NCBI GenBank assembly: GCA_949285665.1
Contig: CASDYC010000001.1
Coordinates: 227,738-291,737 of the forward strand
Length of the DNA stretch: 64,000 bases
Direction: 5' to 3'
From: an uncultured bacterium
Lineage (GTDB): Bacteria; Bacillota_I; Bacilli_A; RFN20; CAG-826
The position numbers and the translations under genes were made by a program. This document shows positions 1 through 64,000 of this stretch, piece after piece. The notes under the pieces were generated by a model. It was given only the letters and a program-made list of their open reading frames with translations. It had not been told where the DNA came from and searched no databases. The stretch's first letter is position 1. Each line of letters starts with the position of its first letter.

Positions 1-976
1 TAATATTTCTTTTAAAAAATTTATTATTACTAGTAATATTTAAAATAAATAAGAATATTATTGATAAAAAATAACCTAAAATGAAATTTAAAGTAAAAAT
101 AACATAAGGATCAAATAATACTAAAAGAATCCCACTAGTTGCTAGTAAATTTAAATAAGAAAACCTTTTATTAAATAAATTTAAATTTATTGTTTTTAAT
201 AAGTTTATAATAAAAATTCTTAATATACTTATATTAAAAATATTTATTAACATAAATGGAATAATTATTAAAAATGAAAATAGATTACTCCTTTTATCAT
301 CGAATTTATATGAAAAAATAAATTCAAAAAATTTAATTATTCCATTTATAAAAATACCTGAAATTGATATGCAGACAATCAAATTAAGAGAATTAACTTC
401 TTTTATTATTGAAGAATTATAATTTTTTTCACAAAATAATAATGAAGACAATAAATTTTGTGTATTTTCGTCATAGTTCTTCAAAAACTTATCCTTTACA
501 GCATTTGGTTGTAAAAAATTTCTATATAAAATTTTCTCTTTTGAAACGACTAATTCATTGTAAATTCCTTGTTCATTTAAATAATTTTCAAAGCTAAATT
601 CAGATTCCAAAGTTACAAAGCTGATCTTTTCAAGCTTACCTTCTAAATGGATTATATCTCCTTCTTCTTTATTATTATTTTTTTCATAAACATAAAATTT
701 GTCAATATAATTATAGATTATGTAATAATTTTCTCTAGATCTCACTACTATAAAATTTGCGTTTTGAATCTCATTTTGTTCAGTGTATTCAAAACTACAA
801 AAAATAGATAAAGAAGTTAGAAAAGTAAAAATACATAATAATATTTTTGCTAAATTTAATTTTTTGAAAAAATATAAAACCAATAGTAACGAAATAGTTA
901 TTGCTAATATTAAATAAATATTACTTTTTAGTAAAAATATACCTAATATCGCAAATAAAAAGATATAAAAAATCAC
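1..976 (-). CDS. comEC: ComEC/Rec2-like competence channel protein, N-terminal part (runs off the window at its 3' end)
   Basis: The minus-strand frame is open from GTG at 974-976, directly after the comEA stop, down to position 1. It is missing from the ORF track because no stop lies in the window. The translation has N-terminal TM helices, then an OB/DUF4131-like stretch (GDIIHLEGKLEKISFVTLESEFSFENYLNEQGIYNELVV) and a ...LIVCISISGIFI... segment like the ComEC HLLAISGLH region. Position after comEA fits. Confidence 0.6.
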   Translation of the reverse strand, partial: MIFYIFLFAILGIFLLKSNIYLILAITISLLLVLYFFKKLNLAKILLCIFTFLTSLSIFCSFEYTEQNEIQNANFIVVRSRENYYIIYNYIDKFYVYEKNNNKEEGDIIHLEGKLEKISFVTLESEFSFENYLNEQGIYNELVVSKEKILYRNFLQPNAVKDKFLKNYDENTQNLLSSLLFCEKNYNSSIIKEVNSLNLIVCISISGIFINGIIKFFEFIFSYKFDDKRSNLFSFLIIIPFMLINIFNISILRIFIINLLKTINLNLFNKRFSYLNLLATSGILLVLFDPYVIFTLNFILGYFLSIIFLFILNITSNNKFFKRNI

Positions 977-1531
977 TTAGTTAACATCTTTTAATCTAAT
1001 ATAATTTTTTAATTTCGAAAATGTCGCATTTCCAATACCATTGACATCCATTACTTCTTCAAGAGAATAAAATGATCCATTTTCAGCTCTATATTGGATA
1101 ATATTTTGAGCAATTGAATCACCTATGCCATCGATATTTTTTAAATCATCTTTTTCACAATTATTTATATTACATTTAATCAATTTTGTATTTCCGCAAA
1201 CATCATCAATATCATAAATTGGAGCAATGTAATAAGTTTGATTGTTCTCTAAAAGTAAATCTGTAAAAAAGCACAATGTATCAGCATTATCAGTTAATCC
1301 ATTTGCAACTTCAATTAAATCATCCAAATTAGAACCTTCTTCTAGCAAATATGAACCTTCAGCTTCTACTTCGCCTTCAATTGAAACTTTAATTGTATCT
1401 TTTGCTAATGATAAGGTTGTATTATTCGCATTATTAACTGGAGTTAGATTAGGTGCAATAAATTGCATCGTTACCAAACCAATAATTGTAAACACAAATA
1501 CACCAATAATTATTTTTAAAGTTAATGTCAT
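977..1531 (-). CDS. comEA: Competence protein ComEA (membrane anchor, SLBB-like region, C-terminal helix-hairpin-helix DNA-binding domain)
   Basis: N-terminal TM helix. C-terminal HhH repeats: DLKNIDGIGDSIAQNIIQYRAENGSFYSLEEVMDVNGIGNATFSKLKNYI. Confidence 0.85.
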   Translation of the reverse strand: MTLTLKIIIGVFVFTIIGLVTMQFIAPNLTPVNNANNTTLSLAKDTIKVSIEGEVEAEGSYLLEEGSNLDDLIEVANGLTDNADTLCFFTDLLLENNQTYYIAPIYDIDDVCGNTKLIKCNINNCEKDDLKNIDGIGDSIAQNIIQYRAENGSFYSLEEVMDVNGIGNATFSKLKNYIRLKDVN

Positions 1532-1588
1532 AAAAAAACCTCCTTACTTAATAAGTCGGAGGTTATTTATAATTTTTTCCAAAAATTT

Positions 1589-2059
1589 TTATTTTATTTC
1601 AACAATTTGAACATCGTATGGTTCATCAACTTTGACTTTTACAATATCACCAACACCATGTCCAATTAAAGCGGCACCTAATGGACATACATTAGAAATT
1701 TTATTATTTTCTAAATTAGATTCAATTGTAGAAACAACTGTAAATGTATAAGTAGTATTATCTGATAAATCTGTAATTTTAACAACTGATCCTATTTGTA
1801 CGCCATTTTTCTTCTTATTAGCTTTTTCATTAATAATTTCACAATTATTTAAAATATCTTCAATTTCGCTAATTCTTCTTTCAATTTCACCTTGTTTATT
1901 TTTGGCTGCATCATAATCAGCATTTTCACTTAAGTCACCTTGAGCTCTAGCAGCTTTTAATTGTTCAATTGTATTTGGTAAATCAACATGTAAAAGATGA
2001 TCTTTTTCTTGTTCTAACTCAATTTTTTTCTCTAAAGTAATAGGATATTTCTTTTCCAT
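1589..2059 (-). CDS. greA: Transcription elongation factor GreA
   Basis: Coiled-coil N-terminal domain with SENADYDAAK and a C-terminal GreA/B domain (SPLGAALIGH-like CPLGAALIGHGVGD). I prefer the ATG at 2059 (MEKKYPIT), which follows a GGAGGG RBS, over the track start at 2071. Confidence 0.9.
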   Translation of the reverse strand: MEKKYPITLEKKIELEQEKDHLLHVDLPNTIEQLKAARAQGDLSENADYDAAKNKQGEIERRISEIEDILNNCEIINEKANKKKNGVQIGSVVKITDLSDNTTYTFTVVSTIESNLENNKISNVCPLGAALIGHGVGDIVKVKVDEPYDVQIVEIK

Positions 2060-2093
2060 ATTTCCCTCCATGCGATTTAGTATTATATCATCA

Positions 2094-2357
2094 TTAAATT
2101 ACTTTATCAAGGTCGCTTAAATCAGAATCATACGTTTCAAGCATGTCTTGAGCAATCTTTAATAAATTTCCATCTTTGACTTCAATCATAGTTCCATCTT
2201 TTAAGCACTCAAATACAAAAATATCTTCAGGATTTTCATCTAAATAAAGTAAAAAGAAATCTCTATCCATATCATCTAAATGATACGAAAATAAAATATT
2301 AAATTCTTTTTCTTCTCCATTTATTTCAAATTTAATAACATTATCTTTTTCATTCAT
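2094..2357 (-). CDS. DUF1292 (UPF0473/YrzB-like) small acidic protein
   Basis: Its size, acidic composition and position next to ruvX/alaS match Bacillus yrzB. The sequence pattern EFNILFSY...DFFLLYLDENPEDIFVFE fits. Confidence 0.7.
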   Translation of the reverse strand: MNEKDNVIKFEINGEEKEFNILFSYHLDDMDRDFFLLYLDENPEDIFVFECLKDGTMIEVKDGNLLKIAQDMLETYDSDLSDLDKVI

Positions 2358-2392
2358 AATTTAAACCTCACATTTATTATAATAAAATTAAT

Positions 2393-2818
2393 CTAAATAT
2401 TCTGTTTTTTTAAAAAATCTTCTAAAATAACGACTGCTGAATACATATCAATTATCTTATTAATTTTATTTTCTTTTAGGCCACTATTTTTTAAACGTTC
2501 ATGAGCTTCAAGAGTTGAATACCTCTCATCTTGGTAATTTATATTTAAATTGAAATCGGAATTTTCTTTTAAAAAATCGTCAATAAATCTTTTTACTGAT
2601 TTCCCTCTTTCCCCGATTTGATCATCAAGTTGAATCGGAAAACCAATTACAAGATTATATACATTATTTTTAATTATTACTTCTCTTAAATGATTTCTAG
2701 CTTTTTTATAATTTCCTTTTTCAAATTCAAAATTTTCTAAACCATGAACTATATTTAGATCATCGTTAATAGCTATTCCTAGAGTTGTTGTTCCTAAATC
2801 TAAACCTAAATATATCAT
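2393..2818 (-). CDS. ruvX: Putative pre-16S rRNA nuclease / Holliday junction resolvase-like YqgF (RuvX)
   Basis: N-terminal GLDLGTTTLGIA motif and the expected size. Its ATG overlaps the alaS TGA stop (ATGA). Confidence 0.85.
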   Translation of the reverse strand: MIYLGLDLGTTTLGIAINDDLNIVHGLENFEFEKGNYKKARNHLREVIIKNNVYNLVIGFPIQLDDQIGERGKSVKRFIDDFLKENSDFNLNINYQDERYSTLEAHERLKNSGLKENKINKIIDMYSAVVILEDFLKKQNI

Positions 2819-5418
2819 AAATTCTCGTCTAAAAATTTAATAATTTCTTCTTTTCCAATGTCAAATTTAGGAATAGCTCCATTACATAAATTATCCTTGC
2901 CACCGCCATTTCCACCAACTTTTGAAACAATGAATTGAAATACTTTTTTTGCATTGATATTTGAGTCTTTTAAATTAGAAAAACACAAAATTGGTAATCT
3001 AGTAGTATCATCTTTTCCAACTAATACACCAATGGTATTTTCTATTTTTTTATCTAAAATATCTTTTAAAAGAATTAAATTTTCTCTTGTTAATTTATCA
3101 TTTAAAAATACAAAATTTACATTATCTTTAATTAAAGTTTTTTCTCTAACTAAATTGTTAGCTTTATCTTCTAATATTTTATTATTCATATTTTGTATTT
3201 TTTGATTTAGTTCTTTATTTAAAAGTAACATATTTTCAATTTTTGTAATTGATTCATTTATTGATTTACACCCTAAAATATTTTCAATATTTTTTAAATT
3301 TCCTTGCAAATCCTTAATAATTTCATAATTTTCAAAACTAGTAGTTGCTTCAATTCTTCTAATTCCTGCAGCAATTGATTGTTCTGAATTAATAATAAAA
3401 GTGCCGATTTCTTTTGAATTTTTTACATGAGTTCCACCACAAAATTCTTTTGAAACATCTCCAAAACAAACGACACGAATTTCGTCACCATACTTTTGTT
3501 CAAATTCATGCTCTGCACATGTTTTAATTGCTTCGTCATAACTTAAAATTAGTGTTCTTTCTTCTAATTCTTCTTGAATGTATTTATTAACTAATTTTTC
3601 AATAGAAATTAATTGACTATCAGTTAATTTATTCAAATAATTGAAATCAAATCTTAAATATTTATCACAAACAAAACTACCTTTTTGTTCGATTTCTTTT
3701 CCCAAAATTTCTTTTAAAGCTCTATGTAATAAATGAGTTGCAGAGTGATTGCATTCAATTTTATATCTTTTTAATTTGTCAATTTCTAAAGTAAAAATAT
3801 CATCTACTTTAATAGATCCGTATTCTATTTCAACAAAATGCATGTTTTGTTTATTTGGAGCGATTCTTACATCACTTACAACTGCTTTTGTATCGTTGTT
3901 ATAAATTGTTCCTGTATCAGAAACTTGACCTCCCATTTCACTATAAAATGGAGTTTTTTCAAAAACAACATACCCTTTATCTACAATTTCTTCTACTTTT
4001 TTACCATCAACAAATAAGCCAATTACCTTACTTTCACATTTATTTGTATCATATAAAAATTCTGAAGGCGTTTTAAAATCTAATAAATCTTTGGATTGAA
4101 CATTCATAGAATCAATTTCTTTTCTCGAACTTCTAGCTCTATTTTTTTGTTCTTCCATCAATTTATTAAATTCATCGTCATTTAATTTAATATTATTTTC
4201 TAAAGCAATTTCTTTTGTTAATTCATATGGAAAACCATAAGTATCATACAATAAAAATGCATCTTTACCAGTAAGTGTATGATTTTTATTAATAATTGAA
4301 GTTAATAAATTTTCACCTGATTTTAGTGTTTTTAAGAATTTATTTTCTTCTTCAATAATTAATTTTTTAATAAATTCTTTTTTATCTATTAAATATGGAT
4401 AAAAATCTTTCATAATATCAACAACTGTATCTACTAATTTATATAAGAAAACACCATCAATACCTAATTTTTGTCCATATCTCATTGCTCTTCTTAATAA
4501 ACGTCTTAAAACATATCCTCTTAATGAATTTGAAAAATATGCCCCATCAGCTAATGCAAAAACACAAGTTCTAATATGATCTGCTATGACTCTAAAAGCC
4601 ATTTTATCATCTTCATATTTTTTATCACTTAATTCTTGAGTTTTTTCAATTATTGGCCAAAATAAATCTATTTCAAAGTTACTATCAGTTCCTTGTAAAA
4701 TACAACAAATTCTTTCAAGGCCTGCACCAGTATCAATGTTTTTACTTGGTAATTCTTTATATTCACTTCTTTTTAATCCTTTTTCGGCGTTATATTGAGA
4801 AAAAACAATACCCCAAATCTCAATATATCGATCATTTTCAATATCTTGTTTTAATAATTCAACGCCAAGATGTTTAGGATCATAAATTTCACCACGATCA
4901 AAAAATACTTCAGTGTTTGGTCCACAAGGTCCTTCTCCGATTTCCCAGAAATTTTCTTCTAATGGAATTAAATGATCTTCGCTAATTCCAACCTTCATCC
5001 ATAAATCGTGACTTTCTTTATCCATTGGATTATATGTTATATATAATTTATTTTTATCCATTCCAAAATATTTATCATTAGTGAGAATATCAAAAGCCCA
5101 TGGTATAACTTCTTTTCTAAAATAATCGCCAATTGAGAAATTTCCAAGCATTTCAAAAAATGTATGATGTCTGGCAGTTTTTCCAACATTTTCAATATCA
5201 TTAGTTCTAATTGATTTTTGAACGTTAGTAATTCTTCTTGCTGGTGGAACTTGACTTCCATCAAAATATTTTTTTAAAGCTGCAACACCAGAATTTATCC
5301 AAAGAAGAGTAGGATCATTTTCTGGAATTAAATTTGCCCCTGGTTCAATTACATGACCTCTTTCTTTGAAAAAATTTAACCATGTTTTTCTAACTTCTTG
5401 TGCACTTAATTTTCTCAT
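2815..5418 (-). CDS. alaS: Alanine--tRNA ligase
   Basis: Full-length AlaRS: FFKERGH, HHTFFEMLGNFS, IEIWGIVFSQYN, the editing-domain HSATHLLH, and a C-terminal DHHA1 domain. I prefer the ATG at 5418 (MRKLSAQEV), preceded by GGAGGA. The track's upstream extension covers the T-box terminator. Confidence 0.95.
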   Translation of the reverse strand: MRKLSAQEVRKTWLNFFKERGHVIEPGANLIPENDPTLLWINSGVAALKKYFDGSQVPPARRITNVQKSIRTNDIENVGKTARHHTFFEMLGNFSIGDYFRKEVIPWAFDILTNDKYFGMDKNKLYITYNPMDKESHDLWMKVGISEDHLIPLEENFWEIGEGPCGPNTEVFFDRGEIYDPKHLGVELLKQDIENDRYIEIWGIVFSQYNAEKGLKRSEYKELPSKNIDTGAGLERICCILQGTDSNFEIDLFWPIIEKTQELSDKKYEDDKMAFRVIADHIRTCVFALADGAYFSNSLRGYVLRRLLRRAMRYGQKLGIDGVFLYKLVDTVVDIMKDFYPYLIDKKEFIKKLIIEEENKFLKTLKSGENLLTSIINKNHTLTGKDAFLLYDTYGFPYELTKEIALENNIKLNDDEFNKLMEEQKNRARSSRKEIDSMNVQSKDLLDFKTPSEFLYDTNKCESKVIGLFVDGKKVEEIVDKGYVVFEKTPFYSEMGGQVSDTGTIYNNDTKAVVSDVRIAPNKQNMHFVEIEYGSIKVDDIFTLEIDKLKRYKIECNHSATHLLHRALKEILGKEIEQKGSFVCDKYLRFDFNYLNKLTDSQLISIEKLVNKYIQEELEERTLILSYDEAIKTCAEHEFEQKYGDEIRVVCFGDVSKEFCGGTHVKNSKEIGTFIINSEQSIAAGIRRIEATTSFENYEIIKDLQGNLKNIENILGCKSINESITKIENMLLLNKELNQKIQNMNNKILEDKANNLVREKTLIKDNVNFVFLNDKLTRENLILLKDILDKKIENTIGVLVGKDDTTRLPILCFSNLKDSNINAKKVFQFIVSKVGGNGGGKDNLCNGAIPKFDIGKEEIIKFLDENL

Positions 5419-5431
5419 AATTTCCTCCAAT

Positions 5432-5650
5432 AAAATAAAAAAAGTACCTAAGGAACGGATTTTCCGTGGTACCATCCTTATTCTTTATATATTATAAAGC
5501 TCTTGATTATTCTTTTTAACGCAAAGTAACGATGCTATTAACATTTACATAAAAGCGGCTATTATTTATCGAATATTACTTCACACCTACCAGTAATTCT
5601 CTGAAAAACAAATAAATAAATCTTCTTTTACGAGAGTATTTTAACATATT
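5432..5650 (-). promoter_or_regulatory. T-box leader (tRNA-sensing transcription attenuator) upstream of alaS
   Basis: On the minus strand I see an AGAGA box (tcAGAGAatt). There is also a T-box sequence AAGGAUGGUACCACGG (plus-strand ccgtggtaccatcc at 5464-5477). It overlaps a terminator hairpin GTACCACGGAAAATCCGTTCCTTAGGTAC followed by TTTTTTT, just before the alaS RBS. A candidate Ala specifier GCC/GCU lies near 5555-5560, but that assignment is uncertain. Confidence 0.75.
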
Positions 5651-5659
5651 TTTAATAAA

Positions 5660-6808
5660 TTAATCATCAAAATAAATTATCTGATTATCATTATAATAAA
5701 CTTTGTCAATAATACCTCCACCTAAACATAAATCTCCAACATAAAATGCTGCAATTTGACCTGGAGTAACTGCCTTATAATAACCATCATGAATTAATAA
5801 TAAGTTATTATCATCAATTAATTTTACTTTGCAAGGTAAATCTTTAGCTCGATATCTAAATTTGACATTAATTTTTTCACCATCTTTTAAATTTCTTCCA
5901 ATAAAATTTAAATTCGTAATTAAAGATTTATTACTTAAAAGATATTTATCGGTGTCTTTGCTTGCTACATATAAAATATTTTTTTTAACATTTTTACCGC
6001 AAACTACCCAACCATGACTTTCCAAGTTTTTAATACCACCAATTCCTAAACCTCTTCTTTGACCAATTGTATAATACATAATTCCATCATGTTTACCAAT
6101 TACCCTTTTTGTCTCAATATCAACAATATCACCAGGTTTTGAAGGCAAATAATTTTCTAAAAATTCTTTAAAATTTCTTTCGCCAATAAAACAAACGCCA
6201 GTTGAATCTTTTTTATCAGCTACATTTAAATTTAATTGATGAGCTATCTCTCTTACTTCATTTTTTGTTATATCACTCAATGGAAAAATTGCACTATCTA
6301 GTTGAGTTTGATTAATTTGACATAAAAAATAGCTTTGATCTTTATTCAAATCTTTGGCTTTTGCTAAAAAATTAACACCATTTATATTTACTTTTTTTGC
6401 ATAATGTCCCATTGCAATCATATCGCAACCATTCTTTTTTGCGAATTTTAAAAATGAATCAAATTTAATATATTTATTACAAAAAACATCTGGATTGGGA
6501 GTTCTTGATTTTTCATATTCGCTTAAAAAATAACTAAAAACATTGTCCCAATATTCTTTTACAAAATCTATTCGTAAAATTGGAATATTTAATTTTTCAG
6601 CAACAAGTTTTGCATCATTATAATCTTTTTCTTGTGGACAAACGTCATCATTAATTGTTGGATTACCTAAATAATCATTATTTAATAGCGAATCCCAATT
6701 TCTCATAAAACCTGCAATAACATCATAACCTTGTTTTTTTAAAAGATAAGCAGCCACAGCAGAATCAACCCCACCAGATAAGCCAATCATTACTTTTTTA
6801 TTATTCAT
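5660..6808 (-). CDS. mnmA: tRNA-specific 2-thiouridylase MnmA
   Basis: PP-loop GLSGGVDSAV, the TPNPDVFCN motif and full-length similarity to MnmA/TrmU. Confidence 0.95.
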   Translation of the reverse strand: MNNKKVMIGLSGGVDSAVAAYLLKKQGYDVIAGFMRNWDSLLNNDYLGNPTINDDVCPQEKDYNDAKLVAEKLNIPILRIDFVKEYWDNVFSYFLSEYEKSRTPNPDVFCNKYIKFDSFLKFAKKNGCDMIAMGHYAKKVNINGVNFLAKAKDLNKDQSYFLCQINQTQLDSAIFPLSDITKNEVREIAHQLNLNVADKKDSTGVCFIGERNFKEFLENYLPSKPGDIVDIETKRVIGKHDGIMYYTIGQRRGLGIGGIKNLESHGWVVCGKNVKKNILYVASKDTDKYLLSNKSLITNLNFIGRNLKDGEKINVKFRYRAKDLPCKVKLIDDNNLLLIHDGYYKAVTPGQIAAFYVGDLCLGGGIIDKVYYNDNQIIYFDD

Positions 6809-7257
6809 TTTATTACCTCATCACTATCTAAAATTAACGTAAATGGACCATCATTAATAAGAGAAATCTTCATATCTTCTCCAAAAACACCAGTCTTATA
6901 TTGAATATTTAATTCTTTTAGACATTCATTAAAATAATCATAAAATATCTTTGCATCTTCAAATTTTGCACACTTTGTAAAACTTGGTCTATTACCATCT
7001 TTTACATCACCATATAAAGTAAATTGTGAAACAGATAAAATTTCACCATTTACATCTTTTAAAGATAAATTAGTTTTCCCATTTTCATCCATAAATAAAC
7101 GTAATTTTGAAATTTTTAAAGCCATTTTTTTAATAATTTCTTTGTTATCATTTAAAGTAAATGATACTAATAATAAATAACCTTTATTAATTTTAGAATA
7201 AATTTCACCATTAATAGCAATTTCTGCTTTTAATACATTTTGTAAGACAATTTTCAT
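6805..7257 (-). CDS. dtd: D-aminoacyl-tRNA deacylase
   Basis: SQFTLYGD...KGNRPSF-like motif (SQFTLYGDVKDGNRPSF) and a C-terminal NDGPFTL. Confidence 0.9.
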   Translation of the reverse strand: MKIVLQNVLKAEIAINGEIYSKINKGYLLLVSFTLNDNKEIIKKMALKISKLRLFMDENGKTNLSLKDVNGEILSVSQFTLYGDVKDGNRPSFTKCAKFEDAKIFYDYFNECLKELNIQYKTGVFGEDMKISLINDGPFTLILDSDEVIK

Positions 7258-7308
7258 AACATATTTATTTTATACAAATAAAGTTAAAATTTATATATAA
7301 TTTTATAG

Positions 7309-8568
7309 ATGGAAAAATCATTAGCCCTTAGAATGAGACCAAAAACATTAAGTGAAGTTGTTGGTCAAGAAAAAATATTATCAAATAACTCATTTTTAAT
7401 TAATTCTGTTAAGAAAAATATGTTATTTAATATAATTTTATTTGGTCCACCAGGTTGCGGTAAAACTTCTATTGCTTCTGCATATGCAAATGAAATAAAG
7501 GCTCATACAATATTTTTAAATGCAGCAATAATTGGAAAAAAAGAAATTTTAGATGCTGTTGAAGAAGCAAAAAACAATAATCCAACTGTTATTGTAATTG
7601 ATGAAATACATCGATTAAATCAAGATAAACAACAATTTTTCTTACCATATTTAGAAGAAGGAGCATTTTATTTAATTGGAACAACCACTTCTAATCCATA
7701 TTTTGCAATTAATGAAGCATTTAGAAGCAGATGCTATATTTTTGAAGTTAAAGCTTTATCAAGTGAAGATATATATAAAAATTTAAAAAGAGCATGTTTA
7801 GATCCAGATGGTTTAGATAATAAATTAAATATAAAAGATGAACAATTAAAATTTATTGCAAATATTTCAAATGGAGACATGCGTTTTGCATATAATACAC
7901 TGGAATTAATTTACATAACTTATTTAGATAAAAACGAAATTAGTGATGAAGAAATAAAAGAAGTTTTAAATGTTAATTTAAATGTAAATTCTAAAGATGA
8001 TAATTATTATAATTATGTTTCAGGTTTACAAAAATCAATTCGAGGAAGCGATATAGATGCAGCTTTATATTATTTAGCAATTTTATGTACGCTAAATGAT
8101 ATTCCAGCAATTAAGAGAAGACTTGCAATAACTGCTTATGAAGATGTTGGTCTTGCAAATCCTCAAGCTGTTGATAGAGTTATGAATGCTCTTAATTTAG
8201 CGGAACAAGTTGGAATGCCAGAAGCTTTAATTCCATTAGGATTTGCAGTTTGTGACTTGGCGCTTTCTCCAAAATCTAAAGCTGCTAATAATGCGATACA
8301 TTCGGCTTTTGAATACACTAGTACACATCCTTTTAAAATTCTAGAATACTTAAAATTAAGACCAAAATTAACTAAAGATTATCAATATCTATATGATAGA
8401 CCTGATTTATGGGAAAAAATTCAATATTTACCAGATGAATTAAAGGATAAAAAGTTTTATATTCCAAATTTTAATTCTAAATATGAAAAAGCCCTAAATG
8501 AAAATTATTTAAGGCTAAAATCAATTATAAAAACTACTAATTTAAAAGATTTAAAAATTAAGAAATAA
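7309..8568 (+). CDS. rarA: Replication-associated recombination protein A (MgsA/RarA AAA+ ATPase)
   Basis: LRMRPKTLSEVVGQEKIL, Walker A GPPGCGKTS, Walker B VIDEIHR, and a C-terminal MgsA domain (SGLQKSIRGSDIDAALYYLA). Confidence 0.9.
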   Translation: MEKSLALRMRPKTLSEVVGQEKILSNNSFLINSVKKNMLFNIILFGPPGCGKTSIASAYANEIKAHTIFLNAAIIGKKEILDAVEEAKNNNPTVIVIDEIHRLNQDKQQFFLPYLEEGAFYLIGTTTSNPYFAINEAFRSRCYIFEVKALSSEDIYKNLKRACLDPDGLDNKLNIKDEQLKFIANISNGDMRFAYNTLELIYITYLDKNEISDEEIKEVLNVNLNVNSKDDNYYNYVSGLQKSIRGSDIDAALYYLAILCTLNDIPAIKRRLAITAYEDVGLANPQAVDRVMNALNLAEQVGMPEALIPLGFAVCDLALSPKSKAANNAIHSAFEYTSTHPFKILEYLKLRPKLTKDYQYLYDRPDLWEKIQYLPDELKDKKFYIPNFNSKYEKALNENYLRLKSIIKTTNLKDLKIKK

Positions 8569-9859
8569 TTTTATAAATAATTTTTCTATCACTTATTTTT
8601 TCATTTGAAAATTCATAAGCGGAATATAATTTATTTACAAATTCATCTAAATTGTCTTTATTTGTATAAATTGTACAAAGTATATCATCTTTTTTAACAT
8701 AATCGCCAATTTTTTTATTAAGTACAATTCCAGCTGAATAATCAATTTTATCTTCAATTTTTTCTCTTCCAGCACCTAAATTCATAGCAAATTCACCAAT
8801 TTCAAATGCTTTAATACGTTTAAGATAACCTTCTTCTTTTGAAGTAAAATTATAAACATATTTTGTTTTTTGGAAATTTTCAGTGTTTAAAACATATGAA
8901 ATATCGCCATGCTGAGCTTGAACAAATTCAACAAATTTATTAAAAGCTTCACCACTTTTAATTTTTGTTTTTAATAATTCTTCACCTTCAGTTAATGAAT
9001 TTACAATTTTTGCTTGCATAAGCATAATACTTCCAGCCTTTAAACACAACTCTGTTAAATCTTTTGGACCATTACCTTTAAGTGTGTTTATTGCTTCAAT
9101 TACTTCTAACGTATTACCAACTGCATTGCCTAATGGTTCATCCATATCCGTTAAAATCGCTTTTACATCCCTTTTAAAATATTTCCCAATTGAAACCATT
9201 GTGTTGGCAAGTCTTTCAGCGTCTTGCATTGTTTTCATAAATGCGCCATCACCAACTTTAACATCAAGTAAAATAGCATCGCTTCCAGAAGCTAATTTTT
9301 TTGACATAATTGAACTTGCAATTAATGGAATTGAATCAACGGTTCCGGTTACATCCCTTAAAGCATATAATTTTTTATCTGCAGGAACTAAATGACCAGT
9401 TTGACCAACAATAGCCATTCCAATTTTGTTAACTTGATTAATAAAATCTTGTTCACTTATATTAATTTTCATACCAGGAATTGACTCCATTTTATCTATA
9501 GTTCCTCCAGTATGACCTAAACCTCTTCCAGACATCTTTGCTAATTTTGCACCGCAACTTGCAACAAGAGGTCCTAAAACTAAACTAGTTTTATCACCGA
9601 CTCCGCCTGTTGAATGTTTATCTACTTTTACTCCATTAATTTTTGAAAGATCCATTACATCACCACTATGTAACATACATTCTGTTAAAATAAATGTTTC
9701 GTGATCATTCATTCCATTTAATAAAATAGCCATCAATAAAGAAGATGCTTGATAATCTGGAATTTCACCTTTGACATAATTAGAAATAAAAAACTTTATT
9801 TCTTCACCAGTTAAAACTTTTTTATCTCTTTTGTGTTCAATAATTTCAACCATTCTCAT
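8558..9859 (-). CDS. pdp: Pyrimidine-nucleoside (thymidine) phosphorylase
   Basis: DKHSTGGVGDKTSL, the SGRGLGHTGGTIDK motif and the expected length. Confidence 0.9.
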   Translation of the reverse strand: MRMVEIIEHKRDKKVLTGEEIKFFISNYVKGEIPDYQASSLLMAILLNGMNDHETFILTECMLHSGDVMDLSKINGVKVDKHSTGGVGDKTSLVLGPLVASCGAKLAKMSGRGLGHTGGTIDKMESIPGMKINISEQDFINQVNKIGMAIVGQTGHLVPADKKLYALRDVTGTVDSIPLIASSIMSKKLASGSDAILLDVKVGDGAFMKTMQDAERLANTMVSIGKYFKRDVKAILTDMDEPLGNAVGNTLEVIEAINTLKGNGPKDLTELCLKAGSIMLMQAKIVNSLTEGEELLKTKIKSGEAFNKFVEFVQAQHGDISYVLNTENFQKTKYVYNFTSKEEGYLKRIKAFEIGEFAMNLGAGREKIEDKIDYSAGIVLNKKIGDYVKKDDILCTIYTNKDNLDEFVNKLYSAYEFSNEKISDRKIIYKIIS

Positions 9860-9892
9860 ACAAATAACCTCTTTTTTATATATAATAATTAT

Positions 9893-11155
9893 ATGAATTT
9901 TTTAGATTATCTACAAAAAGAATATTCAAAAGATGTATATGAAAAATTAATAAAAGAATTTGATAAGGAAAGAACTTACTCCTTTATTTTAAATACAATT
10001 AAATATGATGAAATTTTTGTTTCTGACATTATTTATAAAAAACACCCATACATAGACAATGCATATTACTCAAAAGAAAGTTTAGGAAATGATTATAGAT
10101 TTTGTAACGGAGTATTTTATATCCAAGATGCAGCTTCTATGATGATTTCTAAATTTTTAGATGTAAATGAAAATGATGTAATTTTAGATATGTGTGCCGC
10201 TCCAGGAGGAAAAAGCATTGATATTGCAATTAAATTAAAAAACAACGGGATCATAATTTCAAATGATATCAATTATTCAAGAGCAAAAATATTATCAAAT
10301 AATATTGAAAATTATGGATTTAGTAATGTTTTTGTAACTTGTAATGATTTTGAAAAAATATATAAATTTTATAACAAAAAGTTTTCTAAAATTATTCTAG
10401 ATGCCCCATGTAGCGGATCTTTTATGTTTAGAAAAAACGAATTTGCAAAAGAAGATTGGACACAAGAAAAAGTTAAAAAATATTCACTCATGCAAGAAGA
10501 TTTACTTGAATATGCATATTATATGTTACAAGATGGTGGAACTTTATATTATTCAACTTGTTCATTATCAAAAGAAGAAAATGAAATGCAAATAGAAAAA
10601 TTTTTAAATAAGCATGAAGATTTAGAATTAATTGACCTAAATAAAGATGATGAATTTGTAAATGGTAAAAAAAATATTGGTATTTATATAATGCCATATT
10701 TATTTGAATGTGAAGGACAATATATTTGTTTAATCAAAAAACACTGCAAAACCTCAATATTTTTTAATAATATAAATTATTCAAACACAAAAATAAAGGA
10801 ATTAAGTTTTTTAAATTTTAAAAATTTATACAAAACAGATAATGGAATTTATGGGTTTAATAAAGTAATAAATTTAAAATATTTTAATGTTTTAAGATAT
10901 GGATTAAAAATTCTTGATATCGAAAATAAAAAGATGACACCATCTTTAGCTCTTTCAAGATATTTAAATAATGATGATGCAATAAAATTAACATACGATG
11001 AATTTAAACAATATATTTCTGGACAACAATTAAATATAAATAAAGAAACTGGTTATTATATTGTTTCATATAATAATATTAATTTAGGCTTTATAAAAGT
11101 TTCAAATAATAAAGGAAATAATCTTTATCCAAAAAAATTAAGAAGATTTCTTTAA
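9893..11155 (+). CDS. rRNA cytosine-C5 methyltransferase, RsmB/RsmF (NOL1/NOP2/Sun) family with a C-terminal PUA-like domain
   Basis: SAM-binding DMCAAPGGKS, and catalytic LDAPCSGSF and YSTCSLS motifs. I prefer the ATG at 9893 (MNFLDYLQ). Repeat copy A sits in the linker between the domains. Confidence 0.8.
   Translation: MNFLDYLQKEYSKDVYEKLIKEFDKERTYSFILNTIKYDEIFVSDIIYKKHPYIDNAYYSKESLGNDYRFCNGVFYIQDAASMMISKFLDVNENDVILDMCAAPGGKSIDIAIKLKNNGIIISNDINYSRAKILSNNIENYGFSNVFVTCNDFEKIYKFYNKKFSKIILDAPCSGSFMFRKNEFAKEDWTQEKVKKYSLMQEDLLEYAYYMLQDGGTLYYSTCSLSKEENEMQIEKFLNKHEDLELIDLNKDDEFVNGKKNIGIYIMPYLFECEGQYICLIKKHCKTSIFFNNINYSNTKIKELSFLNFKNLYKTDNGIYGFNKVINLKYFNVLRYGLKILDIENKKMTPSLALSRYLNNDDAIKLTYDEFKQYISGQQLNINKETGYYIVSYNNINLGFIKVSNNKGNNLYPKKLRRFL
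10735..10767 (+). repeat. Dispersed ~31-nt repeat, copy A (caaaaaacaCTGCAAAACCTCAATATTTTTTAA)
   Basis: The 24-nt core at 10744-10767 is identical to copies B and D. It lies inside the rsmF-like CDS and is read as HCKTSIFFN. Confidence 0.9.
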
Positions 11156-11935
11156 TTCTTTCTTTTCTTTTTTGATTTTGACTTTATATTTTTTAATATC
11201 AACTTCTTTTTGTTCATTATAAACATCACTCATTATATTTGTTACATAGTTTGCAAAATCAGTGCTTTTAAATTCTTTATAATCATCTTTTATTAATTTT
11301 TGATCAATATTTAATTGAACTAATGATTTAATATTTTGATATCTTAAAAATTGTAAAGGTCGAAAAGTTCCAAATAAATTACAAACATATAAATCTTTTG
11401 ATGTATTTAAAATTATTTTAAAAGTACCATGATGAATTTCTAAAATTCCATTATATGGACTTTTTTGTCTTTTACCTTCTGGAAAAATTAACCAATCAAT
11501 CTCATTATTTTTAAGACTTTTTTCTATTTCTAAAATGGTTTTCACTTGGCTTTTTAAATCGCTTCTATCAAGAGTTTTACCATCTAAAATTTTTAAAACT
11601 CTCCCAACAAAAGGATATTTCATAACTTCTTTTTTAGCAACAAAGCTCATTGGTCTTGAAGCTAATGCAATAAAAATTAATGGATCTACCATTGATTGAT
11701 GATTACACATTATTACATATTTATTTTCATCATTTACATTAAATTTTTCTAAACCATAAACATCAATTTTTATATTTAAATATTTAATAACTTGAATACA
11801 AGCATATTGGACTTTTGCAAATCTTTGTTCAAATGGAATTTTATCTTTTTTAATTGAATAATATAAAATCCAAGAAAAATACCAATATATAATTTTTGGA
11901 ACTAAAACAAAAATTGCAAGAATTAATCTAATCAT
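11138..11935 (-). CDS. 1-acyl-sn-glycerol-3-phosphate acyltransferase family protein (PlsC-like)
   Basis: HX4D motif NHQSMVDP, the FPEGKR motif and an N-terminal TM helix. Confidence 0.8.
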   Translation of the reverse strand: MIRLILAIFVLVPKIIYWYFSWILYYSIKKDKIPFEQRFAKVQYACIQVIKYLNIKIDVYGLEKFNVNDENKYVIMCNHQSMVDPLIFIALASRPMSFVAKKEVMKYPFVGRVLKILDGKTLDRSDLKSQVKTILEIEKSLKNNEIDWLIFPEGKRQKSPYNGILEIHHGTFKIILNTSKDLYVCNLFGTFRPLQFLRYQNIKSLVQLNIDQKLIKDDYKEFKSTDFANYVTNIMSDVYNEQKEVDIKKYKVKIKKEKKELKKSS

Positions 11936-12216
11936 AAATCTTTTGCAATCCTTTCTTTTCCTTTATCTAAATATTGAACTCTTTCAGCAACAATAATTGG
12001 TAATCCATTTTCATCATTTGCTAAAGATCCCATGATGACTAATAAAGTGCCATCTTTAAATGACATAAATTTACAATTTGGAGAAGAGTTCCAATATCTT
12101 ACTTTAAATCTAAAAGTTTTAGCCTCACCATCATTAAAATTATCAAAAGAAACCATTCGATAACCATTTTCTAAGACTTCTTCTGCTCTACAAACTAAAG
12201 TAACACTTGAAATCAT
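11932..12216 (-). CDS. Hypothetical 94-aa protein
   Basis: The ORF sits between pulA (2-nt gap) and the plsC-like gene (ATGA overlap). I recognised no motif. Confidence 0.4.
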   Translation of the reverse strand: MISSVTLVCRAEEVLENGYRMVSFDNFNDGEAKTFRFKVRYWNSSPNCKFMSFKDGTLLVIMGSLANDENGLPIIVAERVQYLDKGKERIAKDL

Positions 12217-12218
12217 TA

Positions 12219-14375
12219 TTATTTAACCTCACCAAATAATTGAATTGAAAAGCCTGGAATTGCTAAATTAATAACATTTAAAGATTCCATTTCTGCATAT
12301 CCAACATCACTTAATAATAATCTTAAATAAACTTCTGAATTATAATATATTGTTTCATTTGAAGGATTTATAAATAGATGCATTTTTTTAAATTTTGAAT
12401 TTGGATCATATTTTTCAATGTCGTATTCGATTCTTACTCCACCCTTTTCAAGATTTTCAAAATAAACGACATCTTGAATTAAATCAGCAGATGAAACTTT
12501 TATAAAATTCATGGTTTTTCTAAATTTTATTAAGCTCTTTAAATAATTCGCCATATCAAAACGTTGATCTAGTAAATCATATCTAAACATATTATATTTA
12601 TCACCCATATTGTAAGTGTTATGATTATTATTTTTACTTTGACCAATTTCTTGACCAGCATGGAAAAATGGAACACCAAATGATAAAAGAATAGTTGCAT
12701 TAACCATTTTTAAAATTCTTTTTACAAATGAATAATCACTATTTCCATCACATGCACAAATCTTATCATATAAAGTTCCATTATCATGACATTCGGCATA
12801 ATTAATTGATTGATTAGCATTTAAAAATCTTCGGTTAAAACAATAATTTATGCATGAACCCATAACTGCAAATTTAAAACCTTCTAAGTATGAAAGATCT
12901 CCTGTCAAATAACCTTTTTGATAAAAACCACCCTCTGAAGATGGACCTTTTATAATATCTCGATATGAATCATTAAAAAATCCGATTTGAGGTAAATTTA
13001 ATGCATTATTTAAATTAGTTCTAAGTGACTCTTCAATTTCAGTTTGCATGTTCCAACCTTCACCATAAAGAATAAAATCTTTTTTAATCGCAATAGCTTC
13101 TCGATAAACTTTATTAATTGTATGTTTATCTGTTAAGCCCATTAAATCAAATCTAAAACCATCAATTCCAAATTCTTTAATCCAGAAAGTACAAGCATCA
13201 CAAATTAATTTAGAAACCATTTGTCTTTCACTTGCTACATCATTTCCACAGCCCGAACCATTTGACAAAAATCCATTTTGTCTTCTTCTAAAATAATAAT
13301 TAGGTACAACTTTTTCAAAAGCATTAAAGCCACTTTCAAATACATGATTAAAAACAACATCCATAACAACTTTAATTTTGTTATGATGTAATGCTTTAAT
13401 CATCTTTTTTAAATCAATAATTCTTGAATATGGATCTTCAACATCACTTGCATAACTTCCCTCTGGAACAAAATATTGTGCAGGATCATAACCCCAATTG
13501 TATTGTAAATCAGGGTGAAGTTCATCGACAGTTTTAAAATCAAAAAATGGAAGGATTTGAACATGGGTTACACCAAGATATTTTAAATAATCTAAACCTG
13601 CAGGATTGCCTTTTAGTGTTGTTCTTTTTTCTTCGGCTAAACCTAAAAATTTACCCTTGTTTTTAATATTAGTGTAAGGAGAAATTGTAAAATCTCTAAC
13701 ACTTAATTCATAAATTATTGCATCTGTATAAGATTTAGTAACTGGTAAATCTTCATTTTCTAAATCAATTTTTGTTCTTTTAAAATTAATTACAACACTA
13801 TATCTACCATTAGGAGTTGAACCTTTTGCATAAGGATCGCTTGTTTCTCTAACTAATCCAGAATTTTCAACAAAATATGAATAATAGGCTCCATCTAAAT
13901 TACCATCGACTTTACATCTATAAACACCTTTTGAAAATCTAACCATTGGAAGAGCTTCAAAACTTTTACCATTATTTCTTGATAATTTTAATAAAACATT
14001 GCTTGCAAGAGGTGCCCAGAGGACAAATTCGGTATATTTATCAAAATAATTTGCTCCTAAATCATCTCCATCATAATAATATTTTTCATCAAATTTTGGA
14101 TCAAGAGAAATTTCATTAACATTTAAAGATGTAATTCCAAAAGAATCAATTTGAATATCATATTTATGACCTAATTCAATTGTATAAGGAGTTTTACACT
14201 CATAGATAAAAATTCCAGAAATTGAATTTGTCTTTAAAATTTGTAAATTTTGTATATCAAATTCATCTTTAACAATTCTTATTGCTTCTCTCTCTGGTTT
14301 TGCATTTAAAGAAAATACAGTAACTCTAATTGTATTAAAATCTACTAAAATAGCCTGAAATGTTGTATTTTTCAT
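12219..14375 (-). CDS. pulA: Type I pullulanase / GH13 debranching enzyme
   Basis: GH13 conserved regions MDVVFNHV, GFRFDLMG, YGEGW and AECHDN, with an N-terminal CBM-like extension. Confidence 0.85.
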   Translation of the reverse strand: MKNTTFQAILVDFNTIRVTVFSLNAKPEREAIRIVKDEFDIQNLQILKTNSISGIFIYECKTPYTIELGHKYDIQIDSFGITSLNVNEISLDPKFDEKYYYDGDDLGANYFDKYTEFVLWAPLASNVLLKLSRNNGKSFEALPMVRFSKGVYRCKVDGNLDGAYYSYFVENSGLVRETSDPYAKGSTPNGRYSVVINFKRTKIDLENEDLPVTKSYTDAIIYELSVRDFTISPYTNIKNKGKFLGLAEEKRTTLKGNPAGLDYLKYLGVTHVQILPFFDFKTVDELHPDLQYNWGYDPAQYFVPEGSYASDVEDPYSRIIDLKKMIKALHHNKIKVVMDVVFNHVFESGFNAFEKVVPNYYFRRRQNGFLSNGSGCGNDVASERQMVSKLICDACTFWIKEFGIDGFRFDLMGLTDKHTINKVYREAIAIKKDFILYGEGWNMQTEIEESLRTNLNNALNLPQIGFFNDSYRDIIKGPSSEGGFYQKGYLTGDLSYLEGFKFAVMGSCINYCFNRRFLNANQSINYAECHDNGTLYDKICACDGNSDYSFVKRILKMVNATILLSFGVPFFHAGQEIGQSKNNNHNTYNMGDKYNMFRYDLLDQRFDMANYLKSLIKFRKTMNFIKVSSADLIQDVVYFENLEKGGVRIEYDIEKYDPNSKFKKMHLFINPSNETIYYNSEVYLRLLLSDVGYAEMESLNVINLAIPGFSIQLFGEVK

Positions 14376-14392
14376 AATTCACCTCTTCTTTT

Positions 14393-14713
14393 TTAATTTT
14401 CATCAATTACAATTGCAATTGCACAATGTTTTTCATGAGAAATGGAAACTTTATATTCTTTATTTTTATATATAAGATATGGTTTTCCATTTTCTTTATT
14501 TAAAATTTCAATATCTTTCAAATTTATTCCAAGAATACTCAATCCTAAAGCCTTAATTAAGGCCTCCTTTGCAGCAAATCTTCCACCTAAAAATTGTAAT
14601 TTATTTTCTTTTTTTTGATACAATAAAAATTCCGATTCACTTAAAATTTTACTCGCTAATAATTTTTCATCTTTAATGTGTTCTAATTCAACAATATCAA
14701 TTCCGACTTCCAT
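14393..14713 (-). CDS. acpS: Holo-[acyl-carrier-protein] synthase
   Basis: GIDIVELEHI start, FAAKEALIKA motif and about 106 aa. Confidence 0.85.
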   Translation of the reverse strand: MEVGIDIVELEHIKDEKLLASKILSESEFLLYQKKENKLQFLGGRFAAKEALIKALGLSILGINLKDIEILNKENGKPYLIYKNKEYKVSISHEKHCAIAIVIDEN

Positions 14714-17589
14714 TAAATTTCTCCAGATATTTTATCATTTAATTCTTCTTGTGAATGGACTAAAACCTTGCTTGCTTTAGTATTACTTCCATTATCTTCA
14801 ACAATTCCTTCTTTTATAAGCATTGAAAATAATTTACCAGCTCTATTAAAACCAACACCAAAACTTCTAATTATGTAATTAATTGACATAAAATCACGAG
14901 AAAAAGCTAATTCTTTAACATCTTCATATAAAGGATCAGATTGTTCTTTTCTAGGAGTTGTATTTTCTTCTCCATATCTTACATTTTCACTTGTTTGCAT
15001 ATTTTCGGCTTTTTCTACTAGGTTTAAGAAATTTTCATCATAAATAACAGGATATTTTAATTTTAATTCTTGTACGACATTTCTAATTTCAGCTGTACTA
15101 ATAAAACTACCTTGAACTCTTAATAAGCCATTTCTTGACATTTCCATACTAGAAATTAACATATCACCATGTCCTAAAAGCGATTCAGCTCCGACTTCAT
15201 CAAGAATAATTTTACTATTAATTGAATCTTTGACACTTAATGCAACACGAGCAGGAATATTAGATTTAATTAAACCAGAAATTACATCTGCACTTGGTCT
15301 TTGAGTGGCAATAATCATTGAAATACCACAAGCTCTTGCCTTTGAAGCTAATCTTACAACATCACTTTGAATGGTGCGATCTGTTTCAATCAAATCCGCA
15401 AATTCATCAATAACTAAAACAATATAAGGTATAGTTTCACCATTTATTGTTTCCATATATTCGTTATAATCAAAAATGTCTCTAACACCAACTTCTTCAA
15501 ATAAAATATATCTATGATCCATTTCTTGAATTAATTTATCAAGTAATTGTTTTGCATATTGCATATCTTTTAAAATTGGACAAAGTAAGTGTGGTGAATC
15601 TTTGTATTGTCCAAGTTCAACTCTTTTTGGATCTACAAAAATGAATTTTAATTCTTTTGGAGAATATCTCATCATTAAAGCAACTAAGAATGAGTGAATT
15701 AAAACCGATTTACCACTCCCGGTTTGACCACAAACTAAAAGATGAGGAAATTTAACTAAATCACCAAAAACAAAATCACCATTTATGTCTTTTCCAAAAG
15801 GAAGTATTAAACTTCTTTTATCAATTTTTGGCATTGCCTCGAATATTTCTTTAAATGGAACTACAGTACTTTTGGAGTTTGGGATTTCAAAACTTGAAGT
15901 TGTTTTTCCAAAAACAATTTTTTCAAATCTAACTTTACGTCCAGCCAAACTCATTGAAATGTCATCTAAATATCGATCTAAACTTCCAATTGAAACATTT
16001 GCATCAGGTGCAATATCATAACGAGTAACTGAAGGTCCGATTGTATAAGATACAGCTTTTGCCTTTATATTAAGTTGAGAAAATTTTTCATTAATTTTTT
16101 CTTTAATTTGTTCGGCAAGTTCAATATTTTCTTGTAGTTCATTATTATCAATAACTACATCCTTTAAAACTTTATTAGGATCTATTGGCTTAAAATCTTT
16201 ATATGGATCTACATATTCGTTATTTTCGGTTTTAAAATTAGTATCATTTGTAAAATTATTATTTGGAGTTGTATTTTGATTATTTTCATTTGATTTAAAA
16301 ATATTTATATATTCGTTTGTTTTCTTTTCTTCTCTTAAAACGTTTTGATCAGTAATATTTTCGTTTTTATTATTTTCATCATTCTTCTTGTAATCATCTT
16401 TTTCATCTTGTTGTTTAGTATTAATAGATTCATTTATTGTATTTTTTTGAATATTTAATTCTTCATTAATAAAATTGTTTGTTGAATCTATATTAACACT
16501 AACATTTTCATTATTTTGATCTAAAGTAACGTTATTATCGATGTTATTATTTAAATTTGCATCATTAAGTTCTTCTTTTTTAAACTCATTTTCGTGTTCT
16601 TTTAAATTAAAAACACTATCATATTTTGTTTTAAAATCATCATTTGAATTTGAAACATTGTTCTTGTTTAAAGATAAATTAGAATTAATAGGTTGATTTT
16701 TTGTTAAATTTTTATCCTCAAAAGCATCAGATGGAAATGAAGAAAGAGTAATTTCTCCTTCATTTTGTTTTTTAAATTCATTTTCTAAAGATAAAGGGGA
16801 AATAGATTCATCTTCATAAATTTGATGAGAGCCGTAATCATTATTATAGTTTGGAATACTCGTTTGAGTTTCTATATCATTTGATTTAGCTTCGACTTGA
16901 TTTAAATTTAAATCTGATGAATTTTCAATATTATCATTTGAACTTGTTTCATTAGTTTCGTCATTATTAAAATCAGTTTTTTCGACAATCTTATTATCTT
17001 TCAATTCAATTTTTTCAGTTTTTTCTTTTTTGTTGTTATTTACAAAAAATATAATCAATAATTTTATTGCTTTATAAAGCAAGAAGAATAAACTTAAAAA
17101 CATTAATAAAGCACAAATTATTATTGTTCCAATATTTGATGTAAAAATTGTATTAAATAAACAAGCTAAAGAAATGCCAATATAGCCGCCGCCTAAATCA
17201 AAATTAAAGACATTAACAGAGCCGTTAGTAAATTTTATAGTATCCAAAAAGTAACTTGAAAAATTATTTAAAGTCAAAGATTTATCATTAATAAGTGGAA
17301 TATTTATTGCAACTAAGATTCCAAAGAATAATAAAATTAGCCCAGTGAATATAAAATTCCATTTAACTTTTTTAAATTTTTCATTTTGTATAATTAAACA
17401 AATTCCAAGAAAAATTAATATTGTAAAAATTAAAAAATATAAATTTCCAAATAAAAAAACAAAAGCATAAGTAACAACACTTGAGACATATGAGTAATTA
17501 ATCAAACCCAAAATAGAAAACAAACAAATTATTACTCCAAATAGTATTTTTAAATGCTTATTTTTTAACTTATTTTTTAATTTATTCAT
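14713..17589 (-). CDS. ftsK: DNA translocase FtsK/SpoIIIE
   Basis: N-terminal TM helices and a long Asn-rich low-complexity linker. Motor domain with Walker A GQTGSGKS and Walker B VIDEFADL. C-terminal gamma winged-helix domain (INYIIRSFGVGFNRAGKLFSMLIKEGIV). Confidence 0.9.
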   Translation of the reverse strand: MNKLKNKLKNKHLKILFGVIICLFSILGLINYSYVSSVVTYAFVFLFGNLYFLIFTILIFLGICLIIQNEKFKKVKWNFIFTGLILLFFGILVAINIPLINDKSLTLNNFSSYFLDTIKFTNGSVNVFNFDLGGGYIGISLACLFNTIFTSNIGTIIICALLMFLSLFFLLYKAIKLLIIFFVNNNKKEKTEKIELKDNKIVEKTDFNNDETNETSSNDNIENSSDLNLNQVEAKSNDIETQTSIPNYNNDYGSHQIYEDESISPLSLENEFKKQNEGEITLSSFPSDAFEDKNLTKNQPINSNLSLNKNNVSNSNDDFKTKYDSVFNLKEHENEFKKEELNDANLNNNIDNNVTLDQNNENVSVNIDSTNNFINEELNIQKNTINESINTKQQDEKDDYKKNDENNKNENITDQNVLREEKKTNEYINIFKSNENNQNTTPNNNFTNDTNFKTENNEYVDPYKDFKPIDPNKVLKDVVIDNNELQENIELAEQIKEKINEKFSQLNIKAKAVSYTIGPSVTRYDIAPDANVSIGSLDRYLDDISMSLAGRKVRFEKIVFGKTTSSFEIPNSKSTVVPFKEIFEAMPKIDKRSLILPFGKDINGDFVFGDLVKFPHLLVCGQTGSGKSVLIHSFLVALMMRYSPKELKFIFVDPKRVELGQYKDSPHLLCPILKDMQYAKQLLDKLIQEMDHRYILFEEVGVRDIFDYNEYMETINGETIPYIVLVIDEFADLIETDRTIQSDVVRLASKARACGISMIIATQRPSADVISGLIKSNIPARVALSVKDSINSKIILDEVGAESLLGHGDMLISSMEMSRNGLLRVQGSFISTAEIRNVVQELKLKYPVIYDENFLNLVEKAENMQTSENVRYGEENTTPRKEQSDPLYEDVKELAFSRDFMSINYIIRSFGVGFNRAGKLFSMLIKEGIVEDNGSNTKASKVLVHSQEELNDKISGEI

Positions 17590-17633
17590 AAATAAAATTA
17601 TATCAAGTTATTGATATAATTTGTAGACATAAA

Positions 17634-17664
17634 AATAAAAATTTTAAAGTTTTGCAGCGTTTTT
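17634..17664 (-). repeat. Dispersed ~31-nt repeat, degenerate copy F (minus strand: AAAAACGCTGCAAAACTTTAAAATTTTTAT)
   Basis: The A-run end overlaps the rnj TAA stop (17663-17665), the same arrangement as copy D. It lies 45-75 nt upstream of the ftsK start. Confidence 0.6.
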
Positions 17665-19351
17665 AATCAACTAAAATTATTTCAGGTTCAATAACTGGAC
17701 ATCTTAGTGTCGTTCTTCTTGTATATTTTGAAACTAATTCTTTAATTTCACTAATACATTCATTTTTATTAAATGGTTTATCTTGTTCTAAATATTTATT
17801 AACAGTCTCAATAAATAAATTTTCAATTCCTTTTAATATTGTTTCACTTTCTTTTAAATACAAATATCCTCTCATTTGAATATCTGGACCACCAATTATT
17901 TTTTTGGCAGATAATGAAACCAACAATGACATAACAACAATGCCTTCTTCTGATAATTTGTTACGTTCCATAATAATTCCACTTTCGACATCGCCAACAC
18001 CAATTCCATCAACCATTAAGTAGCCAACTTTTATTTTATCATTTTCAATGTAATTTAATTTAATCTCACCATCGACAAAATCAATAGCTGTTCCATTATC
18101 TAATAAATAAATATTTTTATGAGATAATCCTGTTTTCATTGAAGCGGCAACTTCAGCATTTGCAATTAAATCTTGATAGACTCCTTTAAGCGGAATGTAA
18201 TATTTTGGATTAATTAAAGATATAAAAAGTTTGATATCATCTTCACTCGGATGCATCTTTTTAATTTGTTTACGCGAAATATTAATAACATTACAATCGG
18301 TTTTATAAAGTTCATCTAAACAAGAAACTGCTAAAACTTCAAAATTACTAGCTGCTGGAGTTAAAAGTAAAAATGTGTCATCTTCTGAAATATAAAATCT
18401 TTGTTCAGCAATATCTTTTAAAGCAAGCATTGATATTTTTCTATAAAGTAAATCACCCATTCCAGAAATAATAATGCATATTGATGAATCTTTATATTTT
18501 GAAATATCATCAACATGTATAATAAATTGTGGATCTACATTATATATTCCAAGACTTGATATCGAATGATAAATTTCATATGTCTCTTCATCATAAAAAC
18601 AAATATACCTATTTGATTTTATACATTCATCCATAATTTCAATAAAATTATAAATATTTTGATAATAAACTGAAACGTACAATCTGCCATTACAATCATT
18701 TAATGCATGTCTTACGTAACTAGAAACTCGATGACTTGGACTTGTATATCCAGTTTTTGATGAATTTAAAGAATCCATTAATAATAAAAAGTTATTTTCT
18801 TCTGACAATTTTGCCAATGCCTTAAAATCAAAATTAAAATATTTATTACCACTACTTTCAATTATAAAATCACCTGAAAAAACAACATTCCCTTCACTAG
18901 TTGAGATAGCAATTCCAGAAGTTTCTGGTAGACTATGGGCTATTTGGAAAAATCTAATTTTGTGATCTTTTACATAAAATTCACTTGTTGCTTCTTGTTC
19001 TCTAACATCATAATTATCAAAATTGACATTTCTTTGTTTACATAATTGTTGCAATAAATATTTTGTAAATTTAGAAGCATAAATTGGTGCTTTAACTTTT
19101 TCATATAAATAAGTTATTGCTCCTAAAGTATCATCATGTCCATGACTTATTAAGTATGCAACAACACGATCTTTATTTTCTACTAAATAAGAAAAATCTG
19201 GAATTATAAAATCAATTCCTGAGGCAAACTTATCTGGATATCCAATACCTGCAGAAATAACAAAAATGTCACCATTTATTTCTAAACAATAACAATTATT
19301 ACCATTAGAATCTAAACCACCTAAAGCTACAAATCGAATCTTATCAACCAT
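17663..19351 (-). CDS. rnj: Ribonuclease J
   Basis: Metallo-beta-lactamase motif SHGHDDTLGA, a beta-CASP region and about 560 aa. Confidence 0.9.
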   Translation of the reverse strand: MVDKIRFVALGGLDSNGNNCYCLEINGDIFVISAGIGYPDKFASGIDFIIPDFSYLVENKDRVVAYLISHGHDDTLGAITYLYEKVKAPIYASKFTKYLLQQLCKQRNVNFDNYDVREQEATSEFYVKDHKIRFFQIAHSLPETSGIAISTSEGNVVFSGDFIIESSGNKYFNFDFKALAKLSEENNFLLLMDSLNSSKTGYTSPSHRVSSYVRHALNDCNGRLYVSVYYQNIYNFIEIMDECIKSNRYICFYDEETYEIYHSISSLGIYNVDPQFIIHVDDISKYKDSSICIIISGMGDLLYRKISMLALKDIAEQRFYISEDDTFLLLTPAASNFEVLAVSCLDELYKTDCNVINISRKQIKKMHPSEDDIKLFISLINPKYYIPLKGVYQDLIANAEVAASMKTGLSHKNIYLLDNGTAIDFVDGEIKLNYIENDKIKVGYLMVDGIGVGDVESGIIMERNKLSEEGIVVMSLLVSLSAKKIIGGPDIQMRGYLYLKESETILKGIENLFIETVNKYLEQDKPFNKNECISEIKELVSKYTRRTTLRCPVIEPEIILVD

Positions 19352-19356
19352 ATCAA

Positions 19357-19944
19357 TTACCTTTCAAAAATTTTATCACCATCTGAAAATTTATATTTAT
19401 TTTTTACAAAATAATTGTCATTTTCATCATAATCAAATTCAATTAAATACAAATCATTATCATCCATAATCATAAAACTTTTATCAATAGACCCCTTTTG
19501 GAAGGTCATGGAACCAGGATTTAATATAATTCCACCATTTTTAGAATGTCTAAATAACGGAACATGAGTATGACCTGACATTAATACTTCATTTTTATCA
19601 ATATTTGATTCAAGTTTTATTTCATTTATATGTCCATGATTTAAATAAAATAAATATTTATCATTTTTAAAACTATTAAAAATTGGCATCTTAAAATTTA
19701 ATACCATTAAATCAACATCTGATTCACAATTACCTTTACAAGCAATAATTTTGTCTGTAAATTTATTCAATTCTTTGTAAACAAAAGAAGGATCATAATC
19801 TTTTTCAACGTAATTTCTTGGACCATTATATAATAAATCTCCAAGCAAAATTAATTTATCAAAATCATATTTTTCCATCAAATAAGTTACAATTTTAGCT
19901 GCGTTTCTTGAGCCATGTAAATCAGAGCAAATTAACAATTTCAT
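19357..19944 (-). CDS. YfcE/MJ0936-family metallophosphoesterase
   Basis: Motifs SDLHG, GDLLYNG, GNCE, NHGH and SGHTH. Confidence 0.7.
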   Translation of the reverse strand: MKLLICSDLHGSRNAAKIVTYLMEKYDFDKLILLGDLLYNGPRNYVEKDYDPSFVYKELNKFTDKIIACKGNCESDVDLMVLNFKMPIFNSFKNDKYLFYLNHGHINEIKLESNIDKNEVLMSGHTHVPLFRHSKNGGIILNPGSMTFQKGSIDKSFMIMDDNDLYLIEFDYDENDNYFVKNKYKFSDGDKIFER

Positions 19945-20091
19945 ATTTATATGTTTTCTTTCTTGATTATTATATCTTATCTTTTTGTAATTTAATAGAA
20001 AAATAAAAATATGGGAAAAAATATTACTAAATTTTTATTATTTAATTACTAAAAATCAACTATTAAATCACCAAATAAATACTAATTAAAA

Positions 20092-20117
20092 GAAAAACTC
20101 TTTTTAAAGAGTTTTTC
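20092..20117 (-). terminator. Rho-independent terminator downstream of pnp
   Basis: Perfect hairpin gaaaaactcttt/aaagagtttttc with a 2-nt loop, followed by a T-rich run on the minus strand. Confidence 0.6.
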
Positions 20118-20132
20118 TAATTAATTATTTAA

Positions 20133-22316
20133 TTATTTTTCTTTTCTTTTAAAGAAACCTTTTTTCTTACTTTTTTCTGTTGGTTTATTATCTTCAGATT
20201 TGTTTTTTTCTAAGAAATCTTTATGAGATAATTTAATTTTTCCATTGTCATCGATTCCAATTACCTTTACTTGTAACTTTTCACCAACTCTAACAACATC
20301 ACTAGCTTTGCTTACATAATCATTTGATAATTGAGATACGTGACATAAACCATCAGTAGAACCAAATAAATTAACAAAAGCTCCATAGTCTTCAACTCTT
20401 GTTATAACCCCATCAAAGACTTCTCCAATTTGAACTTCTCTTGCGATATCATCAATCATTTGTTTTGCTTTTTCAATTGATTCTTTATTCATGTGATAAA
20501 GTAAAACTCTACCATCATCAGAAATGTCAATTTTTACTCCATCACATTTTTCAATAATATCATTTATTACTTTGCCACCAGAACCAATAACTTCTTTTAT
20601 TTTATCTGGGTTAATATACATAACAGCAAATTTTGGAGCATATTTAGAGACTTCTTTTCTTGGCTCAGCAATTGCTTTTTCCATAACTTCTCTAATTTGA
20701 GCTCTTGCTCCATGTGCTTGAGCTAATGCTTCTTTTAAGATTTCTTTTGTAATACCTTTAATCTTGATATCCATTTGTAAAGCTGTAATACCATTTTTAG
20801 TACCCGCAACTTTAAAGTCCATATCACCAAAGTGATCTTCTAAACCTTGAATATCAGTTAATATTGTATAAGGATGTTTTCCATCAAGTGGTCCGCTTGT
20901 AACTAATCCCATAGCGATTCCACTAACAACGTCTTTAATTGGAACACCAGCTGCCATTAATGACATACATCCTGCACAAATTGAAGCTTGGCTAGAAGAA
21001 CCATTTGATTCAACAACTTCTGAAACAACTCTTATTGTATATGGAAATTCATCTTCGCTTGGAATTATATAAGATAATGCTCTTTCACCTAAAGCACCAT
21101 GACCAATTTCTCTTCTTCCAGGAGTTCCGGTTCTTCCAATTTCTCCGACACTAAATGGTGGGAAATTATAATGATGAATAAATCTTTTACTTTCTTCTGG
21201 TGTTAAATTATCAATAATCTGTTCATCATCTTTTGGTCCAAGAGTTGTAATTGAAATAACTTGAGTTTGTCCTCTCGTAAACATTGCACTTCCATGAGTT
21301 CTTGGAAGTAAATCAATTTGAGCATCTAATGGTCTAATTTCATCAATTCTACGGCCATCAGGTCTAATTTTTTCTTCAGTAATTAATCTTCTAACTTCAT
21401 CTGCAACCATTTGTTCTAAATAGTCATTAACCATTAACATTGTTTGCATATGTTCTTTTTCATTTTGATATTGTCTTGAATCATAATCATCAATAATTAC
21501 TTTTTTAAGTTGATCAATTGCATCTTGTCTTTCTAATTTATCATGAATTGAAATAGCTTTGATCATTTGATCTTTTATTCTTGCATCAATATCTTGTTTA
21601 ATTAAGTCATCAATTTTGTATAAATCGACTTCTCTTTTAGGTTTTCCAATTGCTTTTGCAACTTCAACTTCAAATTCACATAATTTTTTAATAGCTTCAT
21701 GACCAAACATCAATGCGTCTAGCATATCATCTTCACTAACTTCAGCAGCTCCAGCTTCAACCATGTTGATTGCATCTTTTGTACCAGCGACTGCTAAATT
21801 AATATCTGATTTTTCCATTTGCTCAACGGTTGGATTAATAATAAATTTGCCATCAACTCTTCCAACATAAACACCTGCAATTGGACCATCAAATGGAATA
21901 TCTGAAATACATAAGGCTAAACTTGAACCAAACATTGCGGTCATTTCTGGAGTACAATCTTGATCAACTGACATAACAGTATTAATTATTTGTACTTCAT
22001 TTCTAAATCCATCTGCAAACATTGGTCTAATTGGTCTATCAATTAATCTTGCAGTTAAAGTAGCATGTTCTCCTGGTCTGCCTTCTCTTCTTAAAAATGA
22101 ACCAGGAATTTTTCCAACAGCATATTGTTTTTCTTCATAAGTAACAGTTAAAGGAAAGAAATCTCCTTCTTTTGGTAAATCACTAACACAAGCTGTAGAC
22201 AAAACAACAGTATCACCATATCTAACAAAAACAGCGCCATCTGCTTGTTTAGCAATTTCACCAGTTTCAACAACTAATTTTCTTCCTTCGAATTCAAATT
22301 CGAATACTTTTTTCAT
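20133..22316 (-). CDS. pnp: Polyribonucleotide nucleotidyltransferase (PNPase)
   Basis: Two RNase PH domains, KH and S1 ([28 protein letters not shown]), and a Lys-rich tail. Confidence 0.95.
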
Positions 22317-22373
22317 CTAAACTAATTCTCCTTAAAAATAACTCTATAATTATAACACTTTAAATCAATATTT

Positions 22374-22405
22374 AATAAAAAACCTAGATATTAATCTAGG
22401 TTTTT
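22374..22405 (-). terminator. Hairpin between rpsO and pnp (rpsO terminator / pnp leader processing hairpin)
   Basis: Stem aacctagat / atctaggtt with loop atta, extended by an A/T run. It lies immediately after the rpsO stop. Confidence 0.65.
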
Positions 22406-22409
22406 AATC

Positions 22410-22676
22410 TTATTTTCTAATACCAAGTTTAACTAAAAGTTCAACATAAGCATCTCTATCTTTTTCAGCTAAGTGTCTTAATAAACTTCTTCTTTGACCA
22501 ACAAGAATCATAAGACCTCTTCTAGCAGATGCATCTTTCTTTGAAACTTTTAAGTGAGCAGTTAATTGTTTAATTCTTTCTGTTAAAATAGCAATTTGAA
22601 CTGCATCAGAACCTGTATCATGTTCATTTTTTCCAAATTCTTTAACAATTTTGGCTTTTTCTTGTTTTGATAACAT
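22410..22676 (-). CDS. rpsO: 30S ribosomal protein S15
   Basis: MLSKQEKAKIVKEFG...HDTGS...QIAILTERI...HLKVSKKDASARRGLMILVGQRR. I prefer the ATG at 22676, after an AAAGGAGAA RBS. The track's N-terminal extension is not S15-like. Confidence 0.95.
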   Translation of the reverse strand: MLSKQEKAKIVKEFGKNEHDTGSDAVQIAILTERIKQLTAHLKVSKKDASARRGLMILVGQRRSLLRHLAEKDRDAYVELLVKLGIRK

Positions 22677-22765
22677 TTTCTTTTCTCCTTTCTTAATTTC
22701 AACGCTTAATCCTAGAATAAAATCGGAGACTTTTAATCCCAAGACTAAGTTGCTCAAATATTATA

Positions 22766-23635
22766 CTAAAAGAGTCCTCTAAATGGAAGATAAATATTAC
22801 TTTCAGAATATTTATATATTGCTAAATAATTATCATTTTTATCAACAATTAAAATTTTATCTGGATAAATAGCTAAATCACCATTTAAATAAAATTTTTT
22901 ACCACATTTTATAATATTAATAATTTTATCATCGACTTTTACTATAAAATAATCTGTTAATATTTTGTTATATGGTATTAGGTCACTTTCTTGAACTTCA
23001 TTAATTGTTTTTGCTTCACTTAAATTAAAATTACCAATTTTAGTTCTTTCTAATGATGTTAAATACCCAATATTATTTAATTTTTCAGCAATTAAAACAC
23101 CTAGACTTCGAATATAAGTACCTTTTGAAACAATGCATCTAAATTTTATTTCATCATTTGTAAAAGAAATTAATTTTAAATCATAAATTTTTACATCTCT
23201 TTCAAAATCTTTTAAATTAATTTCTTTTTTCTTTAATGCGTATTCATATAATTTTTTACCTTTAAATTTAATTGCACTAAAAATTGGAGGAACCATTTTT
23301 GTTATACTTTTTAATTCTTTAAAAACATTTAAAATATCGTTTTCGCTAAATTTTGTTATAGGCTTTTTTTCAATAATTTCACCTTCTGTATCAAAAGTGT
23401 CAGTTTTCTCGCCTAATTTTAACACAGCTATATATTCTTTAATATCATCATTAATAAATTGTAATAATTTAGTTGCCTTATTAACGGCAATTATTAATAA
23501 TCCACTCGCAAAAGGATCAAGAGTTCCTAAATGACCACTTTTTTTAATATTAAATTTTTTATTTAATAAATCATCTATTTTTCTTGAAGAAAGACCTTTT
23601 TCTTTATTTATTAAGAAAACACCATTCAATTCCAT
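22766..23635 (-). CDS. truB: tRNA pseudouridine(55) synthase TruB
   Basis: GHLGTLDPFASGLL catalytic Asp motif and the expected size. Confidence 0.9.
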   Translation of the reverse strand: MELNGVFLINKEKGLSSRKIDDLLNKKFNIKKSGHLGTLDPFASGLLIIAVNKATKLLQFINDDIKEYIAVLKLGEKTDTFDTEGEIIEKKPITKFSENDILNVFKELKSITKMVPPIFSAIKFKGKKLYEYALKKKEINLKDFERDVKIYDLKLISFTNDEIKFRCIVSKGTYIRSLGVLIAEKLNNIGYLTSLERTKIGNFNLSEAKTINEVQESDLIPYNKILTDYFIVKVDDKIINIIKCGKKFYLNGDLAIYPDKILIVDKNDNYLAIYKYSESNIYLPFRGLF

Positions 23636-23657
23636 GCTTTTATGTTAACATATTTTT

Positions 23658-24785
23658 ATGAATTCTATAAAAAAGATTTTGGCTTGCATTAGAACAGCTG
23701 ATAAAAAATTTAATTTAATTGAAAATGAAGATAAAATTGCCATTGGAATTTCTGGTGGCAAAGATTCAATGCTTCTTTTTTATGCTTTACATTTATATTC
23801 AAAATTTTCTTTTAATAATTTTAAAATAGTTCCAATTATGATTGATTTAGGATTTGATAATTTTAATCCAGAACCTATAAGAGCGTATCTTTCATCGTTT
23901 GGTTATGATTTAAAAATTTATGATGCTAAAAATGTATATCAAATTTTAAAATTAAACACTAAAGAAAACCACCATTTGCCATGTTCAATTTGTTCTAAGA
24001 TGAAAAAAGCAATCATCAATAAAGCTGCCAAAAAATATAAATGTAATAAAGTTGCTTTTGCTCATCACGCCGATGATGCAATAGAAACATTGTTTATGAA
24101 TGAAATATCTGGTGGAAAAATTGATACTTTTTCTCCAAAAATGTTTTTAACAAGAGAAAAAATAACTTTTATTAGACCTCTAATATTAGTTTTTGAAAAA
24201 GATATAATAAGATGTGTTAAAGAAAATGATGTTGCTACAATATCTTCAAACTGTCCTGCCGATAAATTAACTCAAAGACAAGATATTAAAGAACTATTAA
24301 ATTCAATATATAAACAATTTCCAGAATCTCATGAAAATTTTTTAACAATGATTACCAATTACGATCATATTGGTTTATGGGATGAAAATGAATTTAGAAA
24401 AATACAAAATAGTAATTTAAGTTTGAAAATTTGTTTAAATAAAAATGATTACTTTAACTTATTTAATTTATTTAAAATTAACAAATTTCATAACAATTAT
24501 GTTTATTACTTGATATATGAAAAAAACAATTTAATCGGTTGTTTTTCTTATTATTTAAAAAATAAAAATATATATCTAAACTTAATTAAAATTCTCAAAA
24601 ACTCTGCAAAACCTCAATATTTTTTAAAAATTATAAAAGAAATTGAAGTCATGTTATTTGAAAAGTATAACCCTTGTATTCTTTATACAAAATTAAAAAA
24701 TAATTACTTCAAAGAAAAATATAAAAAGGAAGATAACACTTTTTATCTTCCTTTAAATGGTAAATTAAGTAATATTTTAAAATGA
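23658..24785 (+). CDS. PP-loop ATPase of the TtcA/TilS tRNA-thiolation superfamily with an extra ~130-aa C-terminal domain
   Basis: PP-loop ISGGKDSM, CSICSKMKK, AFAHHADDAIETLFMN and CPADKLTQRQ. It ends in TGA. Repeat copy B lies in the C-terminal extension. Confidence 0.7.
   Translation: MNSIKKILACIRTADKKFNLIENEDKIAIGISGGKDSMLLFYALHLYSKFSFNNFKIVPIMIDLGFDNFNPEPIRAYLSSFGYDLKIYDAKNVYQILKLNTKENHHLPCSICSKMKKAIINKAAKKYKCNKVAFAHHADDAIETLFMNEISGGKIDTFSPKMFLTREKITFIRPLILVFEKDIIRCVKENDVATISSNCPADKLTQRQDIKELLNSIYKQFPESHENFLTMITNYDHIGLWDENEFRKIQNSNLSLKICLNKNDYFNLFNLFKINKFHNNYVYYLIYEKNNLIGCFSYYLKNKNIYLNLIKILKNSAKPQYFLKIIKEIEVMLFEKYNPCILYTKLKNNYFKEKYKKEDNTFYLPLNGKLSNILK
24597..24627 (+). repeat. Dispersed 31-nt repeat, copy B (AAAAACTCTGCAAAACCTCAATATTTTTTAA)
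   Basis: Identical over 31 nt to copy D on the opposite strand. It lies inside the PP-loop CDS and is read as NSAKPQYFLK, a different frame from copy A. Confidence 0.9.
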
Positions 24786-24790
24786 CAATT

Positions 24791-25144
24791 TTATTTTATT
24801 GATTTAATTTCTTCTTCGTCCTTTTTAATAAGTTCTTCGATTTTTTTACCATTTTCAAATGAATCATCTAATAAAAATTCAATGTTTGGAATTTTATAAA
24901 TATCCATTTTTTTAGCTAAAGAACTTTTAATGTATCCTTTCATTTTATTTAATTCTTCTAAATTAACTAAAGGTTCTTGAGTTCCTAAAAAAGAAACATA
25001 AATTCTTGCGTATTGATAATCACTTGAAAGTTTACAATCTGTGACTGTTACAAAACCAATACTTTTATTTCTAACTTCAAAGACTAAAATATCAGCTATA
25101 TTTTTTTTGATTAGCATTTCAATTCTTTTAATTTTGTCTGCCAT
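24791..25144 (-). CDS. rbfA: Ribosome-binding factor A
   Basis: The size, the position after infB, and the pattern VTVTDCKLSSDYQYARIYVS fit. Confidence 0.9.
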   Translation of the reverse strand: MADKIKRIEMLIKKNIADILVFEVRNKSIGFVTVTDCKLSSDYQYARIYVSFLGTQEPLVNLEELNKMKGYIKSSLAKKMDIYKIPNIEFLLDDSFENGKKIEELIKKDEEEIKSIK

Positions 25145-26978
25145 TATCTTCTTCCTCTACCATTTTATAAGCTTCAATAATATCACCTTCATGAATATCA
25201 TTAAAATTTAAAATTGAAATACCACATTCAAAGCCAGATTTAACTTCTTTTACATCATCTTTAAATCGTTTTAAGCCATTAATTTTTCCATTATAGACTT
25301 CTTCTCCATCTCTTAAAACTCTAAGTAATGATGTACTTGTAATTTCACCATCAACAACATAACATCCAGCGATAGTTCCAATCTTACTTGCTTTAAAAAC
25401 TTGTCTTACTTCGGCTTGTCCAAGATATTGTTCAACTTCTTTTTTAGCTCTCATACCTTTTAACATGCTTTCAAGTTCTTCAATTAAAGCATAAATAATT
25501 CGATGCAATCTTATTTCTACTTTTTCTTCAATTGCTTTATTTCTAACATTTGAATCTGGCCTAACATTAAAACCATAAATTAAAGCATGTGATGCATTAG
25601 CAAGTAAAACATCAGATTCTGTAATTGCACCAGCACTTGCTCTAATAATATTAATTTTAGTACCTTCAACATTTAATTTTAAAATAGCGTTTTTAACAGC
25701 TTCTACAGATCCAGTAGAATTTGCTTTTAAAACAATGTTAATATTTTTTAATTCACCTTCTTTGACTTTATCATATAATTCATCAAGAGTTGAAACATTG
25801 TTTGATTTTCTACTTTCTTCTTCAAGTCTCAATTTTCGATCATTTGCAATTTCTTTTGCTAATTTTTCATTATCAAGAGCAAAGAAGTGATCGCCGGCTT
25901 GTGGAACTTCATTAATTCCAATTACAGAAACTGGCATACTTGGAATTGCTTCTGTGACAATTTGATTTAAATCATTAGTCATTCTTCGAATTTTTCCATA
26001 AGTTGAGCCAACTACAACATAATCTCCAACTTTTAAAGCACCATTGCTAATTAAAAATGTTGCTTTTGGACCTTCACCTTTATCAAGTTTTGCTTCTAAA
26101 ACAGTTCCGTAAGCATATCTATTTGGATTTGCTTTTAATTCTAGCATTTCAGCTTCAAGTAAAATATTTTCTAACAAGTTATCAATTCCAATGTTTTTCT
26201 TTGCAGAAATTTCACAAAAAATATTACTACCGCCATATTTTTCTGGAATGATATCATATTTCATTAATTCACTGATAACTTTTTCTGGATTTGCTCCTGG
26301 AACATCAATTTTATTAATTGCAACAATGATTGGAACAGATGCGGCTTTTGCGTGATCAATTGCTTCAATTGTTTGTGGCATAACGCCATCATCGGCTGCA
26401 ACAACTAAGACGACAATATCAGTAACACTAGCTCCTCTACTTCGCATTTCTGTAAATGCTTCATGCCCAGGAGTGTCAATAAATGTAATTAGTTTCCCAT
26501 GACAATGTTTTTGATAAGCACCAATCTCTTGAGAAATACCACCAAATTCAGCTTCAGTTAATCTTGAATTTCTAATGGTATCAATTAATGTTGTTTTTCC
26601 ATGGTCAACATGTCCCATTACAGTTACAACAGGAGGTCTTTCTTTTAAATCTTTTGGATCATCTTTTAAATTCAAGATTGAACTTAAAGAATTTGTTTCA
26701 TTTTCAACCATCTTTTTAAAATCGACATTATTATCAATACAAATTTCACCAATTACTTCATCATCTAAATTTGAATTAATTGTGTAAATAATACCTTTTA
26801 AGAAATATTTTTTAATAATATCACTGGCTTGAATTTTTAAAGTATTGGCTAACTCACCGACAGTTAAACTTCCATAATATTCTAAAACACCATCTTTTAA
26901 GAAACATTTCTTATTAGTTTCTAATTTTGTATTAGATAGATTTGTTTGACGATCATTTCTATTTTTGTTTTTAGCCAT
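25128..26978 (-). CDS. infB: Translation initiation factor IF-2
   Basis: G-domain motifs [18 protein letters not shown] and NKID, plus the C-terminal IF2 domains. Confidence 0.95.
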
Positions 26979-26981
26979 AAA

Positions 26982-27290
26982 TTAAACCTCCTTCTCATCT
27001 AATATTTTAATAATTTGCTTTGCAATATGAATATTTTTAATTCCAAAAATTGCAACTTCATCTTTGGATAAAATATTTCCTAATTCTTGTTTATTAAATA
27101 AATTACAAATTTTGTAAGATTTATCATTTAAATTTATTACTGATTTTAAACTTGTGCTTCCAATATCACTTGCCACAAATATTAGTTTTATTTGTCCTTT
27201 TTTAATAAAAATAGGTAGCGTTTGTTTATAAACAATATCATTTGCTCTTTTTGCAAATTGAATAAAGGAAATAATTTTATCTTTTGTCAT
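26982..27290 (-). CDS. ylxQ: L7Ae-family RNA-binding protein YlxQ
   Basis: About 100 aa, located between ylxR and infB as in Bacillus. L7Ae-like pattern (LIFVASD...). Confidence 0.75.
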   Translation of the reverse strand: MTKDKIISFIQFAKRANDIVYKQTLPIFIKKGQIKLIFVASDIGSTSLKSVINLNDKSYKICNLFNKQELGNILSKDEVAIFGIKNIHIAKQIIKILDEKEV

Positions 27291-27538
27291 AATCTTGTAA
27301 TTAGAAAATCATACACATCATCGCTTACATCAGTTTCAAGAGCTCTATTAAGTAATTTTTTCTTTTTTGCAAGTAGAATTACATCTTTATTTTTACTTAA
27401 ATAAGCCCCTCGACCATTTAATTTATATGTGAAATCAACTTTAACTTCATTATTTGGAGTTTTTACAATTCTAAATAATTCGTTTCTGTTTTTTACTTCA
27501 TTAGTAGCAATACATTTTCTCTTAATTTCTTTTTTCAT
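27287..27538 (-). CDS. ylxR: YlxR/RnpM (DUF448) RNA-binding protein
   Basis: RKCIATNEVKNRNELFRIV...GRGAYL signature. It lies directly after nusA. Confidence 0.8.
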   Translation of the reverse strand: MKKEIKRKCIATNEVKNRNELFRIVKTPNNEVKVDFTYKLNGRGAYLSKNKDVILLAKKKKLLNRALETDVSDDVYDFLITRL

Positions 27539-27543
27539 ATAAA

Positions 27544-29289
27544 TTATTTGTCTTCGTAGTATTCATCTGAATCATATTCATCATAATCATCATCTTCATC
27601 GACACCATATGATTCATCTTCTTCCTCTTCTTCCCTTTTTAATTCTTCTAATTCTTCATCAGTATAAATAGCCATACCTTTAATTGGTTTTTTATTAGCA
27701 TCTTTACTTTCTGATTCAGATTTATCCTCTTTTTTCTTATAAGATTTTTTATTAGATTTAGCTTTTTTACTTTCTTCTTGTTCTTTTTCTTTTTCAAGTT
27801 GATTCAATAAGTCTTCCATCTTAATTGTGTCAACATTGACATGAGTTTTTTCTTCAGGTTTTTTCTCTTCTTTAACATCTTGTGGTTTTTCATCAACCTT
27901 AACTTCTGTCTTTGCCTCTTCAGAAGGAATATTATCTTCAACTTTTATATTTAGATCTTTATCAATCTTATCAACTGTAGAATCGATACTTTCAACAGAA
28001 TTTTCGATAACTTTTTCATCATCTTGTAAATCTTTATCTTCAATATCGTTTTCTTTAAATTCATCTTTTGAATTTAATACAGTTTTTTCTAATTTAGAAA
28101 GTTTTGCTTCATCTCTAATTGTTTCCATGGTCTTAAATTGAATTCCTTCTTTAAGAGCATCTTGATGTTCTTTAATTTCAATTTTAATACCAGTTAATTT
28201 CGCAGCTAAAGAAACATTACAACCCTTTTTACCAATTGCAGTTGATAATTCACCATCTTTTACAACGGCAAGAGCAACTTTTTCAAGCTCATTACTTTTT
28301 TCACTTTCTCTTTCGATAAAAGTTAAACCAACAACATGAGCTGGAACTAAAGCTTCGGCAATATAAATCGCAAGATTTTCATCATATAAAACGACATCTA
28401 TTTTCTCTTTATCTTTAGAATTTCCAAAGTTTTTAGTAATAGCACCGATTCTATCGCCATTTTTACCAATACAAGTACCACATGGATCAACATTTGAATC
28501 ATTTGAATAAACTGCAACTTTACTTCTTTCTCCGGCTCTTCTTGCAATATCTTTAATTACAACTGTGCCATCATAAACTTCATGAATTTCTTGTTCAAAT
28601 AATCTTTTTAAAAATAAAGGGTTACTTCTTGAAATATGGATTTTTGCACCTGCTTGATTTGCATCAACGCTTGCAACACAAACTTTAATACTTTCACCAA
28701 CTTTGAAAGTTTCATCACCAATTTGATCTTTTCTTTCAAGAGTTACTTCGGTATTTTTTCCAATTTCAACGACTGCTTCGTGGGTTTCTCGATTGTATTG
28801 AGTAACAATACCGGTAATTAATTCACCTAATTTTCCTTTATATAATTCAATTAAAGTAGCTTTTTCAGCTTCTAATACTTTTGATCTAAAACTTGTTGAA
28901 AATGAATTAATAAATTTGCTACCTCTTGTTCGATCATTGATAATATCTTCGAGAGTGTATCTAACTTCATATAAGTCACCGACTTTTAATCCAGCTTCTT
29001 TAACATTTGGATCATCTTCTGAAATTTCAAAGAAATCATCAGTTATTTTGTCTTCTTCTTGAACTTTTCTTCCGTAATAAATAACAAATGATTCGCTTTT
29101 ACCTTTCTTTTCAAGTTCAACTCTGACAATTGCATCATCATCATTACTACCTAAAAATATTTTAGTAAAAGTCTTTTTAAGTGTTGATTTAAGCGTATCT
29201 AAAATAAATTCTTCACTTAAATTTTTTGCTTGTACAAGAGATTCAACTGCATCTGTGATACTAATTTTGTTTGCTTTTGTTCTTCCCAT
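27544..29289 (-). CDS. nusA: Transcription termination/antitermination factor NusA with a long K/E/D-rich C-terminal tail
   Basis: N-terminal domain, S1 and two KH domains (CIGKNGDRI, AIGKKGCNVSLAAKLTG), then about 190 aa of charged low-complexity sequence. Confidence 0.95.
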   Translation of the reverse strand: MGRTKANKISITDAVESLVQAKNLSEEFILDTLKSTLKKTFTKIFLGSNDDDAIVRVELEKKGKSESFVIYYGRKVQEEDKITDDFFEISEDDPNVKEAGLKVGDLYEVRYTLEDIINDRTRGSKFINSFSTSFRSKVLEAEKATLIELYKGKLGELITGIVTQYNRETHEAVVEIGKNTEVTLERKDQIGDETFKVGESIKVCVASVDANQAGAKIHISRSNPLFLKRLFEQEIHEVYDGTVVIKDIARRAGERSKVAVYSNDSNVDPCGTCIGKNGDRIGAITKNFGNSKDKEKIDVVLYDENLAIYIAEALVPAHVVGLTFIERESEKSNELEKVALAVVKDGELSTAIGKKGCNVSLAAKLTGIKIEIKEHQDALKEGIQFKTMETIRDEAKLSKLEKTVLNSKDEFKENDIEDKDLQDDEKVIENSVESIDSTVDKIDKDLNIKVEDNIPSEEAKTEVKVDEKPQDVKEEKKPEEKTHVNVDTIKMEDLLNQLEKEKEQEESKKAKSNKKSYKKKEDKSESESKDANKKPIKGMAIYTDEELEELKREEEEEDESYGVDEDDDYDEYDSDEYYEDK

Positions 29290-29304
29290 AATTTTTCTCC
29301 TAAA

Positions 29305-29769
29305 TTAAATTGTTTTAAATTTTATATCTCCTTTTTTAATATCATCCACATTTAATTCTAATTTTCGTTTAGCTCCTTTTAAGAAATATTGAAGATAAAC
29401 TTTATCATCTTTAATTTCATGAATTATACACTTAGTTTCATTAATTCCATTAAATTCATTTTTAAATTCAATTATTAATTTTTCTTCAATATGATTTTTT
29501 AAATCTTCAAAATTTATTGAATCATCATATAAATTTGATTGAACGTTTAATATATACGGATCATCATCTTTAACAAATTTATCTAGTTCATCGCTTAAGA
29601 AAGTTGATAATTCCGATAAAATATTAACATCAATTGGCTTTGACCAACTAACAGTTACATTTAAAAATGTCTCGTTATTTTCTTTACTAACACTAACATC
29701 ATCTAAATTGTAACCTTTTGAAGTAATTAATTGATTTAGAAACTCTTTTAATTCTGGTGTATATTTCAT
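29305..29769 (-). CDS. rimP: Ribosome maturation factor RimP
   Basis: The size and the position at the head of the nusA operon fit. RBS AGGGAGG. Confidence 0.85.
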   Translation of the reverse strand: MKYTPELKEFLNQLITSKGYNLDDVSVSKENNETFLNVTVSWSKPIDVNILSELSTFLSDELDKFVKDDDPYILNVQSNLYDDSINFEDLKNHIEEKLIIEFKNEFNGINETKCIIHEIKDDKVYLQYFLKGAKRKLELNVDDIKKGDIKFKTI

Positions 29770-29791
29770 TAAAACCTCCCTTTAAAAAATA

Positions 29792-29815
29792 AAGAGTGGT
29801 TTTGCAACCACTCTT
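29792..29815 (-). terminator. Terminator hairpin between the ClC-like gene and rimP
   Basis: Stem aagagtggtt / aaccactctt with a 4-nt loop, followed on the minus strand by ATTTTTT. Confidence 0.6.
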
Positions 29816-29881
29816 AAATTTATCTTATAAATAAAGAGCATTTATATTATACAAATTTGCTTATACTTTTTAAAGATATTT

Positions 29882-31138
29882 TTAATCCATGTAATCTTTT
29901 AATTTTAGTTGATCGAAAACTTTAAATTGTAAATCATTGTTATAAATCAAATTAACCATGGATTTATTCTTAACAACTTGACATAAAACTTTATTAATCA
30001 CTAACCCAATTAATGCTGGTAAGAAAATAATATTAATAGGCAAAAATGAAAATGATATTGCTAATGATGTTAAATGATTATTACTAACAACTGCATAAAA
30101 ACAAACCATAAATGTAATTGAAAGAATAATTGTATTAGATGGATTAAGATTTATAAAATAAGATAAGATATAACAAAATAAATATCCAAATAAATATCCT
30201 AGAGTTAAAGTTGGAATTACTCTACCACCAGCTAATTTTGTATTATATGTAAATAGCATTAAAAATAAACGAATAAACACTAATAACAATAAATAATAAA
30301 TTGATTTTATATTTAAAATATTTTCAAAAAATATTGATCCATTATTAACAAAATCATTGGAAATAAATTTTAAAGCAAAAATTAAAATAAAAGTCAAAAT
30401 AACAAAAATAATAAAACTAAACTTATTTCTTAAATATCTAAATAAATAGAAAAGATTTTTATATAAAAAACCTAAAATAAAAGAAATTATTCCAATAATT
30501 GGGATAAAACATAAATATAATGGTTCTAAATATGAAGTAATATTAATAAAATTTGAATAAATATAATTTCCATTTAATAAAATATAAAATAAATAACTAA
30601 CTAACAAAACATAAACAAAATATAAGTTATTTTTATTTAATATCTTTATTTTAAAATTCTCAAAACTATAAAATAAACCCGCTAATGGATTTAAAAATGC
30701 AATAGAAAAACCAATTCCCGGAAAATACTTTTTAAAATCATCATTTAAATAATTAAAAAATAAAAAACCTAAAATAAAAGCAATTAAAACACTTGGTGCT
30801 TCTGTTCCAAATGGTAATCCAATTATAAAACTTAAACAACAACTTACAATTGTTAGAATTATTAAAAGAATTGTTCCTATAATTTTATGTCTTTTAATAA
30901 ATCCTTTATTGACAAATTTTTCAGCTAATTTTAATAAAAAATACTCCAGGAGTAAAACTAAAACAATTAATAAAAAATAAGGTATTAAAAACGTATAATT
31001 TAATTCAATATTTATAAAATTAAATATTAATCCACTCAATTTATTAAAAGCAAAAAAGACAACACTTACTAAAAAAGAATATAAAGTTAATATTAAAAAA
31101 GTACCGCAAAACCTCAATATTTTACTTTTATTTGTCAT
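29882..31138 (-). CDS. Polytopic membrane protein, probable ClC-type chloride channel/antiporter family
   Basis: At least 10 predicted TM helices. ClC-like motifs GTEAPSVLIA (compare GxEGP) and GGRVIPTLTLGYLFG (compare GxFxP). Repeat copy C overlaps codons 6-14. Confidence 0.5.
   Translation of the reverse strand: MTNKSKILRFCGTFLILTLYSFLVSVVFFAFNKLSGLIFNFINIELNYTFLIPYFLLIVLVLLLEYFLLKLAEKFVNKGFIKRHKIIGTILLIILTIVSCCLSFIIGLPFGTEAPSVLIAFILGFLFFNYLNDDFKKYFPGIGFSIAFLNPLAGLFYSFENFKIKILNKNNLYFVYVLLVSYLFYILLNGNYIYSNFINITSYLEPLYLCFIPIIGIISFILGFLYKNLFYLFRYLRNKFSFIIFVILTFILIFALKFISNDFVNNGSIFFENILNIKSIYYLLLLVFIRLFLMLFTYNTKLAGGRVIPTLTLGYLFGYLFCYILSYFINLNPSNTIILSITFMVCFYAVVSNNHLTSLAISFSFLPINIIFLPALIGLVINKVLCQVVKNKSMVNLIYNNDLQFKVFDQLKLKDYMD
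31095..31123 (+). repeat. Dispersed repeat, copy C (aaaaaagtacCGCAAAACCTCAATATTTT)
   Basis: The 19-nt core GCAAAACCTCAATATTTT is shared with A, B and D. It is antisense to the 5' end of the ClC-like CDS, where it encodes KILRFCG. Confidence 0.75.
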
Positions 31139-31144
31139 AAGTTA

Positions 31145-32629
31145 TTATTTTTTATCTTCGTTATTATCCCAGTTTTCAAAATCAATTACTGACACTTTCC
31201 CATCTTTATGATCACTTATTACTTTTGTGTTAATCTTTTCATAATATTCTAATTGATCAATAACTTCTTTTGAAAATCTTTCACCAGGAATAATAATTGG
31301 AATTCCTGGAGGATAAATCATAATCATTTCTTTTGAAACTTCATTTAATGCATCTTTATAATTTACAACTTTTAAAGGAGCGTGAAATGCCGTTCTTGGT
31401 CTACAATATGAAGTTGGAAAAGACTTAAAATAATGATGATCTTCATATTTTATATTTTCGTCATAATATTTACTTGATATGGATTTTAAAGCTTTAATTA
31501 ATTTAATAATATCTTTTTTTGTTGTTCCAATTGATAAAATACACAAAAATAAATATGTTTCAGCTAATTCAATTTGAATTTTATATTTATCTTTTAATAT
31601 ATTATAAATATCAAAACCATTTAATTTTAATTTATCAATTTCAATAACTAATTTTGTTTCATCAAAATCATACGCACCATTTTTTAAAAAATGTTCTCTA
31701 GCTCGAACTTTAAAACCTTTAATTTTTGATATCTCACTTTGAGCAAATTTTGCAATATCTAATATTTTATCTAATATTTTTTTGCCATTAAAAAACATAA
31801 ATTTTCTAGCTGCATCAAGTGATGCGATTAGAGTATTATTTGGTGAAGTTGTTGTAATTAAATTGACAGATTTTGATACCATATAATCTGTTATATTGTC
31901 ATTATTAATTAATAAAACCGAAGATTGAGTTAAACTACCACCACTTTTATGAACTGATAATGTTGACATATCTGCTCCAGCTTTTATAGCACTAATTGGC
32001 ATTTTATCATTAAAATAAAAATGAGTTCCATGAGCTTCATCAACTAATACTAACATATTTTTTGAATGAGCGTATTTAACAATTTTTTCAAGATCACAAG
32101 TTGCACCAAAATATGTTGGATTAATTATAAAAATTGCTTTAGCATCAAGATTTTCATCAATTGTTTTTTTCCAATTTTCAAAACTTATTTGATTTACAAT
32201 TTCGGTACATAAATCAATTTCAGGCATTATAAAAACTGGCGAGGCGCCACTTAAAACTAGGCCGTTTATAACTGATTTATGAACATTTCTTGGCAAAATT
32301 ATTTTATCATCTGCTTTTAAACAACTTAAAAGCATAATTAAGATACCACTTGTTGAACCATTTACTAAAAATCTAGCTCTTTTTGCTCCAGTAAAATCAG
32401 CCCACAAGTCTTGTGCTTCTTTTATTACACTTGTTGGATTCATATAGTTATCAAGACCTCTTGGAGCATTAACATCATATTTATAAATCCTTGAAGTATA
32501 TAATTTTGAAAGTTCTGTATGGAGTGGTTTTTGATGATGACCAGGAACATCAAATCCAGTGTATTTTCCTTTTAAATATTTTTTTAAAGCGTCAACATAT
32601 GGTGTTTTTTCTTGTTCACTTTTTTTCAT
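31145..32629 (-). CDS. PLP-dependent Orn/Lys/Arg decarboxylase (fold type I)
   Basis: PLP-lysine motif SVHKSGGSLTQSS, about 494 aa, and the C-terminal decarboxylase domain. Confidence 0.85.
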   Translation of the reverse strand: MKKSEQEKTPYVDALKKYLKGKYTGFDVPGHHQKPLHTELSKLYTSRIYKYDVNAPRGLDNYMNPTSVIKEAQDLWADFTGAKRARFLVNGSTSGILIMLLSCLKADDKIILPRNVHKSVINGLVLSGASPVFIMPEIDLCTEIVNQISFENWKKTIDENLDAKAIFIINPTYFGATCDLEKIVKYAHSKNMLVLVDEAHGTHFYFNDKMPISAIKAGADMSTLSVHKSGGSLTQSSVLLINNDNITDYMVSKSVNLITTTSPNNTLIASLDAARKFMFFNGKKILDKILDIAKFAQSEISKIKGFKVRAREHFLKNGAYDFDETKLVIEIDKLKLNGFDIYNILKDKYKIQIELAETYLFLCILSIGTTKKDIIKLIKALKSISSKYYDENIKYEDHHYFKSFPTSYCRPRTAFHAPLKVVNYKDALNEVSKEMIMIYPPGIPIIIPGERFSKEVIDQLEYYEKINTKVISDHKDGKVSVIDFENWDNNEDKK

Positions 32630-32685
32630 AACAAAATAATAATAATATCATTTTTAAAAAAAACAATATTATAATTTATATATCT

Positions 32686-33135
32686 ATGAAAATTTTATTA
32701 ATATCCGATGTTCACGGTGACTATAATGCGTTAAAAGATGTATATAATCAAAATTTAAATTGTGATTATTATTTTCTTTTAGGGGATTCAATGCTTCCTA
32801 AATATTTAACAAGTGATTTTTTAACTGTTATAGGAAATTGTGACTTTGAAGACTATAAAGAATCATATGATTTAGTTATTGAAAACTTTAAAATACACAT
32901 ACAACACGGCCACAAAATATATCCAAGTCTTGAAAATTATGTGAAAAATATTGATTGTGATATATTTATTTTTGGACATCTTCATAAAAAAATATACAAA
33001 AAATTAGATAAAAAAATAATCATTAATCCTGGAAGTTTGACAAAACCAAGAGACTCCAATGTTGGAAGTTATGCTTTACTAATTATTGAAAAAAATAATA
33101 TAAAAGTTGAATTTAAAAATTATTTATTTTATTAA
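32686..33135 (+). CDS. YfcE/MJ0936-family metallophosphoesterase (second paralog)
   Basis: Motifs SDVHGD, GDSM, GNCD, QHGH and FGHLH. Confidence 0.75.
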   Translation: MKILLISDVHGDYNALKDVYNQNLNCDYYFLLGDSMLPKYLTSDFLTVIGNCDFEDYKESYDLVIENFKIHIQHGHKIYPSLENYVKNIDCDIFIFGHLHKKIYKKLDKKIIINPGSLTKPRDSNVGSYALLIIEKNNIKVEFKNYLFY

Positions 33136-33180
33136 TTTTTTAATGTAAATAACATTAAAAATTTGCTAGAATAATTAAGT

Positions 33181-34059
33181 ATGAAAAAGATAGTTATTAT
33201 AACAGATGACAATTCTGGATTTACACCAGAAGAAAGTAAAGAATTAGGCATTTATCTAGTAAGAATGCCTGTTTTAATTGACGGAGAAACTTATTATGAG
33301 CATGAAAATCTTACAACAGAAGATTTTTATAAATTTTTAGCTCAAAATAAAGATATTAAAACAAGTCAACCAAGCCCAGGCAACATTTTAAAATTATGGG
33401 GTGATCTTTTAGTCAATAACGACCAAATCATTCACATGCCAATGTCTAGTGGTTTAAGTGAGTCTTGTAATACTGCAAAAGTTTTAGCAAACGATGAAAA
33501 ATATAAAGATAAAGTTTTTGTAGTTGACAATCATAGAATTAGTATTACTTTAAAAAGAGCTGTGTTTGATGCACTTAACTTAATTAAAGATGGAAAAGAT
33601 GCAAAAGAAATTAAAGAAATTTTAGAAAAAAGAAAGCTAAATAGCTCTATTTATATTATGGTTGATACTCTTAAATATCTTAAAAAAGGTGGAAGAGTAA
33701 CTGCTGCTGGTGCCGCACTTGGTGCAACATTCCATATTAAACCAGTTCTTCAAATTGAAGGTGGAAAACTTGATGCCAAATCAAAAGAAATTGGCGTTAA
33801 AAAAGCAAAAATTGCAATGATTAAATTTATCAAAGAAGACTTAGAAAAACGTTTCCAAGAAAAAAATGGAATTAAAAAAGTTGAATATGGCATTGCTTAT
33901 ACTTATAACAGAGATGCAGCACTTGAATTTGCAAATGATGTTATAAAAGCTTTTGATAATAAAATTAAAATAACTTTGATTGATCCATTAAGCTTATCCG
34001 TCGCAGCTCACATTGGTCCAGGCGCCATTGCAATTGCAATTTCTGAAATTATTGAATAA
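33181..34059 (+). CDS. DegV-family fatty-acid-binding protein
   Basis: IVIITDDNSGF, TSQPSPG and LKKGGRV DegV signatures. Confidence 0.9.
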   Translation: MKKIVIITDDNSGFTPEESKELGIYLVRMPVLIDGETYYEHENLTTEDFYKFLAQNKDIKTSQPSPGNILKLWGDLLVNNDQIIHMPMSSGLSESCNTAKVLANDEKYKDKVFVVDNHRISITLKRAVFDALNLIKDGKDAKEIKEILEKRKLNSSIYIMVDTLKYLKKGGRVTAAGAALGATFHIKPVLQIEGGKLDAKSKEIGVKKAKIAMIKFIKEDLEKRFQEKNGIKKVEYGIAYTYNRDAALEFANDVIKAFDNKIKITLIDPLSLSVAAHIGPGAIAIAISEIIE

Positions 34060-34074
34060 ACTTAAAATATTTTA

Positions 34075-34554
34075 ATGAAGTTAAATAAATTATATTTTTT
34101 ACTACCTTTATTTATATTAACAAGTTGTAATAATAGAGAACTTAATTTAAATTACGAAGATTTTAATAAAATAACACCAGTAGAATTCTTCACCCAAAGT
34201 GAAGAAAACTATGGTGTTTATTTTTATAATGAAACTTGTAATGAATGTGAAAAAATTAAGGATAATATGTTAAATTTTGCAAATAACATTAAAAATTCTA
34301 CTACTTCACTAGAAAATATTTATTTTCTTGAAGCAACAATCGCAAACTTAAATCAAATGAGTTATTACTTTGAAGTTTATCAAGATAAAAATCCAAGTAA
34401 AGAAAACTATAATAAAGTAACTATTGGGGTTGATAACTTAAATGATTTTACTTATTATGGTTATCCAACTTTATATATATTAAATAAAAATGCTATTAGC
34501 AGTGTTTATTTAGGTGCTAATAGCATTTTGCAATATATTAATTTAAATTCTTAA
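34075..34554 (+). CDS. Lipoprotein with a thioredoxin-like CxxC motif
   Basis: Lipobox LFILTSC, a CNEC motif in a Trx-like context (VYFYNETCNECEKIK) and ...GYPTLYIL. Confidence 0.45.
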   Translation: MKLNKLYFLLPLFILTSCNNRELNLNYEDFNKITPVEFFTQSEENYGVYFYNETCNECEKIKDNMLNFANNIKNSTTSLENIYFLEATIANLNQMSYYFEVYQDKNPSKENYNKVTIGVDNLNDFTYYGYPTLYILNKNAISSVYLGANSILQYINLNS

Positions 34555-34564
34555 TAATAAAAAA

Positions 34565-35911
34565 TTAAGCTAGAGTTCCCATTGGATCCCAAGGATCAAG
34601 TTCAATTGGTTCTTCTTTTAAGGCTTCAAGTTCTTTTTCGTTTAAATATTTTTTAAGAATAACTGCTTGATAAACAAATGAATCAAAGAAACTATCAGAC
34701 ATAATATAATAGCCATCAAAGCCATTATCGGCACCCCACGAATTTTCAATTTTCCATTTTGTTGGTTTTCCATCAACTAAATTAACTCCGGTTATTACCA
34801 TAGCATGTCCCATTGCTGAAATAAAATAATCAAGCATATCAGATTTATTTGTTTTTAAATCTAAATTAAATGTTGAAAGATAATCAAAGGCATTATCATC
34901 CCAAATACCTCTTTGTCTATCTCTATAAAATGCAACATCACTTCCAAACCAAACTGGTTCTCCATTTTTTAATTGAGAAACAATTAATTCTTTTAATCGT
35001 TTCATTTCAAGATTTAAGTGAGTTACTTTTTTACCTTCAATGACATTACCTAAATATTTAACGGTAAATGTTTTATTAAACATTTTATCTTTTGTTGGTG
35101 CATTTGTAACTGATTGATATTCATCAATTTTTCTTCCAATAAATTTATTAAAGAATTCAATAGGTGTTAAATTTCTTTCAAGATGATAATTTTCATCTTT
35201 ATCAACGTATTCTAAATCAAATTTTTCTGGTGGTACACCAAAACAATTTGATAATAAATTATAAGATAATTGTAAAATTCTTTCTTTTTCTTTTTTAATA
35301 TCTTCAAGTTTATTTTCTTTATATAATTTTGAAACTTTTGCAGCAAATTGACGAATAGTTGCATTAATTAGCATATCACTTTCTCTTGTTGAACTTGATT
35401 GAAAAGTTTCAACCATAGCTGATTTTGGAACAATACCATATTTTTTAATAAGATTTGCAAACATATCCCATTGACCACCATCACCGATGCCACTTTTTAA
35501 AATATGCATTAAAACACGATCATCATGTGGTTTGTCTGCTAATTCCATGATAACAGATAAAGTATAATTGATTTTTTCTAATTTATCAAAAAAAGCAACA
35601 TAGTTTTGAGACAATTCAAAGAATTCAACATTTAATTCTTTACCAATTATTTCTCTTAAAATATTTAAACCAGCAAAAATCCAACATCTTCCAGATTCTT
35701 TTTGATTACAAACTTTCATTGTTTTTAAATCAATTGAAAATTTGTTATCAATATCTTTTTCTGATTCTTGAACATAAATAATATTACTTAATGCTGTTTT
35801 ATTTAATGCATGACGAATAATTACATTTTTTTCATCTAAATTATATTTTTCTTTTATATTATTTAAGTTTTTTAAACTTAAATATTCATTTTCCATTTTA
35901 AATTCACTCAT
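34565..35911 (-). CDS. pepC: Aminopeptidase C (bleomycin hydrolase, peptidase C1B)
   Basis: Catalytic QKESGRCWIFA, GHAMVITG and ENSWG motifs. I prefer the ATG at 35911, after a GGAGG RBS. Confidence 0.9.
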   Translation of the reverse strand: MSEFKMENEYLSLKNLNNIKEKYNLDEKNVIIRHALNKTALSNIIYVQESEKDIDNKFSIDLKTMKVCNQKESGRCWIFAGLNILREIIGKELNVEFFELSQNYVAFFDKLEKINYTLSVIMELADKPHDDRVLMHILKSGIGDGGQWDMFANLIKKYGIVPKSAMVETFQSSSTRESDMLINATIRQFAAKVSKLYKENKLEDIKKEKERILQLSYNLLSNCFGVPPEKFDLEYVDKDENYHLERNLTPIEFFNKFIGRKIDEYQSVTNAPTKDKMFNKTFTVKYLGNVIEGKKVTHLNLEMKRLKELIVSQLKNGEPVWFGSDVAFYRDRQRGIWDDNAFDYLSTFNLDLKTNKSDMLDYFISAMGHAMVITGVNLVDGKPTKWKIENSWGADNGFDGYYIMSDSFFDSFVYQAVILKKYLNEKELEALKEEPIELDPWDPMGTLA

Positions 35912-36042
35912 AAAATAAACCTCCAAGACTATATTTTAATAAAAACCTAAAAAAAATAAAGTAATATGATTAATTTAATGCTTTTTTGTTTAAATAATGA
36001 TTAAAACGTTAGATAATATTTATGCATGGAGGAAATTAAATT

Positions 36043-36201
36043 ATGAAATATGTTTGCGTTTTATGCGGTTATGTTTATGATGAAGAATTAGGAGATCCAG
36101 AAAACGGAATTGCTCCTGGAACAAAGTTTGAAGATTTACCAGATACATTTGTTTGCCCACTTTGTGGAGCTGGCAAAGAAAATTTTGAAAAGCAAGAATA
36201 A
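36043..36201 (+). CDS. rd: Rubredoxin (52 aa, below the ORF-track size cut-off)
   Basis: Translation [52 protein letters not shown] carries the two CxxCG knuckles. A GGAGG RBS lies 8 nt upstream and a terminator follows. Confidence 0.9.
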
Positions 36202-36223
36202 AATAACAAAATAACAATAAAAA

Positions 36224-36257
36224 AAGTTAATTCTCGATTTGAATTAACTTTTTTTAT
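36224..36257. terminator. Bidirectional terminator between rubredoxin and the M6-like lipoprotein gene
   Basis: 10-bp stem aagttaattc / gaattaactt with a 7-nt loop, flanked by A-runs upstream and T-runs downstream. Confidence 0.7.
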
Positions 36258-36279
36258 TTTTGTTTAAATTAATTTTATT

Positions 36280-38511
36280 TTAATCTAGTAAAGAAATATT
36301 TAATTCAACTTCATCTTCGCTCATTGAACTTATTTCAATATTATAATTAAATTCATAACCATTATGGAATAAACCGTTTTTAAAGAAATTACTAGCGGTA
36401 TTTTTATTAATATTATCGCCTTCTTTCCAAAGAACTTCATTTCCTTCAACATAACCAGATAATAAAGATTTATTATTTCTAGTGATTGTTTCTATTTCAT
36501 AATTTGTTATTTTTCTTCCAAAATATTCATTATAAATATTTGAATTTGAGTTCAAATGGAATGCAATTTCGTAAACATTTTCTTCACCTTCGACTTTGTT
36601 ATAAAGTAATTCATCGCTATTATTTACATCAAAATATTGTGGATTAGTGTAATCAAATCCAAAAGATCCATTGGTAATATCAATATTTACAATAAATAAT
36701 CTTGCATCAATGTGATAAACTCTTAGGCCATAGTTATTAAATTTTCTTCCATAACCTGGAACTCCTTGAATAGCATCATTATATTCAAGATTTTCTGGAG
36801 TATAAAATTCAATCATTAAATATTCATCATATGGTGAATTTGAAAATTCATCACTAGCTGGAATAATTAAAGCATCGCCAGTTTCATTAGATGGTTTTAA
36901 AGTAACACTTCCTTCACCGGTAAATACATATGGTTCAATCCAATTTAATAAATATTTTGAATAAACATTATGATCACCTAATGTATAACTCATCATGTCG
37001 CAAGCTCCTAGCGGACTAACATAATCATTATTATAATAATCATTTAATCCTAAAATATGGCCGGTTTCATGAATTAAAGTATGAGCATCTAAATATCCAT
37101 TTTCAGTCATAAATGAAAATGCACAATTTGCATAATCATTAAAGACTGGATCATCTTTATTTGCTTCAACAAAATTAACACTTTTAAAAGCCCATAGAGG
37201 TACTTGATTTGTATAGATTTGATCAAAGACATTATAAATTAACCAAACTGCATCAACATAACCATCTTCGTCTAAATCAAAATCTTTAAAATCAACTGAT
37301 GTATTATTAATTGTTAAATTTTCATGAATTTCACTTAAAAGTAAACTAGAACCAACGCCCATTTCAAAACTCATAAATTCAGAAAATTTCATTTCTGGTT
37401 CATAAATATCAGAAAAAACAAAATCTAAATTTAATTTTCCAAAAGATGATTTTTCATAATAACTTCTTAAAGATTCCCAATTTAAATCACCTGTATCAGC
37501 ATCGCTAGTAAAAGCTTGTTGCATTAAATCTAAATAATAATCAGAATATGGACTTGTTTCATAACCATAATAATATTGTGAATCAAATTGAACTGGTACA
37601 ACTAAAACTTTTTGATCACCAACAGATTTTAAAGAATTAGTATGAGAATATTTATTTACATCATATGAAGAAAATTTAATTTCATCTTCGCTTAATTTAT
37701 ATAAACAACTACAATCAAATTTGTAAGTTAAATTAAAATTAGTATTAACTAAATTAATAGTTATTTGATAAGTTCCAACTTCATCAAAAATGATCTTATT
37801 ATTGACAATTTCATAGCTATCTTTATCAACGCTAACACTAATTTTTCTAGATGATGTATTTAATGGAGAAATTTCATATAAACTAGTTAAATCAAACGCT
37901 TTGGCATTTGAAAATTCAATAACATCATCATTAATTATTTTAGTAAAACTTGTAGCATTAACTAAATTGTCTTTTGATAAATTCAAGAATATCGCATCTA
38001 ATTTAAAATCATTATCAGATAAATTTTTAATTGATAAATTATCAGTATAAGCTAAAAAATCAAAATCAAAACTAGTTGAACCACCATTTGAATCAATTTG
38101 TTTTTCATATGAAATTCCATCATAACTTACTTCAATGTTTGAAGTTTTACCAATATCTTGTGTGTATCCACTTAAAATTACACTACTAATTTTGTATTGT
38201 TTAGTTAAAGATAATACTAATTCTCCATTTTTATTTAATGAGATTTCATTATTTGAAACATTTAATTTGTTTGCATTTAAAATCTTAACTTCTAATCCAT
38301 CACTAGTAGATAAATTGTTATCATCAATTCCGTTTTCATTTTCACCATTTACACTAATTGTAAATTGATTTGTTAAATTATCTTCACTTGTTGTTGTAGT
38401 TGTTGTATTTTGATTTGAAGTTGTAGATTGACTTGTTGAGTCATTATTACAAGAAACAAGTGAAAATAAGCTAATAAGAAATAAATAAGCAAGAATCTTT
38501 TTCTTTTTCAT
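36280..38511 (-). CDS. Surface lipoprotein, M6 (immune inhibitor A-like) zinc metalloprotease domain
   Basis: Lipobox LFSLVSC, then a Thr/Asn-rich linker. HExxH in M6-like context: AHTLIHETGHILGLNDYYN. 743 aa. Confidence 0.65.
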   Translation of the reverse strand: MKKKKILAYLFLISLFSLVSCNNDSTSQSTTSNQNTTTTTTSEDNLTNQFTISVNGENENGIDDNNLSTSDGLEVKILNANKLNVSNNEISLNKNGELVLSLTKQYKISSVILSGYTQDIGKTSNIEVSYDGISYEKQIDSNGGSTSFDFDFLAYTDNLSIKNLSDNDFKLDAIFLNLSKDNLVNATSFTKIINDDVIEFSNAKAFDLTSLYEISPLNTSSRKISVSVDKDSYEIVNNKIIFDEVGTYQITINLVNTNFNLTYKFDCSCLYKLSEDEIKFSSYDVNKYSHTNSLKSVGDQKVLVVPVQFDSQYYYGYETSPYSDYYLDLMQQAFTSDADTGDLNWESLRSYYEKSSFGKLNLDFVFSDIYEPEMKFSEFMSFEMGVGSSLLLSEIHENLTINNTSVDFKDFDLDEDGYVDAVWLIYNVFDQIYTNQVPLWAFKSVNFVEANKDDPVFNDYANCAFSFMTENGYLDAHTLIHETGHILGLNDYYNNDYVSPLGACDMMSYTLGDHNVYSKYLLNWIEPYVFTGEGSVTLKPSNETGDALIIPASDEFSNSPYDEYLMIEFYTPENLEYNDAIQGVPGYGRKFNNYGLRVYHIDARLFIVNIDITNGSFGFDYTNPQYFDVNNSDELLYNKVEGEENVYEIAFHLNSNSNIYNEYFGRKITNYEIETITRNNKSLLSGYVEGNEVLWKEGDNINKNTASNFFKNGLFHNGYEFNYNIEISSMSEDEVELNISLLD

Positions 38512-38534
38512 ATACGCCCTCCCAATTTATTTTT

Positions 38535-39539
38535 TTAATATTTTTGTAATAAATCCTTCATAAATGTATCATTTAAATAGAAGTATTCCATATAAATTGC
38601 AGTTACCAATTGATATTCATCCTTTAATTGGTAAATCATATTATCATTTTTGTTATAGTTTAAGCAATAATCTAATATAACTTTAATTTCATTTGCGGCC
38701 TTTGGATTATTAATAATATTGTTAACTTCTCCTTCAATTTTGTAATCAATATGATCTTTAATTAATTCATATCTAATAAATGGATCACGATAACCATATT
38801 TAATGATATTAATTATATAAAATAATAATATTTTATAAAAATCTCTGCAATTCGTAGATATTTTTAAAAATTCATTATTATATTTATTAATTAAATATGT
38901 AAATAAATAGTCACATTTTTCAAAAACTCTATAATTATTATTAATCAAACTAATTAAATATTCATTCAAATATTTAAATAAATTTGGATATTTAATTTTA
39001 ATTAAATTGTCAGTAAATAATTCTGCATATAAGATTCTATCAAAAGCTTTTTCAAGACTTAATTCAAAATTATGTCTTGTTCCTCCACCTAATTCAGAAA
39101 TATTTGAAACAATTATTACTTTGGCGTTACTTCTAATTAAATTTTGACAATATGAAATTAAAGTATCAAAATCACTAGAAGCATATCTTTCTAAATCATC
39201 CAAAATAACAATTGCGGATGGATTATCATTATTAATTTTTAATGAAAAATCTAAGTTATTTTTATTATTTTCTAAATATAATAATGGATTAATTGCACTT
39301 GGAACTAATGAATCAACAATATGTTTATGATTAATTTCCATAAATAAAGATGTATTTATTTCATCTACGCTTCTTTTTCCAAGCAAAGATAAATAAATAA
39401 CTTTGCATTTATTAAATGACTTCATAAATTCATTTAATAAATAAGTTTTTCCACTACCCCAAGGTCCATCTAATAAAATTAAATTATCACTAGATTTATA
39501 ATAATTCTTTAAATAATTTAATAAATACTCTTTATTCAT
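38535..39539 (-). CDS. KAP-family-like P-loop NTPase (short, soluble)
   Basis: Walker A LLDGPWGSGKTYLLNEF and KAP-type Walker B IVILDDLERY. No TM insert. Its start overlaps the pdxK stop by 8 nt. Confidence 0.6.
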   Translation of the reverse strand: MNKEYLLNYLKNYYKSSDNLILLDGPWGSGKTYLLNEFMKSFNKCKVIYLSLLGKRSVDEINTSLFMEINHKHIVDSLVPSAINPLLYLENNKNNLDFSLKINNDNPSAIVILDDLERYASSDFDTLISYCQNLIRSNAKVIIVSNISELGGGTRHNFELSLEKAFDRILYAELFTDNLIKIKYPNLFKYLNEYLISLINNNYRVFEKCDYLFTYLINKYNNEFLKISTNCRDFYKILLFYIINIIKYGYRDPFIRYELIKDHIDYKIEGEVNNIINNPKAANEIKVILDYCLNYNKNDNMIYQLKDEYQLVTAIYMEYFYLNDTFMKDLLQKY

Positions 39540-40401
39540 TTATAACACCTCTAATATTTTTTAAAAAATTAAATATTTCTTTTTCAAAACTAACACCATA
39601 TTTATAATCTCTATTTTCTTCAACAGTTTTTAATATAGAATTAAAAACAAAATCAATTGAATATTGACAAGATTTATCTAAAGATAAACCATTCATTAAA
39701 CAAGATATTATACTAGAAGATAATAAGTCCCCAGTTCCATGAAAATAGCCATCTATTTTATCCGTTTCTACATAAAAAAATTCATTAATTAATTTGTTAT
39801 ATCCTAATACACCAATTTTTCCTTTTTTTATTTCAACACCGCTTAAAATAACTATATTTATATTATTTGATAATTTAGATAATTTTAAAACAATATTTTT
39901 AAAGTTATCTAAATTCCAATCTTTTTTATCTAAATATGGAATATCAAGTAATAAACAAGCTTCTGTTAAGTTTGGAATAATTACATTAGCTTTTTTAACT
40001 AAAGCAACCATTTTATGAGCATAATTTAAATCAAAAGCTTTATATAATTTCCCGTCATCTGCCATAACTGGATCTACAAAAATAATTGAATTTTTATTTT
40101 TTAATAAGTCTATATAATTAATTACATCTTCAATTTGTTTAATATTTCCTAAATATCCTGTATAAAAGGCATCAATATTTAAATTTAAGGATTTAAAATG
40201 ATTTACAATTTTAAGCATTTCATCACTTAAATCTAAAAATGTATAATTAATAAAACCACCTGTATGAGTTGACAATAATGAGGTTGGCAAAATACTGCAT
40301 TCAATCCCACATGCTGAAATAACAGGTAATACTTCAGTAATTGAACATTTACCAATACAAGATATATCATGAATTGCTAATATTCTTTTCAATTTTTCCA
40401 T
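39532..40401 (-). CDS. pdxK: Pyridoxal/pyridoxine/pyridoxamine kinase (ribokinase superfamily)
   Basis: HDISCIGKCS...VLP start, DPVMADDGKLY and a GTGDLLSS anion hole. Confidence 0.8.
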   Translation of the reverse strand: MEKLKRILAIHDISCIGKCSITEVLPVISACGIECSILPTSLLSTHTGGFINYTFLDLSDEMLKIVNHFKSLNLNIDAFYTGYLGNIKQIEDVINYIDLLKNKNSIIFVDPVMADDGKLYKAFDLNYAHKMVALVKKANVIIPNLTEACLLLDIPYLDKKDWNLDNFKNIVLKLSKLSNNINIVILSGVEIKKGKIGVLGYNKLINEFFYVETDKIDGYFHGTGDLLSSSIISCLMNGLSLDKSCQYSIDFVFNSILKTVEENRDYKYGVSFEKEIFNFLKNIRGVINE

Positions 40402-40484
40402 AACATTAAGCCCCGCTTAATATTATAAACCACTTATAAAAAATAATAATAATTAATGATTAAATTTATAATTAAATAACAAAA

Positions 40485-40915
40485 TTATGATTCATAATTT
40501 GTTCCATAATATCGATTATTAAATGGATCTTTTTCTTTACATAAAACTATATCATCAATACACAATCTTCCCTTATTTCTTTCACCAACGGCCTCAGCAT
40601 AACATTCGAATTTTAGTCCATAAATTCATTCATCAAATAAATAGTGATATCTATTAACACCTTCTTCTTTTACTTTTAATTTAAGGTCAACGTTAATATT
40701 AATTAAATCAAATCATTTATTTTTTAAAATAAATCAATTATGAACAAATAGAAAATATATCGTTATTGTCAACAAATTATTTATTAATTACTACAAAACT
40801 ATAAAACAAAAAAATTAATATTATTTATCACATTTAAAATAACTTCATCAAAATTTAAATTAATATACTCTAATGAAACACCTTTGGAAGAATATAACTT
40901 TTTTCATAAAATCAT
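40485..40915 (-). pseudogene. Gene relic: two adjacent minus-strand reading frames interrupted only by TGA codons
   Basis: The frame at 40485-40787 reads ...LLTITIYFLFVHN*FILKNK*FDLININVDLKLKVKEEGVNRYHYLFDE*IYGLKFECYAEAVGERNKGRLCIDDIVLCKEKDPFNNRYYGTNYES, with TGA at 40734-36, 40713-15 and 40626-28. The frame at 40799-40915 reads MIL*KKLYSSKGVSLEYINLNFDEVILNVINNINFFVL, with TGA at 40904-06. No intact ORF exists in this 535-bp gap. Confidence 0.45.
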
Positions 40916-40936
40916 AAAAATTTATTATTAACAATC

Positions 40937-41740
40937 TTATTCTAAAAAAGTAATTAAACAAGAAATTACAATAAAAGAAATTATTAAAAATATTATTGAT
41001 AAATTTGAATTATATTTTTTAAAATAAACAGGAAGTAATTCTTTGAACAATACAAATAATAAAGCACCAGCAGAAAATGAAAACATAACAGCTGTTAATA
41101 TTTCATTTATCGAACTGATAAAATAACCAAAAATAGAAAATCCATACGATACTAGGCTTATTATAAGTATACTTATTAATATATTTATTTTTTTAGAACC
41201 AGAATTTAAAAATGAATCACTTATCATAAATCCAACAGTAAAATTATGAATTCCAATCATTAAAATTGCCATTATTATTCCAAAATATTGATTATTTAAG
41301 AATGTAATTCCAAGCGACATTCCTTCTGGAATATTATGTATAAATATTGAAAATAAAAATATTAAACTTGACACTTTTAAAGAATTAGAATTGCTCAAAT
41401 TTAAATCATGTTCTTCGCAACTGTGTTCAATTTCTAGATGATTATGTTTATCATATTTATCAAATATTTTATCACTGATAAAATGAATTAAATAAAATAA
41501 CAAAAATACAAATAAAATGATTCCACAAGATATCAAATAACCATAATTTATACTAGAAAAACCTTCTATTGCTTCAATTATAATATCTAAAAATAATAAA
41601 GCTATAACAGATCCAAGAGCGACACCTTGTAAAATAGATATTAATGTTTTATTAAATTTCTTTTCAAATATGGCAAGAAAATATCCACCCAAGGAAAATA
41701 TAACTGTTCCAATAAATGAAAAAATAAACATGTAAATCAT
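40937..41740 (-). CDS. ZIP-family (ZupT-like) divalent metal transporter
   Basis: Eight TM helices, the HNIPEGMSLG and HNFTVG motifs, and a His-rich loop (HNHLEIEHSCEEHD). Confidence 0.8.
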   Translation of the reverse strand: MIYMFIFSFIGTVIFSLGGYFLAIFEKKFNKTLISILQGVALGSVIALLFLDIIIEAIEGFSSINYGYLISCGIILFVFLLFYLIHFISDKIFDKYDKHNHLEIEHSCEEHDLNLSNSNSLKVSSLIFLFSIFIHNIPEGMSLGITFLNNQYFGIIMAILMIGIHNFTVGFMISDSFLNSGSKKINILISILIISLVSYGFSIFGYFISSINEILTAVMFSFSAGALLFVLFKELLPVYFKKYNSNLSIIFLIISFIVISCLITFLE

Positions 41741-41811
41741 ACAAGTAATATTTTAATACAAATTTTTAATAAAATAGTAAAATATTAATGGAGGAATTTT
41801 AAATTTTATTT

Positions 41812-43104
41812 ATGAAAAACGAATTAAAAACACAAACTATTTATCAAGTTTATGTCAGAAACTTTTCAAAAGAAGGAACATTTAAACAAGTAATTGAAAA
41901 GTTGGACTACATTAAATCCCTTGGAACGGATATTTTATATTTATTGCCAATTCATGAAATTGGAATTGAAGGTCATAAGGGAAGTCTTGGATGCCCTTAT
42001 TCAATTAAAGATTATTATTCTATTGCAAAAGAATTAGGAACTTTAGATGATTTTAAAGAATTAATTAACGAAACACATAATCATGGAATGAAAATAATGA
42101 TGGATATTGTATTTAACCATACTTCAAGAGATTCATTATTATTTAAAACACATCCAGAATGGTTTTTTAAAAAAGATGGAAAATATACATCAAAAGCTGG
42201 CGATTGGACTGATGTTTATGATATGGTCCATAATAATGAATTAGATGAATATTTATCAGATAACTTAGTATATTGGGCAAAATTGGGTGTTGATGGCTTT
42301 AGATTTGATGTCTGTTCATTAATTCCAATGTCTTTTTATAAATTAGCTAGAAAAAAATTAAATAAAGTTAATAGAAATATTATTTTCTTAGGTGAAGCAA
42401 TTGAATATAATTTTACTAATTTTATGAGAAGTCAAAATTATATTGCTGATTGTGATGCAGAATTATATCAATATTTTGATCTATTGTATAATTATGATAG
42501 CTTCCCATTTTTAAAAGATTACATTCAATTAAATAAAGATATTAAAGAATATAAAGATTATATGTATTTTGAAGAAGCTCTACTTCCATCAAATGCTTTA
42601 AGAATTAGATCTTTTGAAAATCATGACCAAGAAAGATTGGCTAAATTTTTAAATAAACAACAATTAAGAAATTTATTAGCTTATTCATTTTTCTTAAAAG
42701 GAACTGGCTTTATTTATGCTGGACAAGAAACACTAAATACAAATAAACCATCATTATTTGATAAAGATGTTATTTCATTAGATATTAATAATGAAAATAA
42801 AGACTATGTTGAATTTGTTAAATTGATGATTGAGTTAAAACACAATCGTAAAAATAAAAAATTATTAACAAGTTCCATCATTAAAAATGAAAAATCTGAT
42901 GAAGAATTATTTATCGTTGATAATGTATTTGAAGATCGAAGTCATTTATTAGGTATTTTTAATTTATCAAAAACTAATTCTAACCTTGAATTTAATGAAG
43001 AAAAATATTTTGGTAAATATAAAAATTTAATAACTAATAAAACAATTACCATCAAAGAAGGTTATAAAGTTAGCGAACCATTAATTTTAAGAAAAATTAA
43101 ATAA
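41812..43104 (+). CDS. Cytoplasmic GH13 alpha-amylase-family glycosidase
   Basis: GH13 regions DIVFNHTS, GFRFDV, FLGEAIE and FENHDQ. No signal peptide. Confidence 0.85.
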   Translation: MKNELKTQTIYQVYVRNFSKEGTFKQVIEKLDYIKSLGTDILYLLPIHEIGIEGHKGSLGCPYSIKDYYSIAKELGTLDDFKELINETHNHGMKIMMDIVFNHTSRDSLLFKTHPEWFFKKDGKYTSKAGDWTDVYDMVHNNELDEYLSDNLVYWAKLGVDGFRFDVCSLIPMSFYKLARKKLNKVNRNIIFLGEAIEYNFTNFMRSQNYIADCDAELYQYFDLLYNYDSFPFLKDYIQLNKDIKEYKDYMYFEEALLPSNALRIRSFENHDQERLAKFLNKQQLRNLLAYSFFLKGTGFIYAGQETLNTNKPSLFDKDVISLDINNENKDYVEFVKLMIELKHNRKNKKLLTSSIIKNEKSDEELFIVDNVFEDRSHLLGIFNLSKTNSNLEFNEEKYFGKYKNLITNKTITIKEGYKVSEPLILRKIK

Positions 43105-43130
43105 TCAACTGAATTTTTTAAAAATAAATA

Positions 43131-43159
43131 AAAAAAGAAGGTTTGAAATCTTCTTTTTT
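43131..43159. terminator. Bidirectional terminator
   Basis: Perfect 10-bp stem aaaaaagaag / cttctttttt with a 9-nt loop, between convergent genes. Confidence 0.65.
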
Positions 43160-43193
43160 TATTAGACATTAATTTTTAATGAAAAAATTAAAC

Positions 43194-44150
43194 TTAATTA
43201 TTTGTTGTTTCTTCAACTTTATTTAATGATTTTTTTGATCTAATTAATTTAACTAAAGAAATTACAGAAATTATTAAAGTAAATAATAAATCAAAAACTA
43301 AAATATAACTTCCAACTGGAATGCTTAAAGCAAAATCAATTAAAAATAAAGGTTTTCCAACTTGGACAACAAAATTTGGACTTGTTAATTCTAAAATTAA
43401 AAATATAAATAAAAATAAGAAATTTAAACTAATAGTAATTATTGTATAAATTAAATTACTTTTATAAGTTTTATTTTTAAAATAATTATAAGTAAAATAA
43501 ATAACGTTATAAAAAGGAACCAAAACAGCAAATATTAAGAAAATATAATTTGCATTAATTAAAACATTTTTTAGTGAATTAAAACTTGCAAAAAACATTC
43601 CAAAATAACACCCAGAAATTAATAATAAAATAATTGAGAAAATAATATTAAATGTCTTATAAGAAATTACATCATAGGCATTAAATAATTCATAATAATA
43701 ATTTAATTTTTCAGAATTTTTAAATATTTTATAAATTAATGAAACATTTAATAAAAGCATAATAACACTATAAATTATCATATCAATTGGAAGAGGCAAA
43801 AATCCAAAGTTGACATAATTCCCATTGTTGTTATTATTCCAAAAATAATTAAAACTCATCAAAACCATTATTAATCCAGTTAAAATTAATAAGCTTGTAA
43901 TACTTACATAAATTATTGCACCAATTTTACTAAATTCTTTATGTTTTGATCTTTTTATATGGAAGATATAAAAAACAATTGGCATTAAATACATAATTAC
44001 ACTTCCAATAACTGGAATTGTATTTTGATAATGACTAGTAATATAAACTGTAGCCATTTTTAATAAATTATAAATTGGAATCGTTAAAAGAATTAATAAA
44101 ATAATTTCAATTCCAAAAATAAACGTTAAATCTTTTTTACTTGTTTTCAT
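43194..44150 (-). CDS. Polytopic membrane protein, function unknown
   Basis: About 8 hydrophobic segments and no recognisable motif. Confidence 0.4.
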   Translation of the reverse strand: MKTSKKDLTFIFGIEIILLILLTIPIYNLLKMATVYITSHYQNTIPVIGSVIMYLMPIVFYIFHIKRSKHKEFSKIGAIIYVSITSLLILTGLIMVLMSFNYFWNNNNNGNYVNFGFLPLPIDMIIYSVIMLLLNVSLIYKIFKNSEKLNYYYELFNAYDVISYKTFNIIFSIILLLISGCYFGMFFASFNSLKNVLINANYIFLIFAVLVPFYNVIYFTYNYFKNKTYKSNLIYTIITISLNFLFLFIFLILELTSPNFVVQVGKPLFLIDFALSIPVGSYILVFDLLFTLIISVISLVKLIRSKKSLNKVEETTNN

Positions 44151-45222
44151 AATCTACATACACATTTCTAATTTGACTTAAACTAACAACATTTTTGTCA
44201 TCATCTAAGCTCAAATTTATTTCTTTATATCCAAGAGCACTTTCGTTATGATATATTTGATTTGTGGATTTTACCCCATAAGATAAAATTACTTCATCTT
44301 TATCTTCAGATTTTTTAAATAATGAATTCGCATTATTTAAATGGTCATGTCCGGCAAAAAACATTCTTACATTCATATTATATAATCTATCAAAAGGATG
44401 AAATTCATCGGTATATCCTGGAGCTGATTCTTCAAAGTAAAATCCAGTATGACTTAAAACTTTTGGATAACCCTCACTGTTTTCTTTGTTATTAGTTACT
44501 ATATTATTTGCGTCAACATATTCATATAAAGGAATATGAAAGAAGGCTAATCCAATAAAATCTTTATCACTTGTGTTTTTATAAATGTTTTCAAAATGAG
44601 TTAATTGTTCATCTCTTATAACATCATAATCATAAACTAAATTATTATAATAATATGAATTTGAATCAATTATATATAAACGATATTTCAAATCATTATT
44701 ATAATTTAAATCAATTGTAAAATTGGTATAACCTGGTAAATCATCATTCATAAAATCAACAAATAAACAATTTGACTCATCTTTTTTAGCATAAGAATTT
44801 AAAGTATCATTAATAAAATATGAATAATAATCTCCTTGATTATCATGATTCCCATATGTGAAAGTATAATACATCTTTTTAGAATTTGTTGACAATTCTT
44901 TACAAGTATTATCTAAAAATTCAAAAAAAGAATTAACAATATTTTCATTTGAAAATAAAAATGTATCTCCTGTTATTACAATTAAATTTGGATCACAATT
45001 TTTAATATTATTTTTTAAATATGCAAATTGTTCATCTAAATTACTTTCTAATCCTAAATGAATATCACTTAATTGCATAATCTTAAAATTAGGATTATTT
45101 AAATCTAATTTCAACATATATTCACTTATTTCATGATTATCATTATTTCCACAAGAAGTAATCAAACTTAAAGAAAATAATAATAAATTTGTAAATAAAA
45201 ACTTATTCTTCATTTTTTTCAT
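44137..45222 (-). CDS. Lipoprotein metallophosphoesterase
   Basis: Lipobox LSLITSC, and calcineurin-like motifs SDIHLG, GDTF, GNHD and GHDH. Confidence 0.7.
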   Translation of the reverse strand: MKKMKNKFLFTNLLLFSLSLITSCGNNDNHEISEYMLKLDLNNPNFKIMQLSDIHLGLESNLDEQFAYLKNNIKNCDPNLIVITGDTFLFSNENIVNSFFEFLDNTCKELSTNSKKMYYTFTYGNHDNQGDYYSYFINDTLNSYAKKDESNCLFVDFMNDDLPGYTNFTIDLNYNNDLKYRLYIIDSNSYYYNNLVYDYDVIRDEQLTHFENIYKNTSDKDFIGLAFFHIPLYEYVDANNIVTNNKENSEGYPKVLSHTGFYFEESAPGYTDEFHPFDRLYNMNVRMFFAGHDHLNNANSLFKKSEDKDEVILSYGVKSTNQIYHNESALGYKEINLSLDDDKNVVSLSQIRNVYVDYENK

Positions 45223-45922
45223 CTTTCTTATCTAATATTTTTACATTAATAAATTTAAATCCTAAATAAAATACAATAGATCCCAAGGAATTAAATATAA
45301 TTACTAAAACCAAATTTAATAATGCAAACCAATCAAATACAAAACTAAAACCAAAATAAAAAGCATTAGCTATACAGTGCTCAAAACCACAAAGAACAAA
45401 TATAAAAATTGGAATTACAATTCCAAGATATTTAAAAACAGCAGTTTTTGAAAACTTATAAATATAAGTTGCAATAAATACTAATGCTCCACACAAAAAT
45501 CCTTTTGCCATTAATTTTAATGGCAAATAATAATCAGTTAAAAAATTTATCTTATTTAAAGTTAAATTATTAACACTATTTATTAAATTTGTATCATTTT
45601 GAAAAATAAAATAACAAACTAAACCAAATAAATATGCTGCAAGTAAATTAAATAAAATCATCGTTATTAATTTAGTAAATTTATAATCATCTTTTTCAAA
45701 AACATAACCAATTCTTCCGGTATATAAAAAGACTCCAAGAACACAAACAAAAAATAAGCCAACGGTAAAAATTAATGATCCTAAAACTTTTGCAAGTCCT
45801 TGGTCACTAATATAAGCTAAACAAAAAATATAAGAAATACCGCCCAACGCGATGAAAAAACCAGCAAATATCCCTGATATTGCTGATTTTAATATTACAT
45901 TAAGTCTTTCACTACTTATCAT
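45203..45922 (-). CDS. Formate/nitrite transporter (FNT) family channel
   Basis: SGIFAGFFIALGG and the FEHCIANAFYF signature, with six TM helices. Confidence 0.8.
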   Translation of the reverse strand: MISSERLNVILKSAISGIFAGFFIALGGISYIFCLAYISDQGLAKVLGSLIFTVGLFFVCVLGVFLYTGRIGYVFEKDDYKFTKLITMILFNLLAAYLFGLVCYFIFQNDTNLINSVNNLTLNKINFLTDYYLPLKLMAKGFLCGALVFIATYIYKFSKTAVFKYLGIVIPIFIFVLCGFEHCIANAFYFGFSFVFDWFALLNLVLVIIFNSLGSIVFYLGFKFINVKILDKKDEKNEE

Positions 45923-45943
45923 AAATCTTTTTATTTATTGTTA

Positions 45944-46777
45944 TTAAAATGACACGATTAATCCTTTATCTTCAGCGTAAAATGCGCATAATCCTCGATT
46001 TTCAACAACTCTAACATCTTTGAATTTATAATGAGAACTGATCATTTCTTTTAAATAATTTGCATCATCTTTGTTTCTTGTGTGACAAATTACACAAATT
46101 CTTTCTTCAGTATTTTTGACTAAAACACCAATATTAAAGACTAATCTTTTTAAAACACCTTTAAATGTTCTAACTTTTTCTTGAATTTTTATTTCACCAT
46201 TATTTGCAACACATAAAGGTTTGATAATTAAAGCTTTTGCAATAAATGCAACTGCTTTTGACATACGACCATTTTTAACTAAATTATCATATTTATTTAA
46301 GACAAATAATAATTCTAATGAATCTCGATATTCATTCATTGTTTTAACAAATTCATCCCATGGAATATCTTTTTTCATTAATTCATAAGCTTTATCAACT
46401 AATAAAATCATTGTACCAGCTGTAGCTTTTGAATCTAATACTAATACGTTTTTATCAGTATTTTCAAAACTTTTACTAGCTAAAACAGCACTATTATAAC
46501 AACCCGATAATTTACTTGAAATTGTAATAATAATACTATTTGAAGCTTCTTTTATAGAATTTTCAAATTCAAAAGGGCTAGGACAAGCGCTCGTCGATTT
46601 ACTAGATGATTTTTCCATAACTTCTAGCATCTTATCAATATTTAATAAGTCGTTATCAATAAAAACGTTATCTCCAACTCTTATTGTTAATGGAACGACT
46701 TCAAAACCAATTTCATCGTCTTTTATGTAATTTGATAGAAGATTACTAGAAGAATCAACAATAATTTTATATTTCAT
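45944..46777 (-). CDS. DegV-family fatty-acid-binding protein (second paralog)
   Basis: KIIVDSSSNL, TSACPSP and the LVKNGRMS DegV pattern. Confidence 0.85.
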   Translation of the reverse strand: MKYKIIVDSSSNLLSNYIKDDEIGFEVVPLTIRVGDNVFIDNDLLNIDKMLEVMEKSSSKSTSACPSPFEFENSIKEASNSIIITISSKLSGCYNSAVLASKSFENTDKNVLVLDSKATAGTMILLVDKAYELMKKDIPWDEFVKTMNEYRDSLELLFVLNKYDNLVKNGRMSKAVAFIAKALIIKPLCVANNGEIKIQEKVRTFKGVLKRLVFNIGVLVKNTEERICVICHTRNKDDANYLKEMISSHYKFKDVRVVENRGLCAFYAEDKGLIVSF

Positions 46778-46796
46778 ATATCACTCTTTTCTTCCA

Positions 46797-48068
46797 TTAT
46801 TTATTTTTAAATTTAAAATCTTGCCATTTACCGCCGTTTAATCTATGAGTTTCTTCAACTAAAAATAACCATTTAATTGTAGTTTTGTTTTCAGGCAAAA
46901 TTTCATAAAATTCACCATCATAATAAACAGCAAATTTAGAAGTATCAGTAACCATTCCAATTGTTGGAAATTCTAATGGATCTAAATGGAAAGAAAAATC
47001 TGCACCGTGTTTTTTTCCAACAAAATCAAAACCATTTTTAGAAATTGAAATGTAACCTTCACCATCAATTTTACTAGTTAATTGTTTAGTTAGATATTTA
47101 TTTTTTGGAAGAACACCAAGTTTTGCTTTTTCTTTAAAATAATAATCTGGATGTTCTTTTAAATATTTTTTAGTTACTTCTCTTTCTAAATCAAACCATT
47201 GAGAGATTGTTTCTGGAGCAACAGTATCGTTACTTGTTTTGATAATGTCATAATAATCATTTATAGTAACGGTATTTCCACAGTGTTTACAATATAATTT
47301 ATTTTTTTCACCATGCATTTCAAATTCATGATGACATTTTGGACAATAATATAATAATTGATGAAGGTTTTTACAAACCTCACCATGAGTATCAAAAGCA
47401 ACTCTTTCTTTTTTGTTCCATTCAAAATCATCATGATATAATTTTTCATTTAATAAATCTTGAATTTCATCTGCATTATGTTTTTCTAAATCTTCTTTAG
47501 AAAACATTAAATCAATATCAACATCGACTTTACCTTTTCTTACATCTAGACAATATTTAGTATTTGTTAAATATCCACCTTTAATAATGCAAGAATAAAC
47601 TGGAACGCCAAGAGCTTTTAATAATTTTCCACTTCCAATTGCTACAGGTTGATTGTGTCCAGAAATTGATGACATACCTTCTGGGAACAAAATTACTCTT
47701 CCGCCTTTTTTAATAATATTCATAATTTGTTTAACAGCATAAACATCTGTAACAAAATTCTTTTTTGAAATTACTTGTGCAGCAGAAAAAATAAAATGTA
47801 AATGACTTCTAAAAAACTCATTATAACCTGCGACAAAATTACAAGTTTTTGGCAACATTGGAAATGCCGTATATAAATAATCAACCCTTGATGCATGATT
47901 TGCAACAATAATAAAAGGTCTATCATCTTTTCTTGGATCTGTAATGTAATTATAATGAACATTATATTGGTGGTTCAAAATTGGTTTCATTACATAACCA
48001 AGAGTACAATAAAATAATTTATTAGGAGATTTTAAATTTTTTCCACGAACCTTATTAACAATATTCAT
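46797..48068 (-). CDS. PlsC-type acyltransferase with an internal zinc-ribbon and a C-terminal extension
   Basis: HX4D motif NHASRVDY, FPEGMSS, and four Cys as CPKCHHEF...CKHCGN. Confidence 0.7.
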   Translation of the reverse strand: MNIVNKVRGKNLKSPNKLFYCTLGYVMKPILNHQYNVHYNYITDPRKDDRPFIIVANHASRVDYLYTAFPMLPKTCNFVAGYNEFFRSHLHFIFSAAQVISKKNFVTDVYAVKQIMNIIKKGGRVILFPEGMSSISGHNQPVAIGSGKLLKALGVPVYSCIIKGGYLTNTKYCLDVRKGKVDVDIDLMFSKEDLEKHNADEIQDLLNEKLYHDDFEWNKKERVAFDTHGEVCKNLHQLLYYCPKCHHEFEMHGEKNKLYCKHCGNTVTINDYYDIIKTSNDTVAPETISQWFDLEREVTKKYLKEHPDYYFKEKAKLGVLPKNKYLTKQLTSKIDGEGYISISKNGFDFVGKKHGADFSFHLDPLEFPTIGMVTDTSKFAVYYDGEFYEILPENKTTIKWLFLVEETHRLNGGKWQDFKFKNK

Positions 48069-48070
48069 TT

Positions 48071-48823
48071 TTATTTAGCTTTTCCTTGATTTGCTACTGC
48101 AGACATTTTTGCTTTAATTGCTTCTTGATCTCCTAAATAATGTTTATCTAAAACATTTAAATTTTCATCGATTGTATAAACTAATGGGACACCAGTTGGA
48201 ATATTAACTGCAACAATTTCTTCATCACTTAATTTATCTAAATATTTAACTAAAGCTCTAAGTGAATTACCATGAGCTGCAATTAAAACTGATTTTCCAG
48301 CTAAAATATCTTTTAAAATTACTTCATTAAAATATGGAACTGCTCTTGCAACAGTATCTTTTAAAGATTCAGTTAATGGTAAATCTTTTTTATCAATTGT
48401 ACGATAATGTTTTTGTAAAGCAGGATTTCTTGGATCGTCTTCTTTTAATGCTGGAGGTTGAACATCATAACTTCTTCTCCAAATTTTAACTTGGGCTTCA
48501 CCATATTTTTCAGCTGTTTCTGCTTTATTTAAACCTTGAAGAGCTCCATAGTGTCTTTCATTTAAACGATAATCTTTAATAACTGGGATGTATTCTTCAT
48601 CCATTTCTTCTAAAACATGATTTGCGGTATGAATTGCTCTTTTTAAAAATGATGTATAACAAATATCAAATTCAAAACCAGCTTCTTTTAATAATTTACC
48701 GCCGTTTTTAGCTTCGTTAACTCCGTTTTCACTTAAATCAACATCGGTCCATCCAGTGAATAAATTTAATTTATTCCATTCACTTTCACCATGTCTAACC
48801 ATTACAAATGTAAATTTTTTCAT
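48071..48823 (-). CDS. gpmA: 2,3-bisphosphoglycerate-dependent phosphoglycerate mutase
   Basis: [18 protein letters not shown] and [11 protein letters not shown] prefer the ATG at 48823, after a GAGGTGA RBS. Confidence 0.95.
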
Positions 48824-48878
48824 TTTAATCACCTCGTCTAAAATATTTTATCATTTATTTATATAATATAAATAAATA

Positions 48879-49526
48879 TTATTTATTTTTTAGTTCAAGT
48901 CTTAATTTTTTTAACTTAGTTTTTTCATCATTATTAACTTGAAACGAGTCTATTATTTTAGATATTGCTTTTAATTTTATTTTTAAATTTAAGGGTGAAT
49001 TTTTTAAAAATATGTAGGTTTTGCTGGGAAATTTAATATATAAAAAAGAAATTAACCAAGCTTCAGCCATAATAACATAATATTGATTGTCATCTTTAAA
49101 TAATTTAAAAATTTTATCAAGATAATCACTATTTTTATATACGTCTTTTAAAAATAAAACATAACCAAGTCTTACAATAAATTCTTCTTTATAATTATTA
49201 ATTAAATATTTTGCAAATTCATATAAAGAATTTATATTTACATTATTTAAAAATTGATTAATTTGATCAACATGCCACCAATCATTTAAATTGTTTAAAT
49301 TATCATTAATAAAATCAAGTTGTTTATTAAAATCATCTTTTAAATAATATAATGAAACTTGAAAATAAATTCGATTAAATAAATAATCTTCTTTAATTAC
49401 AAAAGGTCTTAAAACACTAACATCTAAATTATTTTTTATAATATATTTAGAAATTTCATCTAAATCTTTTGTTTTTATTTTATTTTTATTAGTTAATTTA
49501 TTTTTTATATAAAAATATAAATCCAT
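48879..49526 (-). CDS. DNA alkylation repair (AlkD-like HEAT-repeat) family protein
   Basis: Helical repeat pattern with WWHVDQ... and YYVIMAEAWLISFLYIKFP, typical of the DNA_alkylation family. This call rests on pattern similarity only. Confidence 0.5.
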   Translation of the reverse strand: MDLYFYIKNKLTNKNKIKTKDLDEISKYIIKNNLDVSVLRPFVIKEDYLFNRIYFQVSLYYLKDDFNKQLDFINDNLNNLNDWWHVDQINQFLNNVNINSLYEFAKYLINNYKEEFIVRLGYVLFLKDVYKNSDYLDKIFKLFKDDNQYYVIMAEAWLISFLYIKFPSKTYIFLKNSPLNLKIKLKAISKIIDSFQVNNDEKTKLKKLRLELKNK

Positions 49527-49527
49527 T

Positions 49528-50445
49528 TTAATTAAATTTTAAAATTTTAGATATTGTATCTTTCATTTCAGATACTGTTTTTATAAATTCTTTAACATTT
49601 GGATTTGGATTTAAGGCATACATTGCGCCATATGGAACTTTAAAAGATTTTTCAAAACTAATTAAGTTTAAATTTGTATGTATATCTCTCCAATTTTCAA
49701 AACTAACAATTGGATAACCAGTTCTATTTGCGGTTTCATAAGATTTAAAATTAAAGAAATCAACATCGGAGATTTCAACATCATGGTTAGTTAGGTATTT
49801 TCTTAATAAATCAACATAACTATTCATACCTTTTTTAACCATTAGTATTGTCTCATCTTTAATATCATTAAGAGTTAATAAAGTTTTATTTGATAATGGA
49901 TTTTTAATTGGAACTGCAAATTTCATTTCAAGTTCTTTTAGTTTTAAATAATTACACAACTTATCTCTTTCAATTATTTTTTCATCAAAAATACCAAAAA
50001 TAACATCAATATTTTTTCCTAATTCTGCTAAAATATCTTTTCCAGTATCTAAGGCATTATTATAAGGTATTATTTCAATTTTAAATTTATCTTTTAAAAC
50101 CGGACTTTTACTCCATACATCAAAAATATAATTAGCAGGAGTCATTAAAGAAATTCCAATTCTTACTAAATCAGTTGTATCTCCATATTGAGCCGAAGTT
50201 GCACTCAATAAAGCAGTTTTACAAAAATTGCTAATATACTTCCCAGAATTATATAAAGCTTGTCCAGCTTTTGTTAATTCTAGTCCTTTATTTGTTCTTA
50301 TAAACAATTGCAATTTTAATTCTTCTTCTAATGAGTTAATTTGTTTCATGATTGCAACCGGTGATATAAATAATTGTTCGCCAGCCTTTGAGAAACTCAA
50401 AACTTCCGCAACAACCATAAAGTTTTTAAATTCTTTACTTAACAT
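49528..50445 (-). CDS. LysR-family transcriptional regulator
   Basis: N-terminal HTH VAEVLSFSKAGEQLFISPVAIMKQINSLEEEL and a C-terminal substrate-binding domain. Confidence 0.85.
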   Translation of the reverse strand: MLSKEFKNFMVVAEVLSFSKAGEQLFISPVAIMKQINSLEEELKLQLFIRTNKGLELTKAGQALYNSGKYISNFCKTALLSATSAQYGDTTDLVRIGISLMTPANYIFDVWSKSPVLKDKFKIEIIPYNNALDTGKDILAELGKNIDVIFGIFDEKIIERDKLCNYLKLKELEMKFAVPIKNPLSNKTLLTLNDIKDETILMVKKGMNSYVDLLRKYLTNHDVEISDVDFFNFKSYETANRTGYPIVSFENWRDIHTNLNLISFEKSFKVPYGAMYALNPNPNVKEFIKTVSEMKDTISKILKFN

Positions 50446-50513
50446 ATAAAAAAAGTATAAATAAAAATAACAATATTTGCAACAATTTTACTTAGTTTTA
50501 AAAACTAGATATA

Positions 50514-50546
50514 CAAAAAGCTCTCCAAAACCTAAATATTTTTAAA
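50514..50546 (+). repeat. Dispersed repeat, degenerate copy E (caaaaagctCTCCAAAACCTAAATATTTTTAAA)
   Basis: It aligns with the consensus with a few substitutions. It is intergenic, 69-100 nt upstream of the LysR start. Confidence 0.6.
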
Positions 50547-50610
50547 AAAGGTTTAAATTTATTTGAAAAAAATTAATAATATTGTCCAATTTATCTTGTT
50601 ATTTTTTAAT

Positions 50611-51567
50611 TTAATTAAAATTTAAAGCTAAAATATCACTAAATTTTGATAAATAATCATCAAATTTATAAACAAAACAATCTAATTTATCATATGTTTT
50701 TATATAATAAGTCATATTTTTTGGATCTAAAATTGATGTATAAATTGTAATTTCGCTTTTATTATCGCCTGTTAAAGCTTCGCCTTTAATAACGCTAACT
50801 TTTGAAAATATATGAAATAATTCATTAATTAAATTATCTTTATTTGTAATATTTTTTAATAAATTTTCTTTTAAATAAACACTTCTAATAAATCTTGAAG
50901 GACTTGAAGAATCTCCTGGTAAACCAGTTGCGTTACTTCCAATGCAAAATGGTTTTAAATCATAATTTGTATTGAAATTATTTGAATAATATTTATTTGT
51001 TAAATTTAAATATAACTTAATATTTTCTAAATGATATGTAAATGGAGGGTTATTTGTTAATACTTCAAATGTATTATCATATATTTTTAAACCATCTTTA
51101 TCTGGTTCTAAGACAATTGAGCCATCTTTATCACTAATTAAAAAATGCAAATAACTTAATGGCATATTATCTAAAAATGGTTTATTTATTAATTGTATAT
51201 TTTTACAAACCTCTTTTACTTCTTTAATATTCGAACAATTATTTAATAAATAAATTATTAATTCATAAGGAGCTAAATTTATTTTATTTTTATCTATGTC
51301 ATTAAAGTAATATGCGTTTTGAGGATAATTTAATCCTGCAATACATAATCCTTTTTCATTCATTGCTTCTGAAAATAAAGGATAATTATTTAATAAAGCT
51401 CCAATTCCCATCATATTATAATTAGATTTTTGTTCACTTAAAAATTTAAAAGTGAATTTGTAATTTTTATTTAATAGTATTAATTTTTCATTAAAATGGT
51501 AATCTAAATCTAAATTTCTACCAAAAATATAATTATCTTTATATTTTAATTTTATTGCCGTGCACAT
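50611..51567 (-). CDS. Choloylglycine hydrolase family Ntn-hydrolase (bile salt hydrolase / penicillin V acylase-like)
   Basis: N-terminal MCT with the nucleophile Cys2, FGRNLDLDY, and the expected size. Confidence 0.85.
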   Translation of the reverse strand: MCTAIKLKYKDNYIFGRNLDLDYHFNEKLILLNKNYKFTFKFLSEQKSNYNMMGIGALLNNYPLFSEAMNEKGLCIAGLNYPQNAYYFNDIDKNKINLAPYELIIYLLNNCSNIKEVKEVCKNIQLINKPFLDNMPLSYLHFLISDKDGSIVLEPDKDGLKIYDNTFEVLTNNPPFTYHLENIKLYLNLTNKYYSNNFNTNYDLKPFCIGSNATGLPGDSSSPSRFIRSVYLKENLLKNITNKDNLINELFHIFSKVSVIKGEALTGDNKSEITIYTSILDPKNMTYYIKTYDKLDCFVYKFDDYLSKFSDILALNFN

Positions 51568-51569
51568 AA

Positions 51570-52199
51570 TTAATATTCCTTTTTAATATATTTTAATATT
51601 AAATCTTTAATTATTTTATGTCCATTATAATTTGGATGTAATCCATCAAAGAAATCTTCTTTTTTTAATAAATTAAATAAATTAATAATATTTAAATTAT
51701 ACTCATCTTTGACTTTTAATATTACATCATTAAATTTTTCAATTACTTTATTATCAAAATATTGACCATAATTATTATATATTTCATCTTTATCTATATT
51801 AATTAATGTTAATATAACAATATTTTCTTTTTTAACTTGATATACATTAATTAATAAATTAATTAATTCTTTATAATCAATATAAAAATGTTTAAGTCTA
51901 AAATTTAATTCATTTTGACTAATAACTTCACTAAGACCAAGATTTGTATCATTAATGCCAATAAAAATAAAAACTAATTCACTATTATTATTTCTTTCTT
52001 TATTAAATATATAATCAAGTCTATTTATTAAATCTATAACTCTATCACCACTTACACCACAATTTACAATATTAAATTTATTTTCATCTAATTCGTTTCT
52101 AACTTGATTTACATAACCACCATAAATTAAATCATCATGACCATATGTGATAGAATCTCCTAGAAAATATATATATTTAATATCTTTCCCATTATTCAT
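51570..52199 (-). CDS. SGNH/GDSL hydrolase
   Basis: Block I FLGDSITYG, block III GINDT and block V DGLHPN. Confidence 0.8.
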   Translation of the reverse strand: MNNGKDIKYIYFLGDSITYGHDDLIYGGYVNQVRNELDENKFNIVNCGVSGDRVIDLINRLDYIFNKERNNNSELVFIFIGINDTNLGLSEVISQNELNFRLKHFYIDYKELINLLINVYQVKKENIVILTLINIDKDEIYNNYGQYFDNKVIEKFNDVILKVKDEYNLNIINLFNLLKKEDFFDGLHPNYNGHKIIKDLILKYIKKEY

Positions 52200-52264
52200 G
52201 TTTAATAATACCTTTCTTATCTTATTTAATATGCAATATCAATTTAAATTAATTAATTAAATAT

Positions 52265-52654
52265 TTAAATTTTTAAACTCAAAATATTTTTAATAATTAA
52301 TTTGTCAGCTGGTAAAAAATTAATATTTTTTAAGTCTTCTTTTTTAACCCATAATGCATTTTCATGTTCTAATAATTCAATATGAGGTTTTAATAAATGA
52401 CAAAAATAAACTTTCATATGCAAATGAAAGTTTGGATAATCATAATCAATATCCATCAAGAAATTGTCAACTTCAATATCAGCATTTAATTCTTCTTTAA
52501 TCTCTCTTTTTAAGGCACTTTCAGGAGTTTCATCTTCTTCTATTTTTCCACCTGGAAATTCCCAACCATCTTTAAATTCTCCATAACCTCTTTGAGTTAT
52601 AAAAATTAAGTCATTTTTAACTATTATTGCTGCTACTACATTTACTATTTTCAT
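52265..52654 (-). CDS. Nudix hydrolase, MutT-like
   Basis: Nudix box GGKIEEDETPESALKREIKEELN. About 129 aa. Only 2 nt downstream of the helicase gene. Confidence 0.85.
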   Translation of the reverse strand: MKIVNVVAAIIVKNDLIFITQRGYGEFKDGWEFPGGKIEEDETPESALKREIKEELNADIEVDNFLMDIDYDYPNFHLHMKVYFCHLLKPHIELLEHENALWVKKEDLKNINFLPADKLIIKNILSLKI

Positions 52655-52656
52655 AA

Positions 52657-55533
52657 TTAATTATTTATATCCTTTTTAAAATATTCATATAAATCACTTC
52701 TAACTTCATCACTTAAAGCAAAGTTAAATACAACATATTTAAAATTATTTCTCATAATTTCTTTAAAATCAATTACACTCATTTCACCTAAAAAATAATG
52801 CTTATTGCTTCCGCTATTTTCATCAATTGATTTTCTAACAAATAAATAAATTTTTGTATTATTATTTTTAGAATTTATCAAAGTTTGCATGTTCTTTGAT
52901 TCAATATACTCCCCATGTCTTGAATTCCATTGAAATTTTTGTCTATTTATAAACATATCTTCATATCTAGTCGCATCAGAAATTTCTGGAGTTTTTATAT
53001 AATTAATAAAAATAGGAAATACATTTTCTTCTTTTAAATATTGATAACCATATATAGTACTTGCTCTATTTATTTTACAATTAAAAATAATTGAAACATC
53101 TTCTCTTGAATATAAAGAATTTAAACATAAATCAGATTTTTTATATTTTTTTCCATAAAATTTATTATTTCTTAATTTAGACATTAATATTAAGTTATTA
53201 ATATTATCTAAAAATGAAGAATTTTTTAACATCTCTTCAAAATTTTCACTAATGTTTAATGAATTATTAATTAAACTTAAAGAATCATTGTTTTTTCCAT
53301 AAAAACAACCATTAAATTCATTAATAATTGTCAATTTTTTATTTAAAGAAATTAATTTTTCATCAAAATATTTAGTTAAATTTTTATTTTTAAATAGATA
53401 TTCAAGAGCATTAACTTCAGCTAATCTTAATCCAGAAGATATAATTTTTGAAATAAATCGATAATATTCAAGTTCTTTTTGTGAATAATTTAAATCTTTT
53501 TCAATTTTTAAAAGAAAATCTTGATAAGATTTAAATTTTTCAATAATTCTATATGGATCAAAATAAGTAAATTCATAGAAATCAGTTAAATTTGGAATTC
53601 TATTAAGTCTATTTTTTAGATGCGCATATTCAATTTTAAAGTTTGACAGGGTATCAAAATTAGTTTTCTTAATTGATTCAAATATTTTCTTTTGAGCAAT
53701 TTCATCAAATTCAATTGTTGAAATTCCAGGAATGAATGAAGATGTAACAACTAATCTTGCTTGTTCTTTATTACCAGATTCTGAAAATGCTTTAGCTATC
53801 ATATAATTTGAATCATAATTTCCAATAAAGTCAATTATTGTAACAAAATCTTTATTCTTCCATTTTCTAAGACCTCTACCAAGTTGTTGAATAAAAATAA
53901 TGCTTGATTGAGTTGGTCTTAACATTATTATTTGATTAACTTCTGGAATGTCGACGCCTTCATTAAGAATATCAACAGAAATAATAAAATCTAAATATTC
54001 ACTATTTTTATTAGTTTCTTCAAGCAATTTAAAATATTTTTCTCTTTCATTTGATGAAAAAGAGCCATCTAAAAATTTGGTTTTATAATTTTTTTGATTC
54101 AATAAAGTTTCAAGTCTTCTTCCTTCTTCTTTTCTAGAAACAAAAATTAAACCTCTTAATCTATCTCCGCTATATCCATAAAAATTACTTTGTTTAATAA
54201 TATATTCAACTCTTTCATTACTAAATAATTTATTAAAGTCTTGTTTATCATATGTTTCATCGTTAATTCCTTTTAAATCAGTTATCCCATAGTAATGAAA
54301 AGGGCATAATAATCCATAATCAAGGGCATCTTCTAATCTAATTTCAAAAATAACATTATGATCAAATAAATTAAAAATTAAGCTTTCATCATTAGTTCTT
54401 TCTGGTGTTGCAGTCATTCCAAGAATAAATTTAGGTTTAAAATAATTTAATATTTTTTGATATGTATTTGAACCAGCTCTATGTACTTCATCAATAACAA
54501 TATAATCAAATTTTGTAACTTCAATAAAATCGTCAATTTTTTTAGACATCATTTCACAAGTTGAAAATACAAAATCATATTCATTATTATCAAAATATGA
54601 AACATCATTTAAATTTTTAATATAAGTTTTGTCTCCAGTTAGAATTGAAAAAGATGAATTAGGAAAAATTCTTTGATAAGCAGATATTGCTTGAATTAAT
54701 AATGTAGTTCTATGAGCTAAGAAAAGAACTTTTTTAGCAATAACATTTTTTAAGGCAAATGCGCTAGCATATGTTTTTCCAGTTCCAGTTGATGAAATTA
54801 ATAAACCTCTTTTACCACCTAGCTCAATTAGTTCTTTAAATTTTTTACTAAACTCTATTTGCATTGAGTTTGGTTCAATTTTTTGATTAATTAAATTATC
54901 AACACTTAATATAACTTTTTCTTTGTTAGCTTCATCATAAATTTTAGTATAAGTGTCTATGTAATCATTTAAATCTGTTGATTTTTTCCATAATAAATTA
55001 AATTGATCGAATAATTCTTTTATTAATTTTCCATCTTTAGTTGAAATTAATTCAGTATTCCATTCTTGATTAACTGTTAAAGCTCTAGCAGTTATATTAC
55101 TAGATCCAATAATAATTTTATAAATATCATCTTTTTGTTTAAAAAAATAACCCTTTGTATGAAAACCATCAAGATCAGATGATTTATACATTTTAACTTC
55201 AATATTGTTAAAATTATCCTGTAAAAATTTTAATGCTTTTGGTTCAGTAAAACATAAATAATCACTTGTTAAAATTTTACCTTTTATGCCCTTATCATTA
55301 ATTTCTTTTAATGTTTCTTTTAATATTTGAAGTCCAGAATATGTTATAAATGCTACAGAAATATAAAATTCTTCGCATTTTTTAAATTCTTCTTTTAAAG
55401 TTGAAATTATTTTTTTATTTTCTTCTTTATTATTGTATAAAAAAGAAGGACATAACGACTCAACTGAATCTAAATTATAATCTATAAAAGCTTTATTTAG
55501 AGCATTTTTAATATCATTATAAGTTTCACTCAT
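52657..55533 (-). CDS. PLD/HKD nuclease - SF2 (ResIII-like) helicase - DUF3427 fusion protein, 958 aa
   Basis: HKD motif HTKGYFF...IIGSSNITARAL near residues 125-150. Helicase motifs: I STGTGKTYAS, II IVIDEVHR, III GMTATPER, and V/VI NEGVDIPEVN...QQLGRGLRK. The C-terminal ~150 aa fit the DUF3427 pattern (YSREDV...GYQY...PIFINY...YEDMF...FQWNS...LFVRK...HYFLGE). Confidence 0.8.
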   Translation of the reverse strand: MSETYNDIKNALNKAFIDYNLDSVESLCPSFLYNNKEENKKIISTLKEEFKKCEEFYISVAFITYSGLQILKETLKEINDKGIKGKILTSDYLCFTEPKALKFLQDNFNNIEVKMYKSSDLDGFHTKGYFFKQKDDIYKIIIGSSNITARALTVNQEWNTELISTKDGKLIKELFDQFNLLWKKSTDLNDYIDTYTKIYDEANKEKVILSVDNLINQKIEPNSMQIEFSKKFKELIELGGKRGLLISSTGTGKTYASAFALKNVIAKKVLFLAHRTTLLIQAISAYQRIFPNSSFSILTGDKTYIKNLNDVSYFDNNEYDFVFSTCEMMSKKIDDFIEVTKFDYIVIDEVHRAGSNTYQKILNYFKPKFILGMTATPERTNDESLIFNLFDHNVIFEIRLEDALDYGLLCPFHYYGITDLKGINDETYDKQDFNKLFSNERVEYIIKQSNFYGYSGDRLRGLIFVSRKEEGRRLETLLNQKNYKTKFLDGSFSSNEREKYFKLLEETNKNSEYLDFIISVDILNEGVDIPEVNQIIMLRPTQSSIIFIQQLGRGLRKWKNKDFVTIIDFIGNYDSNYMIAKAFSESGNKEQARLVVTSSFIPGISTIEFDEIAQKKIFESIKKTNFDTLSNFKIEYAHLKNRLNRIPNLTDFYEFTYFDPYRIIEKFKSYQDFLLKIEKDLNYSQKELEYYRFISKIISSGLRLAEVNALEYLFKNKNLTKYFDEKLISLNKKLTIINEFNGCFYGKNNDSLSLINNSLNISENFEEMLKNSSFLDNINNLILMSKLRNNKFYGKKYKKSDLCLNSLYSREDVSIIFNCKINRASTIYGYQYLKEENVFPIFINYIKTPEISDATRYEDMFINRQKFQWNSRHGEYIESKNMQTLINSKNNNTKIYLFVRKSIDENSGSNKHYFLGEMSVIDFKEIMRNNFKYVVFNFALSDEVRSDLYEYFKKDINN

Positions 55534-55538
55534 ATGAT

Positions 55539-56213
55539 TTATTTATCTTTTTTATTAATTTTATCAACTTCTTTTGGATTATAACTTGTCTTATATCCAT
55601 AATTTTCTTTAGGTCGATAATTATTTGGATAAATTATATCTGATTTAATATCATTAGCTATTTTTTGTAATCTTTCATAAATAAAATATGGATCCTTAAT
55701 ATCTTCTAAAATATATTTTTTATTATCTGCAACAATGTAAATATCTCCGACTTTACATAACCTTTCAACTAAACCGATTTTTAAATTAACACTAGAAATA
55801 GAAGAATAATTAATACTTGATATATTTGCTCCAATAAAACCAGATTTAATAATTATTCTATTTCCAGTAAAGGCGTATTCTTCAACTTTTTGTCTTCTTG
55901 AAGCGGTAATTAATGAAGAAATCCATAACCACACTGGTAATAAATGTAATATAAAAAAGAATACTATAAAAATAATAGCAGGCAATGGTATTTCAGACAT
56001 AAATTTAAAAATCATTACAATTGCTGTTATATCAAATATCAACCATATAATTGCAAATGGTAAAAACTTAAAAATATTTGATAAAATAAAAGACAACTTT
56101 CGTGGTTTTCCTTTCCAAAGAATCGTTTCATCACTTGTAAGAACTAGATCAATACTAGGATTATAATTTACCTTATTATCTTTAATAAAATATTTATCGT
56201 CAATTTTTTTCAT
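55539..56213 (-). CDS. Membrane protein with a bacterial PH (bPH_2/YdbS-like) domain
   Basis: Two TM helices, then FTGNRIIIKSGFIGANISSINYSSISSVNLKIGLVERLCKVGDIYI, typical of bPH_2. Confidence 0.6.
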   Translation of the reverse strand: MKKIDDKYFIKDNKVNYNPSIDLVLTSDETILWKGKPRKLSFILSNIFKFLPFAIIWLIFDITAIVMIFKFMSEIPLPAIIFIVFFFILHLLPVWLWISSLITASRRQKVEEYAFTGNRIIIKSGFIGANISSINYSSISSVNLKIGLVERLCKVGDIYIVADNKKYILEDIKDPYFIYERLQKIANDIKSDIIYPNNYRPKENYGYKTSYNPKEVDKINKKDK

Positions 56214-56239
56214 ATAAAAATTATAATTAATTTTTGTTT

Positions 56240-56797
56240 TTAATAATAGTATTTATTACCATATGTTTTACAAATATTTGAAATATCTTCTGCTTTTAAA
56301 ACTTCATAATGATATTTTACCTCTATTTCATCCAAATTATATTCTTTTTTAACTGGAATAATTAAACTTTTAAAGGCAATATCGTCAGTAACAACCTCTC
56401 CACAATATGAATAAATGTTTACTTTATAGCCATCTACATTTGCAAAATGAACATATGAACCTGTACCCTCATATCTGCAAGTAACTAGTAAATTAAATTT
56501 ATTAAAATCTACCTCATTTTCTATTCTATCTTTAAGATAGTCATTATTTGTTTCATATTTAAAATAATTTGGATCGTTAAAATAAATTAGTAAATCATCA
56601 AGTGAAAAAAATAGTTTTTTATCAATGTATCTAAAAAAACTATCATCAAGATTAGGGTAATCTAATAAATCAGCCCATCTTGGATATTTTCTAGTTCCAT
56701 AAATCAAGCTAACATCATAATTAAGCTTATAAGATAGCTGACATCCTGTAATAAAAAATAATGAAACTAATAAATTTAGAAAAACACTTTTTTTCAT
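56240..56797 (-). CDS. Lipoprotein, function unknown
   Basis: Lipobox LFFITGC. It is the first gene of the helicase operon. Confidence 0.45.
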   Translation of the reverse strand: MKKSVFLNLLVSLFFITGCQLSYKLNYDVSLIYGTRKYPRWADLLDYPNLDDSFFRYIDKKLFFSLDDLLIYFNDPNYFKYETNNDYLKDRIENEVDFNKFNLLVTCRYEGTGSYVHFANVDGYKVNIYSYCGEVVTDDIAFKSLIIPVKKEYNLDEIEVKYHYEVLKAEDISNICKTYGNKYYY

Positions 56798-56844
56798 GTT
56801 TTTATTATACTAAAAAATGTCAAAAATATACTAAATTATTCCTA

Positions 56845-56866
56845 AAAAACTACTTAAAAACTACTT
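56845..56866 (+). repeat. Perfect tandem duplication of an 11-mer (aaaaactactt x2) adjacent to repeat copy D
   Basis: Read directly from the sequence. It lies in the promoter region of the lipoprotein/bPH/helicase operon. Confidence 0.8.
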
Positions 56867-56869
56867 TTC

Positions 56870-56900
56870 TTAAAAAATATTGAGGTTTTGCAGAGTTTTT
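56870..56900 (-). repeat. Dispersed 31-nt repeat, copy D (minus strand AAAAACTCTGCAAAACCTCAATATTTTTTAA)
   Basis: Identical to copy B over 31 nt. The A-run end overlaps the TAA stop of the GNAT gene. It lies 73 nt upstream of the operon start at 56797. Confidence 0.9.
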
Positions 56901-57408
56901 ATTGTTTTTTATGTGCAAATAAACTTAATTTATTTATTTTAAAATCTAAATCAAAAATATTTTTAACTTCAGTATCTCCAACAATTCCAGTTGATAAAGT
57001 TAATGTATCAATATTGTTAAAACCAAGTGAATGATATAGTTTTAAAGTCTTTAAATTTGATGGATTTACTTCTATTTGAACTCTATCTAATCCGTCTTCT
57101 TTCAATATTTCTTTAATTTTACTTAAAGCAAAAGATCCTAATCCATTACCTCTAAATTTTTCTTTTATATATAAATATTCAATGTTATTAACATATCCAT
57201 ATTTTTCATTAATATATATAAAACCAGCAATATTATCATCACACATTATTAAATAAGAATAACATTTCGGGCTTAATAATCTTCTAATATCTTCTAAAAT
57301 ATCTGCTTTACTTGCTTCTACGAGTTGTGTTGTCCAAAAATCTTTTAACATCGTTTGTAATTCTTTTAAATCATCTAATTCAATGCTTTTTAATTCTTTT
57401 TTCATCAT
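56899..57408 (-). CDS. GNAT-family N-acetyltransferase
   Basis: Acetyl-CoA binding motif FRGNGLGSFAL and about 169 aa. Confidence 0.8.
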   Translation of the reverse strand: MMKKELKSIELDDLKELQTMLKDFWTTQLVEASKADILEDIRRLLSPKCYSYLIMCDDNIAGFIYINEKYGYVNNIEYLYIKEKFRGNGLGSFALSKIKEILKEDGLDRVQIEVNPSNLKTLKLYHSLGFNNIDTLTLSTGIVGDTEVKNIFDLDFKINKLSLFAHKKQ

Positions 57409-57462
57409 TAAATACCTCCTAAAAACATTAAAGAAAAAGATAATAAAGTAATGTTTTATTAT

Positions 57463-57885
57463 CTATAAATCTTGTTCAAATTCTTTAAATAATTTTTCTT
57501 TATTTTTAATTATATCTTCATCAGATATTCCATATAATTTAGAAAAAAATGTAAAAGTGTAATCTGGAGTGAAAAAATCATCTAATTTTAGTTCGCTTGT
57601 TAAAAAACCAACTTTACTTTTATATTCTAAAGCATCGCCAGTTATTTTTTTATTATTATAAAAAATTTCTCCACTATTAGGTTGAATTAAAGAAGACAAA
57701 ATTCTAAGTAATGTCGTTTTTCAAGCACCATTTGGTCCTAAAATACCATAAATATTTCCTTCTTTAAAATCCATTGAAAAATCTTTTAATGCCGTTAAAT
57801 ATTTTTCATTACTTTTATTATTTTTTTGTTGTTTTTGATTTATTTTAAATTTTTTAGTTAAATTTCTAACACTTAATGTATTCAC
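57463..57885 (-). pseudogene. ABC transporter ATP-binding protein relic (in-frame TGA in Walker A, 3' truncated)
   Basis: From GTG at 57885: VNTLSVRNLTKKF...[37 protein letters not shown]... The TGA at 57721-57723 sits where the invariant Gly of GxxGxGKT belongs. The frame ends at ...KEFEQDL, before any signature or Walker B motif. Confidence 0.75.
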
Positions 57886-58040
57886 AAAATTATTAAAACA
57901 TAAAGCGCAATGATAAACAATTATATTGTCAAGTAAAATAAAAAATAAAGCATTAATTTTAATTATTTCGATACTTTATTTATTATTGTTTTTTTATTTA
58001 TATTTGTATATTAATTTAATAATTAATAAGTGAGTTTTTA

Positions 58041-58823
58041 TTAATTATTTCTAGGTAAATATGAATATAAAGCATAATATTTATTATCTTTAGAAGAAAC
58101 ATATGCTTTATCATTATTTTTAAAATAATCTTCTACTGATTCGTATTCTAAATCATTATTTAAAATAATATTTTTTGGTAATTCTTCTTTAATTGTTAAA
58201 TATTCTTCATAACTTATCTCTTTTAAATCAGCTTTAATTACAAGTAAGTCAATTACTTCAAAATCATTAGCTAATTCTACCACTCCAGGATAAGTTTCTT
58301 TAATTAAAAAACCACCATTATAATATAAATAAAGTAAATCTCCAGCAATTAATGTATTTAATTCTTCATATTTAGACTTATCTAAAAAAGGTAAAGCATA
58401 TCCGTATAATAAAGTTGCTTTATTTTGATTTGAAACAAAATTATAGTCATAATTTATTTCAAAACTTGTATAAGAATCATATGGGGATTCAACTAATCCA
58501 TTAAAAGTTGTATATAAAGTAGTATCATAATCTGGCATTGTTAAATTCACTGTAAAATAAAGAGGATTATTATGTTCATCATAAGTATATTCACCTAAAT
58601 AATAATTTTCTCCTTCAAATAATAAACCAACCCTAGGACCAGATCTAAATTGAAGTTTTACTTCAATAACATCACTCTCATTATAAGTTAATTTTGGCAT
58701 TTCATATAAAAGATCCCAATTATCAACAACTGTTAACTTATATTTATCAAAAAGAAAATCAAACTTACAAGAAGTAATCGTTAAAATTGTTGGAAGTAAA
58801 AATAATAAATTTTTCTTTTTCAT
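58041..58823 (-). CDS. Lipoprotein, function unknown
   Basis: Lipobox ILTITSC. It lies 47 nt downstream of the nuclease gene. Confidence 0.45.
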   Translation of the reverse strand: MKKKNLLFLLPTILTITSCKFDFLFDKYKLTVVDNWDLLYEMPKLTYNESDVIEVKLQFRSGPRVGLLFEGENYYLGEYTYDEHNNPLYFTVNLTMPDYDTTLYTTFNGLVESPYDSYTSFEINYDYNFVSNQNKATLLYGYALPFLDKSKYEELNTLIAGDLLYLYYNGGFLIKETYPGVVELANDFEVIDLLVIKADLKEISYEEYLTIKEELPKNIILNNDLEYESVEDYFKNNDKAYVSSKDNKYYALYSYLPRNN

Positions 58824-58870
58824 TTACACCTTAATTATAACAAAAAAAATGAAATACAAAATTTTTTTAT

Positions 58871-61180
58871 TTAATTTGAATATAATTTATCAACTAATTC
58901 AGGATAATCAATAAATGGATTTCTATTTCCTTGAAATTCATAAATTCTATTATTTCTTTGAATTTCAAAATCATCTACTGGATCTAATTCATTCCAATCT
59001 AATAAAACAGAAAGTTTTCCAATTTGAGTATCTGTTGAATTATTAATATCTTCAACAATACTTAAAAAGTCATATCTTAGAGCCATATAGAATAAAATTC
59101 TTGCAACATCACCTCTATGATCGCCTTCAAATTTATGTACTACACTACCATTATTTGCAACATTTGGGAAAAATGTATTGCTAGAATCTGAATTATCATA
59201 AAATTTATTCCCGTGTAAAAGATTTGTTGTTTGACAACATGCTCTTAAATTAAATAAATCAGTAGCATGATTTTTAGTTGAATTTGATGGTCGAGGATCT
59301 TTTCCATTTTCTTTCATTAAAGAACATGGCCAGACATGTTCTTTATTCCAAGTTCCATTATAACTAGCACTTAATTCGTCTCCGTCAAACATACCATATA
59401 AAACACCTGGTTTTGTGATACTTTCATCTGTATAAATAATAGTATTAGAAACTGTTCCATAACTAATTTTTGTCATATTAGAAATTAAGGAATGTAATTC
59501 ATTTTCTAATATTGTTGAATCAACTTCAAAATCAATATCTTTATAATATTCTTCTTTACTAGTTAATGTATAGTTTGCATTTGGAACTACACCTTGACCA
59601 GGTTTTGCAGCAACTAAATTAACATCTGGAGTTTTTAATTCTAAATCAACATCATTTGGAACAAAAACTTTTAAACTAATACTATATAAATAAACTGCTT
59701 TTGTTTGATTAGATAATGATAATTGAAATGATGTTGTATCTACTGATATATCATTTTCGCTCCAAAGTTTTGCAATATTTTCTTTTGGTAGGTTTTCTCC
59801 ATGAGTATAACTATCCATTGTTACATCATATCTAGCAGGTGAGTTTGTTTTAATAATTAATTCATAAGATAAAACTGTCACTTTACCATTAAATTGTGTA
59901 ACTATATTCCATGGAGTTTTATGAGGGCTACTATTAGATCCAATTTGAATTCCTTCATAATCTTGGCCTAAATAATTAAAAGCATCATAATCCCAAGTTA
60001 ATCCGTTTGAAGAAAAACTTCCAGCACTTGTAGATCCTCCATTAAAATCATTTTTATTAAATACATGTTCATAATATTGAACACTACCATCCGCAGTTGG
60101 AATTACTGTAACTTTAATACTATCTTTAACTTCGTTAATTGAAGCAGTAATTATTGCTTCGCCTTCTTTAATTGCACTAATTAATCCATTTTGATTAACG
60201 CTTGCAACACTAGAATTACTACTTTCATATAATATTGAACCTTCAATATTTTCTAAACTAACATTTAATTGTAAAGTATCACCTAAATTTAATGTTATTT
60301 CTTCTCCATTTAAAATAACTAAACTTGGAGGAACTTCTTTTTCTTTAACAATTATATTTATTGAATCACTAATTCCATTTGCAGAAACACTAATGGTGAC
60401 ACTACCTTTTGAAATGGCACTTATTAAACCAGTATTTGAAATTATTGCAACTTCATTATTTGAAGATGAATAAATAACATCTTCCGTTAAATTTTCAGTT
60501 TTTAAATTAAGTTGTAAATTACTTCCAACTTCTAATTCACTGTTATTTGGAGTTAATATTTCTAAAATTGGTGTAGGAGTTATTGTTTTTTCTTTTACAA
60601 TAACTTTTATTTGATCGTTAACATTATTTGCTTTTACTTCAATTAATGTTTCGCCCTTACTTATAGCAGTAATTAAACCGGAATTATTAACTTTTGCAAT
60701 AAATTCATTTTGAGAAGAAAATATTAAATCTTCAGTTATGTTTTCAGTTTTAATATTTAATTTATAAGTTTGATCAATTTCTAAACTAAGCTCATCTCCA
60801 TCAAGAATTTCAATACTAGGATTTAAAATTGTTGTATTTTTACTAACAACAACTTTAATTTTATCCGAAGTGTTGTTAGCACTTGCAGTAATAAAACTTT
60901 CTCCTTCACTTAAAGCAGTTATTAAACCAGTATTACTAACACTTGCAACACTAGGATCTGATGAGGTATAAATTATTGTTTCTGTTAAATTTTGACTTGA
61001 TATATTTAGTTGTAGAGTATCATTAACTTTTAATTGAACTTCTTCACCATTTTGAATATCTAAAACATATTGAACTACTGACGTAGTATTTTGATAAGTA
61101 TTATCACAAGAAGAAATACTAGATAAACTTAAAAATAGAGCAAATATTATAAAACTTAGACTTTTAAATTTTTTTGTCAT
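58871..61180 (-). CDS. Surface lipoprotein nuclease: 4 x Big_2 Ig-like repeats, a central unknown domain, and a C-terminal Endonuclease I (EndA/Vvn-like) domain
   Basis: Lipobox LSSISSC and four ~80-aa repeats of the Big_2 type (..SS.....ASVS.TGLITA...GE..I.A.......I.V.V). The C-terminus carries KEHVWPCS, DLFNLRACCQTTNLLHGNKFY, HRGDVARILFYMALRY and NRNPFIDYPELV. Confidence 0.75.
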   Translation of the reverse strand: MTKKFKSLSFIIFALFLSLSSISSCDNTYQNTTSVVQYVLDIQNGEEVQLKVNDTLQLNISSQNLTETIIYTSSDPSVASVSNTGLITALSEGESFITASANNTSDKIKVVVSKNTTILNPSIEILDGDELSLEIDQTYKLNIKTENITEDLIFSSQNEFIAKVNNSGLITAISKGETLIEVKANNVNDQIKVIVKEKTITPTPILEILTPNNSELEVGSNLQLNLKTENLTEDVIYSSSNNEVAIISNTGLISAISKGSVTISVSANGISDSINIIVKEKEVPPSLVILNGEEITLNLGDTLQLNVSLENIEGSILYESSNSSVASVNQNGLISAIKEGEAIITASINEVKDSIKVTVIPTADGSVQYYEHVFNKNDFNGGSTSAGSFSSNGLTWDYDAFNYLGQDYEGIQIGSNSSPHKTPWNIVTQFNGKVTVLSYELIIKTNSPARYDVTMDSYTHGENLPKENIAKLWSENDISVDTTSFQLSLSNQTKAVYLYSISLKVFVPNDVDLELKTPDVNLVAAKPGQGVVPNANYTLTSKEEYYKDIDFEVDSTILENELHSLISNMTKISYGTVSNTIIYTDESITKPGVLYGMFDGDELSASYNGTWNKEHVWPCSLMKENGKDPRPSNSTKNHATDLFNLRACCQTTNLLHGNKFYDNSDSSNTFFPNVANNGSVVHKFEGDHRGDVARILFYMALRYDFLSIVEDINNSTDTQIGKLSVLLDWNELDPVDDFEIQRNNRIYEFQGNRNPFIDYPELVDKLYSN
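60101..61069 (-). repeat. Intragenic tandem array of four divergent ~240-255-bp Big_2-encoding units
   Basis: Protein residues ~38-360 of the nuclease lipoprotein form four recognisably homologous units. Confidence 0.7.
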
Positions 61181-61291
61181 ATTAAAACCACCTTTTATAT
61201 AAATATTTTACTATTTTAATTTAAAAATATATAAAGGTATTTTATAAATTCATATGACAAATTTACTCTTATTATTTTGTTAATAAATTAT

Positions 61292-61582
61292 TTAATTTTC
61301 TTCGTATTCTGCTTTAAATAAATAAGCTATTTCAAGAACTCCACCTTCTCTAGTTTCACTTTTATTTAAATACATTCCAGAATTAATAACATGAATTAAA
61401 TCATATCCAGCCTCTCCAATATCTTTTAAGGTTGTGCGATTCCATTCATCAAATTTTAAATTATTAACAATATTATAATCTTCTTTTTTACCAACAAGCC
61501 TTAAATAAATACCATTACTTCTTGTATAAGCTCTTGTTCCTTCACAATTTTCAACAAACATTAAATAACTATATTTTTTCAT
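61292..61582 (-). CDS. Small hypothetical protein (96 aa; weak DUF4177-like pattern)
   Basis: I prefer the ATG at 61582 (MKKYSYLMF), right after a GGAGG RBS. The pattern MKxYxY...L..IGEAGYDLIHV...YLFK resembles DUF4177, but support is weak. Confidence 0.4.
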   Translation of the reverse strand: MKKYSYLMFVENCEGTRAYTRSNGIYLRLVGKKEDYNIVNNLKFDEWNRTTLKDIGEAGYDLIHVINSGMYLNKSETREGGVLEIAYLFKAEYEEN

Positions 61583-61594
61583 AAAATCCTCCAA

Positions 61595-61732
61595 TTAATA
61601 ATCTTCATCTTCATCGTCAAATTCTTCATCAATCATTGATTGAAAAAATTCTCTTAACTCATTTCCAAACTCTTCATTAATTTCATTATTATCAATAACT
61701 AAATCATTATTGTTATTATTAATATTTCGCAT
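61595..61732 (-). CDS. Small highly acidic protein (45 aa, below the ORF-track cut-off)
   Basis: MRNINNNNNDLVIDNNEINEEFGNELREFFQSMIDEEFDDEDEDY. A GGAG RBS lies 8 nt upstream, and the stop overlaps the RBS of the next gene. Confidence 0.4.
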   Translation of the reverse strand: MRNINNNNNDLVIDNNEINEEFGNELREFFQSMIDEEFDDEDEDY

Positions 61733-61823
61733 TTTTAAATCTCCTAACACAAATATTATTTCATATTAATAAAATTATTATTAAAGGTTGTATTAAGACG
61801 TATTATTTTATGTTTTTAATATA

Positions 61824-62219
61824 TTATTTTATCTTGATATCCATTTTTATTAAAGTTTCATTTAATTCATTTAGATTATAATTATTACTTTCTATAAAAT
61901 AACGAATAATTAGTGAATAATTAGAATTAGAAGCTAATGTAAAAGAAGCTTTTTTTAATAAATATTTGCATTCATGATTATTTAAATGCATTGTAAAAAC
62001 AATTTTTATAATAAAGTTAATACTAGGTTTTGATTTATTAGATATTACACTAGAAAATAATTGCTTACTAATATTTGCTTTATTATATAAAGCTACTGAA
62101 TAAAATTTATATTTATCCATTAAATAATATAAATAACTAACAAAATCTAATGATTTTTCTTTGTTAGTTTTATGAAATTTAATATATTCTTCAAGACTGA
62201 TATTTATATAATACCACAT
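61824..62219 (-). CDS. HTH (XRE-like) domain protein of the Bacillota 'YNKANISKQLFSS...PS' family
   Basis: VALYNKANISKQLFSSVISNKSKPSINFIIKIVFTMHLNNHECKYLLKKASFTLASNSNYSLIIRYFIE matches a common Firmicutes HTH family pattern. Confidence 0.6.
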   Translation of the reverse strand: MWYYINISLEEYIKFHKTNKEKSLDFVSYLYYLMDKYKFYSVALYNKANISKQLFSSVISNKSKPSINFIIKIVFTMHLNNHECKYLLKKASFTLASNSNYSLIIRYFIESNNYNLNELNETLIKMDIKIK

Positions 62220-62293
62220 AAGTCAAATGAGATTTTACCAAAACTAATAATTTATGTTTTATATTTATTTTGTAATTACTGGAGGTTAAAAAA

Positions 62294-62961
62294 GTGAATA
62301 AATTATATGAAGAAATAATTAATTATTATAGTAGACATAAAAATATTACTAATAATCAAGCAAGAGATTTATCTCAATATAGTGTATATTTGTCAATAAT
62401 GATTGCTTTTTATACACATAAAAATCAAATTAGATTAAATGAAAAATATTATTATTTTCATCCAATTAGGTGTTTAGAATTATATCAAGATTTAATTGGG
62501 ATTAATAATAATCCAGATTCAATTGATTTAGATAAATTAGACGAATTAGAATTACCTTATAGAGACGTACAAGAATTATTTTGTTTACATGATGTAATTG
62601 AAGATACGCAATTAACAATAAACGATATAGAAAGTTTATTTAAAGAAGTTAATTTATTAACATATTTTCAAGTTAATATTAAAGCACCACTTTTATTATT
62701 AACTCGTAATAAAAGGGAATCATATGATAAATATATATATCAAAACTTATAATAAATTCTACTGCAAGTTTAGCAAAAGTTATTGATATGTATAATAACT
62801 TAAATGCCTTAACTTGTGGAGAAATTAATGATAAAAATCTAGATAATTTTAATAAATATATGAAATTTATAAGTGTAATTTGTATAATTCATAAGTTTCC
62901 AGATAAATTTAAGGAATACAATAAGTATCGAAAAGAAAACAATATGATGAATAATTTATAA
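62294..62961 (+). pseudogene. RelA/SpoT-type HD-domain protein (small alarmone hydrolase-like) split by a frameshift at an (AT)5 tract
   Basis: GTG start after GGAGG. HD motifs HPIRCLELY and LHDVIEDT. Frame 1 stops at 62750-62752. The frame shifted by one nucleotide, open from 62731 to 62961, continues with ...INSTASLAKVIDMYNNLNAL, the expected A..VK..D...N motif. The two frames overlap at atatatatat (62731-62740). Confidence 0.7.
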
Positions 62962-62965
62962 AACA

Positions 62966-63994
62966 CTATCTAAATTGTTCAAATCTTAAAATATTATAAG
63001 TATAACCTTCATTATTTATAATTATGTCATTATCTTTGTTTTCTGGTTTAATTATTTTAATATTAAATAGATCTGAATTTTTTTTACTTAAAAATTGTCG
63101 TCCTTGACTTGTTAATATTAATATAATTTTCTTTTCAAATAATATTTTGTTTATTATTTTATTAAATTCTTCAAATCCTAATTCATGAACTAAAGCAAAA
63201 TCAACTCCATCTAATATTAAAACTAGATTTTCCTGATCATTTACTTGATAAGAATTTATAAAATTAAGTAATTCTTCTTTATTTTTAATTAAAAGTTTAA
63301 ATAGATATTCTTTGTCAACATCATACTCATAAAATCCTTTATCATTATATATAACAAACTTATAATTATTATCTAAATTAATTAAATCAGTTATTAAAGA
63401 TGATATAAATGTAGATTTGCCCACCCCAGTAATACCTTGATACCATATATTATCTAAATTACATGTAATTAATTTATTATTTTCTTCTCCAATTATAAAT
63501 GAATTATTAATATCTATATTATGATTTTTATCTATATTTTGAAGAATATTTAAACCATTTAAAAATTCTAAATTTAATTCAAAATAAGTTAATTCTTTAA
63601 AATTTAAATGCTTGTATAAATATTTAACTTGATTGTTATTTAAATTTTCAAAAATTTCTTTATTTGATTTATTTTTAAAACTATCATAATAATATTTTTC
63701 TGCTATTTTTAATTTGTTATTAATAAAAGGTTCTTCAATTAATTTATTTCTAATTAAATAATGTTTTAATTCATCACTGCTTTCTCCAATTTTATATTTA
63801 ATTGCAAGAAGTTTAGTTAAATTATCTATATAAGTTAAATTATAATTTCTTTCATTTTCTAAATTGTATTTATTAATTAGTTCTTTGCCATATTCTTCTT
63901 TTGAATAAATGATTCTCAGTGGTCCTGCAATAGATTTTTTAAAAATTAAACAATCAAAACAATACATTTTAATATAAGAAATAAATGCATCCAT
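62966..63994 (-). CDS. Minimal NACHT/STAND-like P-loop NTPase with an unknown ~185-aa N-terminal region (N-terminus may extend beyond the window)
   Basis: Walker A QGITGVGKSTFISSL, Walker B LVLILDGVDFAL and a sensor-1-like IILILTSQGRQ. The protein ends ~45 aa later. The frame stays open upstream of the ATG to the window edge. Confidence 0.5.
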   Translation of the reverse strand: MDAFISYIKMYCFDCLIFKKSIAGPLRIIYSKEEYGKELINKYNLENERNYNLTYIDNLTKLLAIKYKIGESSDELKHYLIRNKLIEEPFINNKLKIAEKYYYDSFKNKSNKEIFENLNNNQVKYLYKHLNFKELTYFELNLEFLNGLNILQNIDKNHNIDINNSFIIGEENNKLITCNLDNIWYQGITGVGKSTFISSLITDLINLDNNYKFVIYNDKGFYEYDVDKEYLFKLLIKNKEELLNFINSYQVNDQENLVLILDGVDFALVHELGFEEFNKIINKILFEKKIILILTSQGRQFLSKKNSDLFNIKIIKPENKDNDIIINNEGYTYNILRFEQFR

Positions 63995-64000
63995 TTTAAA

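Follow-up and report, generated by a model that had tools for sequence, protein, structure and literature searches.

A word of about 28-31 nt, dispersed over the 64-kb stretch of DNA analyzed here (the window) from an uncultured low-GC gut bacterium, is a lineage-specific genomic signature. It is conserved as duplex DNA, being neither an RNA nor a peptide nor an insertion. In the window the word takes the form (T/C)AAAAAC-YCTGCAAAAC-N5-6-TATTTTTT and was found nine times, compared to about 0.07 in dinucleotide shuffles; the same word also occurs in at least 15 MAGs of related uncultured Bacilli, at sites that are not orthologous. It is very probably a DNA-level recognition signature that evolves in situ. 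Kept by drive or by selection, this signature most resembles DUS and USS; a putative uptake mechanism specifically is put forward here as a tentative reading.

Copies of the word in the window

A position-weight scan of the window identified nine copies scoring at least 15 bits, compared to a mean of 0.07 and a maximum of 1 in 30 dinucleotide shuffles. The initial annotation had described a non-random dispersed repeat in at least six copies; these counts bear out that it is non-random, the six sites were all recovered and three more were found (49005-49034, 3296-3325 and 38837-38866). The consensus of 23 copies outside the search seeds is nAAAAAC-cCTGCAaAAC-N5-6-TATTTTT. The 31-mer AAAAACTCTGCAAAACCTCAATATTTTTTAA is present exactly at 24597-24627 (+) and 56870-56900 (-), the copies B and D that had been claimed to be identical over 31 nt, and with a single mismatch at 10737-10767 (+), copy A. 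The 24-mer core, which copy A had been said to share exactly, gave three exact matches and a fourth, with three mismatches, at 50523-50546, and was matched in none of 100 dinucleotide shuffles. Four exact matches in the window were obtained with the 18-mer GCAAAACCTCAATATTTT, including 31106-31123 (+), and eight when up to three mismatches were allowed, compared to 0.67 expected. Neighbouring copies are separated by 1.5-18 kb. Read from the sequence, the word is C-rich and G-poor with a T-run at its end, and its A-tract and T-tract lie about one helical turn apart. Assemblies made with k=31 are broken by the word.

Copy A (41 bits) is in sense within an RsmF-like gene (9893-11155), where the methyltransferase-PUA linker begins, and is translated KKHCKTSIFFN. 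Copy B (42 bits) is in sense within gene 23658-24785, which encodes a TtcA-like PP-loop protein with a degenerate GNAT domain; the copy, translated NSAKPQYFLKI, occupies the position of the former GNAT motif-A loop. Both translations contain the peptides read initially (HCKTSIFF and AKPQYFLK). The copy at 49005-49034 (-), the seventh good one (27.9 bits), is in sense within ORF 48879-49526, which encodes 215 aa without a Pfam match, and is kept in CALVNF01, a relative at 95% ANI. Copy C (31096-31125, +; 29 bits) has the 18-mer core exactly and a weaker 5' part. As had been noted, it is antisense to coding DNA, lying opposite codons ~5-14, within the first ~15 codons, of a ClC-like ORF (29882-31138). 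Two weak copies of 19 bits are also antisense: one within alaS (3296-3325, +; gene 2815-5475), kept in three other assemblies of the species, and one, whose membership is uncertain, within ORF 38535-39539 (38837-38866, +).

The remaining copies are intergenic. Copy D (56870-56900, -; 40 bits) overlaps with its A-run the TAA stop of a GNAT gene (56899-57408), and ORF 56240-56797 follows about 73 nt downstream. Copy F (17636-17665, -; 32 bits), which is degenerate, lies in the rnj-ftsK spacer and overlaps in the same manner the TAA stop of rnj (17663-19351); the coordinates confirm both overlaps as first described. The rnj-ftsK spacer of a relative with 58% RsmF identity (L115) also holds a copy. 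Copy E (50515-50546, +; 33 bits), located between the CBAH and LysR genes and antisense to each, is degenerate in this strain, and the same site in CALVNF01 carries a perfect consensus copy. For copies C, D, E and F the distance to a minus-strand start is 15-75 nt, in agreement with the initial observation. The convergent gene pairs of the window overlap or almost touch and have no space for a terminator.

The same word is read in two sense and two antisense frames, and across lineages the RsmF linker carries it at three sites, which strongly supports the initial view that it is the DNA, and not the protein, that is conserved. As a general explanation, a protein motif "AKPQYF" is excluded by copies A and D and by the intergenic copies; "AKPQYF" matches at three further loci (L066, L068, L056) are chance coding matches.

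Distribution and placement across relatives

Density was assessed on locus samples of 14-64 kb, and across these it ranges from 1 per 3 kb down to none in a syntenic relative. The TONG22 scaffold holds 12 copies in 37.6 kb and locus L111 seven in 21 kb, compared to nine in the 64 kb of the window, each against a null of about 0.1 or less. No copy was found in 21 kb of the syntenic relative L120 or in 21 kb of an Erysipelotrichales locus (L127). An 18-mer scan of a genome collection returned at least 108 hits, and among the matches listed about 75% were chance matches in unrelated taxa without the 5' part. A scan of JGI metagenomes anchored on FtsK recovered one distant locus at 36% identity.

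Each variant of the word is common to several independent loci of its genome, defining dialects. The species of the window uses ACTCTGCAAAAC, RGIG4434 and BRZ_QA59 use ACCCTGCAAAAC, the L111 species uses GCAGAAC or GCAAATC, and TONG22 uses GCAAAAC with GCAGTTC in 5 of its 12 copies; ACTCT and ACCCT are likewise variants held in common by several loci of a genome. The best sub-words occurred just 4-8 times per locus and the k-mer spectrum has no dominant short core.

In strains at 95% ANI every copy is at an identical place. Five of about eight exact-core copies of CALVNF01, among the matches listed, fall inside the 56 kb that match the window, and the 10 kb adjoining this region on its left are free of them, a pattern that could reflect regional clustering as judged among those matches. 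Some copies persist across larger divergence: the 3' end of the TtcA-like gene beside rbfA carries one in the window and at L111, L118 and L119, this gene having copies at two positions about 35 codons apart, and RsmF linkers carry copies in six lineages, at three positions and in two frames. The differing positions within these two genes show that copies turn over where the sequence is permissive.

The strand-bias check proposed with the initial annotation gave a neutral result, with 22 (+) and 24 (-) copies overall and 6 (+) and 3 (-) in the window. Placement relative to genes is not neutral. In DNA that is 90% coding, 30 copies are intergenic and 16 coding, and 65% of the strong copies are intergenic; at unseeded loci of the same coding density, 10 of 20 copies are intergenic (P of about 7e-6 by our own arithmetic). 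The enrichment between genes is 5-6-fold and concerns chiefly gene 3' ends and convergent spacers, the latter holding six copies compared to two in divergent spacers; at L111 positions 8612 and 21225 a copy occupies the entire convergent spacer. Many copies abut a stop codon (D, F, and copies at L040, L046, L023 and L111) and others stand just before or after an intrinsic terminator (L020, L089, L097, L075). Copies in the middle of coding DNA also exist, for example at codon ~46 of dtd and in truB, and several copies in relatives precede a gene by 35-145 nt. Half to two thirds of the copies are outside promoters, including those in coding DNA and convergent spacers. With respect to the local gene, 20 copies are sense and 11 antisense, a mild sense bias. 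The genes beside copies are unrelated (nusG, PTS EIIC, udk, dnaX, nnr, rsmG, sugar ABC transporter genes). The window shows a constant GC skew, with most genes on the - strand.

No structure was detected upon folding (MFE 0 to -3.5 kcal/mol; z-scores 0.2 to 2.1, with one at -0.4). The consensus has no dyad, and an inverted partner within 150 nt was found for just 1 of 50 strong copies; the word is therefore neither palindromic nor hairpin-forming, as initially described. Nor is it arrayed in the manner of CRISPR, since the copies of the window are dispersed and none of the at least 108 listed loci shows an array. Rfam gave no match at any copy, either at the gathering threshold or with E up to 5. 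The word is essentially absent from viral, phage and plasmid collections: viral scans gave one and two hits, all of them chance coding matches in contigs of 35-47% GC, and the best E value of a consensus BLAST against phages and plasmids was about 1. A full-text literature search for the sequence of the word returned no paper.

Several identities were rejected. A structured RNA family is excluded by the lack of an Rfam match and of a fold, and polar words such as Chi and KOPS/SRS by the strand split, which is not leading-strand skewed. Promoters (sigma-70 -35/-10, sigma-54, SigH/ComX boxes, or a -35 after reverse complement) appear excluded by a misfit in spacing or by a -10 lying outside the conserved block. 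CAAAAACC and GCAAAACC have what we take to be a resemblance to the hix/gix half-sites of serine invertases; the inverted half-site is absent and the copies are unpaired. Taken together, the presence on both strands, the excess between genes, the absence of hairpin, array, transposase and regulon, and the absence from viral collections argue against an operator or an RNA element.

Origin of the copies and candidate readers

In dtd, truB and alaS of the TONG22 scaffold, orthologues with and without the motif align codon for codon with no indel. The initial annotation had suggested a selfish element inserted in frame, like those of Rickettsia, or solo ends of a mobile element, and had proposed that the residues encoded by the repeat in the rsmF-like and PP-loop proteins be examined as a lineage-specific insertion. 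This alignment revealed no insertion: for the RsmF linker and the TtcA-like protein also, motif-less orthologues are collinear with motif-bearing ones, without indels. Since every alignable coding copy is collinear with its motif-less orthologues, the in-frame element is refuted for these copies; solo ends of a mobile element are not supported. Some changes that create a copy replace residues that are otherwise conserved (KISKLR to KLCKTR in dtd, ILKSFLG to VLQGFLG in truB). As seen in the alignments, copies arise in situ via point substitution, in part non-synonymous and at conserved residues, and they do so in essential genes too. The permissive sites are gene 3' ends, convergent spacers, inter-domain linkers and codons whose A/T skeleton is already word-like.

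We tentatively favor a DNA-uptake signal, one of the explanations listed initially, as the cause of this pattern. A lineage-specific protein would read the word regardless of orientation or gene context, and the DNA-uptake (competence) machinery is the preferred candidate for this reader. Fragments carrying the word would be preferentially bound and imported, and imported fragments would recombine into the chromosome; through such preferential import and recombination, molecular drive would propagate mutations improving a near-match, even where the protein is somewhat impaired. The word would co-evolve with its receptor, giving rise to dialects, and would decay where specificity is lost. Among the explanations listed initially, the uptake signal is the only one that the evolutionary signature fits; the signal itself is unproven and the low copy density speaks against it, being 3-20 times below the figure of about 1 per kb for DUS and USS. 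comEA (977-1531) and an intact comEC were seen, adjoining the window here and in TONG22, and the pilus and pilin genes as well as dprA fall outside the available DNA. Both comEA and comEC are common in non-competent Firmicutes, and their presence proves nothing. A literature search on RF39 competence and on Gram-positive uptake sequences returned nothing relevant. Species dialects are also documented in known uptake words (PMC3630211). Uptake specificity is not known in Bacillota, its documented cases being Neisseriaceae and Pasteurellaceae (10.1101/2025.10.24.684340).

The word may, with the same reserve, be the first sequence-specific uptake signal described in Gram-positives: bipartite, 28-31 nt long and divided into dialects, with a candidate receptor of the competence-pilus/ComEA type and a drive that changes conserved housekeeping residues. 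If true, self-preferring transformation would no longer be confined to two proteobacterial families but would reach the Bacillota and abundant uncultured lineages of the gut, with a bearing on recombination, resistance to foreign DNA and engineering of these reduced genomes.

The main rival, almost as probable as the uptake reading, is a site bound by an architectural or chromosome-maintenance protein specific to the lineage. This could be a nucleoid-associated protein, an occlusion factor, a protein that loads or unloads condensin, or a nuclease or helicase for which the word marks self DNA. Many sites per chromosome would then be selected, evolving wherever tolerated and co-evolving with the protein. 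Such a site would account no less well than uptake for the in-situ origin, the dialects, the neutrality of orientation and a placement independent of genes. The long-term persistence of positions (rnj-ftsK spacer, 3' end of the TtcA-like gene, RsmF linker) suggests a local need, the possible clustering of CALVNF01 copies in the region matching the window, among the matches listed, points in the same direction, and the helical spacing of the A- and T-tracts would fit a bent protein site. However, parS, NBS, matS and SBS are short palindromes whereas the word is long and asymmetric, a housekeeping site is not expected to vary between 1 per 3 kb and none in syntenic relatives, and the binding protein is a hypothetical candidate. 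In the window, matches to parS were at chance level only. An architectural or self-marking site would, if true, represent a new class of long asymmetric chromosomal sites with a putative partner protein. Either way, the word provides a clean clade-specific marker to flag the clade's contigs in metagenomes and a clear case in which a force at the DNA level overrides constraint on the protein.

It is unlikely that the word bounds transcription units, whether as a terminator or roadblock that depends on a factor and lacks a hairpin, as an insulator, or as an element of mRNA 3' ends, with coding copies as by-products. Such a boundary element would account for the predominance of strong copies between genes, many at stops or beside intrinsic terminators, for the sense bias, for a C-rich, G-poor word ending in a T-run and for the convergent pairs of the window that lack room for a terminator. 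However, a third of the copies are antisense, others are in the middle of dtd and truB, and the word stands on either side of genuine terminators and hence inside or outside the transcript. The element has neither secondary structure nor an Rfam match, and non-synonymous changes that create copies in conserved enzymes are hard to call by-products.

Very unlikely is an operator through which a transcription factor would control a large regulon; an operator had also been considered in the initial annotation. The proximity of C, D, E and F to starts, the upstream copies of relatives and an internal direct repeat (CAAAAAC/GCAAAAC, 10-11 bp apart, helically spaced and response-regulator-like) would suit it; against it are the non-promoter sites in convergent spacers and within genes, the occurrence in both orientations relative to the downstream gene, the unrelated housekeeping neighbours and a density reaching 1 per 3 kb in some genomes.

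A selfish mobile mini-element (an RPE-like in-frame insert, a MITE, solo transposon ends or a recombinase target) is the least probable reading and can hardly be sustained: dispersed near-identical copies, lineage-specific abundance and two inverted copies about 560 bp apart within nnr (yjeF) in two species would be in its favor, but besides the collinearity of coding copies and the lack of phage, plasmid and viral matches, no TIR or TSD was seen in alignments of the flanks and no hairpin at the copies, no transposase or recombinase is adjacent, copy positions are identical in 95%-ANI strains and no copy is present at the strain-specific breakpoint 57474.

Comparison with known systems

Like RPEs, the word is a repeat found within ORFs and translated in permissive protein segments; RPEs add residues through inserts of about 100-150 bp, whereas the word adds none. 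REP/BIME, ERIC, BOX and RUP elements are likewise short, dispersed, lineage-specific, present in tens to hundreds of copies and found chiefly at gene 3' ends and in convergent spacers. REPs are extragenic imperfect palindromes that form hairpins; in contrast, the word has no dyad or fold, a third to half of its copies are in genes, and it arises by substitution and not by transposition. Chi, KOPS/SRS, parS, NBS and matS are read by proteins, as the word would be, and like the word they are scattered regardless of genes and evolve in place. Chi and KOPS measure 5-8 nt and have a strong leading-strand skew, and parS, NBS and matS are palindromes of 13-16 bp, whereas the word is evenly split between strands (22 and 24), asymmetric and longer.

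The USS of Pasteurellaceae and the DUS of Neisseriaceae differ from the word in several respects. Firstly, its host belongs to the Bacillota, without an outer membrane or known uptake specificity. Secondly, DUS and USS occur about once per kb, and the word once per 3-8 kb. Thirdly, its information is spread over ~28 nt without a dominant core of 9-12 nt. Lastly, DUS and USS commonly form inverted-pair terminators, whereas copies of the word almost never do (1 of 50). The extended USS of H. influenzae is about 29 nt long, with helically spaced A/T tracts on either side of a core that contains G/C, and the word is alike in length, G/C core and helically spaced tracts. The word also shares with USS and DUS over-representation, a non-palindromic sequence, occurrence on both strands and in coding and intergenic DNA with enrichment between genes, an origin in place by point mutation at weakly constrained or pre-adapted codons, species dialects, and an abundance that varies by lineage.

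Copies of the word in the window and in related genomes

The dispersed repeat reported in the initial annotation was confirmed. Two exact occurrences of the 31-mer AAAAACTCTGCAAAACCTCAATATTTTTTAA, at 24597-24627 (+; copy B) and 56870-56900 (-; copy D), are joined by one with a single mismatch at 10737-10767 (+; copy A), and the 24-nt core of the word gave three exact matches in the window versus none in 100 dinucleotide shuffles. The 18-mer GCAAAACCTCAATATTTT occurs four times exactly, and among window oligomers of at least 11 nt the word is the most over-represented. Nine copies of at least 15 bits were detected by a weight-matrix scan of the window (null mean 0.07), adding to the six earlier ones (A, B, D, C at 31096-31125 (+), E at 50515-50546 (+) and F at 17636-17665 (-)) a copy at 49005-49034 (-) and two weak ones (3296 (+) and 38837 (+)). 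Reading frames, stop-codon overlaps and start-codon distances assigned earlier to the copies all held on re-check, as did the absence of a hairpin, no fold being detected in the word. The window has a G+C content of 24%, a constant, negative GC skew and a majority of genes on the minus strand. Independent confirmation came from a public Logan assembly of this strain at k=31, one contig of which has its position 1 exactly within copy D (window ~56899), as expected when a de Bruijn graph runs into an exact 31-nt repeat; the repeat breaks up short-read de Bruijn assemblies of the window species.

When one genome per species was scanned with the 18-mer, at least 108 places were found. Among the matches listed, the majority are coincidental hits in unrelated taxa and ~25 are places in MAGs of low GC labelled "Bacilli", "Mollicutes" or "Firmicutes" (including BRZ_FB bin55, RGIG4434, BRZ_QA59, BRZ_QT77, O80 bin52, RGIG5418, SRR873596 bin132 and Candidatus Alectryobacillus); the latter also bear the 5' part AAAAAC-YCT, absent from the search pattern. 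BRZ_FB bin55 (CALVNF01) is collinear with the window at ~95% identity, and the motif loci of the other MAGs show no synteny with the window. The positions that matter are revealed by unseeded copies, that is, extra copies in the scanned loci and copies in loci fetched via protein homologues; the 23 unseeded copies give the consensus nAAAAAC-cCTGCAaAAC-(5-6 variable)-TATTTTT.

To obtain unbiased relatives, loci were retrieved by homologues of the RsmF-like and TtcA-like proteins without using the motif. Copies of at least 15 bits numbered 12 in the TONG22 scaffold (L121 and L119; 37.6 kb), 7 in L111 (21 kb), 2 in L126 (16.7 kb), 1 in L118 (14 kb) and 0 both in the fully syntenic L120 (21 kb) and in L127 (Erysipelotrichales; 21 kb), with ~0.1 or less expected from dinucleotide-shuffle nulls. 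As L118-L121, L126 and L127 were left out of the weight matrix, these counts are independent detections. No copy was present in the 10 kb left of the window in the same species (comEC, holA, rpsT, fmt, dinG, lepA). Motif abundance is thus a lineage property, ranging from 1 per 3 kb down to none. The repeat family is real, statistically secure and previously undescribed: the word was found neither by full-text literature search, nor among Rfam families, nor in phage, plasmid and viral collections.

Placement of the copies

A census of 46 strong copies (at least 25 bits) in 311 kb, 90% of it coding, placed 10 in coding sense, 6 in coding antisense and 30 in intergenic positions, the last including 6 in convergent and 2 in divergent spacers and, between co-directional genes, 10 sense and 5 antisense; 22 lie on the plus and 24 on the minus strand. 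Half of the copies in unseeded loci (10 of 20) are intergenic. Where copies are coding, they occupy pre-adapted codons or linker or tail segments (RsmF, Nnr/YjeF, the DnaX tail).

In nnr (yjeF) of two species, inverted copies lie ~560 bp apart (L101 2280-2309 (+) and 2845-2874 (-); L067 6536-6565 (+) and 7101-7130 (-)); one, in the inter-domain linker, is translated AKPQYF, and no evidence of inversion was seen. The sole case of the repeat belonging to a longer duplicated unit is in RGIG5418 (L075 80-410 and 3000-3330), a ~260 bp stretch (89% identity) that contains an extended -10 promoter and one copy of which follows tRNA-Glu and its terminator.

Other features of the window were noted. A T-box leader (5448-5643 (-); 83 bits, E 1.8e-16, just below the Rfam gathering score of 93) precedes alaS (2815-5475). 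A weak ribosomal S15 leader match (22623-22675 (-); 27.5 bits, E 0.025) lies inside ORF 22410-22757, which begins with TTG and is over-long; rpsO probably starts further downstream, S15 being called as 88 aa in relatives. Downstream of copy D, an operon (52657-56797 (-)) encodes a 185-aa protein without assigned role, a bPH_2 protein and a 958-aa protein of defence-like architecture (PLD nuclease, ResIII helicase, DUF3427). Its promoter, TTGACA-17-TATAAT, stops ~7 nt short of the start codon (ATG at 56797), suggesting that the mRNA is leaderless. A choloylglycine hydrolase (bile-salt-hydrolase) family gene (50611-51567 (-); Pfam CBAH, E 2e-82) is consistent with a gut habitat. Collinearity with CALVNF01 (95% ANI) stops at 57474, a point ~66 nt upstream of the GNAT gene. 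Beyond it, the strain-specific segment 57475-64000 carries genes for a surface nuclease with Big_2 and Endonuclease I (58871-61180) and for a NACHT-like ATPase (62966-63994), several ORFs without Pfam match and no motif copy.

Origin and persistence of the copies

The initial annotation had proposed aligning orthologues of the RsmF-like and PP-loop proteins, and in these alignments the repeat-encoded residues replace others without adding length. RsmF homologues are of equal length throughout, KKHCKTSIFFN standing where the linker usually starts LKKxG, and the word occupies three different positions in this linker, in two frames, depending on lineage. These homologues all begin at the Met matching 9893, the mechanical GTG start of the ORF (9833-11155 (+)) being ~20 codons too far upstream. 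The "PP-loop/TilS-like" gene (23658-24785 (+)) belongs to the TtcA-like family, most relatives having a fused C-terminal GNAT acetyltransferase domain (395-397 aa); its motif-A loop is degenerate in the window lineage and the domain is wholly missing in L111 (345 aa). Copy B is a collinear replacement of the former motif-A loop in the degenerate domain, and the word is found at two sites ~35 codons apart in this gene. By codon alignment, the two copies in TONG22 dtd involve no insertion relative to four motif-less orthologues: AAA ATT TCT AAA TTA AGA GTT TTT became AAA CTC TGC AAA ACT CGA TTA TTT, converting the conserved KISKLR to KLCKTR, and the antisense copy was built upon GG-xx-TTTTTGG, which is conserved in the GVFG motif. 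In truB, where ILKSFLG has become VLQGFLG, two copies are likewise collinear substitutions without insertion, as is a single copy in alaS. Judged from these alignments, copies are made in place by substitution, preferring a pre-fitting A/T skeleton and sometimes to the detriment of the encoded protein. For the coding copies aligned, a mobile element inserting in frame, such as the one like Rickettsia palindromic elements suggested earlier, is therefore excluded, and the mode of origin of the copies is established in this analysis.

Every genome has its own variant of the word, common to several unlinked copies: ACTCTGCAAAAC in the window species (B, D, the CALVNF01 version of E, and L020), ACCCTGCAAAAC in RGIG4434 and BRZ_QA59, GCAGAAC or GCAAATC in L111, and GCAAAAC in TONG22, with GCAGTTC in 5 of its 12 copies. 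Some sites also persist over deep divergence. The rnj-ftsK spacer site is kept in L115 (58% RsmF identity), the site at the end of the TtcA-like gene beside rbfA in L111, L118 and L119, and the RsmF linker site in six lineages. When the window strain is compared with CALVNF01 (95% ANI), copies A, B, C and D have an identical 18-nt core and flanks differ by ~7%, a comparison biased by the way these copies were identified. For copy E, which matches the consensus perfectly in CALVNF01 and is degenerate in the window strain, the two differ at 7 of 34 positions versus 11 of 300 in its flanks.

Candidate functions of the word

Since the word is orientation-free, made by substitution where tolerated, held to a species consensus, very uneven in abundance between relatives and absent from mobile DNA, it must have a lineage-specific reader factor and be kept up by selection or drive. 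We tentatively rank an uptake-signal-like function first, because this evolutionary signature is otherwise known from the uptake sequences of Neisseriaceae and Pasteurellaceae (DUS and USS). Ranked after it, a genome-wide site of an architectural or self-marking protein is possible; it accounts for most of the same facts, and positional persistence fits it better than uptake.

That the word is a transcription-boundary element appears unlikely. In its favour, intergenic copies sit close to gene 3' ends, overlapping the stop codon in D, F, L040 and L111 and filling whole convergent-gene spacers at L111 8612 and 21225. Others lie beside a genuine intrinsic terminator, some before it and some after it (L020, L089, L097, L046, L075). 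In the window, three convergent pairs (7309-9859, 9833-11935, 23658-25144) overlap or nearly touch (mgsA/pynp by 11 nt, rsmF/acyltransferase by 18 nt, TtcA-like gene/rbfA with a 5-nt gap), so that an intergenic terminator would not fit between them, and two of the three plus-strand genes have a sense copy in their 3' part. An operator is improbable; the genes beside copies are unrelated housekeeping genes. A mobile element is the least credible reading; no transposase or recombinase was found among neighbouring genes, and an inverted partner was found for 1 of 50 copies.

The uptake reading calls for caution because copies are 3-20 times less dense than DUS/USS, the word has no dominant short core, terminator pairs are almost absent, copies show a mild sense bias and, among the matches listed, those that are exact may be regionally clustered in CALVNF01. 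We know of no precedent for a sequence-specific uptake signal in Bacillota. Uptake sequences are described as restricted to Neisseriaceae and Pasteurellaceae (10.1101/2025.10.24.684340), and dialects of such words are documented (PMC3630211). The window is adjoined by comEA and by a comEC gene that is intact. The defining property of DUS/USS is biased uptake; the word is filed with uptake-sequence-like or genomic-signature words, unconfirmed as a DUS/USS member and with a putative function. Neisseriaceae and Pasteurellaceae uptake sequences are the known systems with exactly its evolutionary signature, and the extended USS resembles the word in its length of ~29 nt, in having a core that contains G/C and in the helical spacing of its A/T tracts.

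What the first reader, a model, noticed from the sequence alone, without database searches (positions are those of the whole stretch)
52265..56797. Operon of lipoprotein, bPH membrane protein, PLD-nuclease/SF2-helicase/DUF3427 fusion and Nudix: candidate uncharacterised nucleic-acid defence or repair module
Four minus-strand genes are separated by only 26, 5 and 2 nt: 56240-56797, 55539-56213, 52657-55533 and 52265-52654. The 958-aa central protein has three parts. These are an HKD/PLD nuclease motif (HTKGYFF...GSSNIT), a complete SF2 helicase core (GTGKT, DEVH, TATPER, QQLGRGLR) and a C-terminal DUF3427-like region.

Nuclease-helicase fusions are typical of restriction-like and anti-phage genes. 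I know of no assigned function for this three-domain architecture. I also know of no described system that couples it to a two-TM bacterial PH-domain protein and a MutT-type Nudix.

The promoter region carries repeat copy D plus a perfect 11-nt tandem duplication (56845-56866). The neighbourhood is accessory in character, with a GNAT gene, an ABC ATPase relic and surface nuclease genes upstream, and SGNH and choloylglycine hydrolase genes downstream.
Basis: partly seen in the sequence, partly recalled or inferred. Interest (0 to 1): 0.7.

Follow-up and report, generated by a model that had tools for sequence, protein, structure and literature searches.

The report
SauUSI-type restriction enzyme with Nudix partner
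The large nuclease-helicase gene is an ordinary member of the well-studied SauUSI family of restriction enzymes that cut methylated foreign DNA; it travels as a two-gene cassette with a small Nudix hydrolase, and the neighbouring membrane and lipoprotein genes are only bystanders.

Summary

The 958-aa PLD/SF2-helicase/DUF3427 protein is not uncharacterised. It aligns end to end with S. aureus SauUSI (PDB 7CLG, E 3.5e-183; PADLOC Type IV REase model, 6.8e-185). SauUSI is an ATP-dependent Type IV enzyme that shreds 5mC/5hmC DNA.

The Nudix linkage is real. A close Nudix homologue lies near the SauUSI-like gene in 75 of 81 loci, usually adjacent and on the same strand. This linkage was already noted in 2011 and is catalogued as PADLOC PDC-S07.

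The bPH and lipoprotein genes are not partners. They appear in 0 of 80 other species. In strains of the same species (about 98% nt identity in the flanks), the stretch from the end of bPH to the Nudix stop codon is replaced by a Type II RM system.

So the unit is a two-gene cassette in a restriction-system hotspot, and both genes are under purifying selection.

New inference: the partner Nudix is probably a 5-methyl/5-hydroxymethyl-dCTP pyrophosphohydrolase. Its closest characterised relative, 3GWY, has that activity and nests among SauUSI-linked Nudix genes. This removes from the nucleotide pool the same bases that the nuclease reads in DNA. It is untested.

The parts
52657..55533 (-). SauUSI-family Type IV modification-dependent restriction endonuclease (958 aa)
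   Evidence: It aligns end to end with SauUSI (7clg_A), residues 1-952 vs 1-951, 614 bits, E 3.5e-183. PADLOC mREase_IV PDLC03658 matches at 6.8e-185 over 1-952 of 953. At least 7997 homologues share the architecture. dN/dS against strain L088 is 0.087.
54988..55362 (-). PLD/HKD nuclease domain (aa 58-182), with H125-x-K127 and G143-S-S-N146
   Evidence: PLDc_2 8.2e-10 and RE_NgoFVII 2.3e-4. H125, K127, G143, S144, S145 and N146 are invariant in 20 homologues. The SauUSI motif is 119-HxK(x)4E-126; the window has K132 at the E position.
53866..54882 (-). SF2 helicase-like translocase ATPase (aa 218-556), with GTGKT 250-254, DEVH 348-351, TATPER 374-379 and QQLGRGLR 549-556
   Evidence: ResIII 5.2e-36, Helicase_C 1.4e-15 and DEAD 1.1e-13. 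The motif residues are invariant in alignment A1.
52678..53457 (-). DUF3427 region (aa 693-952), corresponding to part of the SauUSI coupler plus the SRA-like target-recognition domain
   Evidence: DUF3427 4e-51. SauUSI pocket residues Y831, F841, I842, D858 and W868 align with window Y830, F842, I843, D859 and W869; the wedge residue M829 aligns with Y828.
52265..52654 (-). Nudix hydrolase (129 aa), the conserved partner of SauUSI-like genes (PADLOC PDC-S07); inferred 5-methyl/5-hydroxymethyl-dCTP pyrophosphohydrolase
   Evidence: NUDIX and NUDIX_4. PDC-S07 3.2e-48 over the full length. A homologue is linked to the SauUSI-like gene in 75/81 loci. Its closest solved relative, 3GWY, is a 5-Me/5-hm-dCTPase. 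dN/dS is 0.161.
52267..55558 (-). The replaceable cassette (3292 bp): the last ~6 codons of bPH, the SauUSI-like gene and the Nudix gene
   Evidence: In blastn of the window against same-species strain L090, homology (98.4%) ends at 55559 and resumes at 52266. L090 carries 5436 bp of different cargo in between.
55539..56213 (-). Two-TM bPH_2 membrane protein. It is a conserved flank gene and not part of the restriction module.
   Evidence: bPH_2 8.5e-9. It has many close homologues (99-50% identity). It is present with other cargo or no cargo in L090-L094 and absent from 80 other SauUSI loci.
56240..56797 (-). Lipoprotein (185 aa, lipobox ITGC). It is a conserved flank gene and not part of the module.
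   Evidence: No family hit. It is retained upstream of bPH in L088, L090 and L092 whatever the cargo, and is frameshifted in L090.
56845..56895 (-). Intergenic repeat copy (56872-56895) plus an 11-nt tandem duplication (56845-56866), upstream of the lipoprotein gene
   Evidence: Both are conserved in strains that lack the SauUSI cassette, so they belong to the flank.

Best explanation
The real unit is a two-gene Type IV restriction cassette, 52265-55533 on the minus strand. It sits in a strain-variable restriction-system slot between a conserved bPH membrane-protein gene and an SGNH hydrolase gene. The host is an uncultured, very AT-rich (about 23% GC) bacterium that uses the standard code.

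Gene 1 is a SauUSI-family enzyme. By homology to SauUSI, it is a dimer held together by its PLD nuclease domains. The C-terminal SRA-like domain flips out 5-methyl- or 5-hydroxymethyl-cytosine in incoming DNA. That recognition switches on the SF2 ATPase, which translocates and loops the DNA. The PLD site then makes double-strand breaks, and repeated cycles shred the modified DNA. No methyltransferase is needed, because the host's own DNA lacks the mark.

Gene 2 is the family's usual Nudix partner. I infer that it hydrolyses 5-methyl-dCTP and 5-hydroxymethyl-dCTP to the monophosphates. This keeps the bases that gene 1 reads out of the nucleotide pool. The most likely purpose is to stop recycled modified nucleotides from being built into the host chromosome and provoking self-restriction.

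What is shown: the homology, the motif conservation, the cassette boundaries, the linkage and the purifying selection. What is inferred: the 5mC/5hmC specificity of this particular enzyme, the Nudix substrate, and its protective role. The upstream lipoprotein and bPH genes probably only supply read-through transcription.
For: Gene 1 identity:
- Full-length match to the SauUSI structure 7CLG (E 3.5e-183) and to the PADLOC Type IV REase model (6.8e-185).
- HxK, GSSN, Walker A, DExH, motif III and motif VI are all invariant.
- 5 of 6 SauUSI 5mC-pocket residues are conserved.
- The SauUSI mechanism is taken from PMC3141236, PMC7913695 and bioRxiv 10.1101/2025.10.16.682607.

Two-gene unit:
- A Nudix homologue (E 1e-34 to 1e-56) occurs in 75/81 loci. 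It is adjacent on the same strand with a gap of <=50 nt in 62 of them, and 3 of the 6 exceptions have no room on the contig.
- The same linkage is reported in S. aureus and in S. suis, 23/23.
- The same-species breakpoints at 55559 and 52266 bracket exactly these two genes, and the alternative cargo is a Type II RM system.
- dN/dS is 0.087 and 0.161.

Nudix substrate:
- A profile of 40 linked Nudix proteins ranks 3GWY first among all PDB chains, at 131.9 bits, against NudG 84.4 and E. coli MutT 79.1.
- 3GWY (B. fragilis Q5LBB1) hydrolyses 5-Me-dCTP and 5-hm-dCTP with kcat/Km of 4-5e6 per M per s. Its 5-OH-dCTP rate is 50-fold lower and canonical NTPs are much lower (PMC5158307).
- In an NJ tree the linked clade is sister to the 3GWY clade. 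That clade (93% bootstrap) itself contains SauUSI-linked members P0239 and P0151.
- Three loci add a DCTPP1-like MazG, another known 5-methyl-dCTPase fold, directly upstream of the SauUSI-like gene.
- The S. aureus nudix deletion did not give the transformable phenotype seen in the sauUSI deletion mutant. This fits an accessory rather than catalytic role.
Against: - No activity of either window protein has been measured.
- The window Nudix is only 36.5% identical to 3GWY.
- 3GWY itself and its closest Bacteroides relatives are solitary genes in housekeeping-like contexts. The activity is therefore not exclusive to restriction cassettes, and the transfer of function crosses a clade boundary.
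- The second-best structure, 5X1X, is labelled MutT and has no substrate data available here.
- The S. aureus nudix mutant was viable, so any self-protection is not essential under laboratory conditions.
- The PLD motif has K132 where SauUSI has E126, and the wedge residue is Y828 rather than Met. Sequence context or modification preference may therefore differ.
- The tree is a simple NJ tree on 128 columns, with weak support at some internal nodes.
- Only the 80 best loci of at least 586 were examined.
Confidence: 0.8

Rival explanations
1. One reading: all four genes (lipoprotein, bPH membrane protein, nuclease-helicase, Nudix) form one new membrane-associated defence or repair system.
For: The intergenic gaps are 26, 5 and 2 nt, all four genes are on the same strand, and no intrinsic terminator was found between them. 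The same four-gene order occurs in sister strain L088.
Against: No bPH or lipoprotein homologue lies next to any of 80 SauUSI-like genes in other species. bPH is not among the Pfam families matched by two or more of the 129 upstream neighbours. Same-species strains L090-L092 keep lipoprotein + bPH and swap SauUSI + Nudix for a Type II RM system. In L093/L094, bPH sits beside unrelated genes. bPH is conserved like a lineage core gene (86-50% identity series), whereas the SauUSI-like protein drops to 55% outside the species. SauUSI works alone in vitro and in E. coli (PMC3141236).
Confidence: 0.04
2. The Nudix has the same inferred activity but a different purpose. It is a second arm of defence that destroys the 5-hydroxymethyl-dCTP or 5-methyl-dCTP pools that phages with modified cytosine must build. 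This starves their replication or forces them to use plain cytosine. It does not serve to protect the host chromosome.
For: The substrate inference is the same. PADLOC lists the family as a stand-alone defence candidate, PDC-S07. A 3GWY-clade Nudix is also paired with a different defence-type helicase, PDC-S41, and some members are solitary. That fits an activity useful on its own. From established knowledge, nucleotide-pool depletion is a known anti-phage strategy, as with dCTP deaminase and dGTPase systems.
Against: There are no phage data for any member. The near-obligate pairing with an enzyme that reads the same bases in DNA is explained more simply by protection from self-restriction. 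The two roles are not mutually exclusive.
Confidence: 0.25
3. The Nudix is an ordinary MutT-type 8-oxo-dGTP antimutator, or a general housekeeping pyrophosphatase, that merely happens to lie next to the restriction gene. Xu et al. 2011 suggested that it disposes of pyrophosphate.
For: The best NCBIfam hits include TIGR00586 mutt (89.5 bits) and MutT PRK10776. Several of the PDB relatives are labelled MutT.
Against: The mutt score is below its 97.9-bit cutoff. The gene is gained and lost together with the SauUSI-like gene between strains of one species and travels with it across Bacillota, Bacteroidota, Methanobrevibacter, Fibrobacter and Veillonella. The clade profile scores E. coli MutT 50 bits lower than 3GWY. 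At the position of MutT Asn119, the clade has an invariant Asp (D117), as do NudG (D118) and 3GWY; the roles of those two residues are from my memory of the literature. Nudix enzymes do not hydrolyse free pyrophosphate, and a helicase ATPase releases phosphate, not pyrophosphate (established knowledge).
Confidence: 0.07
4. The enzyme is a SauUSI-family member but recognises a different DNA modification or sequence context than S5mCNGS with 5mC/5hmC.
For: The wedge residue differs (Y828 vs Met-829) and the PLD motif has K132 for E126. From inspection of the alignment, the coupler and TRD are the least conserved parts. DUF3427 domains in other fusions show varied specificities (abstract of PMC6765204).
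Against: The pocket residues that contact the flipped base and its methyl group (Y830, F842, I843, D859, W869) are conserved, and G829, Y830, F842 and D859 are invariant in 20 homologues. The partner Nudix family points to 5-substituted cytosine.
Confidence: 0.15

Closest known systems
SauUSI (S. aureus SAUSA300_2431; PDB 7CLG), a Type IV ATP-dependent modification-dependent restriction endonuclease
   Same: Length is 958 vs 953 aa, and the two are collinear from end to end. Both have a PLD HxK nuclease, an SF2 translocase with all motifs, a coupler and an SRA-like DUF3427 recognition domain, and 5 of 6 pocket residues match. Neither has a cognate methyltransferase. Both have a Nudix gene in the same operon.
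   Different: The host is a distant, very AT-rich uncultured bacterium. The Nudix lies downstream here but upstream in S. aureus. K132 replaces E126 in the HxK(x)4E motif, and Tyr replaces the Met wedge. Activity is untested.
PADLOC PDC-S07 (a candidate single-gene defence Nudix), including S. aureus SAUSA300_2432 / Newman Sae2385
   Same: The HMM matches over the full length at 3.2e-48. It sits next to a Type IV REase, as reported in S. suis (23/23) and S. aureus.
   Different: None known. The family has no demonstrated function. Deleting the S. aureus gene did not give the transformable phenotype of the sauUSI deletion mutant.
B. fragilis Q5LBB1 (PDB 3GWY), a 5-methyl-(d)CTP / 5-hydroxymethyl-dCTP pyrophosphohydrolase
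   Same: It is the closest solved and characterised relative of the linked Nudix clade (131.9 bits) and is 41-50% identical to the best-matching linked members. It shares the Y-P-x-F-x3-M and A-D motifs and a D/N in place of the last Gly of the Nudix box.
   Different: It is only 36.5% identical to the window protein. It lies in the sister clade, and in Bacteroides it is a solitary gene.
E. coli NudG/Orf135 (Nudix) and DCTPP1/RS21-C6 (MazG-like): 5-methyl-dCTP pool sanitisers
   Same: They have the proposed activity class. The Asp equivalent to Orf135 D118 is invariant in the linked clade. A DCTPP1-like MazG flanks the SauUSI-like gene in 3 loci.
   Different: NudG scores 47 bits lower than 3GWY against the clade profile. 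Neither is described as a partner of a restriction enzyme.
Strain-variable defence or restriction hotspots between conserved core genes
   Same: One slot between bPH and SGNH holds a Type IV cassette in the window and L088, and a Type II RM system in L090-L092.
   Different: No integrase, att-like repeat or mobile-element gene is seen at the junctions.

Membership tests
[quoted passage not shown] | N-terminal PLD-family nuclease with a catalytic HxK motif and GSxN | tested here: met
   PLDc_2 8.2e-10. H125, K127 and G143-S-S-N146 are invariant in 20 homologues. The acidic residue of SauUSI's HxK(x)4E is Lys132 here, which is the clade consensus.
[quoted passage not shown] | Central SF2 helicase-like ATPase with a complete motif set | tested here: met
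   ResIII 5.2e-36 and Helicase_C 1.4e-15. GTGKT, DEVH, TATPER and QQLGRGLR are present and invariant.
[quoted passage not shown] | C-terminal coupler plus SRA-like DUF3427 recognition domain with a 5mC pocket | tested here: met
   DUF3427 4e-51. Y830, F842, I843, D859 and W869 align with SauUSI Y831, F841, I842, D858 and W868; the wedge Met829 is Tyr828.
[quoted passage not shown] | Full-length collinear homology to SauUSI | tested here: met
   7clg_A matches 1-952 vs 1-951, 614 bits, E 3.5e-183. PADLOC PDLC03658 matches 1-952 of 953.
[quoted passage not shown] | No cognate methyltransferase in the unit | tested here: met
   The cassette holds only two genes. The flanking genes are not methyltransferases. 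A motif scan found no C5-methyltransferase in the 64-kb window, which is only a weak negative.
[quoted passage not shown] | ATP-dependent cleavage of 5mC/5hmC DNA and restriction of methylated plasmids or phage | not testable with these tools
   Needs purified protein or genetics.
PADLOC PDC-S07 / SauUSI-linked Nudix | Full-length match to the family HMM and adjacency to a Type IV REase | tested here: met
   PDLC04899 3.2e-48 over 1-125 of 135. The gene starts 2 nt downstream of the SauUSI-like gene. The linkage holds in 75/81 loci.
5-substituted dCTP pyrophosphohydrolase (Q5LBB1/3GWY type) | Intact Nudix catalytic box (G x5 E x7 R E U x E E) | tested here: met
   G36, E42, R50, E51, E54 and E55 are present and invariant in 40 linked proteins.
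5-substituted dCTP pyrophosphohydrolase (Q5LBB1/3GWY type) | Closer to the characterised enzyme than to Nudix enzymes of other specificity | tested here: inconclusive
   The clade profile ranks 3GWY first (131.9 bits vs 79-94 for the MutT/NudG types). SauUSI-linked genes occur in 3GWY's own clade. However, the window protein alone scores 3GWY (76.8 bits) about the same as 3HHJ, labelled MutT (76.3 bits), and it lies in the sister clade.
5-substituted dCTP pyrophosphohydrolase (Q5LBB1/3GWY type) | High kcat/Km for 5-Me-dCTP and 5-hm-dCTP, low for canonical dNTPs | not testable with these tools
   Needs an enzyme assay. Reference values are in PMC5158307.
MutT (8-oxo-dGTP diphosphatase) | Score above the curated equivalog cutoff | tested here: not met
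   TIGR00586 scores 89.5 bits against a cutoff of 97.9. PRK10776 scores 76.6 against 148.
   Found in 0/80 other species. The genes are uncoupled in same-species strains.

The most novel reading that the evidence does not exclude
SauUSI-type enzymes and their Nudix partners form a two-part system. One protein reads 5mC/5hmC in DNA. The other specifically destroys 5-methyl- and 5-hydroxymethyl-dCTP in the pool. The Nudix would act as a metabolic immunity factor that stops recycled or phage-made modified nucleotides from marking the host chromosome for self-destruction, and possibly also starves modified-cytosine phages. In function it would be a non-methyltransferase counterpart of the 'M' in an R-M system. 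It would also explain a gene linkage left open since 2011.
Probability: 0.45. Interest if true: 0.6.

Novelty: new member of a known kind. Interest (0 to 1): 0.3.

Why it matters
The window locus itself is a routine annotation: a Type IV restriction cassette that would block entry of Dcm-type methylated DNA. That is useful to know if anyone tries to transform this organism.

The wider value lies in two by-products. First, there is a clean natural experiment: same-species strains swap a Type IV cassette for a Type II RM system at exact breakpoints. This shows that tight gene spacing with bPH and the lipoprotein gene does not mean functional coupling. Second, there is a concrete and cheap-to-test hypothesis for the SauUSI-linked Nudix (PADLOC PDC-S07), whose role has been open since 2011. 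It would clear 5-methyl- and 5-hydroxymethyl-dCTP, the same bases the nuclease reads.

Tried and rejected
- Paralogue check. A second 958-aa ORF at 14713-17589 is not a paralogue (best BLASTP E 0.38).
- Direct linkage of the characterised enzyme. I tested whether B. fragilis 3GWY is itself SauUSI-linked. It is not: three lookups found it solitary. I therefore fell back on profile ranking, a tree, and the contexts of 55-59% identical relatives.
- MazG as a Nudix replacement. I tested whether loci lacking the Nudix carry a MazG-like substitute. They do not. The three MazG-like genes occur in loci that also have the Nudix.
- Promoter and terminator scans. These were uninformative in this AT-rich DNA: 52 promoter-like sites against 63 expected, and no terminators.
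- RNA searches. Rfam and tRNA scans of the window found nothing, so the dispersed repeat remains unexplained.
- 5X1X. A literature search for this entry returned only irrelevant papers, so I could not establish its source organism or substrate.
- Cassette junctions. No att-like repeats or integrase were found.
- Not done: structure prediction and fold search were unnecessary given E 1e-183 to a solved structure. The organism was not identified beyond being an uncultured low-GC bacterium.

Full report
OBSERVATION. The gaps between them are 26, 5 and 2 nt, and every quoted motif is visible in the translations.

Pfam confirms the domains. The 958-aa protein has PLDc_2, ResIII/DEAD, Helicase_C and DUF3427. 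The 224-aa two-TM protein has bPH_2. The 129-aa protein has NUDIX/NUDIX_4. The 185-aa protein has no family, but it carries a signal peptide and an ITGC lipobox.

The 11-nt tandem duplication at 56845-56866 is real, and so is the dispersed repeat copy at 56872-56895. The window is about 20-30% GC throughout. Its ORFs are intact under the standard bacterial code.

WHAT THE CENTRAL GENE IS. The three-domain architecture is not unassigned. The protein matches PADLOC's Type IV methyl-directed restriction enzyme model from end to end (PDLC03658, E 6.8e-185, residues 1-952 of a 953-position model). It also matches the crystal structure chain 7CLG_A, which is S. aureus SauUSI, at residues 1-952 against 1-951 (614 bits, E 3.5e-183).

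SauUSI is well characterised:
- It is an ATP-dependent Type IV enzyme that cuts DNA containing 5mC or 5hmC, preferentially at S5mCNGS (PMC3141236).
- It is the main barrier to transformation of S. aureus (PMC3312211).
- It is a dimer joined through its PLD nuclease domains, with an SF2 translocase, a helical coupler and an SRA-like recognition domain (PMC7913695).
- Single-molecule work shows loop translocation triggered by 5mC, followed by repeated cleavage that shreds the DNA (bioRxiv 10.1101/2025.10.16.682607).

In the window protein the catalytic and motor residues are all present: H125, K127, G143-S-S-N146, GTGKT 250-254, DEVH 348-351, TATPER and QQLGRGLR. They are invariant across 20 homologues. 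SauUSI's modelled 5mC pocket residues Y831, F841, I842, D858 and W868 align with Y830, F842, I843, D859 and W869.

There are two differences. K132 stands where SauUSI has E126 in HxK(x)4E, and Lys is the consensus of this clade. The wedge residue Met829 is Tyr828 here.

The family is very large. At least 7997 proteins match at E <= 1e-30, and the listed hits share the same architecture.

WHICH NEIGHBOURS BELONG TO IT. I fetched 80 loci from 80 species that encode relatives of the protein. They include Lachnospiraceae, Erysipelotrichales, Methanobrevibacter, Fibrobacter, Veillonella and others. I then searched their ORFs with the four window proteins.

A close Nudix homologue (E 1e-34 to 1e-56) is present in 75 of 81 loci, counting L001, a conspecific contig. 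The arrangements are:
- 56 loci: immediately downstream, same strand.
- 6 loci: immediately upstream, same strand.
- 13 loci: other arrangements nearby.
- 6 loci: no Nudix found, and 3 of these have no room left on the contig.

bPH and lipoprotein homologues were found in none of the 80. A Pfam scan of 129 upstream neighbours found 155 different families, and bPH was not among those matched by two or more neighbours. Several neighbours are defence-type genes.

The decisive test came from the bPH protein. It has a dense series of close homologues at 99, 98, 97, 86, 70, 67, 64% identity and so on. By contrast, the SauUSI-like protein falls to 55% identity outside its own species. The bPH contexts are as follows:
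- Strain L088 (94% nt identity) has the same order as the window.
- Strains L090-L092 (98.4% nt identity in the flanks, so the same species) have GNAT, lipoprotein and bPH, then a Metallophos protein, a controller HTH, two Type II methyltransferases and a Type II restriction enzyme (PADLOC REase_II 3e-106), then SGNH and CBAH. They have no SauUSI-like gene and no Nudix.
- L093/L094 (bPH 70% identical) have bPH beside unrelated genes.

blastn places the breakpoints at window 55559, about six codons before the bPH stop, and at 52266, the Nudix stop codon. The replaceable segment therefore holds exactly the SauUSI-like gene and the Nudix.

The upstream repeat and the 11-nt duplication are conserved in the strains that lack the cassette, so they belong to the flank. 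Against L088, dN/dS is 0.087 for the SauUSI-like gene and 0.161 for the Nudix. Both genes are being maintained by selection.

Tight spacing and the absence of a predicted terminator make read-through transcription from the lipoprotein/bPH unit plausible. That would be a transcriptional convenience and not a functional system.

WHAT WAS ALREADY KNOWN ABOUT THE NUDIX. Xu et al. 2011 noted a conserved MutT/Nudix gene (SAUSA300_2432) linked to sauUSI and to at least 60 homologues. They left its function open and guessed at pyrophosphate disposal.

Monk et al. 2012 deleted the S. aureus gene and did not obtain the transformable phenotype of the sauUSI mutant. Their primer sequences show that the nudix stop codon lies 1 nt before the sauUSI ATG.

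PADLOC lists the family as defence candidate PDC-S07, and the window protein matches it at 3.2e-48. A 2025 preprint finds PDC-S07 co-localised with Type IV RM in 23 of 23 S. suis genomes. So the linkage is known but the function is not. I found no paper in the searchable library that assigns one.

WHAT THE NUDIX PROBABLY DOES. Its best solved relative is 3GWY (B. fragilis Q5LBB1). Nguyen et al. 2016 showed that 3GWY hydrolyses 5-Me-dCTP (kcat/Km 4.8e6), 5-hydroxymethyl-dCTP (4.4e6) and 5-Me-CTP (6.7e6). Its activity on 5-OH-dCTP is 50-fold lower, and activity on canonical NTPs is much lower. They read this as removal of mutagenic nucleotides and did not mention restriction.

These are the same two cytosine modifications that SauUSI recognises in DNA.

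Three lines of evidence tie 3GWY to the linked Nudix proteins:
- A profile of 40 SauUSI-linked Nudix proteins ranks 3GWY first among all PDB chains at 131.9 bits. An uncharacterised 'MutT', 5X1X, follows at 117.7. NudG scores 84.4 and E. coli MutT 79.1.
- In a bootstrapped NJ tree the linked proteins form one clade, and its sister group contains 3GWY and 5X1X. NudG and MutT lie outside.
- 3GWY and its nearest Bacteroides relatives are solitary genes, which weakens a direct transfer of function. But other members of 3GWY's own clade (93% bootstrap) are adjacent to PLD-helicase-DUF3427 genes. These are P0239 and P0151, the latter on a Bacteroidota conjugative element. A third member, P0191, overlaps the start of a Schlafen-type helicase that matches PADLOC PDC-S41.

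Further support:
- The linked clade shares with 3GWY the Y-P-x-F-x3-M motif and an invariant Ala-Asp (D117). That Asp aligns with NudG D118 and with Asn119 of MutT. The functional roles of D118 and N119 are from my memory of the literature and were not checked here.
- The window protein scores below the curated MutT cutoff (89.5 against 97.9 bits).
- Three loci carry a DCTPP1-like MazG gene directly upstream of the SauUSI-like gene, in addition to the Nudix. DCTPP1 and Orf135 are the two textbook 5-methyl-dCTP sanitisers.

MECHANISM PROPOSED. Shown by homology: gene 1 is a SauUSI-type motor nuclease with no cognate methyltransferase.

Inferred, at about 0.6: gene 2 hydrolyses 5-methyl- and 5-hydroxymethyl-dCTP.

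Inferred more weakly: its role is to stop modified nucleotides from being incorporated into the host chromosome, where they would create SauUSI targets. Such nucleotides could be released when restricted DNA is degraded, or made by infecting phages. A second possibility, which is not exclusive of the first, is that it starves phages that build 5hmC or 5mC genomes. Both readings fit the viable, still-restricting S. aureus nudix mutant.

COMPARISON AND NOVELTY. The locus is a new member of a known kind: a SauUSI-family Type IV enzyme with its usual PDC-S07 Nudix partner.

Two things go beyond the routine annotation. One is the strain-level cassette swap, which defines the unit precisely. The other is the testable hypothesis for the Nudix. 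That hypothesis concerns the whole family and not this window in particular, and it may have been proposed in literature I could not search.

LIMITS. No biochemistry was done. Only the best 80 of at least 586 loci were examined. My ORF calls use the longest ORF, so the quoted gaps are approximate. The tree is a simple distance tree. The host organism was not identified. The 64-kb window cannot show whether the genome lacks C5-methyltransferases; a motif scan found none in it.

Noticed in passing
window 10742-10765(+), 24602-24625(+), 31097-31131(+), 50521-50544(+), 56872-56895(-): A dispersed repeat of about 30 nt with core CTCTGCAAAACCTCAATATTTTTT. Zero copies are expected by chance. It is conserved in sister strains and has no Rfam match. 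Some copies overlap predicted ORFs. Its function is unknown.
   Followed up: partly
window 57474/57475 (relic ORF 57463-57699): A 1624-bp deletion relative to strains L090 (locus 579-2202) and L088 (4116-5739). It removes the 3' part of an ABC ATPase gene and the whole ABC-2 permease gene, which explains the 'ABC ATPase relic'.
   Followed up: yes
L090:4079-9496 (also L091, L092): Same-species strains carry a different cargo in the slot the SauUSI cassette occupies here: a 652-aa Metallophos protein and a complete Type II RM system (controller HTH, two N6/N4 methyltransferases, REase_II at 3e-106). The role of the Metallophos protein is unknown; it has no PADLOC hit.
   Followed up: partly
L036:2955-3275, L048:4132-4461, L056:5608-5952: A DCTPP1-like MazG pyrophosphatase (PF12643) lies directly upstream of the SauUSI-like gene on the same strand. 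These loci also have the Nudix downstream, so two different nucleotide pyrophosphatases flank one restriction gene.
   Followed up: partly
L095:5001-7402: A Nudix from the 3GWY clade (P0191, Phascolarctobacterium-type) overlaps the start of a Schlafen-group-3 helicase that matches PADLOC candidate PDC-S41 (1e-240). This Nudix family therefore also pairs with a defence gene other than SauUSI.
   Followed up: no
L099:2902-8343: A Nudix plus SauUSI-like (984 aa) pair sits next to relaxase, TraG-like and DUF4134 genes, so it is carried on a Bacteroidota-type conjugative element.
   Followed up: no
window 56798-56815 and the starts of the four genes: TATAAT lies only 6 nt before the lipoprotein ATG, and none of the four genes has an obvious Shine-Dalgarno sequence. 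This may indicate leaderless or SD-independent initiation in this organism.
   Followed up: no
L090:2880-3439: The lipoprotein gene is frameshifted in strain L090. It is intact in the window, L088 and L092.
   Followed up: partly
window 62966-63994(-): A 342-aa ORF with a weak, sub-threshold NACHT-like P-loop match (E 1.6e-4), close to the surface-nuclease genes.
   Followed up: no
window 58871-61180(-): A 769-aa secreted or lipoprotein-like protein with four Big_2 repeats and a C-terminal Endonuclease I domain, which looks like a surface DNA nuclease. It is followed by a 260-aa lipoprotein with no family. Both are conserved in L088.
   Followed up: no
L003:1038-5307: The closest genome-collection relative of the SauUSI-like gene (51% identity over its best aligned segment) has a Type III RM methyltransferase (PADLOC 3.6e-174) and a large gene directly upstream. 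This is one example of the defence-type neighbourhoods of this cassette.
   Followed up: no
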